Shown: positions 1 through 38,795 of the stretch, one piece after another | Layout of the letters: the number at the start of each line of letters is the position of its first letter | How positions within the stretch are numbered: position 1 is the first letter of the stretch | From: a virus | UHGV virus genome: UHGV-0423091 | DNA: 38,795 nucleotides | Direction: 5' to 3' (one strand) | Translations under genes and position numbers: made by a program | Notes under the pieces: model-generated | What the model was told of the DNA's origin: nothing | Databases searched by the model: none | What the model saw: the letters and a program-made list of their open reading frames with translations, nothing else

Positions 1-428
1 CCCTGTAGCGAAGTTACCGCCGCAGCACCTCCGACCGGACCACCGAGCGTTGTACCGACAACAGCCTGCCCGCCCATATCGAACAACCCATAAAGGACCT
101 GCCCGGCGGTTCCGGTTGTCGCGGCATCAGGCGTCAGCCGCTTAACCTGCTGCTCTGCTAGTTTTCTCTGCTCAGCAATGTATGAAACTGAAGTGTCATT
201 GAACGAGGTGTTTTCGTTAACAAACTGAGCAATCGGGGATACGATTTTATCCATCCCTGCCCATAGCAACTGATCTGGCTTTGCCACCAGCCCGGAGTAC
301 AAACCAGACAATGCCGCTCCTACAGCATTGTCGAAAAAACCAATATCGCTGTTAAATCCAGCTGGATTTGATGCAGCTTCGTCAAGCTGCTGATTCTGGT
401 TTACTGGATTAAGGCCAAAGTAACTCAT
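1..428 (-). CDS. virion structural/internal protein, partial (3-prime end cut by window start)
   Basis: ATG at 426-428 overlaps the stop of the upstream gene (ATGA); frame stays open to position 1; lies in the late structural operon. Confidence 0.5.
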   Translation of the reverse strand, partial: MSYFGLNPVNQNQQLDEAASNPAGFNSDIGFFDNAVGAALSGLYSGLVAKPDQLLWAGMDKIVSPIAQFVNENTSFNDTSVSYIAEQRKLAEQQVKRLTPDAATTGTAGQVLYGLFDMGGQAVVGTTLGGPVGGAAAVTSLQ

Positions 429-2938
429 TGCGGAATATCTCCGGAGAATCTCTGACGCTTCTGTGTCAGATTAAGAACAACGGGAGAACCATCATCTTTC
501 AGCAGATAACCAGTACCAAGTTTCACCAGGTACTGACTATCGCCGTAACTTTGCAAACCATACTGACCAGGCGGTGTTTTTATCCCGGAGCCGACAACTT
601 GTTCATTCCAAGCCTGATTAACCTGCTTATCGAATTGCTCTGCAGACATTCCCCACGGCAAAAGGACATTCCCCATTCCGTTATAGTCATGCACGCCACC
701 TGTAGCTACGTTAACAGCCTGTTTCCAGACATCATTGTCAATTTCTCCTGATACCACGCCTTTTTTCGCCATCACACCAGCGTAATAATCCTTTGCGATC
801 TCGTATGCCATTGATGCCCCATGAGCGTCACCAGCAAATGCATCCTTCACCATGTCAGAAAACTCAAGGCGAAGATCAGCATCTTTAGGCATCGGAATAC
901 CTTTCGCATCATCAGTACCTTTACGAGCCGCCGCGCCAGCAAGAATTGTCTGCGCAGCGGTTTCAGGAGACACGGAAACATCCGGATTAAACCAGTTTTT
1001 TTCTGCCAAAATACCACCAGGCTTATCCATCAGTATCCCGGCAACGGCAGCAGATGGAGCGTTGGCACTGATCTGCTGTAGTGCTGACATATACATCTGC
1101 CCACCACCAGTGCTCTGCCTGATGGTATCGAGATATGCTGCCTGTTGGGAAACTGGAGCATCACGAAAGAAAACACCGATCTGATTGGCCTCGTCTTTGG
1201 AAAAGAACGTCAGTGGAGTGCCATATGACTTAGCAAGGTCACTGACCTGAGCGGCACGCAAGGCAACGCTCTGTCCAAAGTTATCCTTATTGCTCATGTC
1301 GATAGGCTTTGCCTGTCCGGAGGCAAGAGAGAACTGCACAGGATCCGACTGCCGCTGCTTTATCACCTGATTTGCAGCCGAAACAACGTTGTCATAAAGA
1401 GCTGCGCGTGCCGCATACCCCTCCCCTGTATCACCAGTATCCGGGCGTAATTGCTCAACATATGCTGTAATGCTGCTTGTCGGCATGTTGCGGAAAGAGC
1501 CTATATACTGTCCGGCGATCTGCGTATTCTTAAACTCGGTATATCGCAGGTTTCCTTCTCTGACTCCATAAGCTGCAATAAAATCATCCTCACCAGGTGG
1601 GTTAGGAAATTCAACGCCACGCATATACGCAGCCGTCGCATCGCGAACCCGGCTGTCGAGCATCGTTTTATATTCAGCCTGCTGCTGCCGACGCAGTTGA
1701 TCCGCCTGTCGCATAAAACTTGCCTGCGCCTCAGGAGATGCCGCATCGAATGCTGCATTACCGGTATAGCGTTTGGTGTTGGTTGGAATTGTTGATAAAC
1801 CAAGTGCTGCACTGACACCAGCAGTTAACTGCTGATCACTGTATGGCTGGCTACCGTTCTCATGATGGATAATGGCTGCACAAAGCGCCTTCAGGGTATC
1901 AGGATTAGATGCATCGAGAGGCTCATCAGCAGAAACGCCAAGTTGTTCGCACACTGCTTTGATATACGACATAGTGTCATTTTTATCAGTAGGCGGTGCC
2001 CAGCGATTAATTATCTCGCTGACGGTATCAATACCCTGCCTCTGATACGACATCAGGTTCCGCCCTAATGCACGAATCCCGTGTTCAGGTGTTTCGAATT
2101 TAGCAAATCGACCATCATCACCGGTCTGGCCTACCCACGGATTAGTTTTGCTGTATTCGAGATTTCCTGGGTTATTGTTGCGTATGCCACGGGCACGCTC
2201 GGAAGAGTCACTATCTGCTACAGCACGGCGAGCTCCAGCAGCAGTATCACTTAACTCGCCATTACTTTGGATGAATGCGGTCGCATTGTTTGCCGACCAC
2301 TGGGACAATGCAGCATCAGCAACCTTCTCTTTAAACTCGATTTTCTTGGCCTGGATTTGCTCGTCACTCCAGCCATGTGCAATGCCGTAATCCTCAATTT
2401 GCTGGAAAGTTTGCTTATTAGCCAATACGTATGCGGCGTTGTCGCCATACAATGCTGCGGCATTTTTACCATTGTTCAGCAGCGTAGCCTGAAACTGGCC
2501 TTCTTCGTAGGCATTTATTTGCCCTATCTCGTGCCGCCCGGCCTGCGTAGTGAACTGAATGCGCTGCTGCTGCGCCTGCTGCATGAAAGCATTACGGGCC
2601 TGTTCATCCGGCAGCGACATAGCCAGTTGTTCGACCTGAGCATCAAACTGCTGCGTATACTCATGGCCTTTTCCAATAGCATTTTTCCCTTTCAGGTTAA
2701 GCAATCCTGTTTCAGGATTATTCAGCAGATCACTGCTTATCTGACTGAGGTTAAGAGATGCCTCCTGAGCCAGAGCGATATTGGCACGCTGTTTTGCCTG
2801 CCCCAAAACATCAATTGCCTCTGTCCCTGCCCGAACAAAAGCATCACCAATACCTGGCTGAGAAAACGTCTGCAAGCCTGCTGACTGAACTCCACGACTC
2901 TCAACCTGACGTCCGGATACTGTTGGTACGACTGGCAT
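425..2938 (-). CDS. large internal virion (core/ejection-type) protein, 837 aa
   Basis: Track ORF 425..3013 trimmed to ATG at 2938, which has a GGAGG Shine-Dalgarno 5 nt upstream and overlaps the upstream stop (TAATG); contains a conserved NNPGNL...WxGQ...FxxF segment I recognise only as recurring in phage virion proteins. Confidence 0.6.
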   Translation of the reverse strand: MPVVPTVSGRQVESRGVQSAGLQTFSQPGIGDAFVRAGTEAIDVLGQAKQRANIALAQEASLNLSQISSDLLNNPETGLLNLKGKNAIGKGHEYTQQFDAQVEQLAMSLPDEQARNAFMQQAQQQRIQFTTQAGRHEIGQINAYEEGQFQATLLNNGKNAAALYGDNAAYVLANKQTFQQIEDYGIAHGWSDEQIQAKKIEFKEKVADAALSQWSANNATAFIQSNGELSDTAAGARRAVADSDSSERARGIRNNNPGNLEYSKTNPWVGQTGDDGRFAKFETPEHGIRALGRNLMSYQRQGIDTVSEIINRWAPPTDKNDTMSYIKAVCEQLGVSADEPLDASNPDTLKALCAAIIHHENGSQPYSDQQLTAGVSAALGLSTIPTNTKRYTGNAAFDAASPEAQASFMRQADQLRRQQQAEYKTMLDSRVRDATAAYMRGVEFPNPPGEDDFIAAYGVREGNLRYTEFKNTQIAGQYIGSFRNMPTSSITAYVEQLRPDTGDTGEGYAARAALYDNVVSAANQVIKQRQSDPVQFSLASGQAKPIDMSNKDNFGQSVALRAAQVSDLAKSYGTPLTFFSKDEANQIGVFFRDAPVSQQAAYLDTIRQSTGGGQMYMSALQQISANAPSAAVAGILMDKPGGILAEKNWFNPDVSVSPETAAQTILAGAAARKGTDDAKGIPMPKDADLRLEFSDMVKDAFAGDAHGASMAYEIAKDYYAGVMAKKGVVSGEIDNDVWKQAVNVATGGVHDYNGMGNVLLPWGMSAEQFDKQVNQAWNEQVVGSGIKTPPGQYGLQSYGDSQYLVKLGTGYLLKDDGSPVVLNLTQKRQRFSGDIPQ

Positions 2939-3483
2939 TATAATCCTCCGGGTAATCTGGTTCCTGCTGCTGCCCCGATTGGCGCAGGGGTGCTTTGAGT
3001 AAACGGACTCCACGTCCCACCAAACATCTGGTACGCACCGTATGCCTTCAGAGGCGCAGTGAGCAATGTTGTTGCTGCTCCCACATTCCCCTGTTTACGG
3101 GCTGAACTGGCTTCTGCTTTATAGTTGGCAGCCTGAACCTGATAACCGTAAGCCTCGCGTTGCGCGTTATTCACCGTCGTCAGAGAATCAAGAGCGCCAA
3201 ACTGGGCAGTGTCGCCAAATATATCCAGCGCGTTACCTGTAGATAAATCAGCGCCGGTAGCCCCCATTGTCGCCGCCTGTGTACCAAGCCGCTGTCGGGT
3301 CTCTCTGCGACGTTGCTCAGCTTCAGCGTTACCTCTGTTTATTGCATCATTTGCCTGAGTAGTGGCTATATCTGCGTTAGCTTCTGCAACCTTCGAGGCA
3401 TACTTTCCCTGTTGGTACTGGGTGTATGCCTGAATGCCACTCATGGCGAGCATTGCACCACCAGCAATAACCGGATCGCACAT
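2938..3483 (-). CDS. internal virion protein, 181 aa, N-terminal hydrophobic segment, Ala/Gln-rich
   Basis: Track ORF; GGAG SD 8 nt upstream of ATG 3483; start overlaps upstream stop; composition typical of small ejection/internal proteins. Confidence 0.5.
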   Translation of the reverse strand: MCDPVIAGGAMLAMSGIQAYTQYQQGKYASKVAEANADIATTQANDAINRGNAEAEQRRRETRQRLGTQAATMGATGADLSTGNALDIFGDTAQFGALDSLTTVNNAQREAYGYQVQAANYKAEASSARKQGNVGAATTLLTAPLKAYGAYQMFGGTWSPFTQSTPAPIGAAAGTRLPGGL

Positions 3484-3947
3484 TATTTTCTCTCCATGTG
3501 AAATCTGTGGAAATTAAGACCAAGGGCACCATAAGGCGCGGCTTCTTCAAGCCTGAATCCAAGCCAGTGCAGCCATGCTTTGGCAACATGGTTTCGCTCG
3601 TCGACGTAGTTTTCCAGGCGCGGATAAACTGCCAGCATCTGCTGCAATACAGGGCGGCAGTGGCGAAGAAATGTCTTCTGATATTTTTCAATACGGCTGG
3701 TTCCGACCAGCCAGGGCGTACCATTGCCACCGATCATTGACGCCGGAGATACGCCAAACATGGTTACCAGTTCTCCGTTCGCAAATCCTGACCAGGCCAT
3801 AGTCGCAGTACGCAGACCAACACGCAGCGCATCTTCGGTAGTCATCAGTGATACCGCATACAGTTCGTCAATATCAGCCTGACGAACATCCGGCAAAATC
3901 ATCTGAAGATGCTCTTCGGTTGCGGGAATAATTTGAACATCGATCAT
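3483..3947 (-). CDS. hypothetical virion-associated protein, 154 aa
   Basis: Track ORF; translationally coupled on both sides (ATGA overlap at 3945-3949). Confidence 0.5.
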   Translation of the reverse strand: MIDVQIIPATEEHLQMILPDVRQADIDELYAVSLMTTEDALRVGLRTATMAWSGFANGELVTMFGVSPASMIGGNGTPWLVGTSRIEKYQKTFLRHCRPVLQQMLAVYPRLENYVDERNHVAKAWLHWLGFRLEEAAPYGALGLNFHRFHMERK

Positions 3948-6418
3948 CAGAATCCCCCAACAGTAAGGCGAGGAATAACGGCAAGAACAGACAGCGGCAA
4001 CGGATCAAGCTGACGGATTTTTACACGCCCGTTTTTGCCCCAGTTACTGTCCAGTTTCACTTCTACTTTTCCGGTAGCATCATCAACAGGATCATCGTAG
4101 AACTCGAATTCACGCTGTGGATATTCGTACCATTTACCGCCGGGCGTAGTCGCCCAGATGCCGCGACTGGCATTCACAACCAGAGTAACGGAGGGGATCA
4201 CCTGTTTTTTGTCCAGCAGCGTTTCCTGTCCGTTAATGTTGATATCCAGTGTTTCGAATTCAGCAGTTATTGGCAGGCCGATGTGCACTACAGCCCCCGG
4301 AGATTCCAGCGTGACGGCACCTCCGGAAACCACTTTCTGTGGTTCCACGTTCGCATCAGAGAGAATGTTTACGGTCTGGCCTTCAAGATGAGACAGGCCT
4401 CCAAATGTCCGGCGCGCCATCTGCCAGTTCGTGGTGGCCACATTCCTGAGGGATGGCGGGACGTTCCTGTTAGCACGAACCACTACAGCGGTATTACTGG
4501 TTACAGAAATAATGTCGCAACGTAATTCTTTTGACACCTCATCGCCAGTATCAGGATCAGTTCCGGTATAAGGGAACTGTAGTTGCGCGCCGACATCACT
4601 ACTGGTGAAGTACGCACCACCAGAAACACTGATTGTATATTCCGCGCGGTAATCCCATTCGCCAGAACCACCAGTGATGATCATCGTTCTGTCAGACGTA
4701 TTTCTTCCATCATAGCTAAGGCCAGAATCAACAAAGAAAGCATCTTCATCGCTGGTAAATAAACGGCTGGACAGTCGCTCGATGTATCTCACTGTTTGCC
4801 CGTTAACGGTTCGGTTAACGACGAAATACACCGCATCTTCATTGCCTTCGCTGATACTGCATGTGCTTTCATATTTTCCGGTACTGGATTGTGGTGCCCA
4901 TGCAAAAACCTGCTGATCACGCAAATAGGTCATCACCAGTAATTTACCGTCATCACGGATGCAGAAGGCGCTGGAGTAAGGGACTATTGAGAAGCACCAG
5001 TCAACAATGCTGTGCTTCTGAAAAAGATGATTGGCAAGGATAGTAAGGTCGTTCCCCTGATAGCCGTCAACATCGAATGAGTAGGCGAGATCACGGACAA
5101 CACTGCCTTTCTCCTGGACGAACAGAGCAATATTCGCCACGGCAATTGGTGGGACATTGCTCGAGCCATTTGATCCCTGAGAGCTGAATGCAAATGATGA
5201 TGGGGTAAGCACTTTGTTCTGGTCGCCAGTGATGACGTACTCACCTCCGGAAGTCAGCGCCACCAGCGAACCAACATCAATCAGGTGACGGATCTCATTA
5301 ACCTGACGCCCGGCATAGGTGTAGATAATTCTGTCGTCATCCTGCGTAGGATTGCTTTTGCCAAAATCCTTATAATCCCCAGTACGGCTGGCCCAGATAG
5401 TCTGAGGGAACGCAGTCGATGCGGCGAAGTAAAGACGTTGTTGATAATAAACAACAGTGCCAGGATAACCATTAACACTGTTCCAGGCATATTTAGCCCA
5501 TTTATAGCTGGCATTATCCTCGCCAACGACCTGCGAAGGGATATAGGAAATCACCTCGGCAGTTGCAGTAGTGCCGTTTACAGCAGTGATACGGGCAATG
5601 CCAAAACCACTGTGCAGATACTCCCACTCAATGCCAGTATCATCATCACCGGATCCGCCCCAGCCATCCCATGATGTGCCTTCTGTATGCGAAGGGCGCA
5701 AAGTGCCTGTTTTGCCTGCTGTAACGGCGCGATAGTAGTTACTGTCTGCACGGCGAATATCGCCAATCGACGTACTCTTACTGGTTTCCCATACCGGCAC
5801 TGAATCCACTGCAGGCTGTTCCAGATAGAACAATTTGCCTACCTGCTCCGCGCCAAAAATAGAGGCGCTTGCCGTTAACGTAATTGTCCCGGTGCTGGCG
5901 CTGGCATAAACCGTCACTGACTCGTCAATATTGATATCTTCAAATGGCCCGTTCTTCGTTACCACATCAACCAGTTGCCAGTTGTCATGCGCATAGCGGC
6001 GCAACTCTTTCGGCGGGTATGCCGGGTGAACCAGCGTAAGCACGTCGGCGCTTTGCGTAAATTTAATTCGGAACAGATCGGCTTCAGTATATGGCGTGGC
6101 AATTTCATAAATAACATTGCTGCTGTTCAGCACCAACGCACCATCTTTGATAACGCGCATGTACTGGTGCCCGAACTCCAGAGCATAGGTCTGAACCGTC
6201 GAGAACTGGAACGGGATCAGGCGGCATTTCCGATTTGGGTATTTGGCGGCACCGACAAAACGCGTACCAGGTCGATTCTCAACGCCGCCATACTGCCGCA
6301 CGATAAAGTTATCGCACTTGCGCAATGCCACCTGGTACTTCGCCATGTCGATACGACCGTACAACGACGGTCCAATCTCACCACCGGCAAAGCTGGGCTG
6401 GATCCAACTGATAGCCAT
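3947..6418 (-). CDS. large tail structural protein (tail hub/tube-type), 823 aa
   Basis: Track ORF; size and position directly after the adaptor-like gene in the morphogenesis operon; no enzymatic motif seen. Confidence 0.6.
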   Translation of the reverse strand: MAISWIQPSFAGGEIGPSLYGRIDMAKYQVALRKCDNFIVRQYGGVENRPGTRFVGAAKYPNRKCRLIPFQFSTVQTYALEFGHQYMRVIKDGALVLNSSNVIYEIATPYTEADLFRIKFTQSADVLTLVHPAYPPKELRRYAHDNWQLVDVVTKNGPFEDINIDESVTVYASASTGTITLTASASIFGAEQVGKLFYLEQPAVDSVPVWETSKSTSIGDIRRADSNYYRAVTAGKTGTLRPSHTEGTSWDGWGGSGDDDTGIEWEYLHSGFGIARITAVNGTTATAEVISYIPSQVVGEDNASYKWAKYAWNSVNGYPGTVVYYQQRLYFAASTAFPQTIWASRTGDYKDFGKSNPTQDDDRIIYTYAGRQVNEIRHLIDVGSLVALTSGGEYVITGDQNKVLTPSSFAFSSQGSNGSSNVPPIAVANIALFVQEKGSVVRDLAYSFDVDGYQGNDLTILANHLFQKHSIVDWCFSIVPYSSAFCIRDDGKLLVMTYLRDQQVFAWAPQSSTGKYESTCSISEGNEDAVYFVVNRTVNGQTVRYIERLSSRLFTSDEDAFFVDSGLSYDGRNTSDRTMIITGGSGEWDYRAEYTISVSGGAYFTSSDVGAQLQFPYTGTDPDTGDEVSKELRCDIISVTSNTAVVVRANRNVPPSLRNVATTNWQMARRTFGGLSHLEGQTVNILSDANVEPQKVVSGGAVTLESPGAVVHIGLPITAEFETLDININGQETLLDKKQVIPSVTLVVNASRGIWATTPGGKWYEYPQREFEFYDDPVDDATGKVEVKLDSNWGKNGRVKIRQLDPLPLSVLAVIPRLTVGGF

Positions 6419-7026
6419 CAGGACAACCTCGCAATGGTAAACTCATCAACCGGTGGCTGTGGTTCCTGTGATTCATTCTGGCTATGCGAGCCAGCACTAA
6501 GAATCACGCGATTGTACATATTGAGGGCAAACGTACCGAGGTCTGCATTCCCAGTCAGCGCCATGTTAATAGCTGCCGCAAGACGCCAGGCCAACGCCTC
6601 CATAAAAATGGCATCAAACATGTTCACATCTGTAACGCGAGAGACATACTTGAGCCATGCCTGAGGCTGATCTGTGTAGATCAACTTTCCTGTTCCGTTG
6701 GTGTCTGCACCAACTTCGTACTGAACGCGCATTGATGCTGTTGGATTGCGTACACCAGGAAGCATAATTTCAGTAATGCGCAGACAATCTGACGGGTACT
6801 GGTACGCATATTCCCAGTCAGGCGGTGGATTGCTCGTATCTGCAAGCGCCACGCGTTTGGTAGCAAAGTTCCAGTCAAAATCAGAAAGCACAGCATCACG
6901 GCAGGCCTCAAAGTGCAGCGAACATTCCCCCGCTTCCTTGCTGGCTTCCGTCAGGCTGTTAATGCTGCGGCTGTTGCCAATATTGGACAGCGCACGATTA
7001 CAGATCTCTACTACAGAGGCCATCAC
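6418..7026 (-). CDS. putative head-tail adaptor / tail tube protein, 202 aa
   Basis: Track ORF; position between capsid genes and the large tail protein; coupled starts and stops. Confidence 0.45.
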   Translation of the reverse strand: MMASVVEICNRALSNIGNSRSINSLTEASKEAGECSLHFEACRDAVLSDFDWNFATKRVALADTSNPPPDWEYAYQYPSDCLRITEIMLPGVRNPTASMRVQYEVGADTNGTGKLIYTDQPQAWLKYVSRVTDVNMFDAIFMEALAWRLAAAINMALTGNADLGTFALNMYNRVILSAGSHSQNESQEPQPPVDEFTIARLS

Positions 7027-7346
7027 TCACCTCCGTTACCGTACAGAGTTTCAGCCGCTGATTTTTCTACATCCCCGGAAACAGGAGCGATCGCCATATC
7101 AGTGATCTGCAGATCGGCGCTGCGATTAACGCCATCGTCAGTTTCTCTGGCAGACAGGCCTCGAATAACAGCCTTTGCAGTTATCATCACTTCTGTTCCG
7201 ACGCCCTTAGGTTGCGCCTTCAGCTTATTCAATGTGTCGTTATTCAGCGTGATGCACAGCCCCCACGGGTATTCATCGCGAGTTCTGGTTTCTCCGCTCT
7301 CATCCTGGTAGCTGTCAGTGCCGGTTTTGAGGTTTACGAGTTCCAT
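7023..7346 (-). CDS. hypothetical virion protein, 107 aa
   Basis: Track ORF 7023..7352 trimmed to ATG 7346, which has an AGGAG SD 6 nt upstream. Confidence 0.45.
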   Translation of the reverse strand: MELVNLKTGTDSYQDESGETRTRDEYPWGLCITLNNDTLNKLKAQPKGVGTEVMITAKAVIRGLSARETDDGVNRSADLQITDMAIAPVSGDVEKSAAETLYGNGGE

Positions 7347-7361
7347 ATACACTCCTGCAAT

Positions 7362-7380
7362 AAAGGGGCCGAAGCCCCTT
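7362..7380 (-). terminator. hairpin (AAGGGGC-CGAA-GCCCCTT) inside the late operon, weak T tract; possible attenuator
   Basis: 6-7 bp GC stem with tetraloop between the 114-aa and 107-aa genes; only a short T run follows on the minus strand. Confidence 0.3.
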
Positions 7381-7396
7381 GTCTGATCCGCGAGGC

Positions 7397-7741
7397 TTAC
7401 ACGCCCAGTTCTTTACGCTTATCTGCGATCTTCTCGCGGAGCGTTTCGGCTTTGGCGTTATGGTGTGGCTTCTCGTTAAAGAGCAATTCGTACTCTTCAC
7501 GGAGCTTATCCAGTTCACCATCATCTGACACATCGTTGATGATTTTGGTGCTGATTGCTGCCATTGACACCTTTCCTGCAACTTTTGCTTTTGCCTGTCT
7601 GGCTGCATCGTTAACAGGTTCCAGTGCGCTACCAGGCTCACCTTCGTATTCGATTTCTGCCCCCTCCGGCCACAGAGTGTTATGGATATGAGAGAGGCGC
7701 AGAACGCGGTATCTTGGTTTCTCACCTGACATCGATATCAC
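7397..7741 (-). CDS. hypothetical head-associated protein, 114 aa
   Basis: Track ORF in the capsid gene block. Confidence 0.45.
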   Translation of the reverse strand: MISMSGEKPRYRVLRLSHIHNTLWPEGAEIEYEGEPGSALEPVNDAARQAKAKVAGKVSMAAISTKIINDVSDDGELDKLREEYELLFNEKPHHNAKAETLREKIADKRKELGV

Positions 7742-7742
7742 C

Positions 7743-8180
7743 TTAACCAGTTACTTTTGAGCGGATCGGATACGGCGTATTGGCATCAACATCAAGACTG
7801 ATACCAGCAGTGAATTCGCCAGCCGTTAGTGGGCCAGTTGCGACGGAGTAGTTAACACGCAGATATCGCTGAACACCGGCAGGCACCTTTGCAGAAACAA
7901 CTCGTTTACCTGCTGTCAGGGCGGTCTTTGCCAGTGCGCCACTATCATAAATAGTGGTCCATGAGCTGTTATTCTCACTCGTCTGCAACTGGATGTTTAC
8001 AGTTGCATCACCGCTTGCCGTGGCGGCTGTGTTAACCAGCACCCAAAACTCAAGCGGGTAACCCACGCCGATATCACGACGTTTTCCGTCAATTGGACCG
8101 AGATCGATTACGTCAGTAGAAGCCGCGGTATCAGTTACCGCCTGTGCTTCGGAGAACATCAACAGTTTGTCGGTGATCAT
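7743..8180 (-). CDS. putative capsid accessory/decoration protein, 145 aa
   Basis: Track ORF immediately downstream of the major capsid gene; Thr/Ser/Gly/Val-rich composition. Confidence 0.45.
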   Translation of the reverse strand: MITDKLLMFSEAQAVTDTAASTDVIDLGPIDGKRRDIGVGYPLEFWVLVNTAATASGDATVNIQLQTSENNSSWTTIYDSGALAKTALTAGKRVVSAKVPAGVQRYLRVNYSVATGPLTAGEFTAGISLDVDANTPYPIRSKVTG

Positions 8181-8231
8181 CTTCTTTCTCCATTAGTGGG
8201 TCTGTTACGACCCACAGGTTAATAACAGGCG

Positions 8232-9224
8232 TTACACCACGCGGGCTTCTGTTTCCAGAAGCGCATCAGTTTCACGGATTGGTACACCACGGAATGACGT
8301 CCACCACTCGCCTTCAGTCTCTTTTACGCTAATCGCCAGAGATGTTTTCTCCAGAGACTGCAAATCAAGAGCCTGGCCTACAGTGCGGTTCATGTAGAAC
8401 ACCGGGCGCCCCATGCCACGGTTTGGAATGCGATGCAGTGCTTTAACCATCAACTTCGCAATATTTGCGGCAGAGGAAGGTTCTGAAAGATTGCTGACAT
8501 CGATGTTTGCAATGCGAACAACATAACGCCAGTCACGCAGAGCAAGTCCGTTATCCCATTTGTAATGGGTACGGTAGCCTTCGTACTTGCCGCCATTAGC
8601 ATCTTCCAGTGTCACCTGGCCTTTATCTTCCATCTGAATGCCAGCCTTCTGCCCTTTCGGGAAGATGCCATGCACGGTGTTTTCGCCCCACACCACTAAC
8701 CAGATTGAGGTGTTATCTGTACCCGTGCCACCAGCATCAATGATGTTCTGAGCATTACCTGCAGACAGGCTGGAATAGCGGGAGGACAGTCCCATAAACT
8801 GCTGAGGGTTAACGCTGGAATCACCATAAAACAGCGTCTGCGCCATCTGCTGATTCATCGCTTCAATAAATGCGCGGTCTTCAGACAGGCGGAATTCGGC
8901 GGTATTACCGTTCAGATCAGCCAGTGACTTATCGACTTCAGCATAGGTTTCCAGCATTCCAACGGAATCGGTGACCTGCACTGTGGTTGATTTGCTTGGC
9001 TGTACGCCATAGTTCAGCAAACGCCAGGTGGCTGAAGGTAAACCAGAACGAATGGTGGTTCGGTGTCCGGTAGGAAGGTTCCCTTCGACAAAAGGCATAT
9101 CCTGAAGGATCGGGTTAGTTTGACCGAGAAGTTCGATAATCTTATCGACTTTCCCGTTTGGATCGACGCGCTTACCCCAGTCAGCCAGCGTTAGCGCAGT
9201 TAAGCCTTTAACAGCCATTGTCAT
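8232..9224 (-). CDS. major capsid protein, 330 aa
   Basis: Track ORF; position after portal and scaffold; size typical of HK97-fold coat proteins. Confidence 0.7.
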   Translation of the reverse strand: MTMAVKGLTALTLADWGKRVDPNGKVDKIIELLGQTNPILQDMPFVEGNLPTGHRTTIRSGLPSATWRLLNYGVQPSKSTTVQVTDSVGMLETYAEVDKSLADLNGNTAEFRLSEDRAFIEAMNQQMAQTLFYGDSSVNPQQFMGLSSRYSSLSAGNAQNIIDAGGTGTDNTSIWLVVWGENTVHGIFPKGQKAGIQMEDKGQVTLEDANGGKYEGYRTHYKWDNGLALRDWRYVVRIANIDVSNLSEPSSAANIAKLMVKALHRIPNRGMGRPVFYMNRTVGQALDLQSLEKTSLAISVKETEGEWWTSFRGVPIRETDALLETEARVV

Positions 9225-9232
9225 TTCCTCTC

Positions 9233-9934
9233 TTATTTGCCATAGAGCACTTCGGCCGCACTACGCTGGCCTTCATTACCACCGGTGACCATGTCATCTT
9301 CAGACATCGCCTTTCCGATTTTCACGAACGTTTTGACCAGATCAGGGTGATTACCCAGTCCGGTGGTGTTCAGATATTCTTTGAGTTCAGGTGTCCCGAA
9401 CTGGTCAAGCGCACGCTGTGCGGCGCTAAGGTTAGAAATCAACTTGTCGCCACCGATTTCTTTGTCAGCTTTTACATCAGCAGCCCACTGCTCGGTCGTT
9501 TTCTGCCAGGCTTCTGCCTGACGCTGCTGCACACCTGCCAGAATCTTCGGATAAGCATCAACCAGCTTTTGCGCTTGCTCGTTGGTCAGGTTAAGTTCTC
9601 GCGCCACCGGCTCGAATTCCTTCAACGCTTCTGTATCCAGCTCTACGCCTTCGGCAGCCTGAAACTCGTACTTCTCCGGCGCACCCTCCGGTTTATCGCC
9701 GTCCTTTTTTTCACCCTGTTTATCGTTTTCAGATTTTTTTTCATCATCAGGTTTATCGACATCAACAACAGGTTGTGGCTTATCATCTTCCTGTTGTGAT
9801 GGATCACCAGCTGGAGCAGGGTTATCACCTGCATGCGCTGACGGTTCTGACGCAGCCGGAGCTGCCCCACCATCGACTTGTTGCTCATTGCAAAGACGGC
9901 GATACAGCAAACGCTCAAATAAACTCATGATCAC
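9233..9934 (-). CDS. scaffolding protein, 233 aa, highly acidic with Lys/Glu/Asp repeats
   Basis: Track ORF between portal and capsid; acidic low-complexity central region and helical C-terminus typical of scaffold proteins. Confidence 0.5.
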   Translation of the reverse strand: MIMSLFERLLYRRLCNEQQVDGGAAPAASEPSAHAGDNPAPAGDPSQQEDDKPQPVVDVDKPDDEKKSENDKQGEKKDGDKPEGAPEKYEFQAAEGVELDTEALKEFEPVARELNLTNEQAQKLVDAYPKILAGVQQRQAEAWQKTTEQWAADVKADKEIGGDKLISNLSAAQRALDQFGTPELKEYLNTTGLGNHPDLVKTFVKIGKAMSEDDMVTGGNEGQRSAAEVLYGK

Positions 9935-10227
9935 TCCTGTTCACTGGCCTCTTTGGCCATCTTCAAATACTGTTCAGGGCAATGCGCCATAACGCGCTGA
10001 AACAGTTCCAGCGCCAGATTGCGTTGCCCCTCATTAAATGCCATTGCCATAGCGTCCATCGGTGAGATAGCGGAAAACACACGGCCTTTCTCCAGCACCG
10101 ACCAGACAACGCGACGCCCCTGTTCACTGCTCATGACAAAGCGAATGTCATCAATTTCACGCTGCGCCATGTCACGTTGCTTACGGGCGTTTTCTTCTTT
10201 CAGTTGATCGTCTTCGTAATCTGTCAT
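9931..10227 (-). CDS. small acidic head-morphogenesis-associated protein, 98 aa
   Basis: Track ORF, coupled to the portal stop and the scaffold start. Confidence 0.45.
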   Translation of the reverse strand: MTDYEDDQLKEENARKQRDMAQREIDDIRFVMSSEQGRRVVWSVLEKGRVFSAISPMDAMAMAFNEGQRNLALELFQRVMAHCPEQYLKMAKEASEQE

Positions 10228-11903
10228 TGTGATTGCCCACCCTGACCACTAACTGCATTCGCCATAGCTGACAAAACACTCGGATCCGAAGTTTTAGCTT
10301 CGCTTAGCGTCTTGGCACCCTGTGCCGCCGCCATCCCCATCGCCATCATTTGTTGCTGCTGTTGCTGCTGTGCCCGTTGCTGGCGAGCATGCTCAACCTG
10401 TTCCTGCGGAACAATGACGGTTGGAGACACTCCGGACATATCAGCGAATGCATCGATCGCCTGATCAACGTTGAGTTTGTCGAGAGCTTCTGGTTTCGCT
10501 TGCGCAAGTTGACCAATGAAGTTAACCGTGGACGCCAGACTGGACAGGCCGATAGACTTCTGCGCCTGAGCCATGACGGAAATGTATTCGACCTTCAGGG
10601 GCATGCCTTCCATCGCGTCAGGCGGTGGCGGCAGCATGTTTTTACGCACCATCATCGAGAAAGCGCGGTCAATGAGAGGATTAAGACATTCGTCGTTCAG
10701 ACGCTCCAGAACCGGCCCCAACATCAGAAGTTTTTCTTCTTTCATTTCGATCACCGCTTCAACAGGCATCGAGCGGGTATTGATGTTCTGCAACATCATG
10801 AACAGATCGACAAAGTAGGCGCTGTTAATGATTTGACGAGTGTCCTGAATGTCTGCCACCAAATCTGCTGTACTGGGGTTAACCAGATAAGCAGGCCTGA
10901 AGCCATCCTGACCAGTAATCTGATCGATATACGTGATGTCGCCAGGAAGAAGGGAGGCGCGCTGATTCTTGAGGGAAGTCGGAGCAACCATCGGCGGATT
11001 GGTGGCTTTATCAATCAACTGCGACTTGCGCTTCTGGAGAAGCTGCAATGCCTTAACAGATCCAAGCGCCAGCATACCCGGGCATGATGATCCATAAACA
11101 TCTTCGCCGTTAACTTCCCAGCGCGGAGCCATAATTGGAAACTCATCGAATCCGGACTCACGCAACAACTTGTCGTTATCGCCACCAACCTCGTAATAAA
11201 CCGATTTGAATGGCTTGTTCTTGCTATCCAGCTTCGATGTATCGCGGTCAATGTTCGGGTAAACCGAATGCATCACTTCAATCCACTTCTCGTAGGTGCC
11301 GCTTTCCCACATGCTTTTTACGGATTCGCTGACGTTATTTAGCCCGAACTCCTGAACAAGCTGACGAACAGTCATAGAGAACTTGCGAAAACAGGTGTCC
11401 ACACTGCCACGAGGTGAGTTAGCCAGGTAGTAACTGCCTATCGGGAATGGCATTGTGCGAATGATGTCCTCGTCATCCTCCAGCACTGCCATTGCACCAG
11501 TGCTGTATGTGCCGAGGCTTCCGTATAACTGCGGCAGCGACTGATAGAGATTCGACTTATTGAACATATCGTTCATGCGGTTCTGCACCGCCTCAAGCCA
11601 CAACTTAACAGGGCCATAATCCATCATTTCAGGATCTGGCGTAGCCAGGCGAAACCACGGACGCGCGGGGCTTGTGATGCCTGACATCATGCCGCTGGCG
11701 AGAGTGCGCGCCGCCATAGTCCCGGTCGAATCAATAATGCGTGTATTGCGTCGATCGTTACGGTTGACCTCAGAAGTCAGAAAGCGGGAACCACGTGGGT
11801 TGATGTAATCACTCAACTCGCGCCAGTGCGGCTCGAACGACTGACGCTCGCTTTCAAGTTGTGCGAACTGTTTGTTCAATCGCTCTTTAGTTGTTTCCGC
11901 CAT
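10224..11903 (-). CDS. portal protein, 559 aa
   Basis: Track ORF; size and position; GGAG SD 9 nt upstream of ATG 11903; acidic C-terminal tail with poly-Gln/Ala. Confidence 0.75.
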   Translation of the reverse strand: MAETTKERLNKQFAQLESERQSFEPHWRELSDYINPRGSRFLTSEVNRNDRRNTRIIDSTGTMAARTLASGMMSGITSPARPWFRLATPDPEMMDYGPVKLWLEAVQNRMNDMFNKSNLYQSLPQLYGSLGTYSTGAMAVLEDDEDIIRTMPFPIGSYYLANSPRGSVDTCFRKFSMTVRQLVQEFGLNNVSESVKSMWESGTYEKWIEVMHSVYPNIDRDTSKLDSKNKPFKSVYYEVGGDNDKLLRESGFDEFPIMAPRWEVNGEDVYGSSCPGMLALGSVKALQLLQKRKSQLIDKATNPPMVAPTSLKNQRASLLPGDITYIDQITGQDGFRPAYLVNPSTADLVADIQDTRQIINSAYFVDLFMMLQNINTRSMPVEAVIEMKEEKLLMLGPVLERLNDECLNPLIDRAFSMMVRKNMLPPPPDAMEGMPLKVEYISVMAQAQKSIGLSSLASTVNFIGQLAQAKPEALDKLNVDQAIDAFADMSGVSPTVIVPQEQVEHARQQRAQQQQQQQMMAMGMAAAQGAKTLSEAKTSDPSVLSAMANAVSGQGGQSQ

Positions 11904-11917
11904 TTCAATGACTCCGG

Positions 11918-12124
11918 TTACTGACCAAGCAGCGTTTTACCGCTGGTATTAGCGGTTGATGTGTCGCCCTGAGAACCGGTAAGCAGCGTAGAACTACGAC
12001 CAGCAGCAGCGCGACGGCGACGAGTTTCTTCGTCGCGGGCATCAACAACGGCGGCATCCTGCTCCTGTGGTGCTGCCTGAACTTCTGGTGTTGCAGGCAC
12101 TGATGGTGAGCTACCCATGCACAT
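11918..12124 (-). CDS. small Ala/Arg-rich protein, 68 aa
   Basis: ATG 12124 is preceded by the same GGAGTCATTGA context as the portal start; no recognisable domain. Confidence 0.3.
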   Translation of the reverse strand: MCMGSSPSVPATPEVQAAPQEQDAAVVDARDEETRRRRAAAGRSSTLLTGSQGDTSTANTSGKTLLGQ

Positions 12125-12214
12125 ATCAATGACTCCGTACGCAATTAAATTATTACCAATTTAACCACATATGATTTATTTATCGTAGATAGTTGACATT
12201 TAACGCACAAATTA

Positions 12215-12229
12215 TTACCTTTCAGGTAA
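12215..12229. promoter_or_regulatory. operator-like palindrome TTACC-tttca-GGTAA next to a TTGACA box (12193-12198)
   Basis: Perfect copy of the dispersed 15-bp palindrome, in the intergenic region between the 68-aa gene and the tRNA. Confidence 0.45.
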
Positions 12230-12551
12230 GCAAAGAGTTCATTCCGGTTATTAACCTGACTGGCTTGTCGTTAAATTGAACAGGTGGAGTGAGCTTTTAT
12301 TTTGAGCAGTACGGCGTATGGCACATGCGCCGATAGCGGTCTGGATACGTTTAAGGGGCACCCTCCCTTGCTCGGGCAAACGAACCAGGTAGCCGGAATG
12401 TGCAAGTCGAGCGGTTTTATTCCGCGCACGGGGATTCACCATCCCGGCGATTCGGTGTGACGCCTCGGAAGAGACGAGGGTACAACGATGAGAGCATTTA
12501 TGGAGCCGCGACAAAGTGTGGCGCCTTAACAGGCTAAGTGCTCTCAGCGTT

Positions 12552-12628
12552 GTGGCATTAGCTCAGTTGGACAGAGCAACCGCCTTCTAAGCGGTTGGTC
12601 GCAGGTTCGAATCCTGCATGCCACGCCA
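12552..12628 (+). tRNA. tRNA-Arg (anticodon TCT, reads AGA/AGG), argU-like
   Basis: Hand-folded cloverleaf: 7-bp acceptor GTGGCAT/ATGCCAC, D-arm GCTC...GAGC, anticodon stem ACCGC/GCGGT with loop CTTCTAA, T-arm GCAGG-TTCGAAT-CCTGC, discriminator G and encoded CCA. Confidence 0.85.
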
Positions 12629-12671
12629 GAATCACGCCTAAGGACCGTGATGCCAGAAGTTCCAGGTGCTT

Positions 12672-12715
12672 GGCGGTGATAGTTTCCCTTGAAGGACTAT
12701 CACCGCCCTTTTTAC
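12672..12715 (+). terminator. strong rho-independent terminator after the tRNA
   Basis: Perfect 12-bp stem GGCGGTGATAGT / ACTATCACCGCC with a 12-nt loop, followed by CTTTTT. Confidence 0.7.
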
Positions 12716-12791
12716 AGCAGGACGCCATTGCGATGACTTCATGCTGTAAACCCGTGCAGCCACGGAAGGCATAACTCATTGCTTCCAGTTC

Positions 12792-12815
12792 GCCCGGTTC
12801 GCCGGGCATTTTTTT
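12792..12815 (+). terminator. second intrinsic terminator (GCCCGG-UUCG-CCGGGC plus T7)
   Basis: 6-bp GC stem with UUCG tetraloop followed by seven T. Confidence 0.55.
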
Positions 12816-12831
12816 GCTTGATGACCGCAAA

Positions 12832-12849
12832 TTACCTTAAAGGTATAAT
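12832..12849. promoter_or_regulatory. operator-like site TTACC-ttaaa-GGTAt overlapping a perfect TATAAT (12844-12849) just upstream of the moron gene
   Basis: One-mismatch copy of the dispersed palindrome; consensus -10 hexamer. Confidence 0.4.
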
Positions 12850-12850
12850 C

Positions 12851-13669
12851 ATGAAAAACTTCAAGGTAATTAGCATGTTTGAATCGTTCAAAGAGCTGTT
12901 TTTATCTACTGCCAATACTGCCGTGAATCGAGCCAAAAACCCTGTGCTTGGTGCTTTTGTTATGTCCTGGTGCGCCTTCAACTGGAAATCAATTCTTTAT
13001 CTATTTTTTAGCAAATCAAACATAATAGATAAAATTTCATATATCTCAGATAACAGCACATGGAAAACTGTTATGTTTTATCCATGCTTATCTGTAATTG
13101 CTATCTGCTGCCTATTACCATGGGTAAACAATATCATTAACGTATGGCAAGCAAAGCCTCTTGATAATAATGACTCAATCGAAAATCACCTGAAGGCAAG
13201 AAAAATCCAGCGTGAAACAAGACTGCAGAGGTTATTGGCTAAAAAAGATGTTACATACGACAAAGTTAAGACTGGCGCGGAAAAAGACATCCAAGAGATG
13301 AAAGAAGAGATTATTCGATCAAAGAATAGTATGGGGGAATTGACTGCCGAGTTGAAAGCTAAAGATGACGAATTGAGATCCGCCAGTGCTCAGTTAGCAG
13401 CTCTAAATCATTCATTAAAAGAGATATCGGAAACTCTTGGAAGAATGAATGAGGCATATAAGACCCTCCAAAATGATTTCGACGAATACAAACTCAAATA
13501 CCCTGAAAAATCTCAAATAAAAAGCCTTGAACTTGGCAACGGCCAAACAATTAGCAACTTTTTGGAGCAACACAACTTATCCGGATTAAAATCTGGTAAG
13601 CCAAACGTTTTTAATAACTTTGGTGTTCTATCTGGATTATCAGGTTTCGAGGATAAAAATAAAGACTAA
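12851..13669 (+). CDS. moron: membrane plus coiled-coil protein, 272 aa; candidate superinfection-exclusion or abortive-infection factor
   Basis: Track ORF trimmed to ATG 12851; two predicted transmembrane segments then a long charged helical region; AT-rich; antisense to and converging on the terminase gene. Confidence 0.65.
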   Translation: MKNFKVISMFESFKELFLSTANTAVNRAKNPVLGAFVMSWCAFNWKSILYLFFSKSNIIDKISYISDNSTWKTVMFYPCLSVIAICCLLPWVNNIINVWQAKPLDNNDSIENHLKARKIQRETRLQRLLAKKDVTYDKVKTGAEKDIQEMKEEIIRSKNSMGELTAELKAKDDELRSASAQLAALNHSLKEISETLGRMNEAYKTLQNDFDEYKLKYPEKSQIKSLELGNGQTISNFLEQHNLSGLKSGKPNVFNNFGVLSGLSGFEDKNKD

Positions 13670-15141
13670 GCATATGGATCGTACTCGGTAAGCGCCTTGC
13701 CTTGCTGGTTCTGCTGCCCGGGAAGTCGCAGGCGCTTTGACACCGGGAAAGCAAACGTCAGCAGTAGCGCATCGCCTTTACCAGGCGAACGCCCAAGTCG
13801 TTCTTTGATATCTTCCTTCGGTTCGATAACGATTTTACCGTCCACGCGAACTTTGTACTCTGCCGCCGACAGATCGTCCGCTGTTTCCTGGTCATCCAGC
13901 ATCCCGCCCAACCTCAGCCATGTCTTGCATGAGTTGAACATCTCCCCGCGCTTGTTGAGCATCTGAGGGTCAGTTGACGCACCACCGAACGGAACAAGTT
14001 GCCATGTGCGCCCCCAGCCGTCACCGATTGACTTCAGACCGGTTCCGTAACCGAAGTCGATGAACACCGCGTCAGCCTGATACTGGTCTTCAAAGTCAGC
14101 GATACGCTTCGCCATAATCAGATCGTCAGTGGTCTTGTTGCCAGTCCATAGCACCTTACTATGCAACCCCTGCCGCAGGTATATCACCGCGTCATCAACG
14201 CCTGAATATGCCGGGTCAACACCGATTATCACCGGAGCATGTGCCACCTGCGCAGCGGTTACCACCCGTTTCATTGCCTCATCAGTAAGACCGGTAGGGA
14301 TAAACTGCAATTCAGATGCATCAGGGAATATGCCGCGCACACGGATTTTAACGAAGTCGCTGTCTTCCCCGTAGTCATCAACCCATTTCTGCAACTGCTG
14401 TTTGTTAGTACCTTCCACCGTCCGGCTGTCAATCTGCGCAGTTTTCCAGCGGTGTTTGTATTTGCGGAAACATTCGCGAAAACGCCCGGTATTACGTGTA
14501 GGGTTTCCGAACGCCACCCAGATAATCTCAGTGTCTTCGTCCGTAAGCGCACCCTCAGCAACTTCCCACACCAGATCCGCAATGTTCGACGCTTCATCGA
14601 ATACCACGATGATGCGTTTGCGCTCGTTGTGTAGTCCGGCGAATGCCTCAGTGTTGTGCTCAGACCAGGGGATTGCGTCAGCTCGCCACCGCTTGTCGTG
14701 CCCAGGATCATTGCTGTACATCGCGGTAGCGGTACAGGTAAACCAGTCTTTCGTGATAGCAAGGTTCGACCACTTGATAATTTCCGGCCAGGTCTTCGTT
14801 CGTAGCTGGTTGTCGGTGTTGGCGGTCACCACGACCTTACAATCCTCGCAAGTGGACATGCCCCAGTTGATCAGCATTGAGATGAATGCGGATTTACCAA
14901 TACCGTGACCAGAAGCACGTGCCAGCATAAGCGGCTGATAACGCGTCTCTGGATTCTGCAGGTGATCACGTATCTCTCGGAACGCATCGGCCTGCCACTG
15001 ACGTGGGCCGGTAGCATGTGCCAGTTCAGTCCCCTCTTCCCCCCACGGGAACGCATAGAGGGCATAGCCAAGCGGATCGTGAGTGAACCCTGCAATATCC
15101 TCGATTAACTGCTCTTCAGGAGATAACGCTGTATCTGTCAC
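13666..15141 (-). CDS. terminase large subunit, 491 aa
   Basis: Walker A-like ARASGHGIGKS near the N-terminus; size; directly downstream of the small subunit. Confidence 0.9.
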   Translation of the reverse strand: MTDTALSPEEQLIEDIAGFTHDPLGYALYAFPWGEEGTELAHATGPRQWQADAFREIRDHLQNPETRYQPLMLARASGHGIGKSAFISMLINWGMSTCEDCKVVVTANTDNQLRTKTWPEIIKWSNLAITKDWFTCTATAMYSNDPGHDKRWRADAIPWSEHNTEAFAGLHNERKRIIVVFDEASNIADLVWEVAEGALTDEDTEIIWVAFGNPTRNTGRFRECFRKYKHRWKTAQIDSRTVEGTNKQQLQKWVDDYGEDSDFVKIRVRGIFPDASELQFIPTGLTDEAMKRVVTAAQVAHAPVIIGVDPAYSGVDDAVIYLRQGLHSKVLWTGNKTTDDLIMAKRIADFEDQYQADAVFIDFGYGTGLKSIGDGWGRTWQLVPFGGASTDPQMLNKRGEMFNSCKTWLRLGGMLDDQETADDLSAAEYKVRVDGKIVIEPKEDIKERLGRSPGKGDALLLTFAFPVSKRLRLPGQQNQQGKALTEYDPYA

Positions 15142-15734
15142 TGATTACCATCCTGACGTTCTTTGAGTCGCTTCCTGGCTGCTGCTATGCGATCAGCAAT
15201 TGTCACATTCACATTAACATCCAGACGTTCTTTGAACGCGTTGACATCAACATGCTTACCAATCAGCTCAAGGTTCTTCACCTTGTCAGGCCATTTAATT
15301 TTTTTGAGGATTGTCTCTATCGAATCCTCGTTCATGTTCATGATGGTCGATGACAAATCAAAGCCACTAAGCGTAGTGCGCCAGATTTTCGGCCACTCAC
15401 GGATTGGTTTAAGGCTCCCATCGTCGTTGAGGATGTCGATCACGTCCATCTGGTCGATCTGCACCAGGCGCATGAGAACGTAATCAGCACTGACGCGCAT
15501 TCGTTTGTTGCGCTCCTCCATCAACTCGGCAATCCGTTTTTGAATGCGTTCATCGCGCATCATGACACTGGCTTTAACTGCCGCTGTATTTGGGGAGAAT
15601 CCTGCGTTAATCGCTGCCTGAGTCTGGTTTTCAGGCGTTTTGATGTATGACTGGCAATAAGCCTCCTGCATTGCTGTTAGTGGCTTAAATTGCGTTGATT
15701 TGCGTTTATAGGTTTTAGGTTCAGCAGGCATCAT
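15138..15734 (-). CDS. terminase small subunit, about 198 aa
   Basis: Track ORF 15138..15812 trimmed to tandem ATGs at 15734/15731, because a terminator hairpin lies inside the track's N-terminal extension. Confidence 0.65.
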   Translation of the reverse strand: MMPAEPKTYKRKSTQFKPLTAMQEAYCQSYIKTPENQTQAAINAGFSPNTAAVKASVMMRDERIQKRIAELMEERNKRMRVSADYVLMRLVQIDQMDVIDILNDDGSLKPIREWPKIWRTTLSGFDLSSTIMNMNEDSIETILKKIKWPDKVKNLELIGKHVDVNAFKERLDVNVNVTIADRIAAARKRLKERQDGNQ

Positions 15735-15766
15735 AACCACCGTGGTAATAGTTACCGTTATGGTAA
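15734..15766. promoter_or_regulatory. two tandem operator-like sites (TaACC-accgt-GGTAA and TTACC-gttat-GGTAA) overlapping the terminase small subunit start and SD
   Basis: Dispersed palindrome copies at 15734-15748 and 15752-15766. Confidence 0.45.
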
Positions 15767-15775
15767 TAGTACCAT

Positions 15776-15803
15776 GCAAAATAAAGCCGCCATAGTTGGC
15801 GGC
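15776..15803 (-). terminator. intrinsic terminator in the late-operon leader (GCCGCC-6 nt-GGCGGC then TTTATTTTG on the minus strand)
   Basis: 6-bp GC stem followed by a T-rich tract on the coding strand, about 45 nt upstream of the terminase start. Confidence 0.55.
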
Positions 15804-15852
15804 AGTATTCAAAACCCATCAAATTCATCATGCATAATCTACTCGTGACATG

Positions 15853-16191
15853 TCACACTATTAATTTCGTTTCATGCCAGCCTTTAGTCACCCAGCATTG
15901 CGAGTCACCATTACACGGGCATGAATTAACTGGAACTCTCTCGCCGCACTTACCGCAACATTTTCTGCTGATCGATTTTATACGCCCGCGCACGCGTGCA
16001 TCATCCTGGCGGATCAGTAACGCTATATACTCACCAAATTCGTAAGGCGCACGCCCGGGGCGACGCGTGGCACAGTTACGCTCCAGCATTTCAATTTCCT
16101 GAGCATCAAGCACAATTTCCAGCTTACGCACACCAGATGCAGCTTGTCTGGCTCTCTGAGCGGCTTTGCGCTCTGCTGCTGATTTAGCCAT
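15853..16191 (-). CDS. Cys-rich (zinc-ribbon-like) small protein, 112 aa; candidate late-gene regulator
   Basis: C-terminal CCGKCGERVPVNSCPCNGDSQCW cluster; last early-operon gene before the late leader. Confidence 0.5.
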   Translation of the reverse strand: MAKSAAERKAAQRARQAASGVRKLEIVLDAQEIEMLERNCATRRPGRAPYEFGEYIALLIRQDDARVRGRIKSISRKCCGKCGERVPVNSCPCNGDSQCWVTKGWHETKLIV

Positions 16192-16537
16192 TCTGATTTT
16201 CCTGCATCATGAGGAAGACAATCATGGCGGCGCGGAGAACATTTTCATGCTCATGCTCCCAAATATGGTTGGCAGAAGCACCGTGCAAACCGCTTTCGTT
16301 CCAGTCCCAGAGAATGTTAACTCCGTTATCAGCAATAATCGGCCATGAGGCGCTCGGATCATTGCAGTAGTCAGGTAAAGGGTTTAATGGCTCAAAAGTT
16401 GTATCAGCATTTCCGTAATACCATTTGTTGGTGTTATTCCCTGACGTTTCCGGTTTACATGCCCAAAGGCCTTTAAAAATTATGTCTCCTACCATTCTGT
16501 TAATTTCAAAATCACTTAACTGTGAATAGTCCATCAT
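16184..16537 (-). CDS. hypothetical nin-region protein, 117 aa (tentatively NinX/DUF2591-like)
   Basis: Track ORF; conserved-looking PDYCNDP...W segment; family assignment from memory only. Confidence 0.5.
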   Translation of the reverse strand: MMDYSQLSDFEINRMVGDIIFKGLWACKPETSGNNTNKWYYGNADTTFEPLNPLPDYCNDPSASWPIIADNGVNILWDWNESGLHGASANHIWEHEHENVLRAAMIVFLMMQENQNG

Positions 16538-17172
16538 TTCGCCACCTTCGGAGGCTCTGGTAGCGGCATCCAGTGAGTTACGTCATCCAAGATATTTCCT
16601 GATAAATGCGTGAAAGCTCTATATTTTTTGTAATTAATTGGATTTAAAACCCAGTTCCAATATGCGGCCACGATTTCACCTTGACTAAATGCCAGTAACA
16701 TTTTGGTGTCTTCCGGCATTCGATCACTACAGCTTATCCAACCATCCGGAATTACCGGAGAGTTGCCGGGTTCTTTAATGTGCAAGCGAGGCTCACCATC
16801 TTTTGGTTCAGGCCACTGGCGTTCCATGTTGATCTTCAATTTATTTTCCATAGCAGCGGTAATTTCAGCATCACTGATACCAGCACGGCGCTGTGCATCC
16901 CACAACAGGAACTGCATATCAGCCCACTCGCTGAGATCGTCAGGTTTGGCTGCGGCTTCCAGAGCCTCTTTTGAGAGGTGTTTCAGTGGACCAATGGGGC
17001 CAACGCAGCCAAATGTGGAGTCAGACCATTTGGCATGCTCGTGGCGAATCTGTTCGCGTTCCAGCGATGCCAGTGCAATCCGTGCCACTTCCATTTGTTC
17101 GCCACGAGTAAGTCCGTTATCAAGCGGATTTTTAATGAATAATTCGATACGCTCTTTGGTAATAGTGGTCAT
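16534..17172 (-). CDS. DUF550/DUF551-type two-domain protein, 212 aa (putative nucleotide pyrophosphohydrolase-like N-domain)
   Basis: Trimmed to ATG 17172 with AAGGAG SD; C-terminal W...MPE...THWMPLPEPP segment resembles DUF551. Confidence 0.55.
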   Translation of the reverse strand: MTTITKERIELFIKNPLDNGLTRGEQMEVARIALASLEREQIRHEHAKWSDSTFGCVGPIGPLKHLSKEALEAAAKPDDLSEWADMQFLLWDAQRRAGISDAEITAAMENKLKINMERQWPEPKDGEPRLHIKEPGNSPVIPDGWISCSDRMPEDTKMLLAFSQGEIVAAYWNWVLNPINYKKYRAFTHLSGNILDDVTHWMPLPEPPKVAK

Positions 17173-17173
17173 A

Positions 17174-17896
17174 TCACTCTCCTTTGATGCGAATGCCAGC
17201 GGCGCGGGAATCATTCCATCGCTTTACTTCTTCACGAATTACGTCAATGCATTCTTTCGAATCCATTAGGTAATCTTCATCAAAAAGCCTTTCCTGTTCG
17301 TTTTCTATCGCAACAATGATTGCTTCAACTAACTTTTGTGCCTGAGAACCACTTTCTAACTCTGCAATGCGCTTCTCTGCGGCTTCCAGCTTCTCGCGCA
17401 TATCGTCAACGTACTCGACCAGAGATCCGCCAGCAGGAATTTCGCACTCCTCGACCAGTTGGAAGTAGATATCAGCTGCGGCCCGTGTGTTGCTATGCCT
17501 AGCGTCGCCCATCTCACCTTCACGAAGAGCATCGCGTTCGGCGGTAAGATTGGCTATTTTGCTGTCTTTGCCTTCCAGCTCAACTCTCAGCTTCCCTACC
17601 GTTAGCGCAATTTCCTCGTTCTCCTGATCGCGGCGTTTTATGTATTGCTGGTTTCTTTCCCGTTCATCCAGCAGTGCCTGCACTACTTCAGGGTTGAAAG
17701 CTGCGATATAACGAGCATTAGCAGCAGCTTTTTTCTGTCCATCAAACCCAGGCCATTTGATAACATCTTCGCATCGTTTATCACCTGGCGTATGCACCGC
17801 ATACGTACCAGTACCCGGCGAAATAAATGCGACCCATTCGCCCTGTGTTGCCTGTTTTGCTAACTCACGCAGTGCCTGATAGTCAATCTTGCTCAC
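17174..17896 (-). CDS. coiled-coil protein, 240 aa (possibly Ead/Ea22-like)
   Basis: Track ORF; N-terminal MSKIDYQALRELA motif and long heptad-like central region. Confidence 0.5.
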   Translation of the reverse strand: MSKIDYQALRELAKQATQGEWVAFISPGTGTYAVHTPGDKRCEDVIKWPGFDGQKKAAANARYIAAFNPEVVQALLDERERNQQYIKRRDQENEEIALTVGKLRVELEGKDSKIANLTAERDALREGEMGDARHSNTRAAADIYFQLVEECEIPAGGSLVEYVDDMREKLEAAEKRIAELESGSQAQKLVEAIIVAIENEQERLFDEDYLMDSKECIDVIREEVKRWNDSRAAGIRIKGE

Positions 17897-18312
17897 TGGT
17901 TGCCTCCTTTACGAAGCTGTTCGGCGAACTCGTTGGCGTCATCGATATAAGAATCCATCCATTCAGATTTGCGGTCGGCAGTTAACATCTCAACCCCCTG
18001 CGCCCGTACTTCAGCCAGGAAAGCGTCGGTGGCTGGGGTTTTGATTTCGTTAAGCGCATCACTGAATCCACCACGCTCCATACCTAGCTCTGCTTCGTAA
18101 TCGGCATCGAATGCAGCGTCTTTGCAGAACTTCTTCAGCCCCGCATTCTCCGCTGCCATCGCATTAGCACGCACCAGTTGCACTTCCAGTTGCGTTGCCA
18201 AATCGCTGATCAGCTTTGCCACACTACGCATATCAACGGCACCACATTCTGCTTTCAGTTCCGAAGCCATCTCATGCCCGGCGGCAACTAACCCTTTGAT
18301 ATTACTTTCCAT
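17893..18312 (-). CDS. hypothetical early protein, 139 aa
   Basis: Track ORF in the early operon. Confidence 0.5.
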   Translation of the reverse strand: MESNIKGLVAAGHEMASELKAECGAVDMRSVAKLISDLATQLEVQLVRANAMAAENAGLKKFCKDAAFDADYEAELGMERGGFSDALNEIKTPATDAFLAEVRAQGVEMLTADRKSEWMDSYIDDANEFAEQLRKGGNQ

Positions 18313-18373
18313 CTTTACCCTCGCTTATCCACATAACTTATTGATTACATTGATAACTAAAAAGATCGTCGAT

Positions 18374-18718
18374 TCAGAACTCTTCGATGTTCCAGCCACC
18401 ACCTGCTTTCTTTGGTTTAACCGTTACCCCGATGATTCGGAACGGATACTGATCTGCGGCGACTTTGGTTTTCACCCTGGCGTCGTCGGTCCAGAAACCT
18501 TTCACTTCGTGCAGTTCCATCTCGCCGGTGGCGAGCATCACAGCAAAATCGGGCGTATAGAACGTGTTGTCAGCTAACCGCAGCTTGATACCCTCAAATC
18601 GATACCAGACGATTTCTCCTGCACGTTTACGCAGCTCAAGGTGCTGGCAATACGCAGATTCTGTTTTGTTCATCTGTCCTGTTTTGAGTCGACCAAGAGC
18701 CTGTATCTGTTTTCTCAT
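18374..18718 (-). CDS. DUF1064-like small nuclease-fold protein, 114 aa
   Basis: Track ORF; size and conserved E/D/K pattern reminiscent of DUF1064; operator-like site immediately upstream. Confidence 0.5.
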   Translation of the reverse strand: MRKQIQALGRLKTGQMNKTESAYCQHLELRKRAGEIVWYRFEGIKLRLADNTFYTPDFAVMLATGEMELHEVKGFWTDDARVKTKVAADQYPFRIIGVTVKPKKAGGGWNIEEF

Positions 18719-18721
18719 GAT

Positions 18722-18798
18722 TTACCCCTGAGGTAATTAAAAACCACATAAGACACGAAATCAATAGATTTTAGAATATTTTATTACCTAACAGGTAA
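18722..18798. promoter_or_regulatory. two perfect operator-like palindromes (18722-18736 TTACC-cctga-GGTAA; 18784-18798 TTACC-taaca-GGTAA)
   Basis: Both lie in the intergenic region upstream of the DUF1064-like gene. Confidence 0.45.
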
Positions 18799-18835
18799 TT
18801 ATCGAAACGTAAAAAAATGCGCTATCGCGCTGGTA

Positions 18836-19636
18836 TTACTTGATAAATCCTGCCGCCTTTCCTCGCCTGTATTCCTCCATCAGCCACTGCGCCGGTGTTA
18901 TTCCCCCAAGGGTGGCGGCGTTAGGCATGCACCCGAAACTTCGCCCTGGTGGATGGTAAACGTCTCTCCCTGTGTCCGGAGGCGTACTCATGGGTTCTGG
19001 CTTTGCCTGTATGCTGATCACCGGATCGGGTATCTGCTGTCCGGAAGCCACCTTTTTCGCCCAATCATCGAGCAGCCTGCGCGCGTGTTTCTCAACCTCT
19101 ATCTCGCTAAGCTGGCGCTGATACATTGCACGGCGGGTATCACATACGACCCAGTACATAACCGGATGCCGCCACGGGAATCTTTCGGGACCACCAGGAT
19201 ATAAACTTTTTTCCTTGCTGTACCGGTGAAACTCCGTCATCACATCGTCAATGGTGACGCCAAGAACCATCTTGCTGTCTTTGCACCACTTGATGAATTG
19301 CCCTGGCGACGGCCAGAACGGAGAATCACTGGCGCGGGCGTGGCGCATACCAGCAGAAACCTGTTCACGGGTTCGGATCCCCCCTTCGGCAAACGCAGCA
19401 ATCCACTGCTGTTTTGCAGCAACTTCCTGCTCTGGCGTCTTCAGGTTGGTTACCACTGCCGCCGGAAACAGTTGTTTCAACTGTTTGAAAAGGGCATCAA
19501 CAAGCCTCTCTGCTGACATGTTCACTACGTTGTCATTGTTGACGTACTGATGCTCATAACCTGACATGCGAGAAAGGGCTTCTCCGTCACGGTTTTGTAT
19601 TGCGGTAAAAACGTTGTTCACAAGAAATCCTCCCAT
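18836..19636 (-). CDS. replication protein, lambda P-like (helicase loader), 266 aa
   Basis: Segment FPAAVVTNLKTPEQEVAAKQQWIAAFAEGGIRTREQVSAGMRHARASDSPFWPSPGQFIKWCK matches the conserved core of lambda P as I remember it. Confidence 0.7.
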   Translation of the reverse strand: MGGFLVNNVFTAIQNRDGEALSRMSGYEHQYVNNDNVVNMSAERLVDALFKQLKQLFPAAVVTNLKTPEQEVAAKQQWIAAFAEGGIRTREQVSAGMRHARASDSPFWPSPGQFIKWCKDSKMVLGVTIDDVMTEFHRYSKEKSLYPGGPERFPWRHPVMYWVVCDTRRAMYQRQLSEIEVEKHARRLLDDWAKKVASGQQIPDPVISIQAKPEPMSTPPDTGRDVYHPPGRSFGCMPNAATLGGITPAQWLMEEYRRGKAAGFIK

Positions 19637-20433
19637 GCTTCAGGGCTGTTCCAGTGCGGAACGTTGTTATCAGGTAATGTTGATTGCTTCTGTCTGCTAA
19701 TCTGCAGCCGCCTTGCCAGCTTCTGCTCCCACTGCGCCTGATGGTATGCCTTACCCTCAGCCATCCAGTAAATTCTGAACTCTGCAAGTTCCTGTGCCGT
19801 TGGCAGACTGTCCAGGTAGATCCCCTGCAATGAGCTTTTCCGAAGAAAGTCATCTGATGGTTGCCATTGTTCATGCATGACAAATTTGCCTAATTGCCCT
19901 GGCCCACCAGGAGGAACAAAGTTATTCATCACGGCGTTGTTTGCGCCGGGGTCATGAGGCACAGAATCCCCGCTTTTTGTCCTGCTCTCCCTCTCTTGGT
20001 TAAATGACTGGTTATATGACTGGTTCTGGATCCCGTTTTTGGGATCATTCAACATCCCGTTTTTGGGATCATTCAACATCCCGTTTTTGGGTATATTCCC
20101 GTTTTCGGTAACATTACCGTTTTCGGGTTCATTACCCCCTTCCCGGTTGCCTTTAATGTTCCCGTTTTTGGTTATATTAAGAGAGAAAACCCGCACTCTT
20201 TTCGTCGCTCCCTTTCTCTCTCCGGTATCTGAAATAAGCCCCATTTTCATGAGCGATATAAGCCCGGCCTGCACGGTTTTTTTATTCAGGCAAGTGTCTT
20301 TAACGAGGCGTTCTATGCTGGGGTAGCAGAGGTTATATTCATCGGCTCTGTCAGCCATCGAGAGCAGTATGAGCTTTAATGACGAGCTACCTGGATCTGT
20401 CTCCCAGGCCCAATCTGTTGCATGTCTGCTCAT
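19618..20433 (-). CDS. replication initiator, lambda O-like role, 271 aa
   Basis: Immediately upstream of the P-like gene; N-terminal HTH-like region; iteron array embedded in the coding sequence. Confidence 0.65.
   Translation of the reverse strand: MSRHATDWAWETDPGSSSLKLILLSMADRADEYNLCYPSIERLVKDTCLNKKTVQAGLISLMKMGLISDTGERKGATKRVRVFSLNITKNGNIKGNREGGNEPENGNVTENGNIPKNGMLNDPKNGMLNDPKNGIQNQSYNQSFNQERESRTKSGDSVPHDPGANNAVMNNFVPPGGPGQLGKFVMHEQWQPSDDFLRKSSLQGIYLDSLPTAQELAEFRIYWMAEGKAYHQAQWEQKLARRLQISRQKQSTLPDNNVPHWNSPEAWEDFL
20031..20177. repeat. iteron array (candidate origin of replication) inside the O-like gene
   Basis: Seven direct repeats with core TCCCGTTTT(T/C)GG: two identical 24-mers (20031-20054, 20055-20078), three 18-mers (20079-20132), a degenerate copy and a final copy at 20160-20177. 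Confidence 0.7.
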
Positions 20434-20448
20434 GATTAATCTCCGCTA

Positions 20449-20649
20449 TCAGCTTGAATGTTGTGGGGAGGAATTAATCATGATCTGCTTAATCTCTGCC
20501 CTGATACGACGGTTTGATTCCATGGTGCACTCAACACAGTGTCCGTTGTAAACCCAGCGTTCACTGTCATGTCCGTGCTTACATGTTTTTCCGGTGTAGT
20601 AGCGTTTAAGTCCGCGCTTTGCGGCATCAATACGTGTAATGATTTCCAT
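20449..20649 (-). CDS. small Cys/His-containing protein, 66 aa (CII-position gene, function unknown)
   Basis: Track ORF trimmed to ATG 20649; CKHGH...CVEC motif; sits between the Cro-like and O-like genes. Confidence 0.4.
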   Translation of the reverse strand: MEIITRIDAAKRGLKRYYTGKTCKHGHDSERWVYNGHCVECTMESNRRIRAEIKQIMINSSPQHSS

Positions 20650-20729
20650 GGTAAGCCCTGTTATTAGTATTGGGATTACGGTCATTTTGTGCTGACACAA
20701 AAAAAATATCAACCAGATTTGGTTTTTTA

Positions 20730-20744
20730 TTACCTTTGAGGTAC
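20730..20744. promoter_or_regulatory. operator-like site TTACC-tttga-GGTAc
   Basis: One-mismatch palindrome between the post-cro terminator and the 66-aa gene. Confidence 0.4.
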
Positions 20745-20754
20745 GAATAGATAT

Positions 20755-20777
20755 GAAAAGACCGCCGGGTGGCGGTC
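20755..20777 (-). terminator. intrinsic terminator just downstream of the Cro-like gene (tR1-like position)
   Basis: 7-bp stem GACCGCC/GGCGGTC with 4-nt loop followed by TTTT on the minus strand. Confidence 0.5.
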
Positions 20778-20799
20778 TACAGAGGGTTGTAGCTGGATA

Positions 20800-21030
20800 T
20801 CATGAGTAGAAGAAGTATGCCAGTTCTGCTTTTGAGCGCAGCCATTGTCTTGTTTTACAGGCTTTAAAAAGCCCATTCATCAATACTTTACCTGGCATTT
20901 TGCGCTTACCTGTTAAGTGAGTCTGGATATAGTGACTCGTCGTTCCGGCTTCCTGTGCGAAGGCTTCACGCTCATCCGGAGTAAGTGCAAGCCAGTGCTT
21001 TTTGAAATCGAAATGTCCGTTATCGCTCAT
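20800..21030 (-). CDS. Cro-like HTH regulator, 76 aa
   Basis: Divergent from the repressor gene across an operator-rich intergenic region; HTH-like segment FAQEAGTTSHYIQTHLTGKR. Confidence 0.5.
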   Translation of the reverse strand: MSDNGHFDFKKHWLALTPDEREAFAQEAGTTSHYIQTHLTGKRKMPGKVLMNGLFKACKTRQWLRSKAELAYFFYS

Positions 21031-21066
21031 AGCTATTGCCTGATATTTATTTCAGATAATAAATAT

Positions 21067-21129
21067 TCACCCATAAGGTAACAAAAATCAAGGATAGTTA
21101 CCTATGAGGTGCATTTACCTGTTGGGTAA
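21067..21129. promoter_or_regulatory. tripartite operator cluster with divergent promoters between the Cro-like and repressor genes
   Basis: Three palindrome copies: 21067-21081 TcACC-cataa-GGTAA, 21098-21112 TTACC-tatga-GGTgc, 21115-21129 TTACC-tgttg-GGTAA. Confidence 0.6.
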
Positions 21130-21184
21130 TATTGCTTTAAATTGAATCATCTACTGATTCATATATGAGGCGATTTTCCAGAAA

Positions 21185-21769
21185 ATGAAAAGTATCCAGG
21201 ACGTCCGCAGGCAAAATCTCAACGACTTGATCGACCGTGAATTCAATGGTGTTCAGACGCGGATGGCAGAAAAACTTGGAACTCAGGCAAATCTGGTAAA
21301 CCGCTGGGCTCTTGGCAAGAAGGTTATCGGCGACCAGGTTGCACGAAAAATTGAAGCTGCCGCCAATAAACCCCGTAACTGGCTTGATATTGATCGCTCG
21401 CTTTCTCAGGAGGGTTTTCAGCCTGTCGGCCCGAGCGATATAGGTCAGCTGGCGGCTCACAACCTGGAACGCTGGATGAGCGAAAGCCGCGACCTTTCAA
21501 CGCAGGGAAAACTACACCGCGCATCCGGCGTCGCCCAGGTGACAATCAGCCGCCTGTTAAACAATGAGGTCAGCGTTTCCATTTCCACCCTGGAGAATGT
21601 TGCATCCGCATTCGGGCGTCACGGCTATGAATTACTGATTCACCCGCACGACCCTGCGACCATCAACTATGATCGCTCGCGCTACGCATTGTTACCCGAA
21701 ACCGAGAAAGCAAAGATCGAAAGTTACATTGAATTTGTCATCAACCAGAACGAAAAAAACAAACAATAA
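21185..21769 (+). CDS. phage repressor (CI role), 194 aa, two HTH-like segments, no S24 peptidase domain
   Basis: Divergent from the Cro-like gene; HTH-like segments near residues 25-45 and 110-135; no Ala-Gly/Ser-Lys autocleavage module; no SD (leaderless-like start). Confidence 0.65.
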   Translation: MKSIQDVRRQNLNDLIDREFNGVQTRMAEKLGTQANLVNRWALGKKVIGDQVARKIEAAANKPRNWLDIDRSLSQEGFQPVGPSDIGQLAAHNLERWMSESRDLSTQGKLHRASGVAQVTISRLLNNEVSVSISTLENVASAFGRHGYELLIHPHDPATINYDRSRYALLPETEKAKIESYIEFVINQNEKNKQ

Positions 21770-21790
21770 AATCATATTTTTCAGTAAGTA

Positions 21791-21816
21791 AGCCGCCAGA
21801 AGGCGGCTTTTTTATT
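21791..21816 (+). terminator. rho-independent terminator after the repressor gene
   Basis: AGCCGCC-AGAA-GGCGGCT followed by TTTTTTATT. Confidence 0.75.
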
Positions 21817-21826
21817 GCCTATTCGA

Positions 21827-21903
21827 TTACCTAATGGGTAATTTTTTTAACTCATATCTATTGACATCAAACCAGATACGCATAATTATTACCTCAACGG
21901 TAA
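21827..21903. promoter_or_regulatory. second operator pair with sigma70-like promoter (TTGACA at 21861-21866) for the plus-strand recombination operon
   Basis: Perfect palindromes at 21827-21841 (TTACC-taatg-GGTAA) and 21889-21903 (TTACC-tcaac-GGTAA), the latter over the -10/start region. Confidence 0.55.
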
Positions 21904-21922
21904 CAGACCGAGGTAACAAGTT

Positions 21923-22075
21923 ATGCAGTGGAAAATCATCAACGGTTGGTACTGCGTTACTGCATGCGGATTCATGAGCTGGAAGTTCCGCACCTTACAG
22001 GAAGGCATTAAGTGGGCTTTCGTCAGCAAAGAAGCTCGCGATGTGGCCAACGATAACGAGATATGGGAGGGCTGA
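21923..22075 (+). CDS. small ORF, 50 aa, Cys/Trp-containing
   Basis: ATG 21923 with AGGT 6 nt upstream; below the 60-aa track cutoff; first ORF after the promoter. Confidence 0.3.
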   Translation: MQWKIINGWYCVTACGFMSWKFRTLQEGIKWAFVSKEARDVANDNEIWEG

Positions 22076-22077
22076 TA

Positions 22078-22377
22078 ATGAACGTTAATCAGCAGAAAAA
22101 TCTTCAAAAAATCATGCTGGCATTCGACAAGGACTACCGCCTGTCAGAACAGCTATATGACCGACAAGTTGAACTGATTGAGAGTATCCGGCTTCATCAA
22201 CTGGCATCAACTTTCGACGTTGTAACAGTTAAAGGCGTTCGCCAGGAAGTACTGGAGGCCGCTAAAGACAGCCCTGAGTTCGAAGAACTAATGGATGCCT
22301 ACCGGCGCGAGGCAATGGCAATTATCGCCCGCTGGGATCTGGCTGATCAGATTGATGGGCAGAGGGACGCGGCATGA
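22078..22377 (+). CDS. hypothetical early protein, 99 aa
   Basis: Track ORF 22063..22377 trimmed to ATG 22078 with GGGAGGG SD. Confidence 0.5.
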   Translation: MNVNQQKNLQKIMLAFDKDYRLSEQLYDRQVELIESIRLHQLASTFDVVTVKGVRQEVLEAAKDSPEFEELMDAYRREAMAIIARWDLADQIDGQRDAA

Positions 22378-23195
22378 ATCCGGGAATTTATTTCGATATC
22401 AGCAACGAGGACTACCACGCCGGTGACGGCGTGAGTAAGTCGCAGCTAGATATGGTGGCTAAGAACCCTGCCCTTCTGAAATGGGTGAAGGCTGCTCCGG
22501 AAGACGAAGAGAAGAAGTCTGCACTGGACATGGGTACTGCTCTGCACTGTCTGCTTCTGGAACCTGGAGAGTTTGACAAACGCTTCATCGTTTCACCGAA
22601 ATTCGATCGTCGGACAAAACAAGGTAAAGCTGACGAAGAGGCATTTATTCGTGATGTAGCGGATATGGGGATTTCGGTACTTGATGCAGAGCAGTGGCGA
22701 AAACTGGAGCTGATGCGTGATAGCGCAATGGCTCACCCGGCGGCACGCTGGATGTTGGAAGCACCTGGTTACTGCGAAGCATCAATGTACTGGAACGATG
22801 AAGATACGGGTGAGTTGTGCCGAATTCGTCCAGACAAATGGCTGAACGAGCACAACGTGATCGTCGACGTGAAAAAGGTTGCAGATATGGACCGTTTTGC
22901 ACGCCACATCGAGGAGTTCCGCTACCACGTGCAGGACGCAATGTACCGCGAAGGCGCAATGAGGGTTACTGGTCAGCCACATGGTTTTTTCTTTCTTGCC
23001 GTGAGCGAAAGCATTGATTGTGGTCGGTATCCGGTACGCGTGTTCGAGCTGGATGCGCCGGATGTCGATGCCGGGCACGCTCTGTTCCGCCGGGATCTGA
23101 ATACCTATCACGAATGCCGCATCAACGATGAGTGGGGCGGAGTGGAAATTATTAAACGCCCTGACTGGGCACGTAAACAGGATATGTACGTATGA
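22374..23195 (+). CDS. PD-(D/E)XK-type exonuclease (YqaJ/RecE-like recombination exonuclease), 273 aa
   Basis: Coupled to the downstream annealing-protein gene; IVDVKK-type nuclease motif. Confidence 0.6.
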   Translation: MNPGIYFDISNEDYHAGDGVSKSQLDMVAKNPALLKWVKAAPEDEEKKSALDMGTALHCLLLEPGEFDKRFIVSPKFDRRTKQGKADEEAFIRDVADMGISVLDAEQWRKLELMRDSAMAHPAARWMLEAPGYCEASMYWNDEDTGELCRIRPDKWLNEHNVIVDVKKVADMDRFARHIEEFRYHVQDAMYREGAMRVTGQPHGFFFLAVSESIDCGRYPVRVFELDAPDVDAGHALFRRDLNTYHECRINDEWGGVEIIKRPDWARKQDMYV

Positions 23196-24073
23196 GCAAT
23201 GATATCGCAATCACATCACAACCAGGCGCAACTGTAGGTACTGCTGCGGCAATCTTCAGCCCGGAGGGCATGAATCAACTGGTGCGTTTCGCGGAGTTGA
23301 TGTCACAAAGCAAAGCGACTGTACCGAAACATCTTGAAGGCAAACCTGCCGATTGTCTGGCGGTGACCATGCAGGCGGCACAGTGGGGAATGAATCCTTT
23401 CGCCGTGGCGCAGAAAACGCATGTGGTAAACGGAACGTTAGGCTACGAAGCACAGTTGGTAAACGCGGTCGTATCCTCTTCCAGCCTGCTAGCGACACGC
23501 CTGAATTATCGCTGGAGCGGTGACTGGTCGAATGTTAACGGCAAAACAGATAAATCACCGAATCTGACGGTAACTGTGTCAGCAGTTCTTAAAGGAGAAG
23601 CAGAACCCCGTGAGCTTACCATCAGTATGGCGCAAGCCGGAGTGCGTAACTCTCCATTGTGGGAACAGGATCCGCGCCAGCAGCTTGCCTATCTTTGCAC
23701 GAAACGATGGGCTCGCCTGCACGCTCCTGATGTACTTCTCGGTGTTTACACCCCTGACGAATTACAGGAAACGGCACCGCGCGTTGAGCGAGACATTACT
23801 CCGCAAACGACCACTGCTGCGGGAATGAACAGTCTGATCAACGCTAAACCAGCGAAAAAGCCTGATGAGCAAACGCGTAAAGCGGATAGCCGTGATCCAG
23901 AAGAAATGCTGATGGCCTTTACCAGCGCAGCGATGAATTACAGCACTGTCTCCGAACTGGATAAGGCTTACAAATACATTGCACAAAAACTTTCAGATGA
24001 TGACGAACTGCTGGCAAAAGCCACCGACGTTTACAGCGTTCGTCGGGAAGAATTAAACGAAACATCTATGTAA
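23192..24073 (+). CDS. single-strand annealing protein, Red-beta (Bet) family, 293 aa
   Basis: Segments GMNPFAVAQ and ERDITP parallel lambda Beta as I remember it; paired with the exonuclease. Confidence 0.7.
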   Translation: MSNDIAITSQPGATVGTAAAIFSPEGMNQLVRFAELMSQSKATVPKHLEGKPADCLAVTMQAAQWGMNPFAVAQKTHVVNGTLGYEAQLVNAVVSSSSLLATRLNYRWSGDWSNVNGKTDKSPNLTVTVSAVLKGEAEPRELTISMAQAGVRNSPLWEQDPRQQLAYLCTKRWARLHAPDVLLGVYTPDELQETAPRVERDITPQTTTAAGMNSLINAKPAKKPDEQTRKADSRDPEEMLMAFTSAAMNYSTVSELDKAYKYIAQKLSDDDELLAKATDVYSVRREELNETSM

Positions 24074-24122
24074 CCACCACCGCGGCGCCACGCGCGCCGC
24101 ACTGCAACCAAGAGAGGTATTT

Positions 24123-24371
24123 ATGAAAGGTGCATTAGGTAAGAAGGAACTCCTGGCGGTGGTGCCACTGTCATGGAGCACTATCGACCGTATGGAGCGC
24201 GCAGGGGAATTTCCTAAACGCTGGTATATCACCGATAAACGCTGCGCATGGAACCGTGATGAAGTTGAGCGTTGGCTTGATGAACGTCAGGCAGCAAGCC
24301 CGGCAGAGTTCCAGGGTAAAAAACCTCCTGTTCAGCAACGTGTATATCGTCCCGTGAGCAACGCGGCATGA
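24123..24371 (+). CDS. AlpA-family HTH protein (excisionase/regulator), 82 aa
   Basis: Small basic protein with the MERAGEFPKRWYI...W...EVERW pattern typical of AlpA/Vis-type proteins; about 1.2 kb from the integrase. Confidence 0.65.
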   Translation: MKGALGKKELLAVVPLSWSTIDRMERAGEFPKRWYITDKRCAWNRDEVERWLDERQAASPAEFQGKKPPVQQRVYRPVSNAA

Positions 24372-24480
24372 GTGTGCTGCTAAGGCACTGGAGCAAATGG
24401 TCAGGATGGTACTTATTCCTGGCCTCTGTTTCTGCATGGCTTTATCTGCTGGCATTAATTTTCAGAGAGGGTTGGATTAA

Positions 24481-24780
24481 GTGAGAAAGTTAAGCCGACT
24501 TGAAAAATATCACATGAACAAGGTTTCAATGCGCAGCCCTTCAAAGGTTGTTGCCGTTACTCCTGCGGCGATAGAGATCGAAAAACGCGCGATTGAAAGA
24601 GAGAAAAAAGGGCAGTTCCGCATTGCCGCCCACCTTTGGCTTCAGTGTATGGATGTTGCTTCTGGTGATGTTGAGCGTGCAAGGATCGCGGTTCGCAGGG
24701 ACCAATGTATCACAAAAGGTAACGGCCTTCGCCGTGGCGACTATAGCGGCATAGGATGTTGCGGGGTGGTTTATGACTAA
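24481..24780 (+). CDS. small putative regulatory protein, 99 aa
   Basis: Track ORF (GTG start) immediately upstream of and overlapping the methyltransferase start. Confidence 0.45.
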   Translation: MRKLSRLEKYHMNKVSMRSPSKVVAVTPAAIEIEKRAIEREKKGQFRIAAHLWLQCMDVASGDVERARIAVRRDQCITKGNGLRRGDYSGIGCCGVVYD

Positions 24781-25423
24781 GAAATACACACTAATCTATG
24801 CAGATCCACCCTGGGTATACCGGGACAAAGCCGCAGATGGTAATCGCGGTGCCGGTTTTAAATATCCGGTTATGAGTGTGCTGGATATCTGCCGCCTTCC
24901 TGTGTGGGATTTGGCCGATGAAAACTGTCTGTTGGCCATGTGGTGGGTGCCAACACAACCACTCGAAGCACTAAAAGTTGTTGAAGCCTGGGGATTCCGT
25001 CTGATGACCATGAAGGGCTTCACGTGGATAAAATGTGGTAGTCGACAACCAGATAAACTGGTTATGGGTATGGGACACATGACTCGCGCCAATAGTGAAG
25101 ATTGCCTGTTTGCAGTAAAGGGAAAACTACCTCCGCGCATTAATGCAGGGATCGTTCAGTCATTTACCGCACCGCGGCTTGAGCATTCAAGAAAACCAGA
25201 TGTCGTTCGTGAAAAACTTGTGCAATTGTTAGGCGATGTTTCTCGCATTGAACTGTTCGCCCGCCAGTCGTCTCATGGCTTCGATGTTTGGGGTAATCAG
25301 TGCGAAGACCCGGCAGTGCAACTACACCCTGGATACGCATTGGATATTGCCAGATTAACAAATGCATTCAGCAATGCTCCGCTGTCACCAACAGACAACC
25401 AGGGGCGGGAGCGTGCAGCATGA
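24773..25423 (+). CDS. DNA N6-adenine methyltransferase, MT-A70-like (DPPW motif), 216 aa, orphan
   Basis: IYADPPW catalytic motif near the N-terminus; no adjacent restriction endonuclease gene. Confidence 0.8.
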   Translation: MTKKYTLIYADPPWVYRDKAADGNRGAGFKYPVMSVLDICRLPVWDLADENCLLAMWWVPTQPLEALKVVEAWGFRLMTMKGFTWIKCGSRQPDKLVMGMGHMTRANSEDCLFAVKGKLPPRINAGIVQSFTAPRLEHSRKPDVVREKLVQLLGDVSRIELFARQSSHGFDVWGNQCEDPAVQLHPGYALDIARLTNAFSNAPLSPTDNQGRERAA

Positions 25424-25614
25424 ACAGGGCATCACCAGCAGATTTAAGGAAATGCCTTGAAACTGCAAACATGCTTGCACACAGCGGGATCAGGTTTGTT
25501 CCAGTTCCCGCTGTCACTGATGCTGAATTTGCAACGCTGTCAGCAATATTCGCAGACAAAATTGAATCACTGGCAGCAGAAGCCGAGATGGAAGAAAATC
25601 AGCAGAATAATTAA
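25420..25614 (+). CDS. hypothetical protein, 64 aa
   Basis: ATG 25420 overlaps the methyltransferase stop (ATGA); acidic C-terminus. Confidence 0.4.
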   Translation: MNRASPADLRKCLETANMLAHSGIRFVPVPAVTDAEFATLSAIFADKIESLAAEAEMEENQQNN

Positions 25615-25617
25615 ACG

Positions 25618-26868
25618 TTATTCCCCCGCCATCCACTTCTCAAACTTCGACGGGGAGAACGGAATCAGATCCGTATGCTCCCCGTTAATCCAGGAATCAA
25701 TCATATCGGCCCACTGCTGCAACATGTAGGCGCGCTGTCTGGCGTATTCCGCTTTGTTATATACGGCGCGCACACCTTTCTGCTCATGTGCCAGAGCCTT
25801 TTCAATCCAGTCTGAAGGATAACCAGCCTCATGCAACAACGTACTGGCTGTACGGCGCATATCGTGTACGGTGAAGTCCTGAATATGCTCACCATCTTCA
25901 TTTATTATTTTCACCGTTCTGTCGATCAGAGAGTTCAGCGCGGCATTAGATAATGGCTTCCGGAAATTGTAACGACCAGGAACCAGATATTCACTTCCAC
26001 CAGCGCACATCTGCAACCCGACCAATATATCCTGTGCCTGTTTAGGCAGGTAAATAACGTGCGCCCGGCTTCCCTTCATACGGTCTGAAGGAATTGTCCA
26101 TGTCCATTTTTTAAAATCTATTTCATCCCACGTTGCATTGGTGAATTCGCCTTTACGAACCATAGTGATAAGCACCAGCTTTAAAGCCATTTTCATAGTG
26201 CCCATAGCGCCAATGGCATCCAACGTGCGGAAGAACAGGCCAATTTCTTCTGGTGTCAGTGTTCGCTCTCGTGGTTTAAATATGGCGATAGACGAAGGTT
26301 TAATGTCAGCCGCAGGATTAAACAAACCATGACCACGGTCATTGGCGTGACGGTATACGCTGCTGATGATCTCCCGGGCCTGCACTGCTGTTGCCCGGCC
26401 ACCGCGTTCGACAATCCGGTCACACAAATCACGAACCATCGATGTGGTAATTTCAGCCATCATTTTGTTGCCAAGAACCGGAAGTATGTCACGGTCGATC
26501 ACCGCCTGCTTCATTGCGCGGGTACTTTCAGCCAGGATGACGTGTTTCATATAACTGTCGGTATGTACCGCAAATGTCTCGGCACCACGAATCTTTTTGA
26601 TACCGTCACGTTTAGCCGCAGCCGGCGACTGGCCTGCTTTAAGCAGCTTCTTTGCAGCAATCAGTTCTTCCCGCGCTTCTGCCAGGCTGATACCGTCACG
26701 CCCATACTGCCCGATTACCAGTGTTTCGCGGCGACCGTTGATACGGTAGTCATAGCGAAACGAGACCGTACCTGACGTAAGCACAGCTACATACAGCCCG
26801 TCACGATCGGAAACTTTGTACAGTTTGTCCTGTGGCTTGAGGTTCTTTAATTTTGTATCGGTAAGCAC
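25618..26868 (-). CDS. tyrosine integrase, P4-type, 416 aa
   Basis: Size; N-terminal MLTDTKLKNLKP-type arm-binding region; C-terminal HDMRRT...LAHE...Y catalytic region. Confidence 0.85.
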   Translation of the reverse strand: MLTDTKLKNLKPQDKLYKVSDRDGLYVAVLTSGTVSFRYDYRINGRRETLVIGQYGRDGISLAEAREELIAAKKLLKAGQSPAAAKRDGIKKIRGAETFAVHTDSYMKHVILAESTRAMKQAVIDRDILPVLGNKMMAEITTSMVRDLCDRIVERGGRATAVQAREIISSVYRHANDRGHGLFNPAADIKPSSIAIFKPRERTLTPEEIGLFFRTLDAIGAMGTMKMALKLVLITMVRKGEFTNATWDEIDFKKWTWTIPSDRMKGSRAHVIYLPKQAQDILVGLQMCAGGSEYLVPGRYNFRKPLSNAALNSLIDRTVKIINEDGEHIQDFTVHDMRRTASTLLHEAGYPSDWIEKALAHEQKGVRAVYNKAEYARQRAYMLQQWADMIDSWINGEHTDLIPFSPSKFEKWMAGE

Positions 26869-27186
26869 AATTCACCCGTATAGAAACCATTTTCATGACG
26901 GTATGAGAGTATACCTTTAAGGTAATACCGTCACCTGTACCGCCGAAAAATATGGTGTAGAGTGAATAGAAATGAATACATAAAAACAAAAAACCCTCTG
27001 TAAAAACAGAGGGTTAAATTAGTATCTGAATAGGAATGAGTTGCTATGAGTTAGCTGTTAATCATTCCCACTCAATTATTTACGGATACAATAACCAATT
27101 GAGTGATAACATTTTTCCAAATCTCAATTTTTACCGTACCGTTTTATATACCGTCACCGGAAATCAGTACCATGAAAAATGCCATG
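26869..27186. other. candidate attP / integrase control region
   Basis: Non-coding 318 bp immediately upstream of the integrase; 11-bp direct repeat ATACCGTCACC at 26925-26935 and 27148-27158; nested palindrome GACGGTAT...ATACC-tttaa-GGTAA-TACCGTC; TACCG repeats at 27132-27141. Confidence 0.3.
26981..27013 (-). terminator. rho-independent terminator ending the tailspike-lysis operon
   Basis: CCCTCTG-6 nt-CAGAGGG followed on the minus strand by TTTTTTGTTTTT. Confidence 0.7.
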
Positions 27187-27669
27187 CTATCTGGTCAGGG
27201 TGTCGTACTGTTTTTCACAGACTCTTCCGGCTTCGGCTGCCCGGTCAGCATACTCTGCCAGTTGTCTGTTTCTCTCGAGAGATTTACTGAGCACGTCGGC
27301 AAGCAAAACTCCGGTGTCTGCGGCTGACGTCCCAGCGCCGACAATGGCGTTATACTGCCTGAGCTGCTCACGGATGGCAACGAGCTGTTGCTGCAACCGG
27401 CCAGCGCGAGCGGCAGCATCAAGAGCATCATTGCGCGCCTGGTCGATCCTCTGCTGCGCTTCACGTTCATTGATCGATTTCTCCTGTTCGTAGTGCTGAC
27501 GAACTCTCTCATCTTCGGTTTTGCGGTCTTCTTTCGCCTGTGCATACCCGGCGTCGTACTGACGACTACCGTGTACATTCCAGGCAACAACCCCTGATAT
27601 GACCAGAACAGCAAGCACCGCCACGATAAGCAACTGTTTCCAGTATGCTTTTACGAATGCCCAGATCAT
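27187..27669 (-). CDS. i-spanin (Rz-like), 160 aa
   Basis: N-terminal transmembrane helix then charged coiled-coil; directly after the endolysin (start overlaps its stop). Confidence 0.65.
27195..27470 (-). CDS. o-spanin (Rz1-like) lipoprotein, embedded in the +1 frame of Rz
   Basis: Signal peptide ending in lipobox LAGC ([26 protein letters not shown]); AGGAG upstream of ATG 27470 (alternative start 27431); entirely inside the Rz ORF. Confidence 0.55.
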   Translation of the reverse strand: MNVKRSRGSTRRAMMLLMLPLALAGCSNSSLPSVSSSGSITPLSALGRQPQTPEFCLPTCSVNLSRETDNWQSMLTGQPKPEESVKNSTTP

Positions 27670-28295
27670 ACCGCCAGCACCTTACTGGCAGTGATGTACC
27701 GCGCTCTCCGGTCGTCGATGCCGTTCCTGCCACCATTGATAATCAAAGTTACACGTGCAATATCGCCGGTATACTTCATGCAACCTTTGCTGGAGAAGAA
27801 CCACGCCGCGCTACGAGCCGCATATTCGTCCTGCGCTAACAGTTCAGGATTCTCCAGCAGGTCCACTTTCAGGCCGTTTCCGCAGTCACGATAGTTATTC
27901 AAACCGGTAATCTGGATAAGTCCACGGCCTCGGTAATTCCAGCCGTCACCAGGGGAATTGTTCCCCATGCGTTTGCTGTACACCAGATTGGCGATCGCTC
28001 GCTGGCGCTCGAGTGGCAATGGTGGTTCACCAGCACGGCGACCCAGTGCATTAGCCTGCCCCTGAGTGAGACGCCCAGCCCGAACGAAGTTAGCCAGACC
28101 GCTGACACTGTAGTTGAAATTCTCCTGCAATCTGGTGAAGCCCACAGATTCATGCCCGACCTGAGCAATAAACATTGCCAGATCTTCTGGTTTGCTGATA
28201 CCAAACTCTTTCATCGCAGAAGTTATATGCGAGAACCAGCGTGCGGCCAGCGCCTCGCTAATACCAGCAGCTCGCTGGAATTGTTTAATCTCCAT
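27666..28295 (-). CDS. endolysin, glycoside hydrolase family 19-like (chitinase-like lysozyme), 209 aa
   Basis: Track ORF 27666..28526 trimmed to ATG 28295 (GAGG SD); GH19-like segments [12 protein letters not shown] and [13 protein letters not shown]. Confidence 0.8.
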
Positions 28296-28593
28296 GTTTA
28301 GACCTCGATATTTTGAAAATCTGAACAACGTTACCGCGTGTTTTAATAACCGCGGCAAGCATGACAGCGTTGATAATGACCTCAGATAAATCCACAGCCA
28401 TTGGCGTGCGTAACCAGATTGCATAGACGACACGAACAGGAATACTGGCCGCAGCAACAATAAGGAAATAAGCAAGCCACCCTCCCCATCTTCGATGTTG
28501 AGAGCCGTTACGCCGGAATGTGACAACGCGAATTGCTATGCCAGTACAAATAACTGCATTGGTGATAAGCAAAAAAAACTCATGCGTTACCAT
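28285..28593 (-). CDS. holin or antiholin, 102 aa, about three transmembrane segments
   Basis: Hydrophobic small protein immediately upstream of, and overlapping, the endolysin start. Confidence 0.5.
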
Positions 28594-28996
28594 CGTCTTT
28601 TCTCCCCGGAATTAAATCGCGTGGATTGTCTGAACGGTGGTAGAGCCATATACCAATACGCACAGCGACAATTGCTGACACGAATGCGCCAGCAGAGAAA
28701 ACAATACCTTTTTCAAAAGAGTCCTGCGTGATGGTAGGGATCAGGCTGGCTATGCCGATAAGAATTGATGCTGCTGGTTTGTAGAAAAGAAGTCCGCAGA
28801 GAAAGCTGAGCATCGACAAGAGTACGCGACGACGAATTGGATACTCTACCGCAGAGGTAACAAAAATTACCGCACCAGCAAGAGCACCGAGCGCCACCTC
28901 TGGCGGAACACCTACGATAACCGCAGCAAGAGAGCTCACACTAAGCCATTGATTTAAAGACTCAGTTGTTATGTTAACCGACATAGCACACACCAT
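28580..28996 (-). CDS. holin-like membrane protein, 138 aa, about four transmembrane segments
   Basis: First gene of the lysis cassette; overlaps the next membrane-protein gene by 14 bp. Confidence 0.5.
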   Translation of the reverse strand: MVCAMSVNITTESLNQWLSVSSLAAVIVGVPPEVALGALAGAVIFVTSAVEYPIRRRVLLSMLSFLCGLLFYKPAASILIGIASLIPTITQDSFEKGIVFSAGAFVSAIVAVRIGIWLYHRSDNPRDLIPGRKDDGNA

Positions 28997-29159
28997 TTTT
29001 TTTGTACATATCGAACCTCTTCACTTACAGATCACCACACACAACAAACCATATATGTTTAACTATCAGATATTCTGAAATAACTATCAATTCATTGGTT
29101 TTTGATGACAATATTCATAAACAACCATAAATGTAAGGCGGTTTATTAGTTGCCAAAAT

Positions 29160-31766
29160 TTATTTCCTGCAAACTCCAGATGATGTTAATCCATCAAAAA
29201 TAACCTGCACTCTGGCAATAACAACATCAACTCCAGAAGTCGTTTCACTTGCATAACCAAGTTTTATTTTAGATACAATATCCTGAGTAAGTTCAGATAT
29301 TTCAGTTTCTGCAATGTTACCAGAGGCCATGTGATTATCGTATGCCATAGAATGAATTCCATTATTGACATCGATTGAACTAGTATGTTTGTGAAAAATA
29401 GATGGGTTTACCTGAAACGAATTTGAACCGATAAGATCAGAAGATACTCCATTCATCACTGCAGTACAGCGTGGAATATTATTATCGGTTATTGTCATAT
29501 GCAGACGGTTACCAGTTAACCCCTCACCAAGTGTGACATAATACGCCAATTCTCCACCTGCATATTGTTTCCCCTCAACAATAACAGTAATCCCTCTTAA
29601 TTTCTGATTAGCTAGCAAAAACTTATTACTGTCTATATAGCATTTATTTGCGGAACCAAAAACAGCCCCTTCTAAAATATCTGATGAATAGGAATAAATA
29701 AGGTCACCTGAAACAAAGGAAAGAATATCAGATACGTTTCCTTTTGTAGATAAGTTAGGAGAATAGCTATTAACTATTTCATATTGTCCTGTGATAAAAT
29801 CAAGGTAAACGCCATCAGTTTTCATCTCTTTAAAGAAAATGCTATTAAAGCATCCATCAAGAACCGGTGGATATATTCTAGAGCTTGCATAAGCTGTTGG
29901 GTGATTCTTATTATTACCACTACCAGGCGAATAAACATCTTCGTTAGTCATTGACTTTTTAAGCTTAACAGGAATCATCGGCTGCATATCAATTTTGCAG
30001 TTCCCTGAACCACCGATGCGAGGATAAAATAAACCACCAAACCTTACAATATTACTACTGAATAGTATTTCGTTATCGTTAAGTGTTATCTCAACGAAGT
30101 TTCCAATAAGTTTAAATTCAACTGAAAACAAACCAAGTGGAGCAGATAATTTAACAATATTGCGCATAAAAACACCTACAGTCCCTGTTGATGCAGTATA
30201 GTGTGTGGTTTCAAAGGCAGAGCCTGTATATTTCAAGTTAATGAAATTATTATGGTATGAAGACAATTGAAATTGAATCCCAGAACTAAGGATTTCAATA
30301 TCTACAAATTGAATCCTTACGGAGTAAGCATATGATAAATCTTCATATTCATAAGGCAATGTAACATCTTTTGAAATAGTTGCCCTCACATAATTACCAG
30401 AAACCACATCAATCCCATCACGTACAGCATTAAAGTAACGATTAAAATCAATAAGCCCAGCGCCAACATACTGCGCATATGACCGAGTCCATCCTGCCAT
30501 TGCGTTTCGTCCATTCTGAGCTTCTAAACTGCTAAATTCAGAGTCACTTGTGGTACTTGATGGGAGGATATTTGTACAAAAAACAATTTCAGGCATTGAA
30601 GTAATATCATTCAGTTCAGCCATCAATTTAAAAAAAGTTTTCTGCGGGAAGTTACCAACATCCCAACCATCTCCGTCATTCATGCCAAAAGCAATAATAA
30701 CAACATCAGGGTTAATATCACGAATGTAATCAATCCAGCGTCTGTTCGTGTCTGAATACCATGGGTACTGTGAGTTATAAGAAGTAATTGCTGGTGTATC
30801 TTTTCCAAGGTCATAGTACCTCATTCCACCAATTGCTCTGTTAAATAAAGTAGAACTTGGGAATTTCTCTTGCAAAACTCTCTTAAGATGAGCGGCAAAA
30901 ATGCTTGATCGATCCACTGTGCTTATATTATATGGGGCACTTAAGCTGTCACCAACTAACACTATTTTTGAGTTAGGCCTTGATAATCTCTCAAGTGTTT
31001 TAGATGTGACTAAACTGCATGAATTAATGAACTGAGCACTATTTAGTGTCTGTTCAAGTGTATCACCAAATCTGGTACCAACGTATGATGATCCGTTGAC
31101 ACTTGCTAGCTTAAGGCATAAATCAGCAGTATCTGTAATTGAAAAAATAGGAACAGGACGTCCTAAACTGTCATACCCCTGAATTGAGTTTGCCCTAGAA
31201 GATGCTGATGCCATTTCGCTTACTATCTCAGGGAAGCGGAGTGTTTTAGATATGTTGCTGTTAATAACTCCTTTGATAGATGAGTCTGTATATTTCTTCG
31301 TGGAAGCGTCCTGAGGAAATAATGGATCATCAAGGTTACGAATACGATTGCCTAGTGCATCGTAGTAAGTGGCACTAAATGATGGTTTACGAAGAGCCAG
31401 CCGAGCCATGCTTTTGACTAACTGGATCAGCATCGTTAGCTTATCAAAAGCATCCTCATGCACTTCCGCAAAGAACTTACCCTGATTGCGCAGATCAGTT
31501 TCCTGTGTAACCGGTAGCTCTCGTGATATAGAAATCTTATAGCCATTGGCCAACGCCTTCGACAATATTACATTTCCACCATTGTATCCTCCGGCCCCGG
31601 TAACTATATAATCAGTATCAAGAGTCAGTACGGTGATATTTTCATGAATATCAACAACCTGCACAATCAAATCAGATTTATTGAAAACCCTAAAGGCATA
31701 CGGAAACGATGTCGTAACGCCGTTACCGGTGTATTCGTTGTGGTCAACTTCGGTTGAGACCGTCAT
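29160..31766 (-). CDS. tailspike / tail fibre with T7 gp17-like N-terminal anchor and central SGNH (GDSL) esterase-like domain, 868 aa
   Basis: N-terminus YTGNGVTTSFPYAFRVF...LIVQVV resembles the T7 tail-fibre anchor; GDSL block (IVLVGDSLS, residues ~268-276, DNA ~30939-30965) and GxND block (AFGMNDG, ~358-364); AT-rich C-terminal half; GGAG SD. Confidence 0.8.
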   Translation of the reverse strand: MTVSTEVDHNEYTGNGVTTSFPYAFRVFNKSDLIVQVVDIHENITVLTLDTDYIVTGAGGYNGGNVILSKALANGYKISISRELPVTQETDLRNQGKFFAEVHEDAFDKLTMLIQLVKSMARLALRKPSFSATYYDALGNRIRNLDDPLFPQDASTKKYTDSSIKGVINSNISKTLRFPEIVSEMASASSRANSIQGYDSLGRPVPIFSITDTADLCLKLASVNGSSYVGTRFGDTLEQTLNSAQFINSCSLVTSKTLERLSRPNSKIVLVGDSLSAPYNISTVDRSSIFAAHLKRVLQEKFPSSTLFNRAIGGMRYYDLGKDTPAITSYNSQYPWYSDTNRRWIDYIRDINPDVVIIAFGMNDGDGWDVGNFPQKTFFKLMAELNDITSMPEIVFCTNILPSSTTSDSEFSSLEAQNGRNAMAGWTRSYAQYVGAGLIDFNRYFNAVRDGIDVVSGNYVRATISKDVTLPYEYEDLSYAYSVRIQFVDIEILSSGIQFQLSSYHNNFINLKYTGSAFETTHYTASTGTVGVFMRNIVKLSAPLGLFSVEFKLIGNFVEITLNDNEILFSSNIVRFGGLFYPRIGGSGNCKIDMQPMIPVKLKKSMTNEDVYSPGSGNNKNHPTAYASSRIYPPVLDGCFNSIFFKEMKTDGVYLDFITGQYEIVNSYSPNLSTKGNVSDILSFVSGDLIYSYSSDILEGAVFGSANKCYIDSNKFLLANQKLRGITVIVEGKQYAGGELAYYVTLGEGLTGNRLHMTITDNNIPRCTAVMNGVSSDLIGSNSFQVNPSIFHKHTSSIDVNNGIHSMAYDNHMASGNIAETEISELTQDIVSKIKLGYASETTSGVDVVIARVQVIFDGLTSSGVCRK

Positions 31767-31870
31767 GTTAAATCTCCAGATAGTCGCAGCACCCGTTGCG
31801 CCGCATATCTGGTTATTCTATTACCTGAAAAACCATATATGTATAGAAAGACTATAAATACCAATAGATA

Positions 31871-31885
31871 TTACCTTTATGGTAA
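31871..31885. promoter_or_regulatory. operator-like palindrome TTACC-tttat-GGTAA
   Basis: Perfect copy in the divergent control region between the tailspike and antirepressor operons. Confidence 0.45.
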
Positions 31886-31924
31886 TTTGCAAAACGTGCT
31901 GGATAGCAAACAAATTATTTGATA

Positions 31925-31940
31925 CTGTATAAATATACAG
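31925..31940. promoter_or_regulatory. LexA (SOS) box CTGTATAAATATACAG
   Basis: Perfect CTGT-N8-ACAG with AT-rich spacer, flanked TA...TT, 22 bp upstream of ATG 31962. Confidence 0.7.
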
Positions 31941-31961
31941 TTATTGCATGGAGAAGATAAG

Positions 31962-32219
31962 ATGCAGCGGTATCACTATCCACTGGAAGACGGATTTACC
32001 GAAAGGATTCACACGCCGGGAGGCGTCAGGTCACTGGTGGAGGGATCGCACTTGATGAAATTACTCCGGGATCTCGATAAGGATGGATTTAATGTCGATG
32101 GCCCACTTGCCGAACTGACTGCACTGATTAACTACGTCACCAGCTCACAGATGTCTATGCAGGATCTGCAAACACATCTCGACTATTGTGCCGAACAATT
32201 ACGAAAACAAACCAGATAA
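31962..32219 (+). CDS. small protein, 85 aa, paralogous to the C-terminal domain of the downstream antirepressor; candidate small antirepressor
   Basis: Track ORF trimmed to ATG 31962 (GGAGAAG SD); by-eye alignment to antirepressor residues ~150-225 (IHxPxGV...E.S.LM.LL..L..DG..V.G..AEL...DxQTH). Confidence 0.55.
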   Translation: MQRYHYPLEDGFTERIHTPGGVRSLVEGSHLMKLLRDLDKDGFNVDGPLAELTALINYVTSSQMSMQDLQTHLDYCAEQLRKQTR

Positions 32220-32222
32220 GGT

Positions 32223-32265
32223 TTGCAATTACCAAGTGGAGTGCTTATATTTACCATTGCGGTAA
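32223..32265 (+). promoter_or_regulatory. sigma70-like promoter (TTGCAA-N17-TATATT) with operator-like site TTACC-attgc-GGTAA (32251-32265) over the start region
   Basis: Near-consensus -35/-10 with 17-bp spacer; palindrome overlaps the -10 and predicted +1. Confidence 0.45.
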
Positions 32266-32532
32266 ATTTACATCGCACTCCTCTTGTGCCATAGTAATCG
32301 GGCACTGGCAAAATCCAGTGCCGGGATTGGCGTTCCGGATTACTACAGAGGCACATATGCCGCATAAGCGGTTTTTTTATGTGTAAAGCGCACCTATTCT
32401 ATGGTGGGCTGTGTGGGGGCACCGAAAGGTGCGCCGGGTTCCTTTGTAGCCGGTTACGCCAACCCTGCACAGTTCACCACCAACCGATTGGCGTCGGTAG
32501 TGGTGATTAACCTAACTACAAAGGTGATCACT

Positions 32533-33219
32533 ATGACTGCTAACGTAACCCCATCTGTTTTTCATTTTGAATCAGAAGCAACCATTCGAGCCATTGTTAT
32601 TGATGGAAATCCTTGGTTTGTTGCCAAAGACGTTATTAAAGCTCTTCAACTGACAAACCCCACTATGTCAATAAAATCTCTTGATGATGATGAAAGGGCT
32701 AAATTTAACTTAGGCCGTCAAGGCGAAACCAATATTATCAACGAGTCAGGCCTCTACACACTGATCCTCCGCTGCCGCGACGCAGTGACACCAGGCACTA
32801 TCCCCTACCGCTTTCGTAAATGGGTTACAGGTGAGGTTCTTCCTCAGATCCGCCGCACCGGAAGTTACATTAAAAACTCGCTCCCGCAGGAAGAACGCAT
32901 AAAGATGGTTGCCGACCAAGTAGCCAACGCCACGGCGTCAGCAGTGATGCAGGCAATGAAGATAGAGAACAAAACCTACAGTGCACCACTGAAGCCCGGC
33001 TACCGCAGCCTGATTCATTCGCCGTCTGGTGTTCTCGGCCTGACGGAGAACTCACTGCTGATGAATTTGCTGAACCAGTTACAGGAAGACGGGCATGACG
33101 TATCGGGCGCGGCGGCGGAGCTGACCACCATGTTCTGCTACATCGTCGGTGTGAGCAAATGCCTGCGTGATATCCAGACGCACGCGGAGTACATCAACGA
33201 CAAAGCAGGGTTCTTCTGA
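32533..33219 (+). CDS. antirepressor, Bro-N domain family, 228 aa
   Basis: Track ORF 32401..33219 trimmed to ATG 32533 (AAGGTG SD); N-terminal Bro-N-like segment IRAIVIDGNPWFVAKDV...LYTLILRC. Confidence 0.7.
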   Translation: MTANVTPSVFHFESEATIRAIVIDGNPWFVAKDVIKALQLTNPTMSIKSLDDDERAKFNLGRQGETNIINESGLYTLILRCRDAVTPGTIPYRFRKWVTGEVLPQIRRTGSYIKNSLPQEERIKMVADQVANATASAVMQAMKIENKTYSAPLKPGYRSLIHSPSGVLGLTENSLLMNLLNQLQEDGHDVSGAAAELTTMFCYIVGVSKCLRDIQTHAEYINDKAGFF

Positions 33220-33291
33220 CGGGCGGCGGCACAGGGATGTGCCTTTAAATAATTCTGTACAGATTGCAGACTGGGGGTGAATAGCGTACTA

Positions 33292-33306
33292 TTACCTTAA
33301 AGGTAA
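33292..33306. promoter_or_regulatory. operator-like palindrome TTACC-ttaaa-GGTAA upstream of the accessory module
   Basis: Perfect copy 43 bp upstream of ATG 33349. Confidence 0.45.
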
Positions 33307-33348
33307 ACCTGTTTTTATTTTATACCTGTAACTTACCGGAGATTAAAG

Positions 33349-33675
33349 ATGACAAAACTTGGATTCGTGATGAGAGGTCCGGTAAGAAGCGGAACTCATG
33401 CAAAGCGTAGCAAGAGTCGTATTTTTACTGGTAAGGTTGTAGCACGTAAATCAGCTATTGGCTCGTTCAATAGTGAAAATGCGGCATTGCGCCATATTTT
33501 TATCAGCACAAAGCCAAGAGCATCCGCTGATGTGCATACAATGACTATTCCTATCACAAAGAATATAAAGCGGATAAAAAAGCTCTCATCTGCAGAATCA
33601 AAAGAGATATCTTTCCGCCAGCTTAACTCATTAGAAACGCATATGAAGGAAGAGGAATTCGATGTTTTTGAGTGA
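33349..33675 (+). CDS. highly basic small protein, 108 aa (accessory module gene 1)
   Basis: GGAG SD 7 nt upstream; Lys/Arg-rich; AT-rich codon usage; overlaps the next gene by 14 bp. Confidence 0.5.
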   Translation: MTKLGFVMRGPVRSGTHAKRSKSRIFTGKVVARKSAIGSFNSENAALRHIFISTKPRASADVHTMTIPITKNIKRIKKLSSAESKEISFRQLNSLETHMKEEEFDVFE

Positions 33676-34174
33676 GTATAGCGGGAAGGTTATACCTACT
33701 GGTGAGTTTAAAACTGATGACTTTCTGATTTCGCTAAAAGATGCTTTTAAACAACACTGGCGTCATGGTCATCATCCTGATCTGGGAAAAGATACTCTTT
33801 TTGAAAGACCAGACGAAGTATTAGGTTTCCATCTCAGAAAGGTTCATGTCAATATTGGTGAATATGCATCATATTCATACTCATGTACTGAACAGTGTTG
33901 GGATGAGTGGTCATATGGATTGATTGATGAACAAGGAAATTACAGGCCAAAACCAACCAGTAACGCATATCTCATATATGCAGTCAATGAAATAAGAGAT
34001 GCAGCCTTACTAGCTTATTGGGACCCGCCCGCACACACCAAAGCTAACGCAAAAGTTTGGATGGATTCCGTATTGAATTTCACAAAATTATTTCATGAAC
34101 GAACGAATACAGCTCCACTTAGTAGAAATGTTTATCCGTGGGATTATTCGTACAAATCCAAAAAGCCTGCATAG
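33662..34174 (+). CDS. hypothetical protein, 170 aa, His/Trp/Tyr-rich (accessory module gene 2); loose by-eye resemblance to YafO-type toxins
   Basis: GAGG SD; translationally coupled to gene 1; resemblance is from memory and low-confidence. Confidence 0.5.
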   Translation: MFLSEYSGKVIPTGEFKTDDFLISLKDAFKQHWRHGHHPDLGKDTLFERPDEVLGFHLRKVHVNIGEYASYSYSCTEQCWDEWSYGLIDEQGNYRPKPTSNAYLIYAVNEIRDAALLAYWDPPAHTKANAKVWMDSVLNFTKLFHERTNTAPLSRNVYPWDYSYKSKKPA

Positions 34175-34255
34175 TAGTTTTTTATGGACGAAACAAAAGT
34201 CAGTGCTACACTCATTGACGCCACATTGAGGTGGCTTATAGATGGAAATTTCACA

Positions 34256-34417
34256 ATGAAAAAAGCATTTGCTGCACTGTTCGTTTTGTTGTCTCTGGTA
34301 GCTTCAACTCAGGCCTTTGCCGGTCGTTGTCAGCACGACAGCGATACTGCCGCTGACGGCTCCCGCTGCGGTGGGCGTTCTGCGGATTCCCGCCCGGGCG
34401 GCGGTGGCATTCGTTAA
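34256..34417 (+). CDS. small secreted peptide precursor, 53 aa (signal peptide plus 31-aa mature peptide with two Cys)
   Basis: Internal ATG of track ORF 34184..34417; MKKAFAALFVLLSLVASTQAFA signal with AxA-like cleavage site; followed by a terminator hairpin. Confidence 0.4.
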   Translation: MKKAFAALFVLLSLVASTQAFAGRCQHDSDTAADGSRCGGRSADSRPGGGGIR

Positions 34418-34440
34418 AAACAAGGCCGCGAAAGCGGCCT
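34414..34440 (-). terminator. intrinsic terminator ending the late structural operon (also closes the convergent plus-strand module)
   Basis: AGGCCGC-GAAA-GCGGCCT followed on the minus strand by TGTTTTTAA. Confidence 0.55.
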
Positions 34441-34448
34441 GTGACATG

Positions 34449-34745
34449 TCACGTTCCTTTTCTGAATGATAGCCGTTCGAAAAATGATGACATTCCACCG
34501 CAGACAATAGCAAAGATGATCCCACCAAAGAAGAGAAGGCCAGCCTGCCACCACTCCCACCGCCATACATCCACAGCACCAACCATACCAACAATCGCTC
34601 CAACAAACGGAATATAACTCACGATGAAAGCAATGGTGGCTGCAATTATCCAGTGCAATCCCCACCATGATTCAAGCCCAGCCATAATTGCTGCCAACTG
34701 AAAAAGGCCAACGACGATATAAACAATGAATCCTATCGCTTGCAT
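34449..34745 (-). CDS. small integral membrane protein, 98 aa, last gene of the late operon
   Basis: Three hydrophobic segments rich in Gly/Ala/Ile/Trp. Confidence 0.55.
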   Translation of the reverse strand: MQAIGFIVYIVVGLFQLAAIMAGLESWWGLHWIIAATIAFIVSYIPFVGAIVGMVGAVDVWRWEWWQAGLLFFGGIIFAIVCGGMSSFFERLSFRKGT

Positions 34746-34940
34746 GTAGTCACCTATTTACCCAGTAAAAATCAGAGGCCTCCCCTCAATAAGGCTTGCA
34801 ACAAGAACTATTCCCTGCACAACAAAGATGAACCAGCAAATAGCTTGAGTCTGAGGGTTAAGAAAATATTTGTAGCGGTCAATAAATAACAACCCACCAG
34901 AAATTATCACACTCAAAATAATTAAAAACACAACACTTCC

Positions 34941-37415
34941 TTATTGCGGAGTGACATCCTGAGGTCGCCACCAGTATGTCTGATTAAACTCTTTCTTCGA
35001 ACGTTGCTCCATTTTACGCAAATAGCCTGGTGAAAAATACTCCTGCATCTGGTTAAAGATCATATGATCGAGAGCCGCCTTTAAGTACCAGAGATTCGCA
35101 CCTGGCATCAAACCTTTCCCCAGCTTCACCAGATCACCACCAGTCTGCTCACTCTTCCCTTCCACAGCATTTAACGGTATGCCCTGAGCAATCTTCACTA
35201 CGTCATCAACCAGACCAGCTACCGGGCCAAGCATCGACGCCAGCGCGCCGCTTCCGTACCTAGTGTGATCTGACAATAAAAAGTCACCATAAAGGCCAAG
35301 ACCACCACCTTTCAGTAGAGCACCAAGCCAGAATTTTGCGGCATCTTCTCCTGTCATCTCTCGAGGATTACGACCAGACGCAAGGTCGTTAAGTTGTTGC
35401 GACAAAGCGCCAAGAATGGTCGTACTGGCAATAAACGTCGCAATATATACCGCACGCCCACCAGCAGACGGCATACCCATAGCGCGTGACCAGTGACGCA
35501 TAACAACCGAGATAGGGAACGATTTAAACAGGAAAACACTTCTCGTTAATTCACCTTTCCATGTTCCACGCTGAATACCAGAACCGGTTATCAGTTGCTC
35601 ACGTGCTCCCGGTGTAATAACAGCCATATCAACTTCTTCAGTTACGGCACCGAGCAGTTTACGCATTGCCTCAAATTTCACGCGTTCAGGCTCACCAAGA
35701 TGTTTAACTGCTGAATCAGGGATACGCATAATGCTTTCCGGTGTCAGCATCGTATTATTACCGTTCCCCCAGTCCTCCTGTTGCGCCAGCTTCCATACGC
35801 TCCAGTCTGTGTCAGTAATCCCTTTGCTTTTCAGGATACGAAAATCAGAGTCATCGAGGCTACGAAGGTCTGGTGTTCGTGACACTACTTCTCCCAGGCT
35901 TCCCATCATGGTTACGCCATAGGCGCGCTTGTGCGCATCTGACCATGCTGTAAGCCCACTGGCACGCATTACCGCCGTTGCCGCCCAACGAGACACTGAC
36001 GGCCCCATATTATCCATCGCCCAGCGGTTAACGCTGCCAAGTAGAGATTCCATCGCCAGACCAGCGCGGCGCGCCCGCGCAAGTTCTGTACGGTTCGTTG
36101 GGTCCATAGCTTCAAGCTGGTTGCGGAATAACTGGTTCATTGGAAGGTTGGTAACCTTCGCAGACAGATACATGGTTCCAAGATCAGAGAACGATGACAG
36201 CAACGCGGATCCGAGTCTGCTGGCAACCAGCCAGTTGCGGATATTGTCAGACCATCGCGCGATGTGCGGATTCGCTACAGGCTGTGTCTTTCCGGAAATA
36301 AAGTTGTACAGATTCTCTGTGTTGTTCGCCAGCCGCTCGACTTTACCGGTTTTACTCGGGTTAGCTGTTGCCGTTTCTGCCTTCACCTGATCAAGAAGAG
36401 AGCGGAAAACATGATCGGGGTTTGGGCCATATGTTTCCACCAGTGCAATATCTTTACTGATACCTTCCAGGTGACCGACCATGATTTCCCATAGAGAGCG
36501 ATCGCCATAAAGTTGCTGATATTGCAGATAGGAATCTGCATCTTTGAAATGTATCTGTCGTGATGCATTACCCCGGTTAGCACGTGCGCCGGAAATTCGC
36601 ATTCCGATATCAGTAAGCTTATTCAGCCCACCAGTAGCGATCGTGTTATAAGCCTCTCCAAGAAATGCAGACAACTCGGCATCGTTCATCAGTTGTCCAT
36701 CGGCTCGGATATAATATTTGCGATCCAGCTTACCTATAACATCGCTAACCCACTTATCCTTTGATACCGCCCCAACCTTTTCCATAGAATGATGTTGAGG
36801 GATCCCCCAGTTTTCGAGATAGCCAATGTCCCCACCAGCATCATTAAACCGGCGGCGCAGCAGCTCTGTAACTTCTCTCCACGCCTTAGCACCTTTTCTT
36901 GCTTTAGCATTGCCAGTATTTTGCCCCCGCATTTCATATACCAGGTCACGTACGCCCGCTTCATCTTCAAACAGACCAAAAAAGCGAGGATCAACTGCTT
37001 CGAATGCCTCCTGCAATTGACTCAATGCATAATCACGGGTGGCTTTTGTTCTGGATTCAACAGAGAGGAAATTAGATTTACCGTCTGCATTAAAAGCTAT
37101 AGTACGGTTAAGAGCGCCAAGTTTCCCATCAGCCCCTTGATAGCTATTGATAAATTTATCCAATCTCTGACGCGCGGCTATAGTAAGAGCCACACGACGT
37201 TTCTTTAATGCCGCTTCTCGCTGTAATTCTTCAGATGCCAATTGTGCTGCTCGATATAGCCGCTCTGATTCGGAAAGTTGTCGCCACGACATCGGGTCAT
37301 CACGAGCAATGGAGCGCATATTTCGATAAATGCGGTCTTCAATGTTCTGTATTTCTCGCGCCGTTAACGTGCGCTGCGCCGCCTGCTGGACCGCTTGTAT
37401 ACATTCCTGTCTCAT
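34941..37415 (-). CDS. large internal virion (ejection/core-type) protein, 824 aa
   Basis: Track ORF; size and position within the late operon; no enzymatic motif recognised. Confidence 0.6.
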   Translation of the reverse strand: MRQECIQAVQQAAQRTLTAREIQNIEDRIYRNMRSIARDDPMSWRQLSESERLYRAAQLASEELQREAALKKRRVALTIAARQRLDKFINSYQGADGKLGALNRTIAFNADGKSNFLSVESRTKATRDYALSQLQEAFEAVDPRFFGLFEDEAGVRDLVYEMRGQNTGNAKARKGAKAWREVTELLRRRFNDAGGDIGYLENWGIPQHHSMEKVGAVSKDKWVSDVIGKLDRKYYIRADGQLMNDAELSAFLGEAYNTIATGGLNKLTDIGMRISGARANRGNASRQIHFKDADSYLQYQQLYGDRSLWEIMVGHLEGISKDIALVETYGPNPDHVFRSLLDQVKAETATANPSKTGKVERLANNTENLYNFISGKTQPVANPHIARWSDNIRNWLVASRLGSALLSSFSDLGTMYLSAKVTNLPMNQLFRNQLEAMDPTNRTELARARRAGLAMESLLGSVNRWAMDNMGPSVSRWAATAVMRASGLTAWSDAHKRAYGVTMMGSLGEVVSRTPDLRSLDDSDFRILKSKGITDTDWSVWKLAQQEDWGNGNNTMLTPESIMRIPDSAVKHLGEPERVKFEAMRKLLGAVTEEVDMAVITPGAREQLITGSGIQRGTWKGELTRSVFLFKSFPISVVMRHWSRAMGMPSAGGRAVYIATFIASTTILGALSQQLNDLASGRNPREMTGEDAAKFWLGALLKGGGLGLYGDFLLSDHTRYGSGALASMLGPVAGLVDDVVKIAQGIPLNAVEGKSEQTGGDLVKLGKGLMPGANLWYLKAALDHMIFNQMQEYFSPGYLRKMEQRSKKEFNQTYWWRPQDVTPQ

Positions 37416-37420
37416 TTAAT

Positions 37421-38795
37421 TTAACCTCTCAAGAAACACGCCACAGCGACATCAAACAGGCTGGAATCCTGTATTGCCTGCTCACTTTCCCTGTTCGCTT
37501 CATCCAGTACTTCACGCGCGCTGCGCGATTGTGGATTACCATCATCATCCAGCACGGTGATTATCATGTCAGGTGATTCAAGCAGCGAGTCTTCAGCTAT
37601 GCGCAGATCAATATCTCCTGCCTGATCTGACATCATTTTTTGTTCTGCCTGTTGCAATATTTTATCAGCCTCAAAAGGAGCTACTTCGTCTGGCGTCCTG
37701 ACCTCTGCTGTTTTATAGAATGAAACAGCCTGAGCATTAAGTTCACTTTCTGCCTGCTGTCTCCGAGCCAGTTCTGCTCGAGCTTCAAAAAACTGACCGC
37801 CAGGCTCGTGCGGTGCCAACGCGTTACGGGAAAATTCCAGGCGTTCTTGTGCCTGCCGGATTCGTTGATCAATATCGCGAAGTCTGGCCTGTTTATCTGA
37901 TCGAGCACGAGACAAAGCTTTACCGCTACCGGTTGGCTCTTCTGCAAGAATTTGTGCACGCTGTTCAGTGAGATTTTCAATAATTCGTTGGCTATTAGCG
38001 ATTTCCGACTGGTAAACCTGTCTATCGCCACGCGGCAAAAGCTGCGCGGCCTGTTCTTCAAGCAACCGATTTTCTATAGCGCGCGCCGTTACTCCATCAT
38101 CTACAGATGACAGAGCCTCATTAACTGCCTGAGACAGCAGACTCTTGCGCCCAGGAATTTCACTGAAAGATGCAGACTCAACAATGCTGGCAACGTCTAC
38201 AGGTCTCCCCTGGCTAACATCAGACATGGCTTTTCGCAGAGCCTGAATGTGAGAATTGCGCGAAAGCACGTTGATCGGCACGCCGGGAGCAATATCAATT
38301 TCAGCATGATGAGCGGCATTCGCCGCCAGTGCAGCATCGACATCAACTGGTGAAAAATTTGGTGCGCTTGTAGACTCGCCGCGAGAGTTAATAAATCTGC
38401 CGACACCACCAAACGCCACTCCAAGAACAGCATCAATAGCAATTGCCTGTCGATCCAACACATCATACTGATTAGCCATTTCGCTATAGCCACCATCACG
38501 AAGCGTTTTTGCAGTAAGCCCACGCTGTGCCATACCGAACGCAATATTTGTACCTGCGGCATAGGCAATATCTGGCGTTGCACGTACTGCTGTTGCTGCA
38601 GCGCGTCGCACTGAACTTTCACCCGTCCGCGCAAGCTGAGACGCCACACCTTCCGCCAGCGCACCACCAGCACGTAACCCGAGGCTCATAGGGATCAGTG
38701 TTCCGGCACCAGCAGTAATACCCTGCACTAATCCCGCTTCCTGCGCCGTCCTGAAATCAACACCCTGTGCTGTCAGCCGTTCAAACTCAGAAAAA
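37421..38795 (-). CDS. virion protein, at least 435 aa; reading frame remains open to the window end (possibly 5-prime partial)
   Basis: Track start is GTG 38728 with AGGAAG SD, but no in-frame stop occurs between 38729 and 38795, so the true start may lie outside the window. Confidence 0.5.
   Translation of the reverse strand, partial: FSEFERLTAQGVDFRTAQEAGLVQGITAGAGTLIPMSLGLRAGGALAEGVASQLARTGESSVRRAAATAVRATPDIAYAAGTNIAFGMAQRGLTAKTLRDGGYSEMANQYDVLDRQAIAIDAVLGVAFGGVGRFINSRGESTSAPNFSPVDVDAALAANAAHHAEIDIAPGVPINVLSRNSHIQALRKAMSDVSQGRPVDVASIVESASFSEIPGRKSLLSQAVNEALSSVDDGVTARAIENRLLEEQAAQLLPRGDRQVYQSEIANSQRIIENLTEQRAQILAEEPTGSGKALSRARSDKQARLRDIDQRIRQAQERLEFSRNALAPHEPGGQFFEARAELARRQQAESELNAQAVSFYKTAEVRTPDEVAPFEADKILQQAEQKMMSDQAGDIDLRIAEDSLLESPDMIITVLDDDGNPQSRSAREVLDEANRESEQAIQDSSLFDVAVACFLRG

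Follow-up and report, generated by a model that had tools for sequence, protein, structure and literature searches.

Two adenine runs, of seven and eight nucleotides, in the gene between the portal and capsid genes of a phiV10-like phage are, on the evidence of sequence comparison, very probably incidental by-products of coding and neither programmed recoding sites nor phase-variation sites. We analysed them within the window, that is, the whole 38,795-nt stretch of viral DNA. An earlier note had placed an A7 and an A8 run in the lysine-rich region of a scaffold gene, and both were confirmed there, each encoding Glu-Lys-Lys (Table 1). It had also proposed that slippage at the runs could generate truncated or frameshifted scaffold variants or, alternatively, that they may simply reflect Lys-codon bias. 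Codon usage, codon resampling and the conservation pattern support the second proposal. The first, understood as a programmed or selected feature, did not hold up: conservation, stimulators and natural frameshifting length variants were all lacking, and the shifted frames end fast.

In the account that we favour, a disordered, acidic and lysine-rich linker happens to contain Glu-Lys-Lys twice, and the preferred codons GAA and AAA turn each occurrence into a run of 7-8 As. The gene would make one full-length product of 231 aa. Slippage by the ribosome, the host RNA polymerase or the DNA polymerase would stay at error level, and slipped products would be short dead-end N-terminal fragments, about 66-98 aa long and devoid of the conserved C-terminal domain. 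We infer that slippage in infected cells would be negligible.

The gene carrying the runs and its probable product

The window derives from a phiV10-like temperate podophage, a Uetakevirus-type phage or prophage. Its ten largest ORFs besides the gene studied here encode structural proteins, terminase, integrase, RecT and lysis proteins. As these ten include an integrase and no phage RNA polymerase, the gene probably depends on host RNA polymerase for its transcription. Its DNA is 96-97% identical to that of phiV10, TL-2011b and other E. coli podophages, and the gene was found in 536 of the 5,426 complete E. coli genomes. The protein shares 74% identity with epsilon15 gp6 and 46% with Bbp18 of Bordetella phage BPP-1, and matches PHROG 458 (E = 1e-107, PHROG label 'protease').

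The start codon is the ATG at 9928, which lies just beyond the stop codon of the upstream gene and is preceded by AGGAG at 9938-9934 with a spacing of five bases; the equivalent ATG is the annotated start in relatives. The program-listed ORF 9233-9934 (minus strand) opens with a GTG at 9934, two codons before this ATG. An ORF on the plus strand (9218-9799, 193 aa) runs antisense to the gene and translates the T-runs as Phe runs. We rejected it as a real gene, as it is the shadow of a well-supported minus-strand gene and is itself without support. Neither T-run on the plus strand coincides with a terminator-like or promoter-like site.

Table 1. Features of the gene and its linker. Residue numbers of the runs are counted from the ATG at 9928.
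Feature	Position	Strand	Description	Basis
Gene holding both runs	9233..9928	-	231-aa homologue of epsilon15 gp6 ('putative endoprotease') and BPP-1 Bbp18	
Linker	9683..9886	-	Asp/Glu/Lys/Pro/Gly/Ala-rich, low complexity, residues ~15-82; holds both runs	alignment, AF2, variants
A8 run	9734..9741	-	sense GAT GAT GAA AAA AAA TCT, Asp-Asp-Glu63-Lys64-Lys65-Ser; plus strand TTTTTTTT (T8)	
A7 run	9705..9711	-	sense GGT GAA AAA AAG GAC, Gly-Glu73-Lys74-Lys75-Asp; plus strand TTTTTTT	
Weak hairpin	9677..9701	-	CGGCG...CGCCG, 5+3 bp, about -11 kcal/mol; starts 2 nt past A_AAA_AAG	
9-nt direct repeat, copy 1	9690..9698	-	CGATAAACC (Asp-Lys-Pro)	sequence
9-nt direct repeat, copy 2	9750..9758	-	CGATAAACC; exactly 60 nt upstream of copy 1 in the gene	sequence

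The label 'scaffold' given by the earlier note proved plausible by position and by the all-helical prediction, but homology to an experimentally defined scaffold was not found. The gene order is portal (PF12236, T7-type), Bbp19-like (PF25181), the gene studied here, capsid (PF20911) and Bbp16-like (PF21190); the major capsid neighbour is of the GP7 type and 330 aa long. A location between portal and major capsid genes is what would be expected of a scaffold gene, as is the prediction of an all-helical, partly disordered protein. Considering the gene position, this prediction and the 330-aa capsid protein, the product is probably a head scaffolding or assembly protein. A PDB sequence search returned no relative, the protein contains no Pfam domain (E <= 10) and no NCBIfam family, be it scaffold or protease, and hhalign detected no similarity to T7 gp9 (probability 0.4%). 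No protease domain or catalytic motif was recognisable in searches of Pfam, NCBIfam and PDB, and a literature search on the function of epsilon15 gp6 or Bbp18 found nothing relevant.

Across GenBank, RefSeq and PHROGs, members of the epsilon15 gp6/Bbp18/PHROG 458 family are named 'protease', 'peptidase' or 'endoprotease'. The 'peptidase/endoprotease' label goes back to the epsilon15 record, which reads 'similar to S. typhimurium LT2 putative endoprotease', and the protease name appears to have spread from this similarity note. A scaffolding role fits the family better, and the database entry 'protease/peptidase' should probably read 'putative scaffolding/head assembly protein'. A further profile, PHROG 30010 (517 positions, unknown function), matches the protein through its profile positions 22-192 and an 823-aa tail protein (window 3947-6418, minus strand) through its profile positions 188-461. 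That both the scaffold-like and the tail protein match it suggests that this profile derives from a fused or mis-called protein.

Codon usage, linker variation and conservation of the runs

In the long ORFs of the window, AAA makes up 66% of Lys codons and GAA 61% of Glu codons. Encoding Glu-Lys-Lys as GAA-AAA-AAR therefore produces a run of 7 or 8 As automatically. We resampled synonymous codons according to the window's own usage, keeping the protein sequence fixed. Under this null model 0.85 sense-strand runs of at least seven As are expected in the gene, with a probability of 0.66 for one or more and 0.18 for two or more. Across the 42 ORF-defined genes of the window, six such runs were observed (6.7 +/- 2.1 expected), together with three in-frame A_AAA_AAR heptamers (4.6 +/- 1.8 expected). 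The A7 and A8 runs are no more than chance gives.

A/T runs of 7 or more number 14 in the window, among which the two are not exceptional. Three more of them have 8 nt (20699-20706, 28571-28578 and 28996-29003). On a crude ORF map, two of these three are intergenic or touch the ends of ORFs, in the neighbourhood of the ORF 28580-28996. The remaining one, a T8 when read in sense, is close to the 5' end of a small ORF (20449-20712, minus strand). A second in-frame A_AAA_AAG occurs at gene position 228 of a small 108-aa ORF (33349-33675, plus strand), where the -1 frame would give an extension of 14 codons.

Both runs of the gene lie in its most changeable part. An alignment of 22 homologues, 222 to 251 aa in length, comprises a conserved N-terminus (residues ~1-30), a linker of variable length and a conserved C-terminal domain (~82-231). 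In the low-confidence AlphaFold2 model (mean pLDDT 50), helices are confined to residues 99-229 and residues 15-82 are unstructured (pLDDT 31-35). Across some 190 close copies of the gene (97 unique), amino-acid variability peaks in the linker, and nonsynonymous variants outnumber synonymous ones at codons ~31-80.

The two copies of CGATAAACC bracket both A-runs, and in the 251-aa E. coli homologue P0002 precisely this 60-nt unit is duplicated in tandem (20 aa). Two IMG/VR variants have in-frame deletions in the linker. The repeats are the likely substrate of the 20-codon in-frame duplication and of the deletions in relatives, and linker evolution fits repeat-mediated in-frame indels rather than changes via homopolymers.

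The N-terminal motif M(N/S)LFERLL(H/Y)RRLCNEQxxDGGAAPA (window 9839-9928, minus strand; residues 1-30) is almost invariant in members from Escherichia, Salmonella, Enterobacter, Klebsiella and Citrobacter and absent from BPP-1 Bbp18; one possibility is that it forms a docking helix. In the deposited sequence of Salmonella phage VB_ST_E15 (OR757455.1), a frameshift that is not at a homopolymer falls within the linker at locus ~800-830, and as a consequence the annotated 'peptidase' CDS begins internally, at locus position 662. Either the assembly is wrong at this point or the gene is truly disrupted.

The runs themselves are poorly conserved. The close relatives are 80 from IMG/VR with 93-99% identity. 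A8 is present in eight of these, while the other 72 read GAC AAA AAG, an A5 run. At the second run, 73 have A7-G, a G>A substitution has produced A8 in four, and the remaining three carry A7-T (Lys>Asn). A7 is restricted to this E. coli clade and was found at the equivalent site in none of 12 more distant relatives, whose sampled hosts include Salmonella, Enterobacter, Klebsiella, Citrobacter and Bordetella. In 11 of these 12 no run longer than A6 exists anywhere in the gene; homologues of this kind are those of epsilon15, VB_ST_E15, SPN1S, 66FD, Tyrion, BUCT554, two Klebsiella phages and BPP-1, and further those of two Citrobacter prophages and a Pseudescherichia prophage. The exception is a Scandinavium prophage, where an independent A8 lies elsewhere in the equivalent linker. 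Run length thus tracks the current Glu/Lys-rich sequence of the linker.

Frameshifting, slippage and length variants

Both runs contain an in-frame -1 slippery heptamer of the form X_XXY_YYZ, namely A_AAA_AAA at 9740..9734 and A_AAA_AAG at 9710..9704 (minus strand), and the number of such heptamers is at chance level. Past A_AAA_AAA the -1 frame reads AUC UGA, giving one codon before the stop at 9731-9729 and a product ending in EKK-I. Past A_AAA_AAG it reads GGA CGG CGA UAA, giving three codons before the stop at 9695-9693 and a product ending in EKK-GRR. The +1 frame terminates at 9643. Overall, the shifted frames reach a stop within 1, 3 or about 22-33 codons, and the alternative products are N-terminal fragments of about 66-98 aa which lack the conserved C-terminal domain and gain no other.

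It is very unlikely that A_AAA_AAG (possibly also A_AAA_AAA) directs programmed -1 frameshifting of the dnaX type and so yields a fixed fraction of a truncated polypeptide of ~78 aa. The heptamer is in the proper frame, its -1 stop three codons on would truncate the product as in the dnaX gamma subunit, and a small hairpin follows it. Few heptamers are as shift-prone in E. coli as A_AAA_AAG, which shifts very readily if stimulated, but E. coli heptamers without stimulators shift at just 2-10 times the background of 0.055%, well under 1% (PMC4066793).

The surroundings of the heptamer offer little in the way of stimulation. A stimulatory stem-loop should lie about 5-9 nt downstream and be more stable than background, neither of which applies to the hairpin at 9677-9701. 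Folding of the 60-100 nt downstream gave no significant structure relative to dinucleotide shuffles (z from +0.6 to -1.2). In most relatives, moreover, the 3' arm of the hairpin is altered, the majority haplotype reading ...GCGCCT instead of GCGCCG, which weakens the hairpin by loss of the closing pair. A Shine-Dalgarno-like stimulator, optional in the family and present in dnaX, would be expected some 10-14 nt upstream of the slippery heptamer. No properly spaced element of this kind was found: the sole candidate, AGGGUG, adjoins A_AAA_AAG at 0-nt spacing, and there is no Shine-Dalgarno-like sequence 5' of the A8. An Rfam search (E <= 10) returned no frameshift element but chance snoRNA matches only.

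Selection on a shift site was not apparent either. Synonymous variation around and downstream of the runs is not reduced among the about 190 copies (97 unique), and codons 76-95 rank among the most synonymously variable in the gene. Neither the A8 nor the A7 site is conserved across homologues. While 73 of 80 relatives of the phiV10 clade keep A_AAA_AAG, this retention carries little weight because these relatives are 93-99% identical overall; three close relatives carry A_AAA_AAT, and beyond the E. coli clade neither A7 nor A_AAA_AAG occurs at the site in any of the 12 relatives. We consider it similarly improbable that A_AAA_AAG in the phiV10 clade (the E. coli Uetakeviruses) is a recently evolved dnaX-like -1 site.

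The ~78-aa fragment would combine the conserved N-terminal helix with the acidic linker and end in GRR, and conservation across the genus is high over the first ~30 residues. Even so, a head-assembly role of its own for this fragment is most doubtful. There is equally scant likelihood that the peptide, made up of the MxLFERLLxRRLCNEQ helix and the acidic linker, is released for procapsid nucleation or portal recruitment.

Slippage of RNA polymerase on A8 or A7, producing heterogeneous mRNA and truncated variants at a biologically relevant level, is likewise hardly probable. Homopolymeric A/T tracts are a known substrate of transcriptional slippage, eight As are the threshold of detectable insertion slippage by E. 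coli RNA polymerase (PMC6260861), and certain IS elements of other bacteria make productive use of 8A (PMC1088944). However, the probable transcriber is the low-slippage host enzyme, which prefers poly(T) and whose slippage is undetectable below eight As (PMC6260861). Genome-wide, A/T runs usually show signs of counter-selection only at 9 nt or longer (PMC1088944). Of the 80 close relatives, 72 lack the A8, and the shifted frames end quickly with no sequence gained. Efficient slippage takes at least 9 A/T in most bacteria, and any detectable activity of E. coli RNA polymerase at least 8 A (PMC1088944, PMC6260861); a functional site would also join or extend an ORF or be preserved. The runs, at 7 and 8 nt, are too short for efficient slippage, join or extend no ORF and are not preserved.

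Natural length variants were sought in two collections. Scans of the whole IMG/VR collection for frameshifting A6 and A8+GG alleles gave 0 matches. A gap-tolerant control scan of IMG/VR found the 7-nt form in every match listed (at least 120 contigs), and the window's haplotype at the first run occurs in eight IMG/VR contigs, with exactly 8 nt in each. None of the about 190 gene copies (97 unique) has a frameshift, the only indels being two in-frame deletions. Compared with the 5,426 complete E. coli genomes, the A6 and A8 test queries invariably matched best to the A7 allele, one gap apart (99.1% identity over a 107-nt span; about 166 genomes at >=99%). A spread sample of 30 among 548 E. coli places comprised 28 full-length copies, all exactly 702 nt long. 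The missing frameshift alleles set no bound on the mutation rate, because purifying selection on an essential gene would give the same absence.

In general, slippage mutations arise more often in homopolymers of 7-8 nt than in ordinary sequence (discussed in PMC1088944). That the runs are replicative-slippage 'contingency' sites, switching the gene off and on or making length variants among phages or prophages, can nevertheless practically be dismissed, given zero A6 or A8+GG alleles in IMG/VR or complete E. coli genomes, about 190 copies in frame, existing length variation that is in-frame and arises via the 9-nt DKP repeats instead of homopolymers, and the implausibility of an essential single-copy head-assembly gene as a phase-variation target.

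When phiV10/epsilon15-like phages are annotated, the A7 and A8 runs need no recoding or phase-variation flag, and treating the gene as one ordinary ORF is adequate. Long-read and pyrosequencing assemblies are prone to false frameshifts at A7/A8 tracts, and where a new assembly seems to have a frameshift at either run, an error is the first thing to suspect.

Comparison with known systems

The gene is a full-length member of the epsilon15 gp6 and BPP-1 Bbp18 family (PHROG 458), with which it shares the location between the Bbp19-like and the GP7-type capsid genes. Epsilon15 gp6 differs in its (K/E)P-rich linker, which has another sequence and length and runs of A5 only.

The likeness to E. coli dnaX consists in the identical in-frame A_AAA_AAG, the -1 stop a few codons on and the truncated N-terminal product. 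The dnaX signal includes a Shine-Dalgarno-like element about 10 nt upstream and a stable stem-loop at 5-6 nt spacing. Here, in contrast, AGGGUG abuts the heptamer, and in place of a stable stem-loop there is only a non-significant hairpin of ~-11 kcal/mol at 2 nt. Conservation of the site is also limited to one near-identical clade, and no Rfam frameshift-element model matches.

With genes that use transcriptional slippage (Thermus dnaX with A9, Shigella mxiE with T9, IS elements with A8/A9; PMC1088944), the gene shares an A tract in coding sequence. However, its tracts are shorter (7 and 8 versus 9 or more) and vary in length among homologues, and slippage in them neither fuses nor extends a second ORF. 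A further parallel is the attB1 sequence of the Gateway vector pDEST17 (PMC1851650), where Lys-Lys pairs likewise create a slippery tract without purpose and low-level frameshifting would be an error. The A7 and A8 runs belong with incidental AAA-AAA slippery tracts such as that of pDEST17 attB1, from which they differ in nothing of substance.

Follow-up and report, generated by a model that had tools for sequence, protein, structure and literature searches.

Putative operators of the lysogeny repressor Rep at nearly every promoter of an ε15/phiV10-type phage

Repressor and antirepressor genes

The window analyzed here, a viral DNA of 38,795 nucleotides, represents the complete, circular genome of a Uetakevirus (phiV10/ε15 group) in which rep, ant and a LexA box before ant are all present. 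The regulatory genes that matter for the present analysis are the following.

21185..21769, plus strand: rep, 194-aa prophage repressor (homology, Pfam, alignment)
20800..21030, minus strand: Cro-like gene, homologue of ε15 gp39, divergent from rep (phrog_35)
31962..32219, plus strand: ant, 85-aa SPC32H-type antirepressor (PDB 5D50_E, phrog_450)
31925..31940: perfect LexA box, CTGTATAAATATACAG, at the ant promoter, over its -10 region (motif scan)
32401..33219, plus strand: second antirepressor-like gene of the Bro-N/Ash type (Pfam Bro-N, E=7e-20)

Over its full length, Rep is homologous to SPC32H Rep, whose structure has been characterized (PDB 5D50_A, E=4e-42; residues 1-190 align with 2-197). 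Its identity to the repressors of phiV10 and ZX5 is 100%, and that to the Reps of ε15 and SPC32H only 42%. The Pfam search of Rep returned HTH families only (HTH_3 at 106-147) and no Peptidase_S24 (autocleavage) domain. The N-terminal HTH domain is assigned to DNA binding, the middle HTH_3-like domain to dimerization and the C-terminal domain to tetramerization and Ant binding (PMC9986798). Secondary accounts describe SPC32H Rep as a tetramer when bound to its palindromic DNA sites, and Ant as the protein that breaks this tetramer (PMC9638917, PMC9986798). Overexpression of the ZX5 repressor abolishes free phage and reduces endolysin mRNA by 99.99% and holin mRNA by 99.97% (PMC9782041). The Cro-like protein belongs to the 'transcriptional repressor' family phrog_35 (E=5e-12) and has neither a Pfam nor a PDB match.

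Ant, which matches the 'Anti-repressor protein' chain of the SPC32H structure (E=1e-46), is encoded divergently from the tailspike gene, in the same position as SPC32H_020 and ε15 gp19. The LexA-box scan yielded two matches in the window against 0.42 expected, and the box at 31925-31940 is located 22 bp before the ant ATG. In SPC32H, ant is reportedly under LexA control, and the LexA box is said to have been described as a family feature by Kim and Ryu in 2013. The small LexA-controlled Ant is probably the physiologically central antirepressor and the Bro-N protein the second one; overexpression of the ZX5 counterpart of the latter shifts the phage toward lysis (PMC9782041).

A palindrome concentrated in non-coding DNA

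The original prediction was that TTACC-N5-GGTAA is dispersed over the genome in ten perfect and about six imperfect copies, all intergenic or at gene starts. An exhaustive scan returned exactly the same perfect copies, starting at 12215, 15752, 18722, 18784, 21115, 21827, 21889, 31871, 32251 and 33292, whereas dinucleotide-shuffled sequences contain 0.01 on average and none of 100 shuffles reaches ten. All six imperfect copies are real as well, five with one mismatch (12832, 15734, 20730, 21067, 26911) and one with two (21098). With up to one mismatch allowed, the window contains 16 matches versus 0.80 expected; the additional one-mismatch match, at 28846 inside the gene for a gp23-like membrane protein and absent from the original prediction, probably arose by chance, given that about 0.8 chance matches are expected.

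Non-coding DNA on the gene map used here amounts to 3227 bp, or 8.3% of the genome. All ten perfect sites are found in this fraction (binomial P=1.6e-11), as are five of the six one-mismatch sites (P=2e-5) and only one of 23 two-mismatch matches, that at 21098, so that the remaining 22 were taken as chance occurrences. The accepted set accordingly consists of 16 sites (ten perfect, five with one mismatch and one with two), every one of them non-coding, and the predicted overlap with -10 elements, gene starts and Shine-Dalgarno regions is borne out, for example, at 21889, 12832, 18722 and 15734. The ACC/GGT core is unchanged in 16 of 16 sites, mismatches being confined to the outer two positions, and the extended consensus is aTTACC-wwWww-GGTAAt. 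When every palindrome with 5-bp arms and a 0-12 bp spacer was counted without preselection, TTACC-N5 ranked first in the window and likewise in each of four other genomes of Uetakevirus (9-11 copies compared with at most four for unrelated palindromes); the same count in the phage lambda genome gave no TTACC-N5-GGTAA.

The cro-rep switch

21115..21129: operator O1, perfect, between cro and rep, over the -35-like TTTACC of the putative rep promoter
21098..21112: operator O2, two mismatches, TTACCTATGAGGTGC, 17 bp from O1; the sole intergenic two-mismatch match
21067..21081: operator O3, one mismatch (TCACC), 31 bp from O2
20730..20744: operator, one mismatch (minus-strand GTACC), immediately past the cro terminator

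Three copies had been predicted between the divergent Cro-like and repressor genes, and a tripartite operator is indeed present there (21067, 21098, 21115). Its 31 + 17 bp spacing is kept in the window, Tyrion, BUCT711, ε15 and SPC32H. O3 falls between the two elements of the putative cro promoter, the conserved TTGATT -35 and the -10, and its TCACC variant is retained in all relatives compared; the O2 orthologue is perfect in ε15, SPC32H and BUCT711. O1 appears to overlap the rep promoter. The best switch sites (O1, and O2 in the relatives) cover the putative rep promoter rather than the cro promoter, which is the reverse of the lambda logic, so the promoter assignments may be wrong. The site at 20730, with a mismatch that is kept in phiV10, ZX5 and Tyrion, is found 17 bp upstream of a promoter-like TTGATA-17-CAAAAT that precedes the gp40-like, DnaT-like and P replication genes.

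Sites elsewhere in the genome

12215..12229: operator, perfect, upstream of gp3-like/portal structural genes
12832..12846: operator, one mismatch, over the TATAAT of ATGACC-17-TATAAT
15752..15766: operator, perfect, at the late-operon start, immediately past the terminator that precedes terS
15734..15748: operator, one mismatch, 18 bp from 15752, ending 2 bp from the ATG of terS (15731)
18784..18798: distal operator, perfect, of the pair at the DUF1064-block promoter, after the terminator of replication gene P
18722..18736: proximal operator, perfect, at the -10/+1 of the DUF1064-block promoter, ending 3 bp from the ATG (18718)
21827..21841: distal operator, perfect, past the rep terminator; the recET-operon -35 (TTGACA) follows 19 bp downstream
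21889..21903: proximal operator, perfect, over the -10/+1 of the promoter of the recET operon, at a distance of 62 bp from 21827
26911..26925: operator-like site, one mismatch (GGTAT), in the attP region, 43 bp ahead of int
31871..31885: operator, perfect, in the gap that separates the tailspike gene from the divergent ant
32251..32265: operator, perfect, immediately adjacent to the -10 of TTGCAA-17-TATATT, in front of the Bro-N antirepressor-like gene
33292..33306: operator, perfect, preceding the accessory module 33349..34417

About half of the 16 sites overlap recognizable promoter elements, and the promoter named for each site is a predicted target; promoter-like matches in the window are no more common than in shuffled sequences, and no convincing promoter was seen beside 12215, 26911 or 33292. 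Four sites begin 14-20 bp after terminator stems. The terminator that precedes the 18784 site is annotated in phiV10. The terS pair is found downstream of a promoter-like site (the promoter calls here are weak) and a terminator, with no later promoter. For several sites located directly after terminators or, as with the terS pair, in a leader, a roadblock role is the only obvious one. The site at 12832 immediately precedes the plus-strand accessory gene 12851..13669, and that at 33292 is also found in phiv142-3.

Two promoters are each bracketed by a pair of operators 62 bp apart, namely, that of the DUF1064 block (18722 and 18784) and that of the recET operon (TTGACA-17-AATTAT, with sites at 21827 and 21889); this spacing is kept in the window, Tyrion, BUCT711, ε15 and SPC32H. 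The arrangement, with one operator about 19 bp upstream of the -35 and the other over the -10/+1, suggests cooperative clamping or a tight loop.

The least certain assignment of all is the operator at 26911. The site is nested in an inverted repeat, GACGGTA...TACCGTC, with the same mismatch in all relatives compared, and the equivalent spot in the ε15 record carries an integrase-binding site and an RNase III site but no repressor site.

Conservation and identity of the cognate protein

Half-sites and site positions are conserved among relatives from E. coli, Salmonella, Enterobacter, Klebsiella and Serratia, whereas the 5-bp spacers vary. In phylogenetic footprints the half-sites are invariant and the spacings are held even though the Reps are only 42-78% identical. 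Chance or a compositional artefact is ruled out by the ten perfect copies against 0.01 expected, the placement in 8.3% of the genome and the genus-wide conservation of positions. In the ε15 RefSeq record (NC_004775), seven equally dispersed ATTACC-N5-GGTAAT sites are annotated as protein_bind 'repressor / lysogeny'. These include the orthologues of the sites at 12215 (syntenic in all relatives; 2931-2947 in ε15), 21827 and 31871 (19895-19911). The ε15 annotation omits the three switch sites of that phage and four other perfect copies, and none of these sites is annotated in the phiV10, phiv142-3 and ZX5 records.

The Rep-family alignment contains 70 invariant columns, and the recognition helix N36-L-V-N-R-W41 of Rep is invariant; the pattern N-L/V-V/I-N/S-R-W is retained in every full-length protein aligned, from 86 homologue clusters. 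No homologue with changed operator specificity, and no true protein-operator covariation, was found among the aligned proteins. Even Serratia and E. coli prophages with the most divergent recognition helices contain seven perfect sites per 20 kb. The sole operator difference seen among homologues is an N4 instead of an N5 spacer, in a Pseudomonas phage whose cI, flanked by TTACC-N4-GGTAA, has an N-terminal domain 39% identical to that of Rep (E=1e-15).

Taken together with the ε15 annotation, the homology to SPC32H Rep and the loss of lytic transcripts on overexpression of the identical ZX5 repressor, this conservation and the tracking of the Rep domain by the half-site indicate that TTACC-N5-GGTAA is very probably the operator of Rep, the lysogeny repressor of this phage (21185..21769), as originally proposed. 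As far as sequence comparison can tell, putative Rep operators are almost certainly located at nearly every promoter of this phage.

An alternative is that the main or sole reader of the palindrome is the Cro-like protein (20800..21030), acting as a lytic repressor, as the position of three sites between the divergent genes and the repressor family of that protein would allow. Given that lambdoid Cro and CI share operators, binding by the Cro-like protein besides Rep is plausible, but Cro as the main or only reader is highly unlikely. The Cro of the Pseudomonas phage shows no similarity to the Cro-like protein of the window and yet TTACC is kept beside the Rep-like domain, which indicates that the half-site follows the Rep domain rather than Cro. 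Moreover, the ε15 sites are named as repressor sites, binding to palindromic sites is reported for SPC32H Rep (PMC9638917), and Rep overexpressed alone silences lytic transcripts in ZX5 (PMC9782041).

Slightly less probable still is a site for an Enterobacterales host transcription factor or nucleoid protein, or for an AlpA, PerC or gp49-like phage regulator. Retention of the motif in phages of five host genera and the IHF sites annotated beside several copies in ε15 would fit such a factor. However, the motif clusters at rep itself and accompanies Rep in every genome examined, whereas lambda has no such motif, and we know of no enterobacterial factor with a TTACC-N5-GGTAA consensus.

That the palindromes function as RNA or DNA hairpins (processing sites or attenuators), rather than as protein-binding DNA, is scarcely tenable. 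A stem of about 5 bp is possible in each copy, and the RNase III site in ε15 is annotated over the copy upstream of int, but the predicted hairpins are weak (-1.1 to -6.4 kcal/mol), mismatches are never compensated on the opposite arm, and the sites occur regardless of the direction of transcription, some of them upstream of promoters. The arm bases are invariant in 68 unique sites, whereas a structural element would show covariation.

A model of repression and induction

Under the Rep-operator reading, each N-terminal HTH domain of Rep would recognize one TTACC half-site, with two domains per palindrome; because Rep homologues form dimers and tetramers, a single tetramer could probably bind two palindromes at once. 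Occupation of the 16 sites in about 11 control regions by Rep would, in the lysogen, directly silence almost the whole genome. The predicted targets are the cro/rep switch (three sites), the replication-gene and DUF1064-block promoters, the starts of the terS late operon and of gp3/portal, the promoter of the recET/xis/dam operon, the int/attP region, the tailspike/ant region, the promoter of the Bro-N antirepressor and the two accessory modules. Repression may involve looping and roadblock action. Induction is predicted to proceed without cleavage of the repressor: the SOS response would remove LexA from its box at the ant promoter, and the Ant then made would strip Rep from the DNA.

Comparison with known repression systems

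The closest counterparts are ε15 and SPC32H (PDB 5D50/5D4Z), with the same operator, ATTACC-N5-GGTAAT; the homologous Rep and Ant and the LexA box at ant recapitulate the SPC32H Rep-Ant-LexA switch. The window shares with ε15 syntenic sites at terS and gp3, between tailspike and ant, at the recET promoter and at the promoter that follows the replication genes. It differs from ε15 and SPC32H by additional sites at the accessory modules (12832, 33292), the promoter of the Bro-N antirepressor (32251) and the spot after the cro terminator (20730), and from relatives of this type in that the lysis-cassette operator is missing. Because ε15 already has these sites annotated and the repressor family has been the subject of earlier work, the observation confirms known biology; the 62-bp operator pairs around promoters, the post-terminator sites and a single family-wide operator specificity are candidate additions to it.

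The proposed likeness to P1 C1 operators and mycobacteriophage stoperators stands with respect to dispersal but is an analogy only, given that those sites are asymmetric and stoperators are read by a monomer. In P1, one repressor, C1, directly controls many scattered transcription units, and its operators are asymmetric 17-bp sites. The window resembles P1 in having many dispersed units predicted to be under one repressor, but its site is a 15-bp palindrome, and its repressor belongs to the SPC32H Rep family, to which C1 is unrelated. Stoperators are orientation-dependent. PMC9283540 describes the stoperators of Cluster A mycobacteriophages (L5 gp71 type) as numerous and genome-wide, with many in short intergenic gaps, and as asymmetric sites bound by a monomeric repressor. 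Dispersed repressor sites are the shared feature, here 16 in about 11 regions, but the window has a perfect two-fold palindrome and a repressor from a dimeric/tetrameric family.

The contrast originally drawn with the two-operator lambda design, in favor of a multi-site repression network, is upheld by the 16 sites in about 11 control regions, as opposed to OL and OR only. The window shares with the lambda CI/Cro system three sites between divergent repressor and cro-like genes, with adjacent sites 17 bp apart, and oligomerization beyond the dimer, which is usable for cooperative binding or looping. In contrast to lambda, the S24 autocleavage domain is missing from Rep, with predicted induction by an antirepressor instead, and the two sites of a pair flank a single promoter at a spacing of 62 bp, as opposed to the 2.3 kb of the lambda loop.

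Abundance and placement of the TTACC-N5-GGTAA palindrome

An exact scan of the window recovered 10 perfect copies of the palindrome TTACC-N5-GGTAA, with coordinates identical to those in the original prediction. As had been predicted, this is far beyond the chance level, the mean in dinucleotide-preserving shuffles being 0.01; with up to one mismatch allowed, there are 16 matches in the window against 0.80 expected, and chance is excluded as an explanation. The predicted imperfect copies are all genuine as well, five of them with one mismatch and the copy at 21098 with two. All 10 perfect copies and five of the six one-mismatch copies are located in non-coding DNA, which accounts for 8.3% of the window by a gene map transferred from the annotation of relatives (binomial P=1.6e-11 for the perfect copies). 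The sixth one-mismatch match (28846), which the prediction did not list, is inside a coding sequence and was rejected as an operator. Among the 23 two-mismatch matches, only that at 21098 is intergenic; the other 22 fall in coding sequence, at the chance rate, and were likewise rejected. The sites retained are the following.

12215, perfect, upstream of gp3
12832, one mismatch, before the first accessory gene
15734 (one mismatch) and 15752 (perfect), before terS
18722 and 18784, perfect, promoter of the DUF1064 block
20730, one mismatch, distal position only
21067 (one mismatch), 21098 (two mismatches) and 21115 (perfect), switch region
21827 and 21889, perfect, recET-operon promoter
26911, one mismatch, upstream of int
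31871, perfect, upstream of ant
32251, perfect, before the Bro-N antirepressor-like gene
33292, perfect, upstream of the second accessory module

The ACC/GGT core is invariant, mismatches being confined to the outer two bases, and the extended consensus is aTTACC-wwWww-GGTAAt, and across eight genomes the central base is A or T in 98% of the 68 unique sites. In a census of all 5+5 palindromes with spacers of 0-12 bp, TTACC-N5 ranks first in the window, ε15, SPC32H, Tyrion and BUCT711 with 9-11 copies per genome (unrelated palindromes reach at most four); the census of the lambda genome yielded no copies. A role of the palindrome as an RNA or DNA hairpin was rejected: the predicted stems have little stability (-1.1 to -6.4 kcal/mol), no mismatch is accompanied by a compensating change, and the arms show sequence conservation without covariation.

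Relationship to the annotated repressor sites of ε15

A gp16-like structural gene is split over the window ends (1-428 and 37421-38795), and the combined length of the two parts (1375 + 428 = 1803 bp) is that of Orf14 of phiv142-3; because one structural gene spans both ends, the window represents an entire genome that is circular or circularly permuted. It is approximately 98% identical to Escherichia phages phiv142-3, PAS61 and ZX5, and to phiV10 over most of its length, all four being members of the genus Uetakevirus, the type member of which is Salmonella phage ε15. An insert between gp3 and terL contains a tRNA-Arg(TCT) gene (12552-12628), a strong terminator (12672-12707) and a plus-strand gene (12851..13669), the -10 of which is under a Rep operator. 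The 272-aa product belongs to phrog_4780, a family of unknown function, and has no Pfam match; by eye, it combines a hydrophobic N-terminal part with a charged, coiled-coil-like remainder.

The RefSeq record of ε15 contains seven protein_bind features denoted "repressor / lysogeny", with the sequences ATTACC-N5-GGTAAT. These sites are located before terS, before gp3, between gp19 (the Ant homologue) and the tail fibre gene, in the recET-operon promoter region (three sites) and before the gene block that follows the replication genes (one site), that is, in the same places as the copies in the window. Because it is annotated in a sister genome, the system is of a type known before, in ε15 and SPC32H, and the window provides confirmation and annotation transfer. 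Together with the phylogenetic footprints, the recognition helix and the Pseudomonas phage PseuP_224 described below, the ε15 annotation supports the original reading of the palindrome as the repressor operator. The ε15 record annotates seven of its own 11 perfect copies; those without annotation include 24704, 33341, 33358, 33388 and 35969, and the omissions comprise all three rep-gp39 sites, the copy at the lysis cassette and, in the second of the 62-bp pairs discussed below, the proximal site.

The motif strings gave no match in a full-text literature search, and the records of phiV10, phiv142-3 and ZX5 contain no annotation of any such site. The present sites supply a regulatory map for phiV10-type phages, which serve in the detection and typing of E. 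coli O157 and are common as gut prophages, and the map predicts which cargo genes stay silent in lysogens.

The repressor, the antirepressor and the LexA box

The genes and the box relevant to the switch are the following.

20800..21030 (-), Cro-like gene, divergent from rep
21185..21769 (+), Rep, 194-aa repressor
31925-31940, perfect LexA box CTGTATAAATATACAG, over the -10 region before ant
31962..32219 (+), Ant, 85-aa antirepressor
32401..33219 (+), Bro-N gene, antirepressor-like

Rep is 100% identical to the repressors of phiV10 and ZX5; the corresponding value for the ε15 and SPC32H repressors is 42%. The alignment with SPC32H Rep (PDB 5D50 chain A, E=4e-42) covers the full length of the protein, and a Pfam search detected no S24 autocleavage domain in it. 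Against the same crystal structure, the product of 31962..32219 aligns with the antirepressor chain (E=1e-46). Given the full-length Rep homologue, the lack of an S24 domain, Ant and the LexA box, the complete SPC32H-type switch is present. In work by Kim and Ryu from 2013, LexA is said to repress ant, which lets the SOS response trigger phage induction while the repressor stays uncleaved.

Ant is approximately 87% identical to SPC32H Ant in a HMMER alignment, versus approximately 42% for Rep, the Ant-binding C-terminal part included; the rates at which the two members of this complex have diverged are very different. In secondary accounts, SPC32H Rep consists of an N-terminal DNA-binding, a middle dimerisation and a C-terminal tetramerisation domain and is reported to bind palindromic sites as a tetramer that tetrameric Ant dismantles (PMC9638917, PMC9986798). 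Overexpression of the ZX5 repressor, a protein identical to the Rep of the window, eliminated free phage and lowered endolysin transcripts by 99.99% and holin transcripts by 99.97% (PMC9782041).

Arrangement of the operators

The anatomy of the network is part observation and part reconstruction: sigma-70 promoter scans gave no excess of matches over shuffles, and promoters were assigned from weak consensus matches combined with conservation in alignments. The predicted cluster of three copies between the divergent Cro-like and repressor genes is present, with the perfect site at 21115, the second at 21098, 17 bp away, and the third at 21067, 31 bp further. The last is located between the conserved TTGATT -35 and the -10 of the putative cro promoter, and 21115 overlaps the -35-like TTTACC of the putative rep promoter. 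The best switch sites are thus positioned over the putative rep promoter, contrary to lambda-like logic, and the promoters may be misplaced.

Two promoters, those of the recET operon and of the DUF1064 block, share a conserved layout that consists of a terminator, an operator 14-20 bp past the terminator stem, approximately 19 bp, a -35, 17 bp, a -10, and a second operator over the -10/+1 region. The centre-to-centre distance is 62 bp in both pairs (21827/21889 and 18784/18722) and at both promoters in all five phages compared, except for the BUCT711 recET promoter, where it is 63 bp. Because 62 bp is near six helical turns, the paired sites are on the same helix face, which would fit one tetramer holding both; single Rep tetramers might accordingly clamp these pairs into very tight promoter-enclosing loops. 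This conserved geometry, with operator pairs 62 bp apart around promoters and operators directly after terminators, could be new.

The terS pair (15752/15734), with sites 18 bp apart, is located past a conserved promoter-like element and a terminator and abuts the terS start codon. No promoter was found after this pair; if functional, its action is limited to blocking elongation or bridging to other sites, and it might act as a palindromic, stoperator-like elongation roadblock. Elsewhere, 12832 overlaps the TATAAT before the accessory gene, 32251 abuts the -10 of the Bro-antirepressor promoter, and 31871 is centred approximately 62 bp upstream of the estimated ant transcription start, which is the distal-operator position at other promoters; at ant, the proximal position is taken by the LexA box. 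Almost every transcription unit carries a Rep site, two accessory modules and the pair of antirepressor genes among them.

The site upstream of int (26904-26939) shows the same GGTAT mismatch in every relative and is nested in an inverted repeat, GACGGTA...TACCGTC; the ε15 record places an integrase-binding and RNase III site here, and a dual role in attP or int regulation may be involved. A Rep operator is present at the lysis cassette in ε15, phiV10, SPC32H and Tyrion. In the window, a search for a degenerate operator before the lysis cassette (28985-29159) found none because the upstream stretch, which in relatives contains an O-antigen conversion gene missing here, has been replaced; the lysis genes may rely on a tailspike transcript that reads through.

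Conservation and specificity of the sites

In phylogenetic footprints of three control regions from five phages with Rep identities of 42-78%, the half-sites are invariant and between-site spacings are kept, and the 5-bp spacers vary freely. All five phages have the same Rep recognition helix, N36-L-V-N-R-W41. Full-length proteins aligned from 86 homologue clusters, drawn from a large protein collection, contain only conservative variants (NLVSRW, NLINRW, NLISRW and NVISRW): a search for altered recognition helices found just N39S/V38I-type substitutions. Two variant-helix prophages, one from Serratia and one from E. coli, retain TTACC-N5-GGTAA, with seven perfect copies in 20 kb. The absence of operator-specificity variants across the Rep family could be new.

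The nearest substitute for a comparison of protein-operator covariation within the family is PseuP_224, whose cI-type repressor has an N-terminal domain 39% identical to that of Rep (E=1e-15) and a different, lambda-cI-like C-terminal domain. Sites flank this gene on both sides; three of them are perfect and one has a single mismatch, and all are beside the gene.

19922, 19961, 20797 and 20823, TTACC-N4-GGTAA sites in PseuP_224

The half-site is the same as in the window, with a spacer one base shorter. PseuP_224 also contains an unannotated 76-aa Cro-like ORF (19661..19891) without detectable similarity to the Cro-like protein of the window. Shared binding by the Cro-like protein alongside Rep is plausible, but exclusive reading of the sites by this protein is unlikely, given that the half-site follows the Rep domain into PseuP_224, where the domain and the half-site are shared and Cro is dissimilar. 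That a host factor reads the motif is, on indirect grounds, highly improbable, since the copies go together with Rep-carrying elements and have the rep gene as their focus. Degenerate TTACC-N5-type sites are also present in the switch region of Moraxella phage Mcat9, a further distant phage with the Rep N-terminal domain. In both PseuP_224 and Mcat9 the sites are restricted to the repressor gene flanks; dispersal is a property of the Uetakevirus group.

Members of the Rep family are found in phages and prophages of Escherichia, Salmonella, Enterobacter, Klebsiella, Citrobacter and Serratia, with Rep identity down to 42%. We tentatively suggest, as a combination that is rather unlikely to hold in full, that one operator specificity is common to the six host genera, that tetramers form tight loops over 62 bp and that certain palindromes act as roadblocks; specificity would be held fixed because more than 10 dispersed sites would need to co-evolve with the recognition helix. 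With a single specificity, all such phages would be potentially cross-immune at the level of DNA binding.

Comparison with other repression systems

With every defining feature that is testable from sequence found, the window is a member of the ε15/SPC32H Rep-Ant system. The proposed parallel with P1 C1 and mycobacteriophage stoperators holds for the operation of one repressor at many scattered sites, but not for class membership: the sites of those systems are asymmetric, their repressors belong to other families, and stoperators are bound by a monomeric repressor (PMC9283540). The tripartite switch region is common to the window and lambda, whereas the lack of an autocleavage domain and the many more control regions set the window apart. 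The predicted multi-site repression network, as opposed to the two-operator lambda design, is supported.

The late-operon start and other repeats

The late-operon start (15786-15860) combines, genus-wide, a promoter-like element, a strong intrinsic terminator (15803-15786), Rep operators and terS. This layout resembles the lambda PR'-tR' arrangement and, by analogy, suggests that the late genes may need an antiterminator, for which the adjacent gp49-like protein (phrog_536, 'transcriptional regulator') is a candidate.

Another perfect palindrome, GTGACATGTCAC, is 12 bp long and present in two copies (0.11 expected with up to one mismatch). The copy at 15845-15856 is located between the gp49-like regulator gene and the pre-terS terminator and overlaps the promoter-like GTGACA-18-CATGAT, and that at 34441-34452 abuts the bidirectional terminator that ends the structural operon. 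Both are syntenic in ε15, SPC32H, phiV10, Tyrion, BUCT711 and one E. coli prophage, and could be late-control or antitermination sites or module boundaries. The sequence CATATATGGTTT is found exactly twice on the minus strand (0.26 expected), before the lysis cassette (29046-29057), a copy also present in phiV10, and before the tailspike gene (31830-31841), and may be a shared late-gene signal. Finally, the terminator scan identified two copies of a 20-bp unit, TGGGATCATTCAACATCCCG, 24 bp apart inside the DnaT-like gene (20040-20083), which could be an origin-type repeat.

Follow-up and report, generated by a model that had tools for sequence, protein, structure and literature searches.

Why should a temperate phage place some 320 nucleotides of hairpin-rich DNA between an early promoter and a single tRNA gene? 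The locus lies in a stretch of 38,795 nucleotides (UHGV virus genome UHGV-0423091; the window, hereafter) that belongs to an epsilon15-like phage (Uetakevirus), which at this locus is about 99% identical to phiV10 and TL-2011b. An earlier sequence-only reading had described an argU-like tRNA-Arg with two terminators, preceded by a stretch that might be a processed leader, a small RNA or the remnant of a captured host tRNA locus. We find that the tRNA itself is ordinary and that the interest lies in the leader. Positions 12193-12815 very probably constitute a small operon of non-coding RNAs under a repressor-controlled early promoter, whose leader is a member of a conserved RNA family found in temperate Enterobacteriaceae phages and whose tRNA stands where lambdoid relatives have a tRNA-like domain. 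That the leader family is common to P1 and lambdoid phages, that terminator 1 looks like the 3' end of a DicF-like small RNA, and that a small ORF in the trailer is unconserved had all escaped the earlier reading.

The operon and its tRNA

The order of the operon, 5' to 3', is promoter/operator, module A, module B, tRNA-Arg(UCU), hairpin H, a terminator that resembles a small RNA, and a short conserved unit ending in a second terminator. Its start and its tRNA are these:

12193-12221, + strand: putative early promoter, with -35 TTGACA (12193-12198), a 17-nt spacer and a weak -10 TACCTT (12216-12221), from reading of the sequence
12215-12229, no strand: operator palindrome TTACCTTTCAGGTAA, overlapping the -10, from the motif count
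12552-12628, + strand: argU-like tRNA-Arg, anticodon UCU, CCA encoded at 12626-12628, from ARAGORN, Rfam and alignment to argU

The TTGACA box and the operator-like site beside it had both been noted before, and both are present, although the box lies upstream of position 12230, from which the locus had been taken to start. The consensus promoter scan does not list this promoter because its -10 is poor; we assign TTGACA/TACCTT as a putative promoter from its position and from the overlapping operator. The palindrome TTACCT-N3-AGGTAA, allowing up to two mismatches, occurs at 19 sites in the window against 0.83 expected, a count reached by none of 100 shuffles. These sites cluster at 20730-21129, beside an HTH repressor-like gene (21185-21769), and we infer that the phage repressor is what binds them.

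The only tRNA that ARAGORN reports in the window is a tRNA-Arg (anticodon TCT) at 12552-12628, and the Rfam tRNA model (RF00005) accepts the cloverleaf at 73.3 bits (gathering score 29). The tRNA is complete, as had been read from the sequence. Its likeness to argU also holds: the anticodon, D-arm, anticodon loop and T-arm are identical to those of K-12 argU, and the differences (13 of 77 positions) are mostly compensatory changes in the acceptor and anticodon stems, whereas the flanks of the host gene are unrelated to the phage leader and trailer. AGA and AGG make up 6.8 and 4.3 per 1000 phage codons, roughly three times their typical use in E. coli, and the tRNA presumably serves AGA codons, like other phage-borne copies.

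RNase P cleaves tRNA precursors at their 5' ends. On the strength of this established biology, maturation of the tRNA should require a cut at 12551/12552, and a leader RNA of about 320 nt would therefore be released. Of the earlier suggestions, a processed leader or a small RNA thus keeps its ground to the extent that the leader is a conserved structured RNA, joined to a tRNA from which RNase P would have to remove it.

The leader contains a conserved, strand-specific RNA structure

The leader family consists of two modules, A (12312-12479) and B (12482-12553), together about 245 nt:

12230-12311, + strand: 5' leader segment before module A, conserved among epsilon15-like phages only (alignments)
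12312-12406, + strand: module A1, comprising P1, the junction AUAGCGGU, P2 and the 19-mer (pair counts, alignment)
12312-12319 with 12325-12332, + strand: helix P1, loop GGCAC (pair counts)
12340-12343 with 12386-12389, + strand: helix P2, distal part variable (pair counts)
12388-12406, + strand: near-invariant 19-mer GGTAGCCGGAATGTGCAAG
12407-12479, + strand: module A2, comprising P3, P4, the pseudoknot and P5 (pair counts)
about 12409-12427, + strand: variable hairpin P3
12431-12434 with 12442-12445, + strand: helix P4, loop UUCACCA
12437-12440 with 12454-12457, + strand: pseudoknot, CACC with GGUG
12463-12467 with 12475-12479, + strand: helix P5, loop GAAGAGA
12482-12553, + strand: module B, closing stem ACAACGATGAGAGCA (12482-12496) with TGCTCTCAGCGTTGT (12539-12553) around two small hairpins (MFE fold)

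In the place of the 5' segment, lambdoid phages carry a 5' hairpin and P1 has a 16-nt spacer after trnI. The earlier view that 12230-12551 is non-coding stands: no frame is kept across relatives or open in all copies of the leader, and the segments between conserved blocks differ in length by non-multiples of three. A coding reading of the leader is rejected on these grounds.

Module A contains five helices, the pseudoknot included, with 25 pairs, and 96.9% of the cells in the alignment are paired; as a control, sliding the 3' partners by one to three columns drops this figure to 27-56%. Compensatory changes occur at 12 of its pairs, a number that none of 500 shuffles reaches. The eight pairs of P1 are formed in 97% of cells (columns 9:21 are G-C in 16 sequences and A-U in 22), P2 is 100% paired, with a C-G to U-A exchange in eight sequences, and P4 is 99% paired, with compensatory changes in three of its four pairs. 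P5, which shows them in four of five pairs, is the CCTCG-GAAGAGA-CGAGG hairpin that had already been picked out at 12463-12479 and now proves to be a covarying helix of a conserved RNA. The pseudoknot exists in two versions, about 19 copies of AACC:GGUU and about 130 of CACC:GGUG in a tally read off from a loose pattern with many false matches; AACC:GGUU is seen in at least two P4 backgrounds, mixed cases are absent and a single mismatch appears in one copy. Of 133 copies that had been found via an independent anchor, 110 have the 19-mer without any change, while outside their invariant parts the copies of module A are 53-70% identical. Many pairs in module A are G-U, and the structure is strand-specific because these would be C-A mismatches on the opposite strand. 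Module A is thus a real, strand-specific RNA structure that is selected for pairing, and the compensatory pairs, the strand-specific G-U pairs and the lack of a conserved frame together mark it as a structured non-coding RNA. The leader as a whole is unusually structured (z-score -2.3).

RNAalifold also offered a long-range helix between GCACAU, from the loop and stem of P1, and AUGUGC in the 19-mer. Both sides are near-invariant, and single variants in L178 and L168 come without a change in the partner; we regard this pairing as unproven, and the local P1 hairpin, unlike this alternative, covaries.

For module B, the support is the MFE fold together with visible compensatory versions of the stem in other lineages (for example, AACCAAAAGAGCGC/GCGCTCTTTTTGTT in L120), as register shifts defeated an anchored tabulation. 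Its 3' strand overlaps the first two bases of the tRNA, and the stem is a 15-bp duplex lying against the acceptor stem. The modules can part company: phage LLS has module B without module A, in lambdoid leaders another long stem of the B type stands immediately ahead of the first gene, and in three loci (L177, L163, L204) A2 occurs without A1, with its first base on or very close to the predicted start of transcription (a few bases at most).

A widespread RNA family in temperate Enterobacteriaceae phages

Sequence in 83 phage records matches the upstream stretch at 70-100% identity, and copies of the leader occur in 1840 of 5426 complete E. coli genomes (34%) and in more than 120 IMG/VR contigs. 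Of the 24 GTDB loci, 22 come from Enterobacteriaceae genera and two from doubtful Bacillota MAG contigs, one of which matches over 22 nt only. All copies examined sit within a phage, prophage or phage-plasmid, and the carriers include the PL leaders of lambdoid phages without an annotated N, the P1 ban operon, epsilon15-like phages, and Stx2a and Stx2c converting phages. In the contexts examined, the leader is always in the sense orientation, behind an early promoter whose control by a repressor is either clear or probable.

What surrounds the element varies with the carrier. In lambdoid phages the order is cI, terminator, PL, element, and a non-coding leader of 400-900 nt with terminator-like hairpins precedes the first gene; this gene, of the yfdP family, is shared with phage LLS. 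No N gene was visible at its usual place after PL in the lambdoid carriers examined; for LLS, its authors report no N homologue and propose an RNA mechanism (PMC12315714). In P1, the element lies in the ban operon, under C1 operators, with module A about 2.3 kb downstream of Pban, past a terminator-like hairpin, directly before ban and 16 nt after trnI; neither a tRNA nor a tRNA-like domain follows it there. A tRNA adjoins 45 of 132 related loci (tRNA-Arg on the 3' side, equivalent in position to the one here, in 28; tRNA-Ile2 on the 5' side in 17), whereas the other 87 have none next to the element. The lambdoid relatives carry, at the position of the tRNA here, a tRNA-like domain closed by the same GUGG/CCAC helix. 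Each phage has one element and none in the right operon: the window holds no second copy, and no right-operon copy was found in the genomes of LLS and HK639 or in the sequences around the right operon of cdtI, Ayreon and Stx2a_1447.

Some GenBank records annotate hypothetical proteins across the leader stretch, a practice that should cease, and none of the records listed annotates the element as an RNA. Literature searches with the 19-mer in both orientations, as DNA and as RNA, returned no paper, and topic searches returned no description of this RNA family; as far as these searches go, the family is previously undescribed and unannotated as RNA. Roughly one in three complete E. coli genomes, the model phage P1, and the Stx2a and Stx2c converting phages thus carry a deeply conserved, pseudoknotted RNA without an Rfam match.

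Comparison with known RNA classes

Searching Rfam 15 with the leader (12230-12551) gave nothing at gathering scores and nothing at E ≤ 10, and the cdtI copy gave two weak matches at chance level (E > 1), neither of them to a related family.

The put RNAs of HK022 and HK639, which are cis-acting antiterminators, are the closest parallel in position. Both they and the lambdoid copies of module A are structured RNAs that lie right after PL in N-less lambdoid phages, as the first product of the polymerase, and the 5' half of module A likewise consists of two stem-loops with a short junction. The start of A2 at transcription start in the three loci above is also matched by putL (PMC9378689). However, module A is about 170 nt long and has a pseudoknot, whereas put is about 70 nt; HK022 has put sites in both operons, whereas module A is present once per phage; and module A occurs also in P1, in epsilon15-like phages and upstream of a tRNA. 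The location of put, just after PL in an N-less lambdoid phage, is that of our lambdoid relatives, a parallel that does not extend to the window or to P1. An nhmmer search of the HK022 and HK639 put loci with the module A profile found nothing. One apparent match (ACGGCG...CAUGCGUCG..AGCG) did not stand out from shuffled sequence, the best local alignments were equalled or exceeded by 122 of 300 shuffles for HK022 and 224 of 300 for HK639, and homology to put is rejected.

With the lambda nut site, the leader shares its place in the PL leader, a 5-bp hairpin (P5) with a loop that starts GAAGA like nutL boxB, and a module B 3' strand that begins (U)GCUCU, boxA-like, followed by a GU-rich stretch. 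In contrast to nut, the boxA-like stretch is base-paired in module B, and P5 resembles boxB only in stem length and loop start. The canonical boxA (YGCUCUUUA) is found in 2 of 67 loci; GCTCTTT is weakly enriched (22 of the 67 loci downstream in sense, against 5 in antisense and 11 upstream). In a comparison with nutL, 281 of 300 shuffles scored at least as well; given this, the rarity of boxA and the lack of a visible N after PL in the lambdoid carriers examined, we do not class the element as a nut site. The ops element GGCGGTAGnnTG, at which RfaH is recruited, has no match in 12193-12815 (four one-mismatch matches elsewhere in the window, 1.84 expected), and the 19-mer contains GGTAG but not the GGCGG prefix of ops.

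Other phage RNAs offer looser parallels. The C4 RNA of P1 and P7 and the P4 CI RNA are also non-coding RNAs of temperate phages, freed from a longer precursor by tRNA-processing enzymes, and C4 and isrK are present in the window itself (32302-32484) as well as in several carriers; C4, however, is unrelated in sequence and fold and is an antisense RNA with a known target. GOLLD and ROOL are ornate, conserved phage RNAs of unknown function that are often found beside tRNAs. The leader shares these traits, but it is much smaller, has no Rfam match, is confined to Enterobacteriaceae (bar the two doubtful MAG contigs) and lies at early promoters.

What the leader may do

It is with some hesitation that we favor, as a tentative reading, a role for module A as a cis-acting element of the nascent RNA that keeps the early transcript elongating. 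Module A would fold on the transcript soon after promoter escape and act in cis on the transcribing complex, so that polymerase could continue through a long, untranslated, terminator-containing leader; its function would be analogous to that of HK022 put or of N/nut, without homology to either. In lambdoid carriers without a visible N, this would let polymerase reach the early-left genes; in the present phage, it would make sure that the tRNA and the small RNAs downstream are synthesized, before two strong tandem terminators stop the polymerase. What speaks for this reading is the covarying, pseudoknotted, strand-specific structure, its non-coding nature, its placement at early promoters and the N-less lambdoid carriers. 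The element sits where such phages must solve early antitermination, a gap that the 2025 description of LLS leaves explicitly open (PMC12315714).

Several observations weigh against cis elongation. LLS, which has no N, has no module A either and keeps module B alone, and the P1 element lies about 2.3 kb from its promoter, behind a terminator-like hairpin, in an operon that is dispensable for plaque formation (PMC10695390). In the window, read-through is not obviously needed, because terminators and a separate promoter for the next ORF follow. The single copy, its absence from right operons, the lack of similarity to put, nutL or ops, and the rarity of boxA count on the same side. Terminators found downstream with a strict finder are more frequent in sense (44 of 94 unique loci) than in antisense (27 of 94), a modest difference that is not decisive. 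Long-stem terminators are reported to resist processive antitermination (PMC10325885); with the two strong terminators here, this is compatible with cis elongation and not specific to it.

We rank nearly as likely, though still somewhat doubtful, the explanation that the leader (A or A+B) is excised by tRNA processing as a stable RNA that acts in trans, sequestering or redirecting a conserved host factor or a defence component early in lytic growth. The RNase P cut at 12551/12552 would free it here; in P1, it would be maturation of the 3' end of trnI, which lies 16 nt upstream. The adjoining tRNA in about a third of loci and tRNA-like domain elsewhere, the travel of the element in arrays with tRNA and DicF-like terminator units, and the use of the RNase P-matured C4 RNA by several carriers all fit such a product, as do the presence of the element alone before ban and its accessory, non-essential status in P1 (PMC10695390). 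A near-invariant, single-stranded 19-mer would moreover be apt for binding to a host partner that does not vary either. The family is a mosaic, however: its sub-modules have varying ends, A1 can be missing and B can occur without A, and this fits a single defined product less well. An improbable alternative makes the leader a scaffold only, which would guide processing of the tRNA (or tRNA-like domain) and small RNAs by RNase P, III or E and shield the precursor from decay or Rho, with no separate target. The 15-bp stem of module B directly against the acceptor stem, the strong overall folding and the second B-like stem before the first lambdoid gene, which is reminiscent of the RNase III site in the leader of lambda N, would all be at home in it. 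A scaffold leaves unexplained, however, why an unpaired 19-nt stretch is nearly invariant, and loops are invariant, in RNAs that otherwise diverge so far, and why P1 has module A with no tRNA or tRNA-like domain after it.

More improbable again is a riboswitch-like sensor, in which module A, as an aptamer, would read the state of the host from a metabolite, an ion or a signalling nucleotide and tune passage of the early transcript past downstream stems. Junctions and loops that do not vary, stems that covary and a pseudoknot are together typical of aptamers, the element lies in a 5' leader, and the downstream modules vary like expression platforms; yet no Rfam riboswitch matches at E ≤ 10, no metabolic gene class is linked, and the 3' end of module A lacks an overlapping terminator or ribosome-site hairpin (in the window, a tRNA is there instead). 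It is very unlikely that the element is a self-cleaving ribozyme whose task is to trim the precursor, be it to release the 3' end of a tRNA lying upstream or to make a 5'-OH. Ribozymes beside phage tRNAs are known, and the conserved pseudoknotted core and the adjacency to tRNAs, including trnI in P1, would suit one, but no Rfam ribozyme family matches and the topology, with the local P1 hairpin first, is unlike that of HDV-like, twister, hatchet or pistol ribozymes. Least credible of all, to the point where we give it hardly any weight, is that the leader is a neutral relic of an argU locus captured from the host, or a protein gene hidden by frameshifts. The argU-like tRNA and the hypothetical proteins of some GenBank records invite these ideas, of which the former had been raised in the sequence-only reading. 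They do not agree with conservation in phages that lack the tRNA (87 of 132 loci), with the phage association of all copies examined, with strong selection on RNA pairing or with the frames and segment lengths described above; the flanks of K-12 argU have no similarity to leader or trailer, and we reject a host argU flank as the origin.

We could speculate more broadly, and with no great expectation of being right, that module A represents a new class of RNA that binds polymerase or a host factor, is unrelated to put, nut or EAR, and is the first product of derepressed early promoters in temperate Enterobacteriaceae phages, including those of P1 and the Stx2 phages. It might be the early antitermination device that is missing from N-less lambdoid phages, or a decoy against a host regulator or defence, with the tRNA or tRNA-like domain as the signal for its release by RNase P. 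Should RNA polymerase be its target, very well-studied hosts would turn out to harbor a class of RNA antiterminators unrelated to put; should it work in trans, phages, the Shiga-toxin ones included, would have a new RNA effector that is made at induction.

Terminators, trailer and the next unit

The tRNA is followed by these features:

12631-12651, + strand: trailer hairpin H, ATCACG-CCTAAGGAC-CGTGAT (comparison of relatives)
12661-12713, + strand: DicF-resembling unit, terminator 1 with a seed-like stretch upstream (terminator scan, Rfam)
12714-12815, + strand: conserved stretch between the terminators, with a 13-codon ORF, a 13-mer and terminator 2 (alignment of relatives)
12733-12774, + strand: 13-codon ORF, ATG at 12733, stop at 12772-12774
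12777-12789, + strand: 13-mer CATTGCTTCCAGT
12792-12815, + strand: terminator 2, GCCCGG-TTCG-CCGGGC (12792-12807), then ATTTTTTT (terminator scan)
12821-13669, + strand: separate unit with promoter, operator copy and variable ORF (scans)
12821-12849, + strand: promoter ATGACC-17-TATAAT, 10 of 12 matches (promoter scan)
12832-12846: second operator copy (motif count)
12851-13669, + strand: variable ORF

Hairpin H lies 3' of the tRNA in epsilon15-like phages and 3' of the tRNA-like domain in four other loci (L047, L076, L088, L127). The two terminators that had been seen beyond the tRNA are both recovered by the terminator scan, including the UUCG loop of the second; each has the G+C-rich hairpin and T-run of an intrinsic terminator and is predicted to act as one. 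The stem of terminator 1 (12672-12707) has 14 pairs, among them the perfect 12-bp run described before (GGCGGTGATAGT/ACTATCACCGCC), and is followed by CTTTTT.

Terminator 1 and the bases before it align with DicF (Rfam RF00039) over the full length of the model, at 12661-12708, and occupy the same early-left operon position as DicF-like units; at 16.9 bits against a gathering score of 48, the unit resembles DicF and is not a member of that family. A comparable unit (TTGGCGGT... hairpin and T-run) ends the lambdoid PL leaders, and in P1 a dicF-like region is annotated in the very operon that contains module A.

The stretch 12714-12815 is conserved at the nucleotide level in 25 distinct epsilon15-like trailers. 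The 13-codon ORF noted there does exist, but relatives do not preserve it as an ORF: its length changes, and it reads through in Klebsiella relatives. The RyhB model (RF00057) scores 18.6 bits on this stretch against a gathering score of 55, which is short of membership, and a 13-nt identity to the RyhB core is missing from the Klebsiella-type relatives. In the separate unit that follows, the ORF at 12851-13669 has no Pfam family at cut-off, and phiV10-like phages diverge past 12815.

A conserved RNA element upstream of the phage tRNA

The leader upstream of tRNA-Arg(UCU), at 12230-12551, is a structured RNA and not a gene. In an alignment of 39 cluster representatives (A3), five helices are supported, with standard pairs in 96.9% of the cells, compared with 27-56% when the 3' partners are shifted by 1-3 columns as a control. 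Compensatory changes occur at 12 of 25 pairs, and none of 500 shuffles attained the observed pairing and compensation values. G-U pairs are frequent, and the fold thus belongs to the plus strand.

Paired features of the leader (P1 to P5 and pseudoknot from the A3 pair counts)
12312-12319 with 12325-12332, plus strand: helix P1
12340-12343 with 12386-12389, plus strand: helix P2, distal part variable
12431-12434 with 12442-12445, plus strand: helix P4
12437-12440 (CACC, P4 loop) with 12454-12457 (GGUG), plus strand: pseudoknot
12463-12467 with 12475-12479, plus strand: helix P5
12482-12496 with 12539-12553: long stem of module B, following module A, with small hairpins inside

A wider tally, noisy and read off by eye, gave about 19 distinct copies with an AACC:GGUU pseudoknot versus about 130 with CACC:GGUG, and no mixed combinations were seen in it; the AACC:GGUU version is found in at least two P4 backgrounds, one copy carrying a single mismatch, and P4 itself showed about 10 pair combinations. 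No reading frame is kept open across the copies of the leader, and the spacers between conserved blocks differ in length by non-multiples of three, so the hypothetical proteins annotated there in some records are not credible. Within the 5' half of module A (12312-12479) lies a nearly invariant 19-mer, GGTAGCCGGAATGTGCAAG. Among 133 copies retrieved independently through an anchor in the P5 region, it is exact in 110 and one base off in 13; its invariance is therefore not a search artefact.

Sequence comparison identifies the leader as a conserved element common to unrelated phages. Sensitive BLAST with 12290-12551 matched 83 phage records, including epsilon15-like phages of Salmonella, Klebsiella and Enterobacter (~70% identity, likewise upstream of tRNA-Arg), the lambdoids cdtI, mEp460, mEp390, Ayreon, 2H10, Stx2c phages and Stx2a_1447/WGPS2 (~82%), and P1, P7 and P1-like phage-plasmids (~79%). 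Of 5426 complete E. coli genomes, 1840 carry the element; plasmids account for 554 of the copies, and none of the matches listed has an RNA annotation beneath it. The 19-mer also matches more than 120 IMG/VR contigs and 24 loci in species-representative genomes (GTDB). Of these 24, 22 belong to Enterobacteriaceae genera, and two, L143 and L155, are doubtful contigs of Bacillota MAGs (labelled Oscillospiraceae and Bacillota). L143 shares only ~22 nt with the element; L155, 1.7 kb long, carries it in full, probably through contamination or mis-binning. No Rfam family was found for the leader up to an E-value of 10, and a full-text literature search with the 19-mer gave no paper. This RNA family, for which we found no description, is widespread in several of the most intensively studied phages and hosts.

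A modular leader with a slot for a tRNA

Comparison of the loci indicates that modules A and B are separable. P1 has module A without B, phage LLS has B without A, and L177, L163 and L204 lack helices P1 and P2, so that the predicted transcript opens with the 3' half of module A (A2, comprising P3, P4, the pseudoknot and P5). The 3' strand of module B reaches into the first two bases of tRNA-Arg. Across 132 loci with the 19-mer, tRNA-Arg(UCU) lies directly 3' of B in 28, tRNA-Ile2 lies 16 nt upstream of A in 17, all P1-like, and an adjoining tRNA is absent from 87. In the tRNA-less loci that we examined, module B is followed by a conserved GUUGU|GG that opens into a branched domain of 70-115 nt, with GUGGU...ACCAC as its closing pairing and AAC behind it. 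Such tRNA-like domains occupy the slot of our tRNA in lambdoid PL leaders (L002, cdtI-type, 3245-3357; L177, 8176-8297; L010, L047, L076, L088, L113, L120). The L177 domain has recognisable D- and T-arms and resembles a tRNA interrupted by ~70 nt of inserted sequence; ARAGORN called none of these lambdoid domains. Whether a tRNA or a tRNA-like domain stands in this place, module B precedes it, and behind it come the same hairpin H (12631-12651 here) and a terminator unit of the same type. The tRNA thus fills a slot in a conserved composite leader, and not the reverse.

On visual comparison, the 'dicF-like region' annotated in P1, taken with its preceding bases (L003 680-870; P1 68702-68892), is similar to the L002 stretch that holds the tRNA-like domain and its terminator (3245-3412). 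P1 thus appears to carry parts of this composite leader in a different arrangement. In LLS (L134), module B lies in the PL leader (minus strand, 32140-32070) with a terminator-like hairpin in module A's place, and a second B-like long stem stands just before the first early gene (~31895-31781, minus strand).

Expression from early promoters

What all these contexts share is that the element is expressed from an early promoter under repressor control, or likely to be so. Lambdoids have, in this order, cI, a terminator, PL with its operators and the element; the P1 copy lies between trnI and ban, within the ban operon under C1 operators. In our phage, the palindrome TTACCT-N3-AGGTAA occurs at 19 sites (0.83 expected):

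12215-12229: overlaps the -10 region of the leader promoter
12832-12846: overlaps the promoter of the next ORF
18784, 20730-21129, 21827, 21889, 31871, 33292: examples of further sites

A cluster of five lies beside the replication genes and a gene of HTH repressor-like type (21185-21769), and one copy (32251) precedes the isrK/C4 antirepressor control region. The palindromes probably form a set of scattered operators, much like those of C1 in P1, to which the phage repressor would bind. Both isrK (71 bits) and the C4 antisense RNA (84 bits), at 32302-32484, exceed their Rfam gathering thresholds, and a Bro-N/Ash antirepressor ORF follows (32401-33219); this epsilon15-like phage thus has an immI control module of the P1 type. 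Among lambdoid carriers, cdtI, Stx2a_1447 and Ayreon also have the isrK and C4 pair, with an antirepressor gene at that position.

Possible functions of the element

The fold of the element, its conservation, its locations and its lack of a coding frame are shown by the analysis; what it does, we infer, and its function is readily testable. By established tRNA biology, maturation of the tRNA requires an RNase P cut at 12551/12552, parting it from the leader. Among known devices, put of HK022 and HK639, lambda nutL, ops and boxA were tested and do not fit.

We tentatively suggest, well short of conviction, that the element may act in cis on elongation of transcripts from the early promoter. It is placed straight after early promoters, in some phages the predicted transcript begins with its A2 half, and terminator-like hairpins lie between it and the first genes. 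Moreover, no N gene is visible at its usual place in the lambdoid carriers examined, whose first gene matches that of LLS, a phage whose authors did not find N and proposed an RNA mechanism (PMC12315714). However, the P1 element sits mid-operon, LLS lacks module A, each phage has a single copy, terminator enrichment is modest, and the unit here ends in two strong terminators, with the next ORF under its own promoter. A close rival, itself rather unlikely, is that a stable RNA freed by the tRNA-processing machinery acts in trans on a host factor, as its adjacency to a tRNA or tRNA-like domain and the company of other non-coding RNAs would suggest. The P1 operon carrying the element is dispensable by CRISPRi (PMC10695390), which fits an accessory role. 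Roles as scaffold, sensor or ribozyme we rate as less likely still.

The tRNA and the region behind it

The sequence-only reading was right in what it observed. The tRNA-Arg(UCU) at 12552-12628 is the sole tRNA in the window (ARAGORN), with its CCA encoded and a cloverleaf scoring 73.3 bits in the Rfam tRNA model (threshold 29). Likewise found were the TTGACA box (12193-12198), the CCTCG-GAAGAGA-CGAGG hairpin (12463-12479), two terminator-like sites (a 14-pair stem, 12672-12707, then CTTTTT; GCCCGG-TTCG-CCGGGC, 12792-12807, then seven Ts) and a 13-codon ORF (12733-12774). Its interpretation as an argU-like tRNA behind a processed leader also stands: D-arm, anticodon loop and T-arm are identical to K-12 argU, and the alignment shows compensatory differences in the acceptor and anticodon stems. 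The suggested remnant of a captured host tRNA locus does not, as the K-12 argU flanks are unrelated, and we reject that locus as source of the leader. The tRNA was already known, being annotated in some GenBank records. AGA and AGG reach 6.8 and 4.3 per 1000 codons in 40 long ORFs of the window, mostly outside the head genes. Such usage is roughly threefold that of E. coli and makes the usual rare-codon rationale plausible, the ordinary part of the finding. The phage is epsilon15-like (Uetakevirus), with 98-99% identity to phiV10, TL-2011b and O157 typing phages 9 and 10 over 12100-12815.

Behind the tRNA, the unit formed by terminator 1 and the bases ahead of it (12661-12713) gives a full-length alignment to the DicF model, at only 16.9 bits (Rfam threshold 48); P1 has its annotated dicF-like region in the operon carrying the element. 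Comparable units close the PL leaders of lambdoid relatives. The ~100-nt inter-terminator stretch (12714-12815) is conserved at the nucleotide level in 25 distinct epsilon15-like trailers, across which the mini-ORF is not kept. It contains CATTGCTTCCAGT (12777-12789), a 13-nt identity to the RyhB core that is missing from Klebsiella-type relatives, followed by the Hfq-type terminator 2; the RyhB model score is 18.6 bits versus 55. Both units are candidate small RNAs, nothing more. In Enterobacter phage Tyrion (L009), an int-alpA RNA match (3598-3662, 44 bits, gathering 35.8) lies downstream of the element copy. After terminator 2, the stretch 12821-13669 holds an ORF (272 aa) with its own promoter and operator copy; the ORF has no Pfam family over cut-off and differs among otherwise near-identical phiV10-like phages, and is thus a variable add-on gene.

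Follow-up and report, generated by a model that had tools for sequence, protein, structure and literature searches.

The window, which is the whole 38,795-nucleotide stretch of DNA analyzed here (UHGV virus genome UHGV-0423091), matches phiV10, TL-2011b, ZX5 and related phages and can be identified from its sequence as the complete, circularly permuted genome of an epsilon15/phiV10-like temperate podovirus of the genus Uetakevirus. In E. coli chromosomes the prophage form adjoins guaA. The same phage has also been recorded as two circular "plasmids" of 41 kb in E. coli from ducks, in which the gene under study is 98.9% identical; given these circular records, the element excises. Next to its integrase and lysis genes, the window encodes an SGNH tailspike and a Bro-N/Ash antirepressor that is preceded by isrK and C4 antisense RNAs. 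The late genes around terminase and portal all lie on the minus strand, with a small ORF between TerL and portal. Between the large terminase and the portal, a plus-strand island and a single plus-strand gene, the cassette gene, run against this order. The relevant features are:

10224-11903, minus strand: portal gene
12193-12229, plus strand: promoter region of the island, with TTGACA at 12193-12198 and a perfect TTACC-N5-GGTAA palindrome at 12215-12229, at the expected -10
12225-12551, plus strand: leader of ~330 nt upstream of the tRNA
12552-12628, plus strand: tRNA-Arg (UCU), found by ARAGORN and by Rfam RF00005 (73 bits)
12672-12716, plus strand: terminator 1, after the tRNA, a 14-bp stem followed by a T run (hairpin 12672-12707)
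12792-12816, plus strand: terminator 2, a GC-rich 6-bp stem and T7 (hairpin 12792-12807)
12821-12849, plus strand: predicted sigma-70 promoter of the cassette gene, with ATGACC at 12821-12826, a 17-nt spacer and TATAAT at 12844-12849 (10 of 12 consensus positions)
12832-12846, no strand assigned: putative operator palindrome TTACCttaaaGGTAT, one mismatch to TTACC-N5-GGTAA, overlapping the promoter spacer and the -10
12851-12874, plus strand: eight codons from the annotated first ATG, probably untranslated
12875-13669, plus strand: coding sequence of 264 aa plus stop, membrane hairpin/coiled-coil protein, phrog_4780
13666-15141, minus strand: TerL (large terminase), convergent with the cassette gene, stop codons overlapping
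15138-15812, minus strand: TerS
25618-26868: integrase
27187-28996: lysis cassette with holin, GH19 endolysin and DUF2514 spanin
27187-27669: DUF2514 Rz-like gene, beside holin and endolysin
28580-28996: Phage_holin_8 gene

A first-pass annotation made from the letters alone had described an AT-rich gene for a 272-aa protein on the strand opposite the late genes, and most of that description is confirmed. The ORF list places 272 aa, counted from the first ATG, at 12851-13669 on the plus strand, and the stop codon (13667-13669) overlaps that of TerL (13666-13668), with 4 nt common to both ORFs, stops included. The low GC content is borne out as well (36.4% for the gene, 48.4% for the whole window), as are the two plus-strand terminators ahead of the gene and a TATAAT of its own, which has ATGACC 17 nt upstream. 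The length of the protein needs correction: the 272-aa ORF exists, but the protein probably starts at the second ATG (12875) and comprises 264 aa. Specifically, this shorter form is likelier because nearly all of ~120 homologues begin with MLES or MFES, which corresponds to ATG 12875, because ATG 12851 is not kept in other cassettes and because it lies upstream of the transcription start inferred from the -10 hexamer. The start at 12851, 24 nt ahead of where the homologues begin, was rejected. ATG 12875 is preceded by AAGG at 12863-12866, which would serve well as its ribosome-binding site, and both promoter and Shine-Dalgarno sequence are conserved. The gene also contains in-frame internal Met codons. 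A 16-nt inverted repeat (12827-12842/12859-12874) was considered as an RNA switch and dropped, as its right arm is unconserved in other cassettes and its left arm falls before the inferred start of transcription.

The island upstream is itself conserved. Its promoter block (12193-12229) recurs in Uetakeviruses of E. coli, Salmonella and Klebsiella, and the leader shows conserved blocks in the alignment and a folding z-score of -3.2 against 100 shuffles; it has no Rfam match and no CDS in the RefSeq annotation, and is possibly a structured RNA. The T run of terminator 2 marks the left edge of the variable part, with cassettes diverging directly after "cattttttt" and similarity to phiV10 and TL-2011b stopping at 12815. 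We define the cassette slot as the interval from this T run to the TerL stop. Among 5,426 complete E. coli genomes, ~515 have its flanks and 37 have the present 264-aa allele. The slot can be empty or hold other genes, either a PF13876 Gp49/Sf6-gp66 gene, which is the content seen in phiV10, or one for 139 aa. It can also hold an allele of the superfamily to which the cassette gene belongs, and these alleles are of at least five divergent kinds (264, 282, 246, 201 and 296 aa). The Gp49 cassette and the 139-aa cassette each lack a promoter; a tGATGAC...GGTAtAAT block, in turn, accompanies the cassette gene in loci of E. coli, Klebsiella and Cronobacter. The gene is missing from phiV10, TL-2011b, ZX5 and SPN1S and can be taken to be non-essential. 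Variable slot content, absence from phiV10, TL-2011b and SPN1S and low GC agree with the earlier view of a foreign cassette. That view had also called the gene a moron, and here only part of the claim stands: promoter, foreign composition and absence from relatives fit, but no terminator is seen on the plus strand between the stop of the cassette gene and 13787. As there is no terminator between it and terL, the gene is not a textbook moron.

The slot recalls the defense hotspots of P2 phages and P4 satellites, in which many alternative cargo genes of foreign composition occupy a fixed position between conserved genes (PMC13586616). It differs from them in lying at terL/tRNA-Arg of another phage group and in holding mostly many alleles of one superfamily rather than unrelated systems. 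Relatives of the gene also occur in a range of other settings, most of them mobile elements: between replication and nin genes of lambdoid Klebsiella phages and between parA and tail fibres of a ~113 kb phage-plasmid, reverse-oriented in both; in a Vibrio island, adjoining a resolvase and DUF3800; in a Vibrio inovirus, adjoining DUF2726; on Klebsiella, Leptospira and Vibrio plasmids; and on a Cronobacter chromosome. In all these settings, the family member is a lone gene. Carriage by so many element types makes a function tied to lysis or to one virion type unlikely.

The encoded protein is predicted to consist of three parts (numbering of the 264-aa form):

12941-13147, plus strand: membrane hairpin, with TM1 at aa 23-45, loop at aa 46-64 and TM2 at aa 65-91, from hydropathy and AlphaFold2
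13148-13354, plus strand: juxtamembrane segment and proximal coiled coil, aa 92-160, column conservation 0.70-0.95, with invariant positions
13355-13666, plus strand: distal coiled coil (to ~aa 207) and low-complexity tail (aa 208-264), hypervariable, conservation 0.18-0.36

The two N-terminal transmembrane helices proposed at first sight are supported by hydropathy, which places hydrophobic helices at residues 31-54 and 69-101 of the 272-aa form, and by AlphaFold2, which predicts a helical hairpin for the N-terminal 110 residues alone with a deeper alignment (pLDDT 84.5). The hairpin holds the residues R19, P23, G26, W32, N36, W37, P70 and P82, which are invariant across 49 diverse members of the superfamily, and the superfamily can be recognized by the signature E-R-x-K-N-P-x-x-G-A-F-x-x-S-W-x-x-F-N-W, before and within TM1, together with two prolines in TM2. 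Among 49 diverse relatives, the mean number of K+R is 3.45 at the N-terminus before TM1 and 4.10 just after TM2, compared to 2.35 in the loop, where the net charge is negative. By the positive-inside rule, this excess flanking the hairpin predicts an N-in/C-in topology with both termini in the cytoplasm, although hydropathy and charge counts are its whole basis and TM1 contains an invariant N-W-K. The long coiled coil was equally well foreseen: a single unbroken heptad register covers residues ~124-207, or ~12 heptads, with 75-100% hydrophobic residues at a/d positions, and AlphaFold2 builds a 75-residue helix in this region at pLDDT ~90. The tail is of low confidence, and the full-length model reaches a pLDDT of 68.

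The first-pass annotation did not recognize the family, and the profile and structure searches agree, in that they returned only phrog_4780 and no relative in Pfam, NCBIfam, PADLOC or PDB. The protein is a direct member of phrog_4780 (E=7.5e-137, residues 9-272 against profile positions 1-267 of 275), with phrog_13369 and phrog_35327 as distant relatives. phrog_4780 carries no functional annotation and the other two are likewise without assigned function, so membership says nothing on mechanism. There are 177 close homologues, and a profile search yielded 281 representative clusters at E<1e-10, which share one plan of hairpin, long coiled coil of variable length and variable tail; no enzymatic domain is present in these 281 clusters. 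When the protein, its N-terminal 131 aa and distant relatives were scanned against Pfam and NCBIfam, only coiled-coil noise came up. PADLOC-DB 2.0 returned weak coiled-coil matches to DndD, LmuB and JetC (E>=1e-4, all within residues 92-260), and for eight other family members nothing except one LmuB coiled-coil match. A BFVD structure search with the full-length AlphaFold2 model found nothing at E<0.4, a sequence-profile search of the PDB gave chance GPCR matches, and the C-terminal 104 aa alone retrieved fragments of the same family and no other protein context. These searches brought up no virion-protein or curated-family relative and no known pore-forming or enzymatic domain in the cassette protein. 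In the literature search, the accession WP_000787773 appeared in no paper, and the literature on phiV10, Uetakevirus and epsilon15 mentions neither the gene nor the palindrome. Taken together, the protein belongs to a large, unstudied family that is spread over many mobile elements.

The conservation pattern indicates that the gene is real and under purifying selection. Relative to the 282-aa sibling allele, the N-terminal dN/dS is 0.10, and against more distant alleles synonymous sites are saturated, yet ~70% amino-acid identity is kept. A non-functional or mis-called ORF might be suspected because no family annotation exists and because AT-rich spacer DNA favors long chance ORFs. Selection at this level, hundreds of homologues with invariant residues and the conserved promoter and Shine-Dalgarno sequence refute this reading, to which we give next to no credence. 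The two halves of the protein have evolved very differently. Specifically, across 52 diverse close homologues the median pairwise identity is 76% for residues 1-160 and 13% for the remainder, with a sharp boundary directly after MGELTAE, and C-terminal identity falls below 25% in 1,085 of the 1,205 pairs with an N-terminal identity of at least 70%. The C-terminus is exchanged among homologues in the manner of a specificity module, although its variability might come from a coiled coil under relaxed constraint near a recombination-prone junction instead of from target specificity.

The operator-like site that had been pointed out at the gene proved to belong to a series reaching far beyond chance. 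Allowing one mismatch, TTACC-N5-GGTAA occurs 16 times in the window, compared to 0.8 expected copies and a maximum of 4 in 100 shuffles, and TTACCttaaaGGTAT at 12832-12846 is one of these copies. Others lie between a cro-like gene (20800-21030, minus strand) and a cI-like HTH gene (21185-21769, plus strand), one of them inside the spacer of the predicted PR, and just past the cI terminator, where one abuts the -10 of a PL-type TTGACA-17-AATTAT promoter. The palindrome is also found ahead of int, of terS and of the tailspike gene, as well as at the tRNA/leader promoter and at the promoter that precedes isrK/C4/ant. In Salmonella phage SPN1S, where the regulon is conserved, there are 18 copies instead of the 0.5 expected, and the repressor gene is flanked by three on either side. 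The palindrome thus distributed appears to be the immunity operator of the phage, and its layout suggests that the cI-like repressor binds it. Dispersed operators have precedents: P1 C1 and the stoperators of mycobacteriophage L5 use one short repressor site scattered genome-wide. The likeness extends to sites at many promoters, including those of accessory genes and of a c4/ant-type immunity region; the putative site in the window differs in being symmetric and in forming lambda-like clusters on both sides of cI.

Over the cassette promoter, the palindrome has the same geometry as at PR, PL and the ant promoter. Perfect copies accompany the 296- and 201-aa sibling alleles. A copy that covers spacer and -10 is in a repressing position and predicts silence or low expression in the lysogen; the gene is probably off or low in the lysogenic state and turned on upon infection or induction. 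The timing implied by the earlier proposal of a lysogenic-conversion gene is thus unsupported: an immunity-type operator over the -10 argues against expression from the repressed prophage, although the copy at this allele has one mismatch.

Several familiar classes of phage membrane protein were compared with the cassette protein. The nearest analogue in layout is SieB of lambda and P22 (PF14163), which aborts the growth of other phages and whose in-frame Esc product gives self-protection. It, too, is a lone phage gene opposite an operon that ends at the stop of its neighbor (lambda sieB 34482-35036, plus strand; N ends at 35037), and its N-terminal hydrophobic helices are followed by a charged C-terminal part, as in the cassette protein. 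SieB has no long coiled coil. The C-terminus of the cassette family is modular. SieB is not a relative, and homology was ruled out by a PF14163 scan (no match at E<=1) and by an hhalign comparison in which the family's N-terminal profile was set against lambda SieB (probability 0.9%). SieA of P22 is likewise a prophage-borne inner-membrane protein that acts alone, and several very divergent types of it share one locus, much as in the cassette slot (PMC10883804). It differs in having 162 aa, three transmembrane helices, no coiled coil and expression in the lysogen, against 264 aa, two helices and a coiled coil here, and its cytoplasmic motif FxRYPxEAxxFNK (PMC10883804) is absent from the cassette protein. 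A role as i-spanin (Rz-like) was rejected on account of the two helices, the predicted cytoplasmic C-terminus, the lack of a lipoprotein partner and the DUF2514 Rz-like gene elsewhere. A class II holin was rejected as well, given the length of 264 aa (holins of this class have less than ~110 aa), the opposite strand, the distance from the lysis genes and the presence of Phage_holin_8. A virion component was set aside because no structural homology was found.

The available data are compatible with a model in which the slot holds a single-gene accessory cassette for a candidate phage-conflict membrane protein, of abortive-infection or exclusion type, with its own promoter under the immunity operator. 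We favor this reading tentatively and would put it at somewhat below an even chance. The 264-aa protein would sit in the inner membrane by its N-terminal two-helix hairpin, both ends facing the cytoplasm, and the conserved juxtamembrane segment would lead into a parallel coiled coil of ~12 heptads, making it an oligomerising protein with a swappable module made up of the distal coiled coil and the tail. This variable cytoplasmic module may recognize part of a rival phage at the inner membrane or close to it, upon which the conserved membrane module would damage the membrane barrier (our first choice, an abortive-infection type of action) or, as a close second, obstruct genome entry (an exclusion type). 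A stable lysogen would express the gene weakly or not at all; expression would set in early after infection or at induction, when repressor is absent. We arrive at a conflict role because a lone gene with many kinds of carrier combines a conserved membrane module with a swappable one, because its alleles occupy a hotspot and because a machine-learning prediction points the same way. Specifically, sibling alleles of the same slot are listed as "predicted novel defense gene" by DefensePredictor (PMC13092281, Tables S5 and S10). WP_021523210.1 (296 aa) obtained log-odds of 6.05 and 5.88, and WP_024946521.1 (201 aa) of 4.36, where the strict cut-off is a log-odds of 4 (PMC13092281). Several points weigh against the conflict reading. 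A repressing operator is unusual, as prophage defense genes are normally expressed in the lysogen; the protein has no enzymatic or known pore-forming domain; and DefensePredictor predictions are validated at an overall rate of only ~45%, with both sibling accessions absent from the tables of experimentally tested systems (PMC13092281). The role in superinfection exclusion or abortive infection first proposed for the gene is therefore plausible in view of mobile carriage, swapped C-terminus and the DefensePredictor scores of the siblings, while the part of it that assumes expression in the lysogen is unsupported.

Two other explanations were weighed. The gene might act as a lytic-phase helper rather than in defense, namely as an early membrane protein that adapts host physiology to growth of the phage, for example one that inhibits division or a membrane protease, tunes lysis timing or counters a membrane-bound host defense. 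Repressor-type promoter control beside a plausibly lytic tRNA-Arg unit and the membrane location would suit such a helper, as would antisense transcription into terL that meets no terminator and would be tolerable only early. Carriage by inoviruses, conjugative plasmids and genomic islands, which are non-lytic, speaks against it, as do the complete lysis cassette elsewhere and the dispensability seen from phiV10, ZX5 and SPN1S; wholesale C-terminal swapping, furthermore, would be unexpected for a binder of a conserved host target. We regard a helper as unlikely, though worth keeping in mind. A little less probable still, in our judgment, is a classical lysogenic-conversion gene that is constitutively expressed from the prophage and blocks superinfecting DNA at the inner membrane, like P22 SieA, HK97 gp15 or T4 Imm. 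Its own promoter, foreign composition, reverse orientation and predicted inner-membrane location are what one would expect of such a gene, sibling alleles are predicted as defense genes, and constitutive expression could come about through a leaky one-mismatch operator or, in the lambdoid Klebsiella cassettes, through the lack of a matching operator regulon. Yet the operator covers spacer and -10 as at PR and is perfect in sibling alleles, the variable part is predicted to be cytoplasmic rather than periplasmic, there is no sequence relation to SieA, and carriage by inoviruses and plasmids makes a block specific to podovirus ejection too narrow.

Overall, the cassette gene makes a good, testable candidate for an anti-phage role rather than a surprise. 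If it is indeed anti-phage, Pfam, NCBIfam and PADLOC have so far not recognized a widespread single-gene membrane mechanism, and the slot would constitute a defense-type hotspot in a prophage group found in about one tenth of complete E. coli genomes. It would also offer at least five natural C-terminal swaps in one E. coli prophage slot, which could be used for domain-swap experiments. An even bolder version would be a new class of single-protein anti-phage sensor-effector, in which the membrane module kills or blocks, exchangeable coiled coils set the invader, and wiring to the Uetakevirus immunity circuit ensures that the protein is made only on repressor loss, which would couple exclusion to infection or induction. 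This version we consider doubtful.

Whatever the function of the gene, the palindrome suggests that epsilon15/phiV10-like phages use one site at ~16-18 promoters, and accessory cargo under immunity control would alter assumptions on how "morons" are expressed. The operator of the present allele carries one mismatch, so leakiness is possible. A lambdoid Klebsiella phage keeps the palindrome though its own operators differ, and the site might therefore serve something besides the repressor.

The palindrome TTACC-N5-GGTAA, read here as an operator and scored with at most one mismatch, occurs 16 times over the window, compared with 0.8 copies expected. The copies, each of 15 nt, start at the following positions:

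12215, 12832, 15734, 15752, 18722, 18784, 20730 and 21067
21115, 21827, 21889, 26911, 28846, 31871, 32251 and 33292

They cluster around the cI/cro repressor genes, and most phage promoters also bear a copy. The Salmonella phage SPN1S carries 18 copies in the same layout. The set looks like a dispersed immunity-operator regulon, and the scattered sites are reminiscent of the C1 regulon of P1. In the literature searched, this set of sites is not described for these phages.

Two of the copies (15734 and 15752) fall within an odd stretch of 26 residues (MNTAANYGGFILHGTITITVTITTVV; region 15728-15812, minus strand) that the annotated TTG start at 15812 adds to TerS. The true start is probably the Met-Met at ~15734, with both operators in the late promoter region.

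The copies at 32251 and 33292 lead to a further regulatory region and its neighbor:

32302-32484, plus strand, isrK and C4 antisense RNA (71 and 84 bits, respectively)
32401-33219, plus strand, Bro-N/Ash antirepressor gene
33662-34174, plus strand, second reverse-oriented accessory gene (170 aa), downstream of the antirepressor

The isrK/C4 RNAs lie directly 5' of the antirepressor gene and overlap its start; together with the operator copy at 32251, they form a second immunity region resembling immI of P1/P7, here in a podovirus. The accessory gene is preceded by the perfect operator copy at 33292, and its product has a weak YafO-toxin-like match (E=9.5e-4). In a near-identical prophage (L021), the equivalent stretch beyond the antirepressor gene encodes a DUF4760 protein instead.

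The tRNA-Arg region holds a leader, and the variable slot between terminator 2 and the large terminase stop holds different cargo in other E. coli prophages:

12225-12551, plus strand, leader of ~330 nt between the conserved promoter region and tRNA-Arg
588-959 in prophage locus L011 and 588-1007 in L012, alternative slot cargo; also phiV10p03

The leader contains conserved blocks common to the Uetakeviruses of E. coli, Salmonella and Klebsiella, and its fold is more stable than those of shuffled sequences (z=-3.2). It has no match in Rfam and no CDS in the RefSeq annotation, where phiV10p04 is annotated on the opposite strand. The leader may be an undescribed structured RNA that is co-transcribed with tRNA-Arg. 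The alternative cargo genes, one for a 123-aa PF13876 protein (Gp49/Sf6-gp66) and one for an unrelated protein of 139 aa, begin immediately downstream of terminator 2, preceded by no more than a ribosome-binding site; to be expressed, they would need transcription from the tRNA promoter to read through.

Two circular 'plasmids' of duck E. coli, NZ_CP079771.1 and NZ_CP079768.1 (41,027 bp), are this phage genome, and in strain HL15 one of them coexists with a chromosomal prophage copy, which suggests spontaneous excision or replication of the phage in culture. On a Klebsiella IncFIB plasmid (L022, 5001-5309), IS1 truncates a copy of the family to which the window's membrane hairpin and coiled-coil protein belongs; this arrangement, with a TacAT-like toxin-antitoxin pair (DUF1778/GNAT) alongside, is present on conjugative plasmids from several isolates of K. 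pneumoniae.

Follow-up and report, generated by a model that had tools for sequence, protein, structure and literature searches.

Among the closest described counterparts of the locus analysed here are the annotated repressor sites of epsilon15 and the Rep-Ant switch of SPC32H, other points of reference being phage lambda, the dispersed operators of phage P1 and mycobacteriophage L5, and the Lac repressor. Late genes of P1 are controlled through Lpa, and the stoperators of L5 are asymmetric and orientation-dependent. Rep is described in PMC9638917, with reference to Kim et al. 2016, as binding palindromic sites as a tetramer. In ZX5, overexpression of the repressor shuts off transcription of the holin and endolysin genes. 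The RefSeq record of epsilon15 annotates the operator motif as 'protein_bind repressor' at sites that include positions 12-27, just before the small terminase gene terS. The literature covered, which lies outside the primary epsilon15, SPC32H and phiV10 papers, neither defines the operators nor mentions the palindrome sequences.

We analysed a viral genome of 38,795 nt (UHGV-0423091; the window) at the early/late gene boundary of an epsilon15/phiV10-like (Uetakevirus) temperate phage, a type assigned from identity and gene order. An earlier note had described three features in the leader of the terminase operon (tandem palindromes, a terminator and a 12-bp palindrome). All three are present and belong to the minus strand, the functional strand of the region; coordinates are those of the plus strand. 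In the order of transcription the features are as follows.

15853..16191, minus strand, gene of the 112-aa Cys-rich protein (PHROG 536), the last gene of the early-right (nin-like) operon
15845-15856, perfect 12-bp palindrome GTGACATGTCAC, overlapping the TGA stop codon (15855-15853) of the 112-aa ORF
15809..15835, minus strand, 8-codon mini-ORF (MHDEFDGF and stop), in-frame deletion remnant of a 70-codon ORF
15778..15803, minus strand, intrinsic terminator, GCCGCCA-ACTA-TGGCGGC followed by TTTATTTT
15766-15774, minus strand, putative extended -10 element TGG-TACTAT (P_terS), conserved as TGnTAyTAT, no -35 match
15751-15767, operator O1, ATTACC-ATAAC-GGTAAC in minus-strand reading, 11 of 12 arm positions matching
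15733-15749, operator O2, ATTACC-ACGGT-GGTTAT in minus-strand reading, 11 of 12 arm positions matching
15138..15731, minus strand, small terminase gene terS (Terminase_2; Pfam PF03592, E = 1e-29)

We read this region as the junction of the early-right operon with the first late operon (terS-terL). The early operon would close with the 112-aa gene, whose stop codon lies inside the palindrome GTGAC-N2-GTCAC; the remnant of a deleted small ORF follows, and then the intrinsic terminator would halt early transcription. Directly 3' of the terminator, a promoter of the extended -10 type lacking a -35 box (TGgTACTAT) would drive the terminase operon, and the two tandem 17-bp Rep operators that overlap it would let the repressor silence this operon directly in the lysogen; such a pair would suit one Rep tetramer. 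The 112-aa protein would bind the palindrome as a dimer and, once bound, may act as a local repressor or as a roadblock, an insulator at operon ends. Taken jointly (a terminator of the early operon, a Rep-guarded P_terS and a palindrome that is the probable site of the 112-aa protein), this reading seems to us fairly probable.

Predicted operators of the immunity repressor

Both repeats before terS are copies of a 17-bp inverted repeat, ATTACC-N5-GGTAAT, and their centres lie 18 bp apart. The motif is far more frequent in the window than expected by chance: three sites are perfect (none expected), 10 have at most one mismatch (0.06 expected) and 15 have at most two (1.0 expected). Some of these sites stand beside the gene of the immunity repressor, whose product is 100% identical to phiV10 p40:

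21114-21130, OR, the same motif
21185..21769, plus strand, immunity repressor gene, homologue of SPC32H Rep (Pfam HTH_3; PDB 5D50, E = 4e-42)
21826-21842 and 21888-21904, OL, the same motif

Besides OR and OL, operators are located ahead of terS, the DUF1064 gene, the portal block, the tail-fibre gene and int, with further ones ahead of the C4/ant module and of two morons; nearly all transcription units of the genome have an operator in front of them. Syntenic sites are found in phiV10, 66FD and Tyrion. Conservation is concentrated in the arms: none of 24 operator-arm positions varies among 79 close relatives, against 8 of 39 other positions, and the arms are identical in all relatives examined, even in those with repressors of only 43% identity. 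In O1 the arms are invariant and the spacer is variable; O2 is less conserved in distant relatives and degenerate in some relatives.

Since copies of the motif stand on both sides of the repressor gene and the epsilon15 record lists this motif as repressor sites, the palindromes before terS, which the earlier note had called operator-like, can be identified on sequence grounds as operators of the immunity repressor. Binding of Rep to them is inferred from homology and from the epsilon15 annotation.

Recognition sites of the pac and cos kinds are often located at or near the terS gene, and the public records of the genus are linearised at this very point, so that the repeats could instead be thought of as a packaging signal (pac or a TerS recognition site). 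We regard this as highly improbable. The 17-bp motif is also found on either side of the repressor gene and in front of about ten unrelated transcription units, it coincides with the annotated repressor sites of epsilon15, and a stop codon marks the ends of the records, as if these had been set by convention.

The terminator and the start of the terminase operon

The G+C-rich hairpin of the terminator has a 7-bp stem (six pairs G-C) and a 4-nt loop, forms in the minimum-free-energy fold and is followed by a T-tract whose end lies 47 nt from the terS ATG. Conservation of the terminator extends to phiV10, TL-2011b, Tyrion, 66FD and ST512-KPC3phi13.3, a change in the stem of one relative still permits a G-U pair, and the epsilon15 record has a rho-independent terminator annotated at the equivalent place; the intrinsic terminator noticed earlier thus stands. 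An Rfam search of the leader returned no RNA family.

Downstream of the hairpin lies the putative -10 element, which shares its final two bases with the start of O1, so that O1 would cover about -8 to +9 of P_terS. Across 79 close and six distant relatives its TG is invariant, n is G, T or A, and the hexamer reads TACTAT, TATTAT or TAGTAT. The same geometry of -10 element and operator is repeated at pL, 18721 and 33291; the arrangement O-N18-(-35)-N21-O is seen at pL and again at 18783/18721, with the -10 element ending at the second operator base. Promoter activity of P_terS is inferred from the consensus match and its conservation, and a promoter of this kind, with no -35 box, may be weak or helper-dependent. 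The earlier note had found no convincing sigma70 -10/-35 pair; no -35 match was seen here either, and the conserved promoter-like element lies downstream of the terminator. Its position there argues that the terminator closes the early operon and is not, so far as sequence can tell, a device for attenuating the late transcript.

The Shine-Dalgarno sequence of terS, GGTGG (15741-15737), is overlain by O2, as is the first ATG (15734-15732). In some relatives this ATG carries a mutation and in distant ones it is missing, and translation therefore most likely begins at the ATG of 15731-15729, two bases past O2; the RefSeq terS of TL-2011b begins at the equivalent of the ATG at 15731. The claim that the operators overlie both Shine-Dalgarno sequence and start codon is correct for the former and for the first ATG, while the probable ATG at 15731 lies outside O2. 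The long, TTG-initiated terS of the phiV10 annotation (equivalent of 15812) was rejected, as it would run through the terminator and both operators and as the Terminase_2 domain begins after the downstream ATG.

It had also been proposed that the leader resembles the pR'-tR'-Q logic of lambda. In this scheme a constitutive promoter would lie upstream of the terminator, and the 112-aa protein would be a Q-like antiterminator loading at the palindrome and causing read-through into terS. The 112-aa gene is indeed in the position of Q, closing the series of early genes with the late genes next to it, palindromes precede terminators at three places in the genus, and a weak promoter-like match, GTGACA-18-CATGAT, overlaps the palindrome. 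This match was rejected as a promoter candidate, as was TTAATA-17-TAGATT, which has the palindrome in its spacer, because the downstream half of each lies in the non-conserved ORF remnant. The single 9-of-12 promoter match found in the stretch upstream of the terminator is not conserved, and no conserved promoter is found between palindrome and terminator among the relatives.

The whole palindrome-terminator stretch is, in fact, a deletion remnant that is replaced in relatives. Its 70-codon ORF is intact in 23 of 79 close relatives (29%); elsewhere the place is taken by LexA-controlled morons, or only 23 nt remain. The 8-codon mini-ORF is, to judge from this comparison, no regulatory element. 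Moreover, a moron in reverse orientation (phiV10 p03, epsilon15 gp50) is closed by a palindrome-terminator unit, where read-through would run antisense into terL. The conserved promoter-like element, overlapping O1, lies downstream of the terminator, the operators of the leader belong to the immunity repressor, and the 112-aa protein matches no Q family. In N15 a separate Q-like late activator, gp40, coexists with the homologue gp46, on which ground we conclude from the sequences that the 112-aa protein is not a Q equivalent. A lambda-like switch at this locus is accordingly very unlikely.

A different kind of late control would be an activator-dependent promoter, P_terS needing a phage activator that delays late expression; that activator might be the palindrome-bound 112-aa protein or a further early product, for instance the PerC-like activator. 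P_terS has no -35 match, all operons under one repressor would fire together unless some extra control existed, and the palindrome of Vibrio phage K308 lies 31 nt upstream of the terS ATG. An extended -10 element (TGn) can, however, substitute for a -35 box. The terminator hairpin stands immediately upstream of the -10 element, with no other conserved site, and the spacing between palindrome and promoter varies: ∼90 nt here, ∼70 nt in 66FD, ∼270 nt with the small ORF and >400 nt with morons. Measured to terS, the palindrome lies from about 75 to >400 nt away in relatives, which argues against an activator site of fixed geometry. We therefore hold a dedicated late activator to be unlikely, although the weak terS promoter may depend to some degree on an additional factor.

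A palindrome that accompanies the PHROG 536 protein

The 112-aa protein matches PHROG 536 ('transcriptional regulator') over residues 1-111 with E = 1.7e-54. The family, which counts 152 clusters at 50% identity (E ≤ 1e-3), includes phiV10 p55, epsilon15 gp49 and N15 gp46. The protein has a basic N-terminus and four invariant cysteines (C40, C79, C82 and C99). A Pfam search gave no family at E ≤ 0.01, and the only similarity that hints at DNA binding is a sub-threshold match to the NCBIfam 'LexA regulated protein' (E = 0.052; 14 bits against a cut-off of 62). An AF2 monomer model, computed from a shallow alignment of 40 sequences with 71-97% identity, has a mean pLDDT of 68; in this low-confidence model a coil at residues 20-29 is followed by two helices, an arrangement compatible with ribbon-helix-helix proteins (CopG/Arc/MetJ). 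In a Foldseek comparison of the model with PDB the best match had E = 3.7, PDB searches by sequence and profile yielded only noise, and two large homologue searches found only close relatives among the matches listed. Scans of viral contigs yielded two loci with the Vibrio protein and none with the Aeromonas protein.

The perfect 12-bp palindrome at the stop codon of the 112-aa gene, described in the earlier note, has a second copy in the window:

34441-34452, perfect palindrome GTGACATGTCAC, overlapping the TGA stop codon of a 98-aa membrane-protein ORF (34449..34745, minus strand)
34440-34416, intrinsic terminator, following the second palindrome copy 1 nt later

Markov shuffles of the window contain on average 0.03 copies of GTGACNNGTCAC. 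The copy at 15845-15856 is kept in place in relatives while its flanks diverge, and sites homologous to the copy at 34441-34452 exist in phiV10, 66FD, Tyrion and epsilon15.

The association of the palindrome with the protein extends well beyond this genus. Seven of eight phage genomes encoding a homologue carry one to three palindromes (null means 0.01-0.04), and the lambda genome has none. N15-like loci contain 105 palindromes in 883 kb, where 0.84 would be expected, and in all 49 of these loci a palindrome lies on or directly against the stop codon of the homologue. For the species loci, a set that includes 40%-identical Yersinia homologues and prophages without ATTACC operators, the figures are 39 palindromes in 472 kb against 0.45 expected, with a palindrome at the homologue's stop codon or within 3 nt of it in 21 of 25; as many of the loci counted are mutually related, these counts overstate the number of independent events. 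Co-occurrence of palindrome and protein across N15-like, Yersinia, Vibrio and other enterobacterial prophages strongly backs the link between the two that had been suspected from their adjacency.

The placement of the palindrome is not uniform across phages. In enterobacterial prophages 25 of 58 sites adjoin terminators, compared with 1.5% of random positions. In Vibrio, Aeromonas and N15 phages the palindrome occurs just upstream of start codons, and one N15 copy is inside repA. In Aeromonas phages a variant, GTGACCGGACAC, is placed in front of the homologue's own gene, after a -10-like element and before the Shine-Dalgarno sequence.

The half-sites are invariant and the central 2 bp vary, with no covariation; such a pattern points to a DNA rather than an RNA site and would be the signature of a dimer site on double-stranded DNA. 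The palindrome is thus most likely the DNA site of the 112-aa protein.

We assign a low probability to the idea that the palindrome acts not as a DNA operator but as RNA or as a recombination junction. As RNA it would form a Com-like hairpin controlling translation of the next gene or the adjacent terminator, and a Shine-Dalgarno sequence with ATG does directly follow the palindrome in N15 gene 47, the 70-codon ORF and the Vibrio and Aeromonas genes, a terminator stem following it elsewhere. The 112-aa protein has a Cys4 cluster, and so does the RNA-binding protein Com of phage Mu. Against this, a 5-bp stem with a 2-nt loop is impossible and the 4-bp alternative is weak, and arms without compensatory changes around a varying centre are the reverse of what a conserved RNA hairpin displays. 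In favour of a junction for the exchange of morons, mosaic junctions coincide exactly with the palindrome's edge; no recombinase is associated with the PHROG 536 family.

Implications

Taken by itself the leader holds nothing unusual: a repressor-guarded promoter comes after a terminator, and the epsilon15 record already lists the operator. What it suggests for the genus is that late operons seem to be silenced directly by the immunity repressor; no sign of a late switch of the Q, Ogr or Lpa type was found in this phage genus.

Of wider reach is the pairing of an uncharacterised, widespread family of small phage proteins with a precise 12-bp DNA motif. Hundreds of prophages, from E. coli, Salmonella, Klebsiella, Yersinia and Vibrio, carry such a gene under the label 'hypothetical' or 'transcriptional regulator'. 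Tentatively, and with more doubt than confidence, PHROG 536 could be viewed as an undescribed Cys4 DNA-binding family that targets GTGAC-N2-GTCAC, typically in its own stop codon, and serves as a programmable roadblock or insulator, sealing operon ends together with adjacent terminators. If true, this would be a device for protein-assisted termination common to podo-, sipho- and myoviruses of enterobacteria, Yersinia, Vibrio and Aeromonas.

Comparison with known systems

With the annotated repressor sites of epsilon15 and the Rep-Ant switch of SPC32H the window shares the identical operator, ATTACC-N5-GGTAAT, at the same syntenic places including that just before terS, and a repressor homologous to PDB 5D50; a LexA box, a Bro-N antirepressor and the C4 RNA module are present as well. 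The window differs from the epsilon15 record in having the second tandem operator, O2, over the Shine-Dalgarno sequence; the record annotates one site only before terS, with no equivalent of O2, and it annotates neither a promoter nor the GTGACATGTCAC palindromes.

As in the pR'-tR'-Q region of lambda, a small regulator is the last early gene, and a terminator separates the regulator gene from the packaging genes. Here, however, the order is reversed, with the terminator before the conserved promoter, the leader carries repressor operators, and the protein is outside the Q families, N15 having a true Q-like protein besides the homologue.

The use of one repressor at more than 10 dispersed sites, before or within many transcription units, resembles C1 of P1 (immI c4-ant) and gp71 of mycobacteriophage L5, and a C4-type antisense RNA upstream of the antirepressor is a further likeness to P1. 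In contrast to both, the present phage has symmetric, lambdoid-type 17-mers as operators, which are mostly located at promoters, and they stand directly before late structural operons too. Finally, the overlap of a putative regulator site with the end of the regulator's own coding sequence recalls, by analogy, the autogenous roadblock at O3 of LacI, while in the Aeromonas phages the palindrome variant lies at the 5' end of the gene instead.

Genomic position and layout of the terS leader

The 38.8-kb window represents, in circularly permuted form, the genome of an epsilon15/phiV10-like temperate podophage (Uetakevirus); over 15100-16600 it shares 92-99.5% identity with the closest phages, vB_EcoP_ZX5, TL-2011b, PAS61 and phiV10. 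The early-right operon carries, on the minus strand, replication genes, DUF1064, Ead/Ea22, DUF551 and NinX. The gene for a Cys-rich 112-aa protein ends this early operon and the terminase genes come next; therefore, the leader of the small terminase gene, terS, is the early/late boundary.

15853..16191, minus strand: 112-aa ORF, final gene of the early-right operon
After the 112-aa ORF in the gene order, minus strand: small terminase (Terminase_2)
13666..15141, minus strand: large terminase, after the small terminase

Read on the minus strand, the leader runs ...GTG-TGA(stop), GTGACATGTCAC, GAGTAGATTATGCATGATGAATTTGATGGGTTTTGAATACT, GCCGCCAACTATGGCGGC, TTTATTTT, GCA, TGGTACTAT|TACC-ATAAC-GGTAAC, T, ATTACC-ACGGT-GGTTAT, G-ATG(terS). 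The terminator, palindrome and operator-like repeats that the earlier note had described here are all present at the positions it gave. The terminator is picked up by a consensus scan and also forms in the minimum-free-energy fold, the palindrome GTGACATGTCAC is perfect, and the 'two operator-like palindromes' are 17-bp inverted repeats, O1 (15751-15767) and O2 (15733-15749). We place the terS start at 15731, because the first ATG is lost in some relatives and missing in distant ones; the downstream ATG is used for terS in TL-2011b and Tyrion. The long version of terS in phiV10 (41-715, 224 aa), begun at a TTG upstream of the terminator, was rejected: in this frame the terminator and both operators would be coding (…TITITVTITTVV…), and the TTG start is almost certainly mis-called.

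The leader was compared among 79 near-identical prophages and six more distant phages. Directly 5′ of O1 all of them have TG-n-TA(C/T/G)TAT, where TG is invariant, n is G, T or A, and the hexamer is TACTAT, TATTAT or TAGTAT, its final two bases being the first two of O1. Judged by its sequence, this stretch is an extended −10 element of textbook form and the putative terS promoter, without a −35 hexamer since the terminator stem occupies that position. Across the 79 relatives all 24 positions in the operator arms are constant, versus variation at 8 of the 39 other positions (in spacers, at the junction base, at the 'n' of TGn and in the first ATG, among others); the hypergeometric probability that none of the eight variable positions falls in the arms is ∼0.016.

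Palindrome and terminator are separated by 41 nt that are not regulatory; they are what is left, in frame (MHDEFDGF*), of a 70-codon ORF, complete in 23 of the 79 relatives. In other relatives this slot has only 23 nt, or a moron with a LexA-box promoter (umuD-like or another gene). As the slot content differs among relatives, there is no conserved promoter upstream of the terminator; the terminator ends the early operon, and the terS promoter is placed after it, not before. In relatives L088, L090, L091, L150, L151 and L158 the moron is inserted 2-7 nt past the palindrome, and a strong promoter (e.g. TTGACT-17-TACTGT) with an embedded LexA box drives the umuD-like or other small gene. Mosaic junctions in relatives coincide exactly with the palindrome edge.

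Probable operators of the immunity repressor

The motif ATTACC-N5-GGTAAT occurs in the window in three perfect copies (none expected), 10 copies with up to one mismatch (0.06 expected) and 15 with up to two (1.0 expected). One operator lies in the divergent promoter region beside the HTH repressor gene (21185..21769) and two lie just 3′ of this gene, ahead of the early-left operon; this is where OR and OL classically lie. The remaining ones are found ahead of terS and int, the DUF1064 gene, the portal block, the block for tail fibre and lysis, the antirepressor module and two morons. phiV10, 66FD and Tyrion have the motif at syntenic positions, and the epsilon15 RefSeq record labels exactly these sequences 'protein_bind: repressor (lysogeny)', one of them (12-27) directly before terS. 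This annotation is decisive for assigning O1 and O2 to the immunity repressor.

A homologue of this repressor, Rep of the epsilon15-like phage SPC32H, has been crystallised (PDB 5D50, E = 4e-42). According to the discussion of Kim et al. 2016 in PMC9638917, Rep binds palindromic sites as a tetramer, its two DNA-binding pairs coming from different dimers; in the terS leader the centres of the two neighbouring operators are 18 bp apart, and such a pair would suit one tetramer. In the close relative ZX5, repressor overexpression abolishes transcription of holin and endolysin (PMC9782041), a result that agrees with, but does not prove, direct late-gene control.

The pL promoter and that at 18783/18721 are built alike (O-N18-TTGACA/TTGATT-N21-O), with the −10 hexamer ending on base 2 of the proximal operator. 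The latter, an internal promoter of the early-right operon (18721-18799, minus strand; operator-N18-TTGATT-N21-operator), lies just past the replication genes. It would drive the block from DUF1064 to the 112-aa gene, making this block a separate Rep-controlled unit.

Elsewhere, a 2-mismatch Rep operator (12831-12847) overlaps the Shine-Dalgarno of a 272-aa coiled-coil moron (12851..13669, plus strand) and is preceded by a plus-strand terminator, mirroring the terS leader layout; a tRNA gene (73 bits; 12552-12625, plus strand) sits between the portal block and this moron. Another Rep operator (33291-33307) precedes a 108-aa ORF, downstream of which ORF 33662..34174 (plus strand) weakly resembles the YafO toxin (E ∼1e-3, short of the Pfam cut-off) and may be a toxin-antitoxin-like moron.

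A palindrome paired with the 112-aa protein

The 112-aa protein belongs to PHROG 536 (E = 1.7e-54), a small family of 152 clusters at 50% identity; searches of Pfam and PDB gave no relative. Homologues include N15 gp46, phiKO2 gp45 and proteins of P2-like Yersinia phages and of Vibrio and Aeromonas phages, with four cysteines and several basic N-terminal residues invariant.

A second perfect GTGACATGTCAC (34441-34452) likewise includes the TGA that ends the ORF before it, with a terminator one base on. Two or three copies each are present in epsilon15, phiV10, 66FD and Tyrion, and each time a gene end comes first, then the palindrome, then a terminator. GTGAC-NN-GTCAC occurs one to three times in seven of eight phage genomes encoding a homologue (null means 0.01-0.04); none was found in lambda. 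In 49 N15-like viral contigs we counted 105 copies in 883 kb (0.84 expected), and the stop codon of the gp46 homologue carries the palindrome in every locus. With one genome per species there are 39 copies in 472 kb (0.45 expected), and at 21 of 25 loci the palindrome and the homologue's stop overlap or are at most 3 nt apart, including Yersinia homologues of only ∼40% identity (GTGACGCGTCAC) and prophages without Uetakevirus operators. Aeromonas phages have a variant, GTGACCGGACAC, between a TGGTATAGT element and the Shine-Dalgarno of the homologue itself, with one further copy close to another gene start.

The half-sites are constant and the central two bases vary, with no compensatory variation; this pattern is the mark of double-stranded DNA bound by a protein dimer and not that of an RNA hairpin. 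On such comparative grounds, the 112-aa protein very probably has its cognate site in this palindrome. In enterobacterial prophages, 25 of 58 sites, many of them mutually homologous, adjoin intrinsic terminators (versus 1.5% of random positions); elsewhere palindromes lie 9-35 nt upstream of start codons. Both placements would fit a local repressor or a roadblock sealing operon ends, the reading we prefer.

N15 has three GTGAC-(TG/CA)-GTCAC sites (28550, 33237 and 39269): one at the stop of gp46 (the ATG of gene 47 follows 20 nt on), one downstream of gene 33 and one inside repA. The repA-internal palindrome is kept in N15-like contigs and matches neither the terminator nor the start-codon pattern.

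The terS leader is a known kind of element, with an operator for which epsilon15 already has an annotation. That PHROG 536 goes with GTGAC-N2-GTCAC appears not to have been described before (a literature search found no mention of it, and the palindrome bears no annotation in the epsilon15 and phiV10 records); this pairing is the part of the leader worth experiment.

Comparison with known systems

Rfam matches to isrK sRNA (71 bits) and C4 antisense RNA (84 bits) at 32302-32484 (plus strand) sit immediately 5′ of a Bro-N/Ash-type antirepressor ORF (32401..33219, plus strand) and extend over its start. This set resembles P1/P7 immI, i.e. an immI-like c4-ant module in a podophage, and a 2-mismatch Rep operator just 5′ of it (32250-32266) is placed similarly to P1 Op51. 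A perfect LexA box (AACTGTATATTTATACAGTAT; ∼31940-31960), between the tail-fibre promoter region and this module, implies SOS induction via a LexA-controlled antirepressor, reportedly the route in SPC32H.

The earlier note had likened the leader to lambda pR′-tR′-Q or to an activator-dependent late promoter. Its repeats are indeed operators and its palindrome is linked to the neighbouring gene, but the lambda-Q mechanism does not fit. In one case the palindrome-terminator unit closes a moron of reverse orientation, and antitermination there would do harm; the distance from palindrome to terS ranges from ∼75 to >400 nt. A residual possibility is that the −35-less terS promoter needs a helper, which, if true, would address late timing under one repressor controlling every operon. 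The order of elements also differs from that of lambda, with the terminator first and then the promoter; the 112-aa protein falls outside the Q families, and N15 encodes a Q-like activator separate from its homologue.

What the first reader, a model, noticed from the sequence alone, without database searches (positions are those of the whole stretch)
20031..20177. Iteron origin embedded in the O-like gene, translated as a tandem peptide repeat
Seven direct repeats with core TCCCGTTTT(T/C)GG at 18- or 24-bp spacing lie inside the O-like initiator gene, as ori-lambda lies inside lambda O. On the coding strand they encode ...NGNIPKNGMLNDPKNGMLNDPKNG... The flanking sequence has strand-asymmetric purine/pyrimidine runs (AGAGAGAAAA / CTTTCTCTCTCC). 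Two of the 24-mers are exact duplicates, suggesting recent expansion.
Basis: partly seen in the sequence, partly recalled or inferred. Interest (0 to 1): 0.5.

Follow-up and report, generated by a model that had tools for sequence, protein, structure and literature searches.

The report
Iteron replication origin inside phage initiator gene
The repeats are real and are almost certainly the replication origin of a phiV10/epsilon15-like E. coli phage, built like the lambda origin inside its own initiator gene; it is a well-known kind of element, described here for an initiator family where I found no earlier description.

Summary
Window 20030-20177 carries six clean copies of TCCCGTTTTYGG, one with a mismatch, plus one decayed copy. 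Spacing is 24/24/18/18 bp. The array lies inside gene 19618-20433(-).

That gene encodes an N-terminal winged-helix HTH_36 domain, a disordered linker encoded by the repeats, and a DnaT-like C-domain. A lambda-P-type loader gene follows. The window is a phiV10-like Uetakevirus.

In 34 non-redundant relatives from many Gammaproteobacteria, selection acts on the DNA, not the peptide:
- The core CC(A/G)AAAACGG recurs in all three reading frames (PKNG, QKRN, PKTE).
- Synonymous sites are frozen (AAA 32/32, GAA 17/17, AAC 45/49).
- Lineages carry their own core variants.
- The array travels with the N-domain while C-domains and partner genes differ (P, DnaB, DnaC-like, Toprim).

It is conserved family-wide and often read in two frames.

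The flanking AGAGAGAAA/TTTCTCTCT runs are a codon by-product. Copy number varies from one to seven 24-mers among near-identical prophages.

Origin function is inferred, not demonstrated. Verdict: new member of a known kind, moderate interest.

The parts
19618..20433 (-). Replication initiator gene (271 aa). It encodes a winged-helix HTH_36 N-domain, a repeat-encoded disordered linker and a DnaT-like C-domain.
   Evidence: ORF. Pfam HTH_36 1.8e-10 and DnaT 1.2e-15. PHROG 1032 'replication initiation protein' 1e-108. AF2 domain pattern.
20173..20433 (-). Coding region of the N-terminal winged-helix domain (aa 1-87), the presumed iteron-binding module.
   Evidence: pLDDT 95-98 with H-H-H-H-beta-beta topology. 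Weak Foldseek matches to MarR/ArsR-type winged helices. This is the part shared by most family members.
20030..20077 (-). Iterons 1 and 2. Two identical 24-bp units ATCCCGTTTTTGGGATCATTCAAC, each with the dyad ATCCC-N6-GGGAT and a GATC site. They lie closest to the 12-mer boxes.
   Evidence: Unit number varies from 1 to 7 in relatives.
20078..20131 (-). Iterons 3-5. Three 18-bp units with cores at 20079, 20097 and 20115; the last is TACCGTTTTCGG.
   Evidence: The 18-mer number varies from 2 to 4 in relatives.
20132..20158 (-). Decayed iteron relic. TCCCGGTTGCCT at 20141 matches 8 of 12 core bases.
   Evidence: Read from the sequence. Relatives L106 and L226 have an intact 18-bp unit at this place.
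20159..20177 (-). Iteron 6 (TTCCCGTTTTTGGTTATAT). It is the promoter-proximal end of the array and abuts the least stable 25-mer of the gene (20165-20189).
19997..20029 (-). Three boxes 12 bp apart: TGGTTAAATGAC, TGGTTATATGAC, TGGTTCTGG. On the coding strand they read CAGAACCAGTCAT ATAACCAGTCAT TTAACCA. This is a candidate unwinding or second recognition element.
   Evidence: TRF score 51. At least three GAAYC/TAACC boxes at 12/13 nt follow the last iteron in 32 of 34 non-redundant loci, and they fall in two reading frames in 25 properly anchored loci. GC is 38% against 48% for the genome, stability z = 1.8.
19669..19893 (-). Coding region of the DnaT-like C-terminal domain (aa 181-255). Presumed to contact the loader and/or single-stranded DNA.
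   Evidence: phmmer against PDB DnaT chains, 7e-21. Foldseek TM 0.9 to 4OU6, a DnaT-ssDNA complex. pLDDT above 93.
18836..19636 (-). Lambda-P-type helicase loader gene. It overlaps the end of the initiator gene.
   Evidence: Pfam Phage_lambda_P 1.7e-56. PHROG 109 'P-like helicase loader' 1.5e-91.

Best explanation
The 20030-20177 array, together with the three 12-bp boxes at 19997-20029, is the vegetative replication origin of this phiV10-like phage. It is embedded in the linker-coding part of its own initiator gene.

Proposed mechanism, with status of each step:
1. Shown by comparison: the repeats are kept by selection on the DNA, and the peptide they encode is a disordered passenger linker.
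2. Inferred: dimers of the N-terminal winged-helix domain bind each dyad iteron (TCCC-A5C-GGGA). The 6-7 sites spaced 18/24 bp assemble an O-some-like nucleoprotein complex on A-tract DNA.
3. Inferred, weakest step: this destabilises a neighbouring stretch. The best candidate is the three GGTT(A/C)/GAAYC boxes just downstream in the direction of transcription. The alternative is the low-stability stretch 20165-20189 at the other end.
4. Inferred from the families involved: the DnaT-like C-domain and the P-type loader encoded next door deliver host DnaB to the opened DNA. Early-operon transcription runs through the site, as in lambda.

Slippage between identical units changes iteron number and linker length without harm.
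For: - Array statistics.
- Gene architecture (HTH_36, disordered aa 90-180, DnaT C-domain, then the P gene).
- Only the repeat region matches distant Vibrio and Edwardsiella phages at the DNA level, with the same order of boxes and iterons.
- In 34 non-redundant loci the exact core CC[AG]AAAACGG occurs 91 times. All are on the coding strand and all lie in the tract. They fall in frames 68/17/6, against 4 hits in about 90 kb of flanks.
- Lineage-specific core variants (CCGAAAACGG, CCAAAATTGG, CCAAAAGCGG, CCAACAATGG and others) each recur in more than one frame in 18 of 34 loci, and never elsewhere in the gene.
- Synonymous sites are fixed. AAA 32/32 against 62% outside; GAA 17/17 against 57%; AAC 45/49 against 50%. 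Fisher p = 4e-7, 1.5e-4, 2e-8.
- The 12/13-nt boxes are conserved in 32 of 34 loci and cross reading frames.
- The N-domain plus repeats is the shared module. C-termini differ, and partner genes are lambda-P, DnaB, IstB/DnaC-like or Toprim.
- Lambda, P22 and phage L place iterons inside the initiator gene in the same way.
Against: - There is no experimental evidence of binding, unwinding or origin firing for this phage or any family member in the literature I could search.
- The window has no lambda-like AT-rich tract. The 12-mer boxes are only 38% GC, with stability z = 1.8.
- No DnaA box or IHF site lies in or next to the array; the only DnaA-like hit in 19501-20600 is a one-mismatch match at 19614, beyond the gene's 3' end.
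- GC skew is uninformative because it follows transcription direction.
- Homology of the N-domain to lambda O is not demonstrable (hhalign probability 4%).
- The preference for the A-tract on the coding strand could partly reflect the need for a hydrophilic linker.
Confidence: 0.8

Rival explanations
1. The sites bind the initiator but serve regulation only, with strand opening elsewhere in the genome. Possible roles are autoregulation by roadblocking transcription or translation of its own gene, titration, or handcuffing-type copy control.
For: DNA-level conservation and linkage to the N-domain prove a binding-site-like element, not origin firing. The window lacks a strong AT-rich unwinding tract next to the array. 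Iterons in plasmids also do copy control (general knowledge of iteron plasmids; one search lists reviews).
Against: No other repeat array or iteron cluster exists anywhere in the 38.8-kb window. The position and order mirror the proven origins of lambda and P22. The conserved three-box element directly after the last iteron in 32 of 34 loci is hard to explain by autoregulation alone.
Confidence: 0.1
2. The conserved DNA is chiefly a recombination joint. On this view it is a shared sequence at the domain boundary that lets phages swap ori-recognition modules and helicase-recruitment modules, and it has no direct role in initiation.
For: The conserved DNA lies exactly where homology between family members ends, at about query aa 145. 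The same N-domain plus repeat module is joined to at least four kinds of C-terminus or partner gene. Distant phages share DNA identity only here.
Against: A recombination linker does not need dyad symmetry, a fixed orientation, 4-9 tandem copies, or lineage-specific core variants that stay uniform within one genome. Joint formation is more simply a by-product of a conserved origin.
Confidence: 0.05
3. It is only a slippage-prone peptide repeat: a low-complexity Asn/Gly/Pro/Lys linker with no function at the DNA level.
For: The tract is predicted disordered (pLDDT 44-56). Copy number varies freely among near-identical prophages. Spacings are multiples of three within this window.
Against: The same 10-mer occurs in all three frames, giving unrelated peptides (PKNG, QKRN, PKTE). 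Synonymous positions are frozen across genera. The adjacent boxes are spaced 13 nt in most lineages and so change frame.
Confidence: 0.03

Closest known systems
ori-lambda inside gene O, with P downstream (also Stx phages 933W and P27)
   Same: - Tandem iterons with internal dyad TCCC...GGGA around an A-tract (lambda ATCCCTCAAAACGAGGGA; here ATCCCAAAAACGGGAT on the coding strand).
- They are located in the linker-coding middle of the initiator gene and read in more than one frame across the family.
- The A-tract is on the coding strand, and the presumed unwinding side is downstream in the direction of transcription.
- A P-type loader gene is next.
- Iteron number differs between relatives and lengthens the protein.
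   Different: - The initiator N-domain is Pfam HTH_36, not Phage_rep_O, and homology to O is not demonstrable.
- The C-domain is DnaT-like.
- The dyad spacer is 6 bp, not 9-11 bp.
- Spacing is 18/24 bp rather than 20-24 bp.
- There is no 40-bp AT-rich tract; three 12-bp GGTT(A/C) boxes stand in its place.
P22 gene 18 origin and phage L gene 18 repeats
   Same: The origin is annotated inside the initiator gene. P22 has four roughly 20-bp repeats followed by two copies of a 13-14-bp repeat (ACAAAAGACAATA), a close parallel to the iterons plus 12/13-mer boxes here. The replication module is mosaic, with a partner that may be a DnaB-type helicase.
   Different: P22 gp18 belongs to Phage_rep_O. The iteron and box sequences are unrelated. 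P22's partner is a DnaB-like helicase, whereas this window has P.
Iteron plasmid origins (RK2 oriV/TrfA, pPS10 RepA, R6K pi, P1 RepA)
   Same: Arrays of initiator-binding direct repeats lie next to short repeated 13-mer-type elements where the DNA opens. GATC sites occur in the origin, as in P1 and oriC (general knowledge; reviews listed).
   Different: Plasmid iterons lie outside the rep gene, usually with DnaA boxes. Rep proteins have tandem WH1-WH2 domains of Pfam Rep_3. Here the sites are inside the ORF, no DnaA box lies in or next to the array, and the initiator has a single winged helix.
E. coli DnaT (primosomal protein I), the name under which the gene is usually annotated
   Same: The C-terminal 75 residues are clearly homologous to the DnaT ssDNA-binding domain.
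   Different: The N-terminal two thirds (HTH_36 plus the iteron-encoded linker) have no counterpart in DnaT. The gene context is a phage O/P-type module, so 'primosomal protein I' is a partial-homology label rather than the function.

Membership tests
Lambdoid-type origin embedded in the initiator gene (functional class) | At least four tandem direct repeats with internal dyad symmetry lie inside the initiator ORF, between the N- and C-domain coding parts. | tested here: met
   There are six copies plus one relic, each with the dyad ATCCC-N6-GGGAT, encoded by aa 88-135 between the wHTH (1-87) and the DnaT-like domain (181-255).
Lambdoid-type origin embedded in the initiator gene (functional class) | The repeats are maintained as DNA sites, independent of the reading frame, and co-vary with the initiator lineage. 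| tested here: met
   The core occurs in three frames (68/17/6). Lineage-specific cores recur in more than one frame in 18 of 34 loci. Synonymous sites are frozen.
Lambdoid-type origin embedded in the initiator gene (functional class) | A helicase loader or helicase gene lies immediately downstream of the initiator. | tested here: met
   Phage_lambda_P 1.7e-56 at 18836-19636. Relatives carry P, DnaB, IstB/DnaC-like or Toprim genes instead.
Lambdoid-type origin embedded in the initiator gene (functional class) | An AT-rich, easily melted region adjoins the iterons. | tested here: inconclusive
   The 12-mer boxes are 38% GC, z = 1.8 (top 4% of 25-mers). The other flank, 20165-20189, has z = 2.5. 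Nothing resembles lambda's 40-bp tract. Some relatives do have A/T runs after the third box.
Lambdoid-type origin embedded in the initiator gene (functional class) | The initiator binds the iterons, and the fragment supports replication in trans-complementation. | not testable with these tools
   This needs EMSA or footprinting and a conditional-replicon assay. No published data were found.
Lambda O protein family (Pfam PF04492 Phage_rep_O) | The N-terminal domain matches the Phage_rep_O profile. | tested here: not met
   The window protein hits HTH_36 and DnaT only. Lambda O and P22 gp18 hit Phage_rep_O at 1e-36 to 1e-38. hhalign of the family profile against lambda O gives probability 4%.
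Iteron plasmid replicons (Rep_3 / RepA-pi-TrfA type) | A WH1-WH2 Rep protein, with iterons outside the rep gene and DnaA boxes in the origin. | tested here: not met
   There is a single winged helix and no Rep_3 hit. The iterons lie inside the ORF. No DnaA-box match lies in or beside the array; the only hit in the scanned 19501-20600 is a one-mismatch match at 19614.
DnaT / primosomal protein I | Full-length similarity to DnaT, including both its N-terminal oligomerisation domain and its C-terminal ssDNA-binding domain. | tested here: not met
   Only query residues 180-265 align with DnaT residues 85-170. The N-terminal part is HTH_36.

The most novel reading that the evidence does not exclude
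The CC(A/G)AAAACGG-type iterons, followed by three GAAYC boxes at 12/13-nt spacing, may define a previously undescribed and very widespread origin class. It would be used by HTH_36-type initiators of temperate phages across Gammaproteobacteria and beyond. About 3,600 clusters at 50% identity match the protein, and most of the best 150 carry the peptide signature. On this reading the three-box element is a new kind of conserved unwinding or second-recognition site, not simply an AT-rich tract. The conserved DNA would also serve as the joint at which one ori-recognition module is recombined with four different helicase-recruitment systems.
Probability: 0.35. Interest if true: 0.55.

Novelty: new member of a known kind. 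Interest (0 to 1): 0.35.

Why it matters
- It gives a concrete, testable origin (about 19990-20180) for phiV10/epsilon15-like phages. These are used as O157 reporter and typing phages, and a phiV10-like initiator gene is present in about 8% of complete E. coli genomes (424 of 5426).
- It corrects the habitual annotation 'primosomal protein I/DnaT' to 'origin-binding initiator'.
- The sequence signature (oriented CCAAAAACGG-type sites in any frame, plus three GAAYC boxes) allows origin prediction in thousands of prophages.
- It is a clean natural example of a protein-coding tract whose sequence is dictated by a DNA-binding site, with the peptide as a passenger.
- Conceptually it extends the lambda paradigm rather than changing it.

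Tried and rejected
- GC skew as an origin marker. The cumulative skew minimum near 20-21 kb coincides with the divergent early operons and simply follows transcription direction.
- DnaA-box and IHF-site scans of 19501-20600. The only hit was a one-mismatch DnaA-like match at 19614, outside the element, and there was no IHF site.
- The purine/pyrimidine flanks as an origin feature. They form a 9-bp inverted repeat made by GERK and VFSL codons and are lost in relatives.
- A lambda-like AT-rich DNA unwinding element. It is not present; there are only modest stability minima.
- Homology of the N-domain to lambda O. It is not supported. Foldseek gives only generic MarR/ArsR-type winged helices.
- Flipped iterons (PVFG, PNFG peptides) as evidence. 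They occur in a few relatives (L105, L187, L248), but exact-core hits in the 34 representative genes are all in one orientation. I therefore did not build the argument on them.
- Literature searches for phiV10 or epsilon15 origin or iterons, and for the core sequence itself. They found nothing relevant; the hits were papillomavirus E2 sites and primers. The epsilon15 genome paper could not be read.
- Plasmid records as evidence of autonomous replication. There is a 41-kb circular phiV10-like record and an 8.5-kb circular record with a related module. They are suggestive only and may be assembly products.
- DNA curvature was not computed, because I did not trust recalled wedge parameters.

Full report
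**What the window is.** The initiator-gene region (window 19618-20433) is 97-99% identical at the DNA level to Escherichia phages phiV10, EC.W1-9, phiv142-3 and PAS61 (genus Uetakevirus, epsilon15-like podophages). It matches prophages in 424 of 5426 complete E. coli genomes. The finding lies in gene 19618-20433 on the minus strand (271 aa). Pfam finds an N-terminal HTH_36 domain (aa 18-67, 1.8e-10) and a C-terminal DnaT domain (aa 184-252, 1.2e-15). The overlapping downstream gene 18836-19636 is a lambda P family loader (1.7e-56). PHROGs calls the two proteins 'replication initiation protein' and 'P-like helicase loader'. Upstream lie a Cro-like gene and a divergent repressor. This is the replication module of a lambdoid-style early-right operon.

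**Checking the observation.** The core TCCCGTTTTYGG occurs exactly at 20031, 20055, 20079, 20097 and 20160, and with one mismatch at 20115. No shuffle of the window reaches the observed count. The remaining two-mismatch hits in the window are scattered at chance level. TRF reports a perfect 24-bp unit (2.6 copies) and an 18-bp unit (3.1 copies). The 'seventh' copy is a relic at about 20141, matching 8 of 12 bases. Two things were missed:
- Each iteron has an internal dyad, ATCCC-N6-GGGAT, around a T5/A5 tract.
- A second tandem repeat, TGGTTAWATGAC x2.4, lies at 19997-20029 directly next to the array.

**Is it DNA or peptide?** This is the central question, and four results answer it.

1. Distant phages (Vibrio anguillarum H20-like phages, Edwardsiella GF-2 and Edno5) match the gene at the DNA level only across the repeat region. 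They show the same layout, 12/13-mers followed by 24-bp iterons.

2. I collected loci encoding relatives from species-representative genomes and viral contigs. I reduced them to 34 genes with less than 85% identity in the N-domain. They come from Vibrio, Acinetobacter, Pseudoalteromonas, Providencia, Proteus, Marinomonas, Rheinheimera, Halodesulfovibrio and others. In these genes the exact 10-mer CC[AG]AAAACGG occurs 91 times. It is always on the coding strand and always within the tract after the N-domain. It falls in all three reading frames (68, 17 and 6 times), giving unrelated peptides: (P/S/T)(K/E)NG, QKR(N/D) and PKT(E/D). Only 4 hits occur in about 90 kb of flanking DNA on both strands. 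Locus L095 shows all three frames within 45 nt.

3. Lineages carry their own core variant. Examples are CCGAAAACGG in Vibrio, CCAAAATTGG in GF-2, CCAAAAGCGG, and CCAACAATGG in Acinetobacter. That variant recurs in more than one frame in 18 of 34 loci and never elsewhere in the gene.

4. Within in-frame units the synonymous positions are frozen across genera. Lys is AAA in 32 of 32 units, against 62% elsewhere in the same genes. Glu is GAA in 17 of 17, against 57%. Asn is AAC in 45 of 49, against 50%. Fisher p values are 4e-7, 1.5e-4 and 2e-8.

The peptide-repeat-only reading is therefore excluded. AlphaFold2 agrees that the encoded tract (aa 90-180) is disordered (pLDDT 44-56). It sits between two confident domains.

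**The second element.** After the last iteron, 32 of 34 loci have at least three GAAYC/TAACC boxes spaced 12 or 13 nt apart. In 25 of those loci a 13-nt step puts the boxes in two reading frames. This explains the family-wide peptide 'QNQSLEPVIEP' as the translation of AGAACCAGTCAT repeats. In the window the spacing is 12 + 12 (QNQSYNQSFNQ). The region is modestly less stable than average: 38% GC against 48%, and the 25-mer at 19993-20017 has z = 1.8. The least stable 25-mer of the gene is at the other end of the array (20165-20189, z = 2.5). Nothing resembles lambda's 40-bp AT-rich tract. I therefore treat 'the boxes are where the DNA opens' as the weakest inferred step.

**Linkage to the initiator's DNA-binding domain.** Most of the best 150 cluster representatives align only with query residues 1 to about 145, that is, the N-domain plus repeat tract. 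Of the 116 full-length representatives, 109 have at least two PxxG-type units and 84 have the QNxS box. C-termini differ:
- DnaT-like in 19 of 56 sampled.
- Lambda-O-like in GF-2.
- Others in Vibrio and Acinetobacter.

The next gene is a P-type loader, a DnaB-type helicase, an IstB/DnaC-like AAA+ protein or a Toprim protein, depending on lineage. This is the classic lambdoid arrangement. In it the N-domain and the origin form one specificity unit, and the C-domain matches the helicase-recruitment partner. The C-domain here is a true homologue of the DnaT ssDNA-binding domain (7e-21 to PDB chains, TM 0.9 to 4OU6). The N-domain is a winged helix with only generic structural neighbours.

**Comparison with known origins.** Lambda's four iterons (annotated in NC_001416) lie in the middle of O and are followed by the AT-rich tract. 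In sequence they are ATCCCTCAAAACGAGGGA-like. That is the same TCCC/A-tract/GGGA logic as ATCCCAAAAACGGGAT here, with the A-tract on the coding strand. They too are read in different frames. P22 has an annotated rep_origin inside gene 18, with four repeats followed by two ACAAAAGACAATA 13-mers. The phage L genome paper states that lambda O, P22 gp18 and L gp18 each bind different iterons within their own coding regions (PMC8022706). The Stx-phage work shows six rather than four iterons and a correspondingly longer O protein (PMC7466680). The kind of element is thus well established. However, the protein here is not a member of Phage_rep_O, and profile comparison with lambda O gives only 4% probability. 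It works like O without being demonstrably an O.

**Copy-number dynamics.** Near-identical prophages carry from one (BP9) to seven (P0001) MLNDPKNG/24-bp units, with three the commonest. They carry two to four 18-bp units and one to three 12-mers; phiV10 has three. More exactly, the array expands and contracts continually, and the disordered linker tolerates this.

**Flanks and other signals.** AGAGAGAAA (20181) and TTTCTCTCT (20214) are complementary. They derive from the conserved GERK and VFSL codons and disappear with divergence, so they are incidental. Three GATC sites fall within 39 bp (20029, 20043, 20067) against 3.9 per kb overall. Dam/SeqA influence is possible but untested, and the Vibrio iterons lack GATC. 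GC skew follows transcription direction. No DnaA box or IHF site lies in or beside the array; the scan's only hit was a one-mismatch DnaA-like match at 19614, past the end of the gene.

**Prior description.** The phiV10 RefSeq record annotates terminators but no origin. Full-text searches for phiV10 or epsilon15 with origin, iteron or repeats, and for the core sequence itself, found nothing relevant.

**Verdict.** Origin activity, binding and the site of unwinding remain inferences. It is a new member of a known kind, of moderate interest. The three-frame and synonymous-site signatures and the conserved three-box element are useful, apparently unreported details.

Noticed in passing
It is conserved family-wide as three GAAYC boxes at 12/13-nt spacing, often read in two frames.
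   Followed up: yes
window 20029, 20043, 20067: Three GATC (Dam) sites lie within 39 bp, one per 24-bp iteron unit, against 3.9 per kb in the window. The number rises with each extra 24-mer. Methylation or SeqA control of the origin is possible. The Vibrio relatives lack these sites.
   Followed up: partly
window 20040-20083 (+ strand): Arms of adjacent iterons (GGGAT...ATCCC) followed by T5 score as weak terminator-like hairpins on the antisense strand. This is probably a by-product of the dyads.
   Followed up: no
L249 = NZ_CP148379.1 (whole record, 8461 bp, circular): A small circular E. coli record carries a repressor, cro-like gene, YdaT, a related DnaT-like initiator with ACCCAAAAACGG sites in two frames, and a short P gene, plus rem/hokD. 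The composition resembles a lambda-dv plasmid. It could be a natural mini-replicon of this origin class or an assembly artefact (single-cell source).
   Followed up: partly
L250 = NZ_CP079771.1 (and NZ_CP079768.1), 41,027 bp circular 'plasmids': Two E. coli 'plasmids' carry an initiator gene whose N-domain is 100% identical to the window's, with the same neighbouring genes. Their 41-kb circular size suggests whole phiV10-like phage genomes, which would fit an episomal or replicating form. No plasmid replicon type is given for them.
   Followed up: partly
L004 = PP488543.1 133437-137228 (Escherichia phage BP9, Vequintavirus, 138 kb): A phiV10-type immunity/replication module (repressor, initiator, P) sits at the end of a record classified as a large virulent rV5-like phage. 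This suggests a chimeric assembly or contamination. Here it has one 24-mer fewer.
   Followed up: no
window 20449-20712 (-): An 87-aa ORF lies between the cro-like gene and the initiator, in the position cII holds in lambda. It has a Cys/His-rich motif (CKHGHDSERWVYNGHCVEC). It has no Pfam hit and matches PHROG 1081, which has unknown function.
   Followed up: no
L002 2537-2650 (Vibrio phage VPBES): The Vibrio iteron ACCGAAAACGGT is identical in form to the papillomavirus E2 binding site ACCG-N4-CGGT, which turned up in the literature search for the core. This is presumably convergence on a dyad with an A-tract spacer.
   Followed up: no
L248 = NZ_CP130688.1 2074-3093 and L105, L187: A few relatives contain iterons in the opposite orientation, encoded as IPFFP, PVFG or PNFG. 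Exact-core sites in the 34 representative genes are all in one orientation. The bias may reflect the need for a hydrophilic linker.
   Followed up: partly

Follow-up and report, generated by a model that had tools for sequence, protein, structure and literature searches.

The locus at 20,755-21,903 of the window (the whole 38,795-nt stretch of viral DNA, UHGV-0423091, that was analysed) raises the question of how a prophage is released from a repressor without a self-cleavage domain, and how its early transcription proceeds past a terminator when no N-like antiterminator can be identified. An earlier note had described the region as lambdoid, with a minus-strand Cro-like gene, three operators, a plus-strand repressor gene, a terminator, two further operators and a promoter, an order likened to the OR-cI-OL arrangement of lambda. 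Each of these features was recovered within a few bases of its earlier position (Table 1), and the likeness to lambda holds for the layout: the Cro-like and repressor genes diverge around a tripartite OR, and a terminator, OL and PL follow. As a description of the element, however, "lambdoid" does not stand. The window shares ~98% identity with phiV10 and ZX5 and, judged by this relatedness, is a Uetakevirus, a temperate podophage of the phiV10/epsilon15 type; its immunity region is 98% identical to those of phiV10, ZX5, and PAS61, and alignment shows that the OR and OL layouts are kept in Tyrion, epsilon15, SPC32H, and one Klebsiella phage. We estimate at roughly 85% the probability that a phiV10/epsilon15-type podophage has its primary immunity region here and that the region works by the Rep-Ant mechanism of SPC32H, and not by lambda-type autocleavage. 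The repressor, its missing autocleavage domain, the antirepressor, and the operator sites are already known from the literature or database records for phiV10, ZX5, epsilon15, and SPC32H.

The repressor, Rep, has the same sequence as phiV10 gp40 and ZX5 ORF21 (100% identity). In a phmmer search, its residues 1-190 match PDB 5D50_A, SPC32H Rep, with an E value of 4e-42, which makes it a homologue over the full length. In an AF2 model (pLDDT 79), an XRE-type helical bundle at the N terminus is followed by another, HTH-like one and by a helix at the C terminus. The top Foldseek matches of this model are 5D50 and 5D4Z, the target-normalised TM score for the C-terminal half being at most 0.74; this half corresponds to the fragment of SPC32H Rep whose structure is 5D4Z, not to S24 folds. 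The domain search in Pfam returned HTH families only (HTH_3 twice) and no S24, as had been expected; PF00717 (S24) is carried by none of the 86 Rep homologue clusters, and the Ala-Gly dipeptide is absent from the Rep sequence. In the literature citing SPC32H, the Rep domains are named DBD, MDD (middle dimerisation), and CAD/TetDloop (PMC9986798). The two HTH-like segments seen earlier in the 194-aa protein are real, and the second, by analogy, corresponds to the middle dimerisation domain of SPC32H Rep and would not be a second DNA reader. Citing papers also describe SPC32H Rep as a DNA-binding tetramer that is removed by its antirepressor, with the Ant tetramer disassembling it (PMC9638917, PMC9986798). 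On homology, Rep is a member of this already studied, antirepressor-inactivated family, and its lack of a self-cleavage domain is explained by this membership, the family being switched off by a small, DNA-damage-induced antirepressor. That the protein acts as the immunity repressor, as the earlier note proposed, is borne out in ZX5, where overexpression of the identical ORF21 abolished free phage and reduced holin and endolysin transcripts by >99.9%, and where the lysogen is inducible by mitomycin-C (PMC9782041).

The matching antirepressor gene, ant, lies ~10 kb from the immunity region, behind a perfect and conserved LexA box. Exact CTGT-N8-ACAG occurs twice in the window, and an A/T-rich spacer is found only in this box; together with the adjacent operator, the box is conserved in SPC32H and epsilon15. 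The gene is therefore predicted to be under SOS/LexA control, and the missing S24 domain is no puzzle, since Rep would belong to a known Rep-Ant system with a LexA-controlled antirepressor. Both LexA control of ant and Rep-operator binding are proposed here on the basis of secondary citations, database annotation, and sequence conservation. Upon DNA damage, LexA would leave the box upstream of ant and Ant would be made; Ant would then bind the C-terminal region of Rep and release Rep from DNA. In this scheme Rep would bind DNA through an HTH domain at its N terminus, dimerise through a middle HTH-like domain, and carry a C-terminal element for tetramerisation and Ant binding.

The putative Rep binding site is the palindrome (A)TTACC-N5-GGTAA(T). 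Its three OR copies between rep and the Cro-like gene are co-linear with those of SPC32H and epsilon15; one sits in the PR spacer and two would adjoin the rep promoter. At OL, one site covers the -10/+1 region of PL, with the second 62 bp upstream; since the first T of the downstream operator is also part of the -10 element, this operator spans about -7 to +8. PL reads into the gp39/gp38/recE/recT operon, whose first gene encodes a 50-aa protein of PHROG 898 (unknown function). No convincing hexamer pair for a PRM-like rep promoter was found between OR3 and the ATG at 21185, nor was a good Shine-Dalgarno sequence found for rep. In epsilon15, the rep transcript may be leaderless, with TACAAT 4 nt before the ATG, an arrangement that the window does not show. 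A direct repeat (20711-20735/21870-21894) was considered as a second plus-strand promoter; it has neither a -35 nor a -10 element and was treated as a remnant.

Table 1. Features of the immunity region and of related regulatory loci in the window (positions are those of the window; a dot marks features without an assigned strand).
Feature	Coordinates	Strand	Evidence and remarks
Exact operator upstream of gp3-like head gene	12215..12229	.	Overlaps a plus-strand TTGACA promoter pointing at tRNA-Arg
Adjacent operator pair, centres 18 bp apart	15734..15766	.	Between terminator and TerS start codon (15731, -)
Operator pair 62 bp apart flanking TTGATT-17-TTTAAT	18722..18798	-	Behind terminator, before DUF1064 gene
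66-aa Cys/His-rich protein, PhiV10p42 homologue	20449..20649	-	PHROG 1081, function unknown; first gene after Cro-like terminator
Promoter-like element TTGATA-17-CAAAAT	20684..20712	-	Putative promoter upstream of gp42-like and replication genes
Sixth operator copy, TTACCTTTGAGGTAC	20730..20744	.	1 mismatch; directly behind Cro-like terminator
Intrinsic terminator 3' of Cro-like gene	20759..20778	-	-15 kcal/mol, z -4.8; annotated terminator in phiV10
Cro-like gene	20800..21030	-	76 aa, PhiV10p41 homologue; PHROG 35 "transcriptional repressor", E 5.6e-13
PR-like promoter of Cro-like gene, TTGTTA-17-TATTAT	21056..21084	-	Spacer holds OR1; conserved in Tyrion
OR1 operator, TCACCCATAAGGTAA	21067..21081	.	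1 mismatch; position conserved in Tyrion, epsilon15, SPC32H
OR2 operator, TTACCTATGAGGTGC	21098..21112	.	2 mismatches; motif search and cross-phage alignment
OR3 operator, TTACCTGTTGGGTAA	21115..21129	.	Exact; motif search and cross-phage alignment
rep, 194-aa prophage repressor	21185..21769	+	Pfam HTH_3 twice; PDB 5D50_A match; 100% identical to phiV10 gp40
Intrinsic terminator 3' of rep	21790..21809	+	-14.8 kcal/mol, then U6 tract; annotated in phiV10
OL upstream operator	21827..21841	.	Exact; 19 nt upstream of PL -35
PL promoter, TTGACA-17-AATTAT	21861..21889	+	10/12 matches; conserved; -35 at 21861-21866, -10 at 21884-21889
OL downstream operator	21889..21903	.	Exact; 62 bp from upstream OL copy
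Operator between terminator and int	26911..26925	.	1 mismatch; between strong terminator (27015-26992) and int start codon; epsilon15 equivalent at 26882
Exact operator between tail-fibre and ant genes	31871..31885	.	Conserved in SPC32H, epsilon15; epsilon15 label "protein_bind repressor"
LexA box, CTGTATAAATATACAG	31925..31940	.	Exact; 22 nt upstream of ant start codon; conserved in SPC32H, epsilon15
ant, 85-aa SPC32H-type antirepressor	31962..32219	+	88% identical to SPC32H Ant; PDB 5D50_E, E 1e-46
Promoter TTGCAA-17-TATATT with exact operator (32251-32265) over -10/+1	32223..32265	+	Reads into isrK, C4, Bro-N antirepressor
isrK-type small RNA with own terminator	32302..32378	+	Rfam RF01394, 71 bits (gathering score 50)
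C4-type antisense RNA	32397..32484	+	Rfam RF01695, 84 bits (gathering score 45)
Second antirepressor, Bro-N plus C-terminal SPC32H Ant-type domain	32533..33219	+	Pfam Bro-N; PHROGs 130, 450
Promoter TTGCAG-17-TACTAT with exact operator (33292-33306)	33264..33306	+	Before two accessory genes

On the other side of OR, the Cro-like protein matches PHROG 35 only: a PDB search (E up to 1) returned nothing, and Pfam gave no meaningful hit; the protein may bind the same sites as Rep. Its gene is directly followed by a terminator, as had been noted, with an 8-bp G+C-rich stem, a 4-nt loop, and a short U4 tract, and Tyrion, the Klebsiella phage, epsilon15, and SPC32H all retain a hairpin there. Equally, no N-like antiterminator or nut-like boxA could be detected: boxA (8-mers and 12-mers) has no match within 20400-22400, i.e. 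near PL/PR, and no Arg-rich, N-like small open reading frame is present there, the Arg-rich hits being only shadow frames inside known genes. Behind the terminator lies a promoter-like element that matches the consensus at only 9/12 positions. Across five phages, which come from three host genera, its TTGAT and AAAAT do not change, unlike the flanking sequence. The operator between the terminator and this element has a GGTAAT half-site that is likewise invariant in five phages; it lies upstream of the -35 of the promoter-like element, which is not the classic repressing position. We propose that this conserved promoter would start transcription of the replication genes anew, so that an N-like antiterminator would not be needed, which may explain why none was found.

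Beyond OR and OL, the TTACC-N5-GGTAA motif occurs throughout the window, with 10 exact copies where 0.01 are expected (none in 100 shuffles). If up to two mismatches are allowed, there are 39 copies where 11 are expected; matches with one or two mismatches inside genes (e.g. 28846, 28867) were treated as probable chance matches. The earlier note had missed the sixth operator copy, this genome-wide spread, and the antirepressor genes elsewhere in the window. The operator usually overlaps a -10 element just behind a terminator: at six loci a terminator immediately precedes an operator, and five promoters behind terminators share the same -10/operator geometry. At the operator pair before TerS there is an extended -10, TGgTACTAT, at 15774..15766, and the double arrangement is also found in epsilon15, where one site is annotated as repressor-binding. 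Epsilon15 also has a 62-bp operator pair (35907/35969) matching that before the DUF1064 gene, and its equivalent of the operator upstream of the gp3-like head gene is annotated as repressor-binding; altogether, its RefSeq record labels seven such sites "protein_bind: repressor".

A second antirepressor gene lies downstream of ant, behind an operator-overlapped promoter and matches to isrK- and C4-type RNAs. Its product is 40% identical to the small Ant and matches PDB 5D50_E (E 1.5e-13), and its open frame runs in phase back to 32401. The loop of the C4-type RNA, CCUUUGUAG (9 nt), is complementary to the Shine-Dalgarno region of this gene (32516-32524), 8 nt before the ATG at 32533. The encoded Bro-N/Ant-domain antirepressor probably reinforces the switch, a role that we infer.

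Taken together, the operators placed just behind terminators at most other unit boundaries (replication, nin-like, late/TerS, int, and accessory genes), usually sharing their first T with the -10 element, suggest that one repressor would silence each unit directly. It is possible, and proposed here tentatively, that a single repressor governs the entire programme of phiV10-type Uetakeviruses, with no N- or Q-type antitermination, and that induction runs through a three-layer, double-negative circuit. For every unit, the late operon among them, transcription would begin at a sigma-70 promoter (with an extended -10 for TerS) that has a Rep operator over -10/+1 right behind a terminator. In the circuit, LexA would repress the small Ant, Ant would inactivate Rep, and Rep would repress the isrK/C4-gated Bro-N/Ant-like antirepressor, which would act as positive feedback to commit the switch. 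The sequence features, homologies, and conservation come from the present analysis, and the repressor function (ZX5) and the Rep tetramer and Ant action (SPC32H) from the literature, the latter through citing papers; which promoters fire, how far Rep occupies each site, and how the Cro-like terminator is bypassed we infer from these.

One may argue that the phage instead follows a lambda-like cascade, in which an unrecognised antiterminator lets PR transcripts pass the Cro-like and other terminators and the downstream promoter-like elements are minor. Stable hairpins are indeed conserved at unit boundaries, the phage encodes several small regulators without an assigned role, among them possible antiterminators (the 66-aa Cys/His protein, a PHROG 536 regulator encoded just before TerS, and an AlpA-family protein), and an early/late temporal order is not explained by direct Rep control of the late promoter alone. 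We nevertheless regard such a cascade as unlikely, given the missing boxA/nut-like sequence and Arg-rich N-like frame near PL and PR, the short U4 tract of the Cro-like terminator, the invariance of TTGAT-17-AAAAT behind it in five diverged phages, and the five promoters with one -10/operator geometry behind terminators. It is quite improbable, too, that the main ligand of the sites beyond OR and OL is not Rep but another phage regulator, for instance the Cro-like protein or an activator, in which case they would serve in lytic-phase control or as roadblocks and would not be lysogenic operators. Repressors and Cro-type proteins usually have operators in common, and the sites at 20730, 21827, and 18784 lie upstream of a -35, a position typical of activators; yet the dispersed sites have the same sequence as those at OR and OL, most overlap -10/+1, the epsilon15 record annotates them as repressor sites, and overexpression of the ZX5 repressor shuts off lysis-gene transcripts.

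Two further alternatives concern Rep itself. The record of phage BP9 names the protein "antidote protein VapI", and there is a weak, sub-threshold Pfam match to YdaS_toxin, which might point to a generic XRE regulator or antitoxin and not the immunity repressor. However, rep and the Cro-like gene point away from each other with a tripartite operator between them, the rep product is identical to a protein that behaves as a repressor in ZX5, and SPC32H Rep, a homologue, was co-crystallised with its antirepressor, so this reading is very improbable. As for RecA-stimulated self-cleavage by a cryptic non-S24 protease, only the mitomycin-C inducibility of the ZX5 lysogen speaks for it, and its probability is close to negligible: S24 is found in no family member and an Ala-Gly site is missing, the C-terminal half of Rep matches the 5D4Z fragment, which the citing literature describes as oligomerisation domains, and a LexA-controlled Ant is encoded.

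Among the closest described systems is SPC32H Rep-Ant (PDB 5D50, 5D4Z), from the same genus, with a Rep ~42% identical over its full length and diverged mostly outside the N-terminal domain, an Ant 88% identical, the same LexA box and operator upstream of ant, the same TTACC/GGTAA half-sites, and the same OR/OL layout. The window phage adds to it the Bro-N/Ant-domain antirepressor with isrK and C4 RNAs, and the window operators at 20730, 12832, 32251, and 33292 are absent or weaker in SPC32H and epsilon15. Compared with phiV10 and ZX5, there is essentially no difference within 20,755-21,903: phiV10 has gp40/gp41 equivalents, and its record annotates the same genes, "two helix-turn-helix motifs", and both terminators. 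The ZX5 paper names only the Bro-N protein as an antirepressor and leaves the small Ant homologue hypothetical (PMC9782041). In epsilon15, whose gp38 repressor is 42% identical to Rep, the same ATTACC-N5-GGTAAT sites occur at OR, at OL, before TerS, gp3, and the nin-like unit, and between ant and the tail fibre, but their central five bases are more A/T-rich, and two mismatches are found in the site that follows the Cro-like terminator. With lambda, the window shares a repressor gene and a Cro-like gene that diverge around three operators, the second operator cluster at the leftward recombination operon, and the terminator after the Cro-like gene; unlike lambda, it has no S24, N, or nut, its operators are spread genome-wide, and its Rep is of a kind described as a tetramer removed by an antirepressor.

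The logic of the switch is found in other phages. Lemire et al. reportedly described, in 2011, LexA-controlled antirepressors that inactivate non-cleavable phage repressors, and Gifsy-1/3, coliphage 186 (Tum), and N15 (AntC) likewise set an SOS-induced antirepressor against a non-cleavable repressor, with proteins that are, to our knowledge, unrelated to Rep and Ant. In P1 immI (c4-icd-ant) and Gifsy-1 isrK-orf45-anrP, isrK/C4 matches also lie directly upstream of an antirepressor gene (PMC4825925), and the P1 immI-type likeness extends to a C4 loop complementary to the antirepressor ribosome-binding region. In contrast to both, the window promoter carries the operator of the prophage repressor, and the C-terminal domain of the antirepressor resembles SPC32H Ant. 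A single repressor with many genome-wide sites ("stoperators") is mentioned for mycobacteriophages L5/L1 in PMC1934351. Those sites are asymmetric and lie within transcription units, whereas the window sites are palindromes at promoters behind terminators. We know of no relationship between the L5/L1 repressor and Rep.

In summary, as a discovery the region matters little, and its modest, testable extensions of the SPC32H model would be the terminator-then-operator organisation and the two-antirepressor circuit. The immunity region is, however, present at at least 95% identity in 540 of 5,426 complete E. coli genomes, so correct annotation would improve many records. Such an annotation would cover rep and the Rep operators, the small ant gene under SOS control, and the second antirepressor with its RNA gating.

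All features listed for 20755-21903 in the earlier note are found, and its gene order is confirmed at the coordinates in the table below: a Cro-like gene on the minus strand, three operators (OR), the repressor gene rep, a terminator, two further operators (OL) and PL, the promoter into the recE/recT operon. The terminator directly after the Cro-like gene is likewise in place, and the PL -10 and the downstream OL operator share one T, at the end of the former and the start of the latter. Both terminators are already annotated in the phiV10 GenBank record, which labels the 194-aa protein (Rep) 'putative transcriptional repressor, two helix-turn-helix motifs'. Over 1.7 kb around the immunity region, identity reaches 98% to Escherichia phages phiV10, PAS61, ZX5, phiv142-3 and others, and 76-78% to Enterobacter phages Tyrion and BUCT554; matches to the same phages cover 85-91% of the first 25 kb of the window. 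These relatives are Uetakeviruses, i.e. epsilon15-like temperate podophages, and the immunity region occurs at at least 95% identity in 540 of 5,426 complete E. coli genomes. The recE-like and recT-like genes (22374-24073) are two separate overlapping ORFs (273 and 293 aa) in the window; the phiV10 record annotates this region as one fused 'recET' gene.

Regulatory features of the window; operators outside OR and OL are exact or one-mismatch copies
Feature	Position	Strand	Details
Operators	12215, 12832
Terminator end before operator	~12807	+
Operator pair	15752 + 15734		adjacent, directly before TerS start codon
-10 sharing T with operator, TerS unit			TGgTACTAT, extended -10, also in epsilon15
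Terminator end before operator	15786	-
Operator pair	18784 + 18722		62 bp apart, spacing as at OL
Terminator end before operator	~18815	-	weak 4-bp stem, annotated in phiV10
-10 sharing T with operator, nin-like unit			TTTAAT
Promoter-like element	20712..20684	-	TTGATA-17-CAAAAT, directly behind Cro-like terminator
Sixth operator	20744..20730		directly behind Cro-like terminator
Terminator after Cro-like gene	20778-20759	-	-15 kcal/mol, z -4.8, only U4 tract; ends before operator
Cro-like ORF	20800-21030	-	76 aa
OR, three operators	21067-21081, 21098-21112, 21115-21129
Repressor ORF	21185-21769	+	194 aa
Terminator after rep	21790-21809	+	-14.8 kcal/mol, U6 tract; ends before operator
OL, two exact operators	21827-21841, 21889-21903
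PL promoter	21861-21889	+	TTGACA-17-AATTAT, 10/12 matches; -10 shares T with operator
Operator	26911-26925		1 mismatch; between 10-bp-stem terminator and int start codon; kept in epsilon15
Terminator end before operator	26992	-
Operator	31871-31885		between ant and tail fibre
Promoter with exact operator over -10/+1	32223-32265		TTGCAA-17-TATATT, downstream of ant
Operators	32251, 33292		-10 sharing T: TATATT (32251), TACTAT (33292)
isrK-type RNA	32302-32378		71 bits
C4-type antisense RNA	32397-32484		84 bits
Bro-N protein	ATG 32533, end 33219

A Pfam domain search bears out the description of a repressor with two HTH-like segments and no S24 module: Rep contains HTH_3 twice (best stretch 106-147) and a weak N-terminal YdaS-type HTH (21-61), no S24 peptidase is detected in it by Pfam, and the Ala-Gly dipeptide is absent from its sequence. 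In a search of solved structures, residues 1-190 match the SPC32H repressor in the repressor-antirepressor complex 5D50 (E 4e-42), and the C-terminal half also matches the SPC32H Rep fragment 5D4Z. The same two entries are the top structural matches of a model predicted with AlphaFold from 26 homologues (pLDDT 79). In it, an N-terminal helical bundle (helices 4-59) and a disordered linker (74-83) precede another bundle of helices (83-151), after which the chain runs on in extended form and ends in a long helix. According to passages in papers citing the SPC32H work, its Rep has N-terminal DNA-binding, middle dimerisation and C-terminal tetramerisation/Ant-binding domains and sits on DNA as a tetramer, with DNA-binding pairs forming across dimers; the antirepressor Ant, itself a tetramer, engages two Rep dimers and takes the Rep tetramer apart (PMC9638917, PMC9986798). 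By analogy with this account, the second HTH-like segment would fall in the dimerisation domain rather than be a second DNA reader.

The Rep family is broad among Enterobacteriaceae prophages, with 86 clusters whose identity ranges over 52-98%. Almost all have a length of about 194 aa, and an S24 domain is found in none of them. Rep itself is 100% identical to ORF21 of ZX5, whose overexpression abolished free phage and lowered holin and endolysin transcripts by 99.97-99.99%, supporting the 194-aa protein as the immunity repressor; mitomycin C induces the ZX5 lysogen (PMC9782041). Compared with the Reps of SPC32H, epsilon15 and a Klebsiella phage, that of the window is 42-45% identical overall. 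The N-terminal domain (21185-21400 in the window, with the NLVNRW helix) and the operator half-sites are conserved among them, so phages of different host genera may be partly homoimmune. In epsilon15, the major repressor was reportedly identified experimentally, as the abstract of its genome paper is said to state.

The window also encodes a homologue of the small SPC32H antirepressor, an 86-aa protein whose gene adjoins the tailspike gene. The product of ant (31962-32219, plus strand, 85 aa) is 88% identical to SPC32H Ant and matches 5D50 chain E (E 1e-46). A putative LexA box, CTGTATAAATATACAG (31925-31940), lies 22 bases upstream of the start codon; exact CTGT-N8-ACAG occurs twice in the window, with an A/T-rich spacer only here, and the box, the adjacent operator and the intervening sequence are conserved in SPC32H and epsilon15. 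Kim & Ryu (2013) are said to have reported that LexA represses ant in SPC32H. Because of this homologue behind a conserved LexA box, together with that reported repression, a putative induction route for the protease-less repressor, missed in the earlier note, is present 10 kb from the immunity region. The homologous ZX5 gene is annotated only 'hypothetical protein'. The Ant proteins (88%) are far more conserved than the Rep C-terminal halves that they bind.

A further promoter downstream of ant reads into an isrK-type RNA, a C4-type RNA and a Bro-N protein, the second antirepressor, whose last 80 residues share 40% identity with the small Ant and whose C-terminus matches 5D50 chain E (E 1.5e-13). 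One loop of the C4 RNA, CCUUUGUAG, shows complementarity to 32516-32524, where the Bro-N gene has its ribosome-binding region, and a second C4 patch of 7 nt pairs with 32488-32494. In phase, the Bro-N frame stays open as far back as 32401, with 44 'Ash'-like codons overlapping the C4 RNA. This locus resembles P1 immI and the isrK-orf45-anrP locus of Gifsy-1 (PMC4825925), whereas SPC32H and epsilon15 are without such a module. In the ZX5 study, the protein tested as 'the' anti-repressor was that phage's own Bro-N protein, for which 39% identity to its counterparts in phiV10 and phiv142-3 is reported; the small Ant homologue was left hypothetical (PMC9782041). A plausible role for the second antirepressor is positive feedback, in which SOS-induced Ant would lift Rep and so allow its expression.

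As for the terminator after the Cro-like gene, the failure to identify an N-like antiterminator holds: neither a boxA-like sequence in the leaders of PL and PR (the promoter of the Cro-like gene) nor an Arg-rich small protein was found, and the gene nearest PL encodes a function-unknown protein of 50 aa. When five phages that infect three host genera are aligned, all keep the hairpin; the GGTAAT half-site, TTGAT and AAAAT do not vary, unlike the bases around them. Most economically, transcription of the replication genes could restart behind the terminator, in which case no antiterminator would be required. The element directly behind the terminator is, however, a modest promoter match, with the sixth operator upstream of its -35. 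A non-homologous antiterminator may act instead, which we regard as unlikely. The first gene behind this terminator (20449-20649) encodes a 66-aa Cys/His-rich protein (C-x3-H ... C-x2-C, PHROG 1081), conserved across the genus, that could be a regulator. Inside the DnaT-domain replication-initiator gene, three tandem repeat arrays at 19997-20136 (12 bp x2.4; 24 bp x2.6, 100% match; 18 bp x3.1) look like origin iterons, by analogy with lambda ori inside gene O.

Operators extend well beyond the immunity region: TTACC-N5-GGTAA occurs 10 times without mismatch in the window, where 0.01 such copies are expected (0 of 100 shuffles reach 10), and 39 times with at most two mismatches, where 11 are expected. 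In epsilon15 the same motif lies at equivalent places, seven of them labelled 'protein_bind: repressor; lysogeny' in RefSeq, and the OR and OL layouts, half-sites included, align among the window, Tyrion, epsilon15, SPC32H and one Klebsiella Uetakevirus whose Rep is just 45% identical. In five promoters the operator's first T doubles as the final base of the -10 hexamer, so that a protein bound there would span roughly -7 to +8. Six terminator hairpins, five of which rank with the genome's strongest, each have an operator 12-67 nt behind them. Because of these overlaps and terminator-then-operator loci, the genome looks like a series of units insulated by terminators, in each of which an operator overlaps or adjoins the unit's own promoter. 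The operator before int suggests that the repressor also controls int expression.

At the late (TerS) operon (15731-15810), a strong terminator is followed by the extended -10 and two operators 18 bp apart, as in epsilon15; the neighbouring gene on the upstream side (15853-16191) is a member of PHROG 536, 'transcriptional regulator', and no Q-like late regulator is evident. Within 12190-12850, a plus-strand TTGACA promoter with exact operator 12215 over its -10 points away from the head genes, towards tRNA-Arg(tct) (12552-12628) and then terminators at 12672-12707 and 12792-12807. Operator 12832 overlaps ATGACC-17-TATAAT, and the mRNA of the 112-aa plus-strand gene behind it may be near-leaderless, since TATAAT stands only 4 nt before its ATG.

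In summary, the initial observation is confirmed and its interpretation supported, and the immunity-region finding is already known: the phiV10 record annotates the region, the ZX5 study tested an identical repressor, work on SPC32H has characterised the Rep family in structure and mechanism, and the epsilon15 record marks the dispersed operators. The puzzle of a region with neither S24 nor N would dissolve because of LexA-controlled Ant and the terminator-then-operator/promoter modules. Two modest extensions of this picture, the division into insulated units under repressor control and the circuit with two antirepressors, are no discovery but worth a note.
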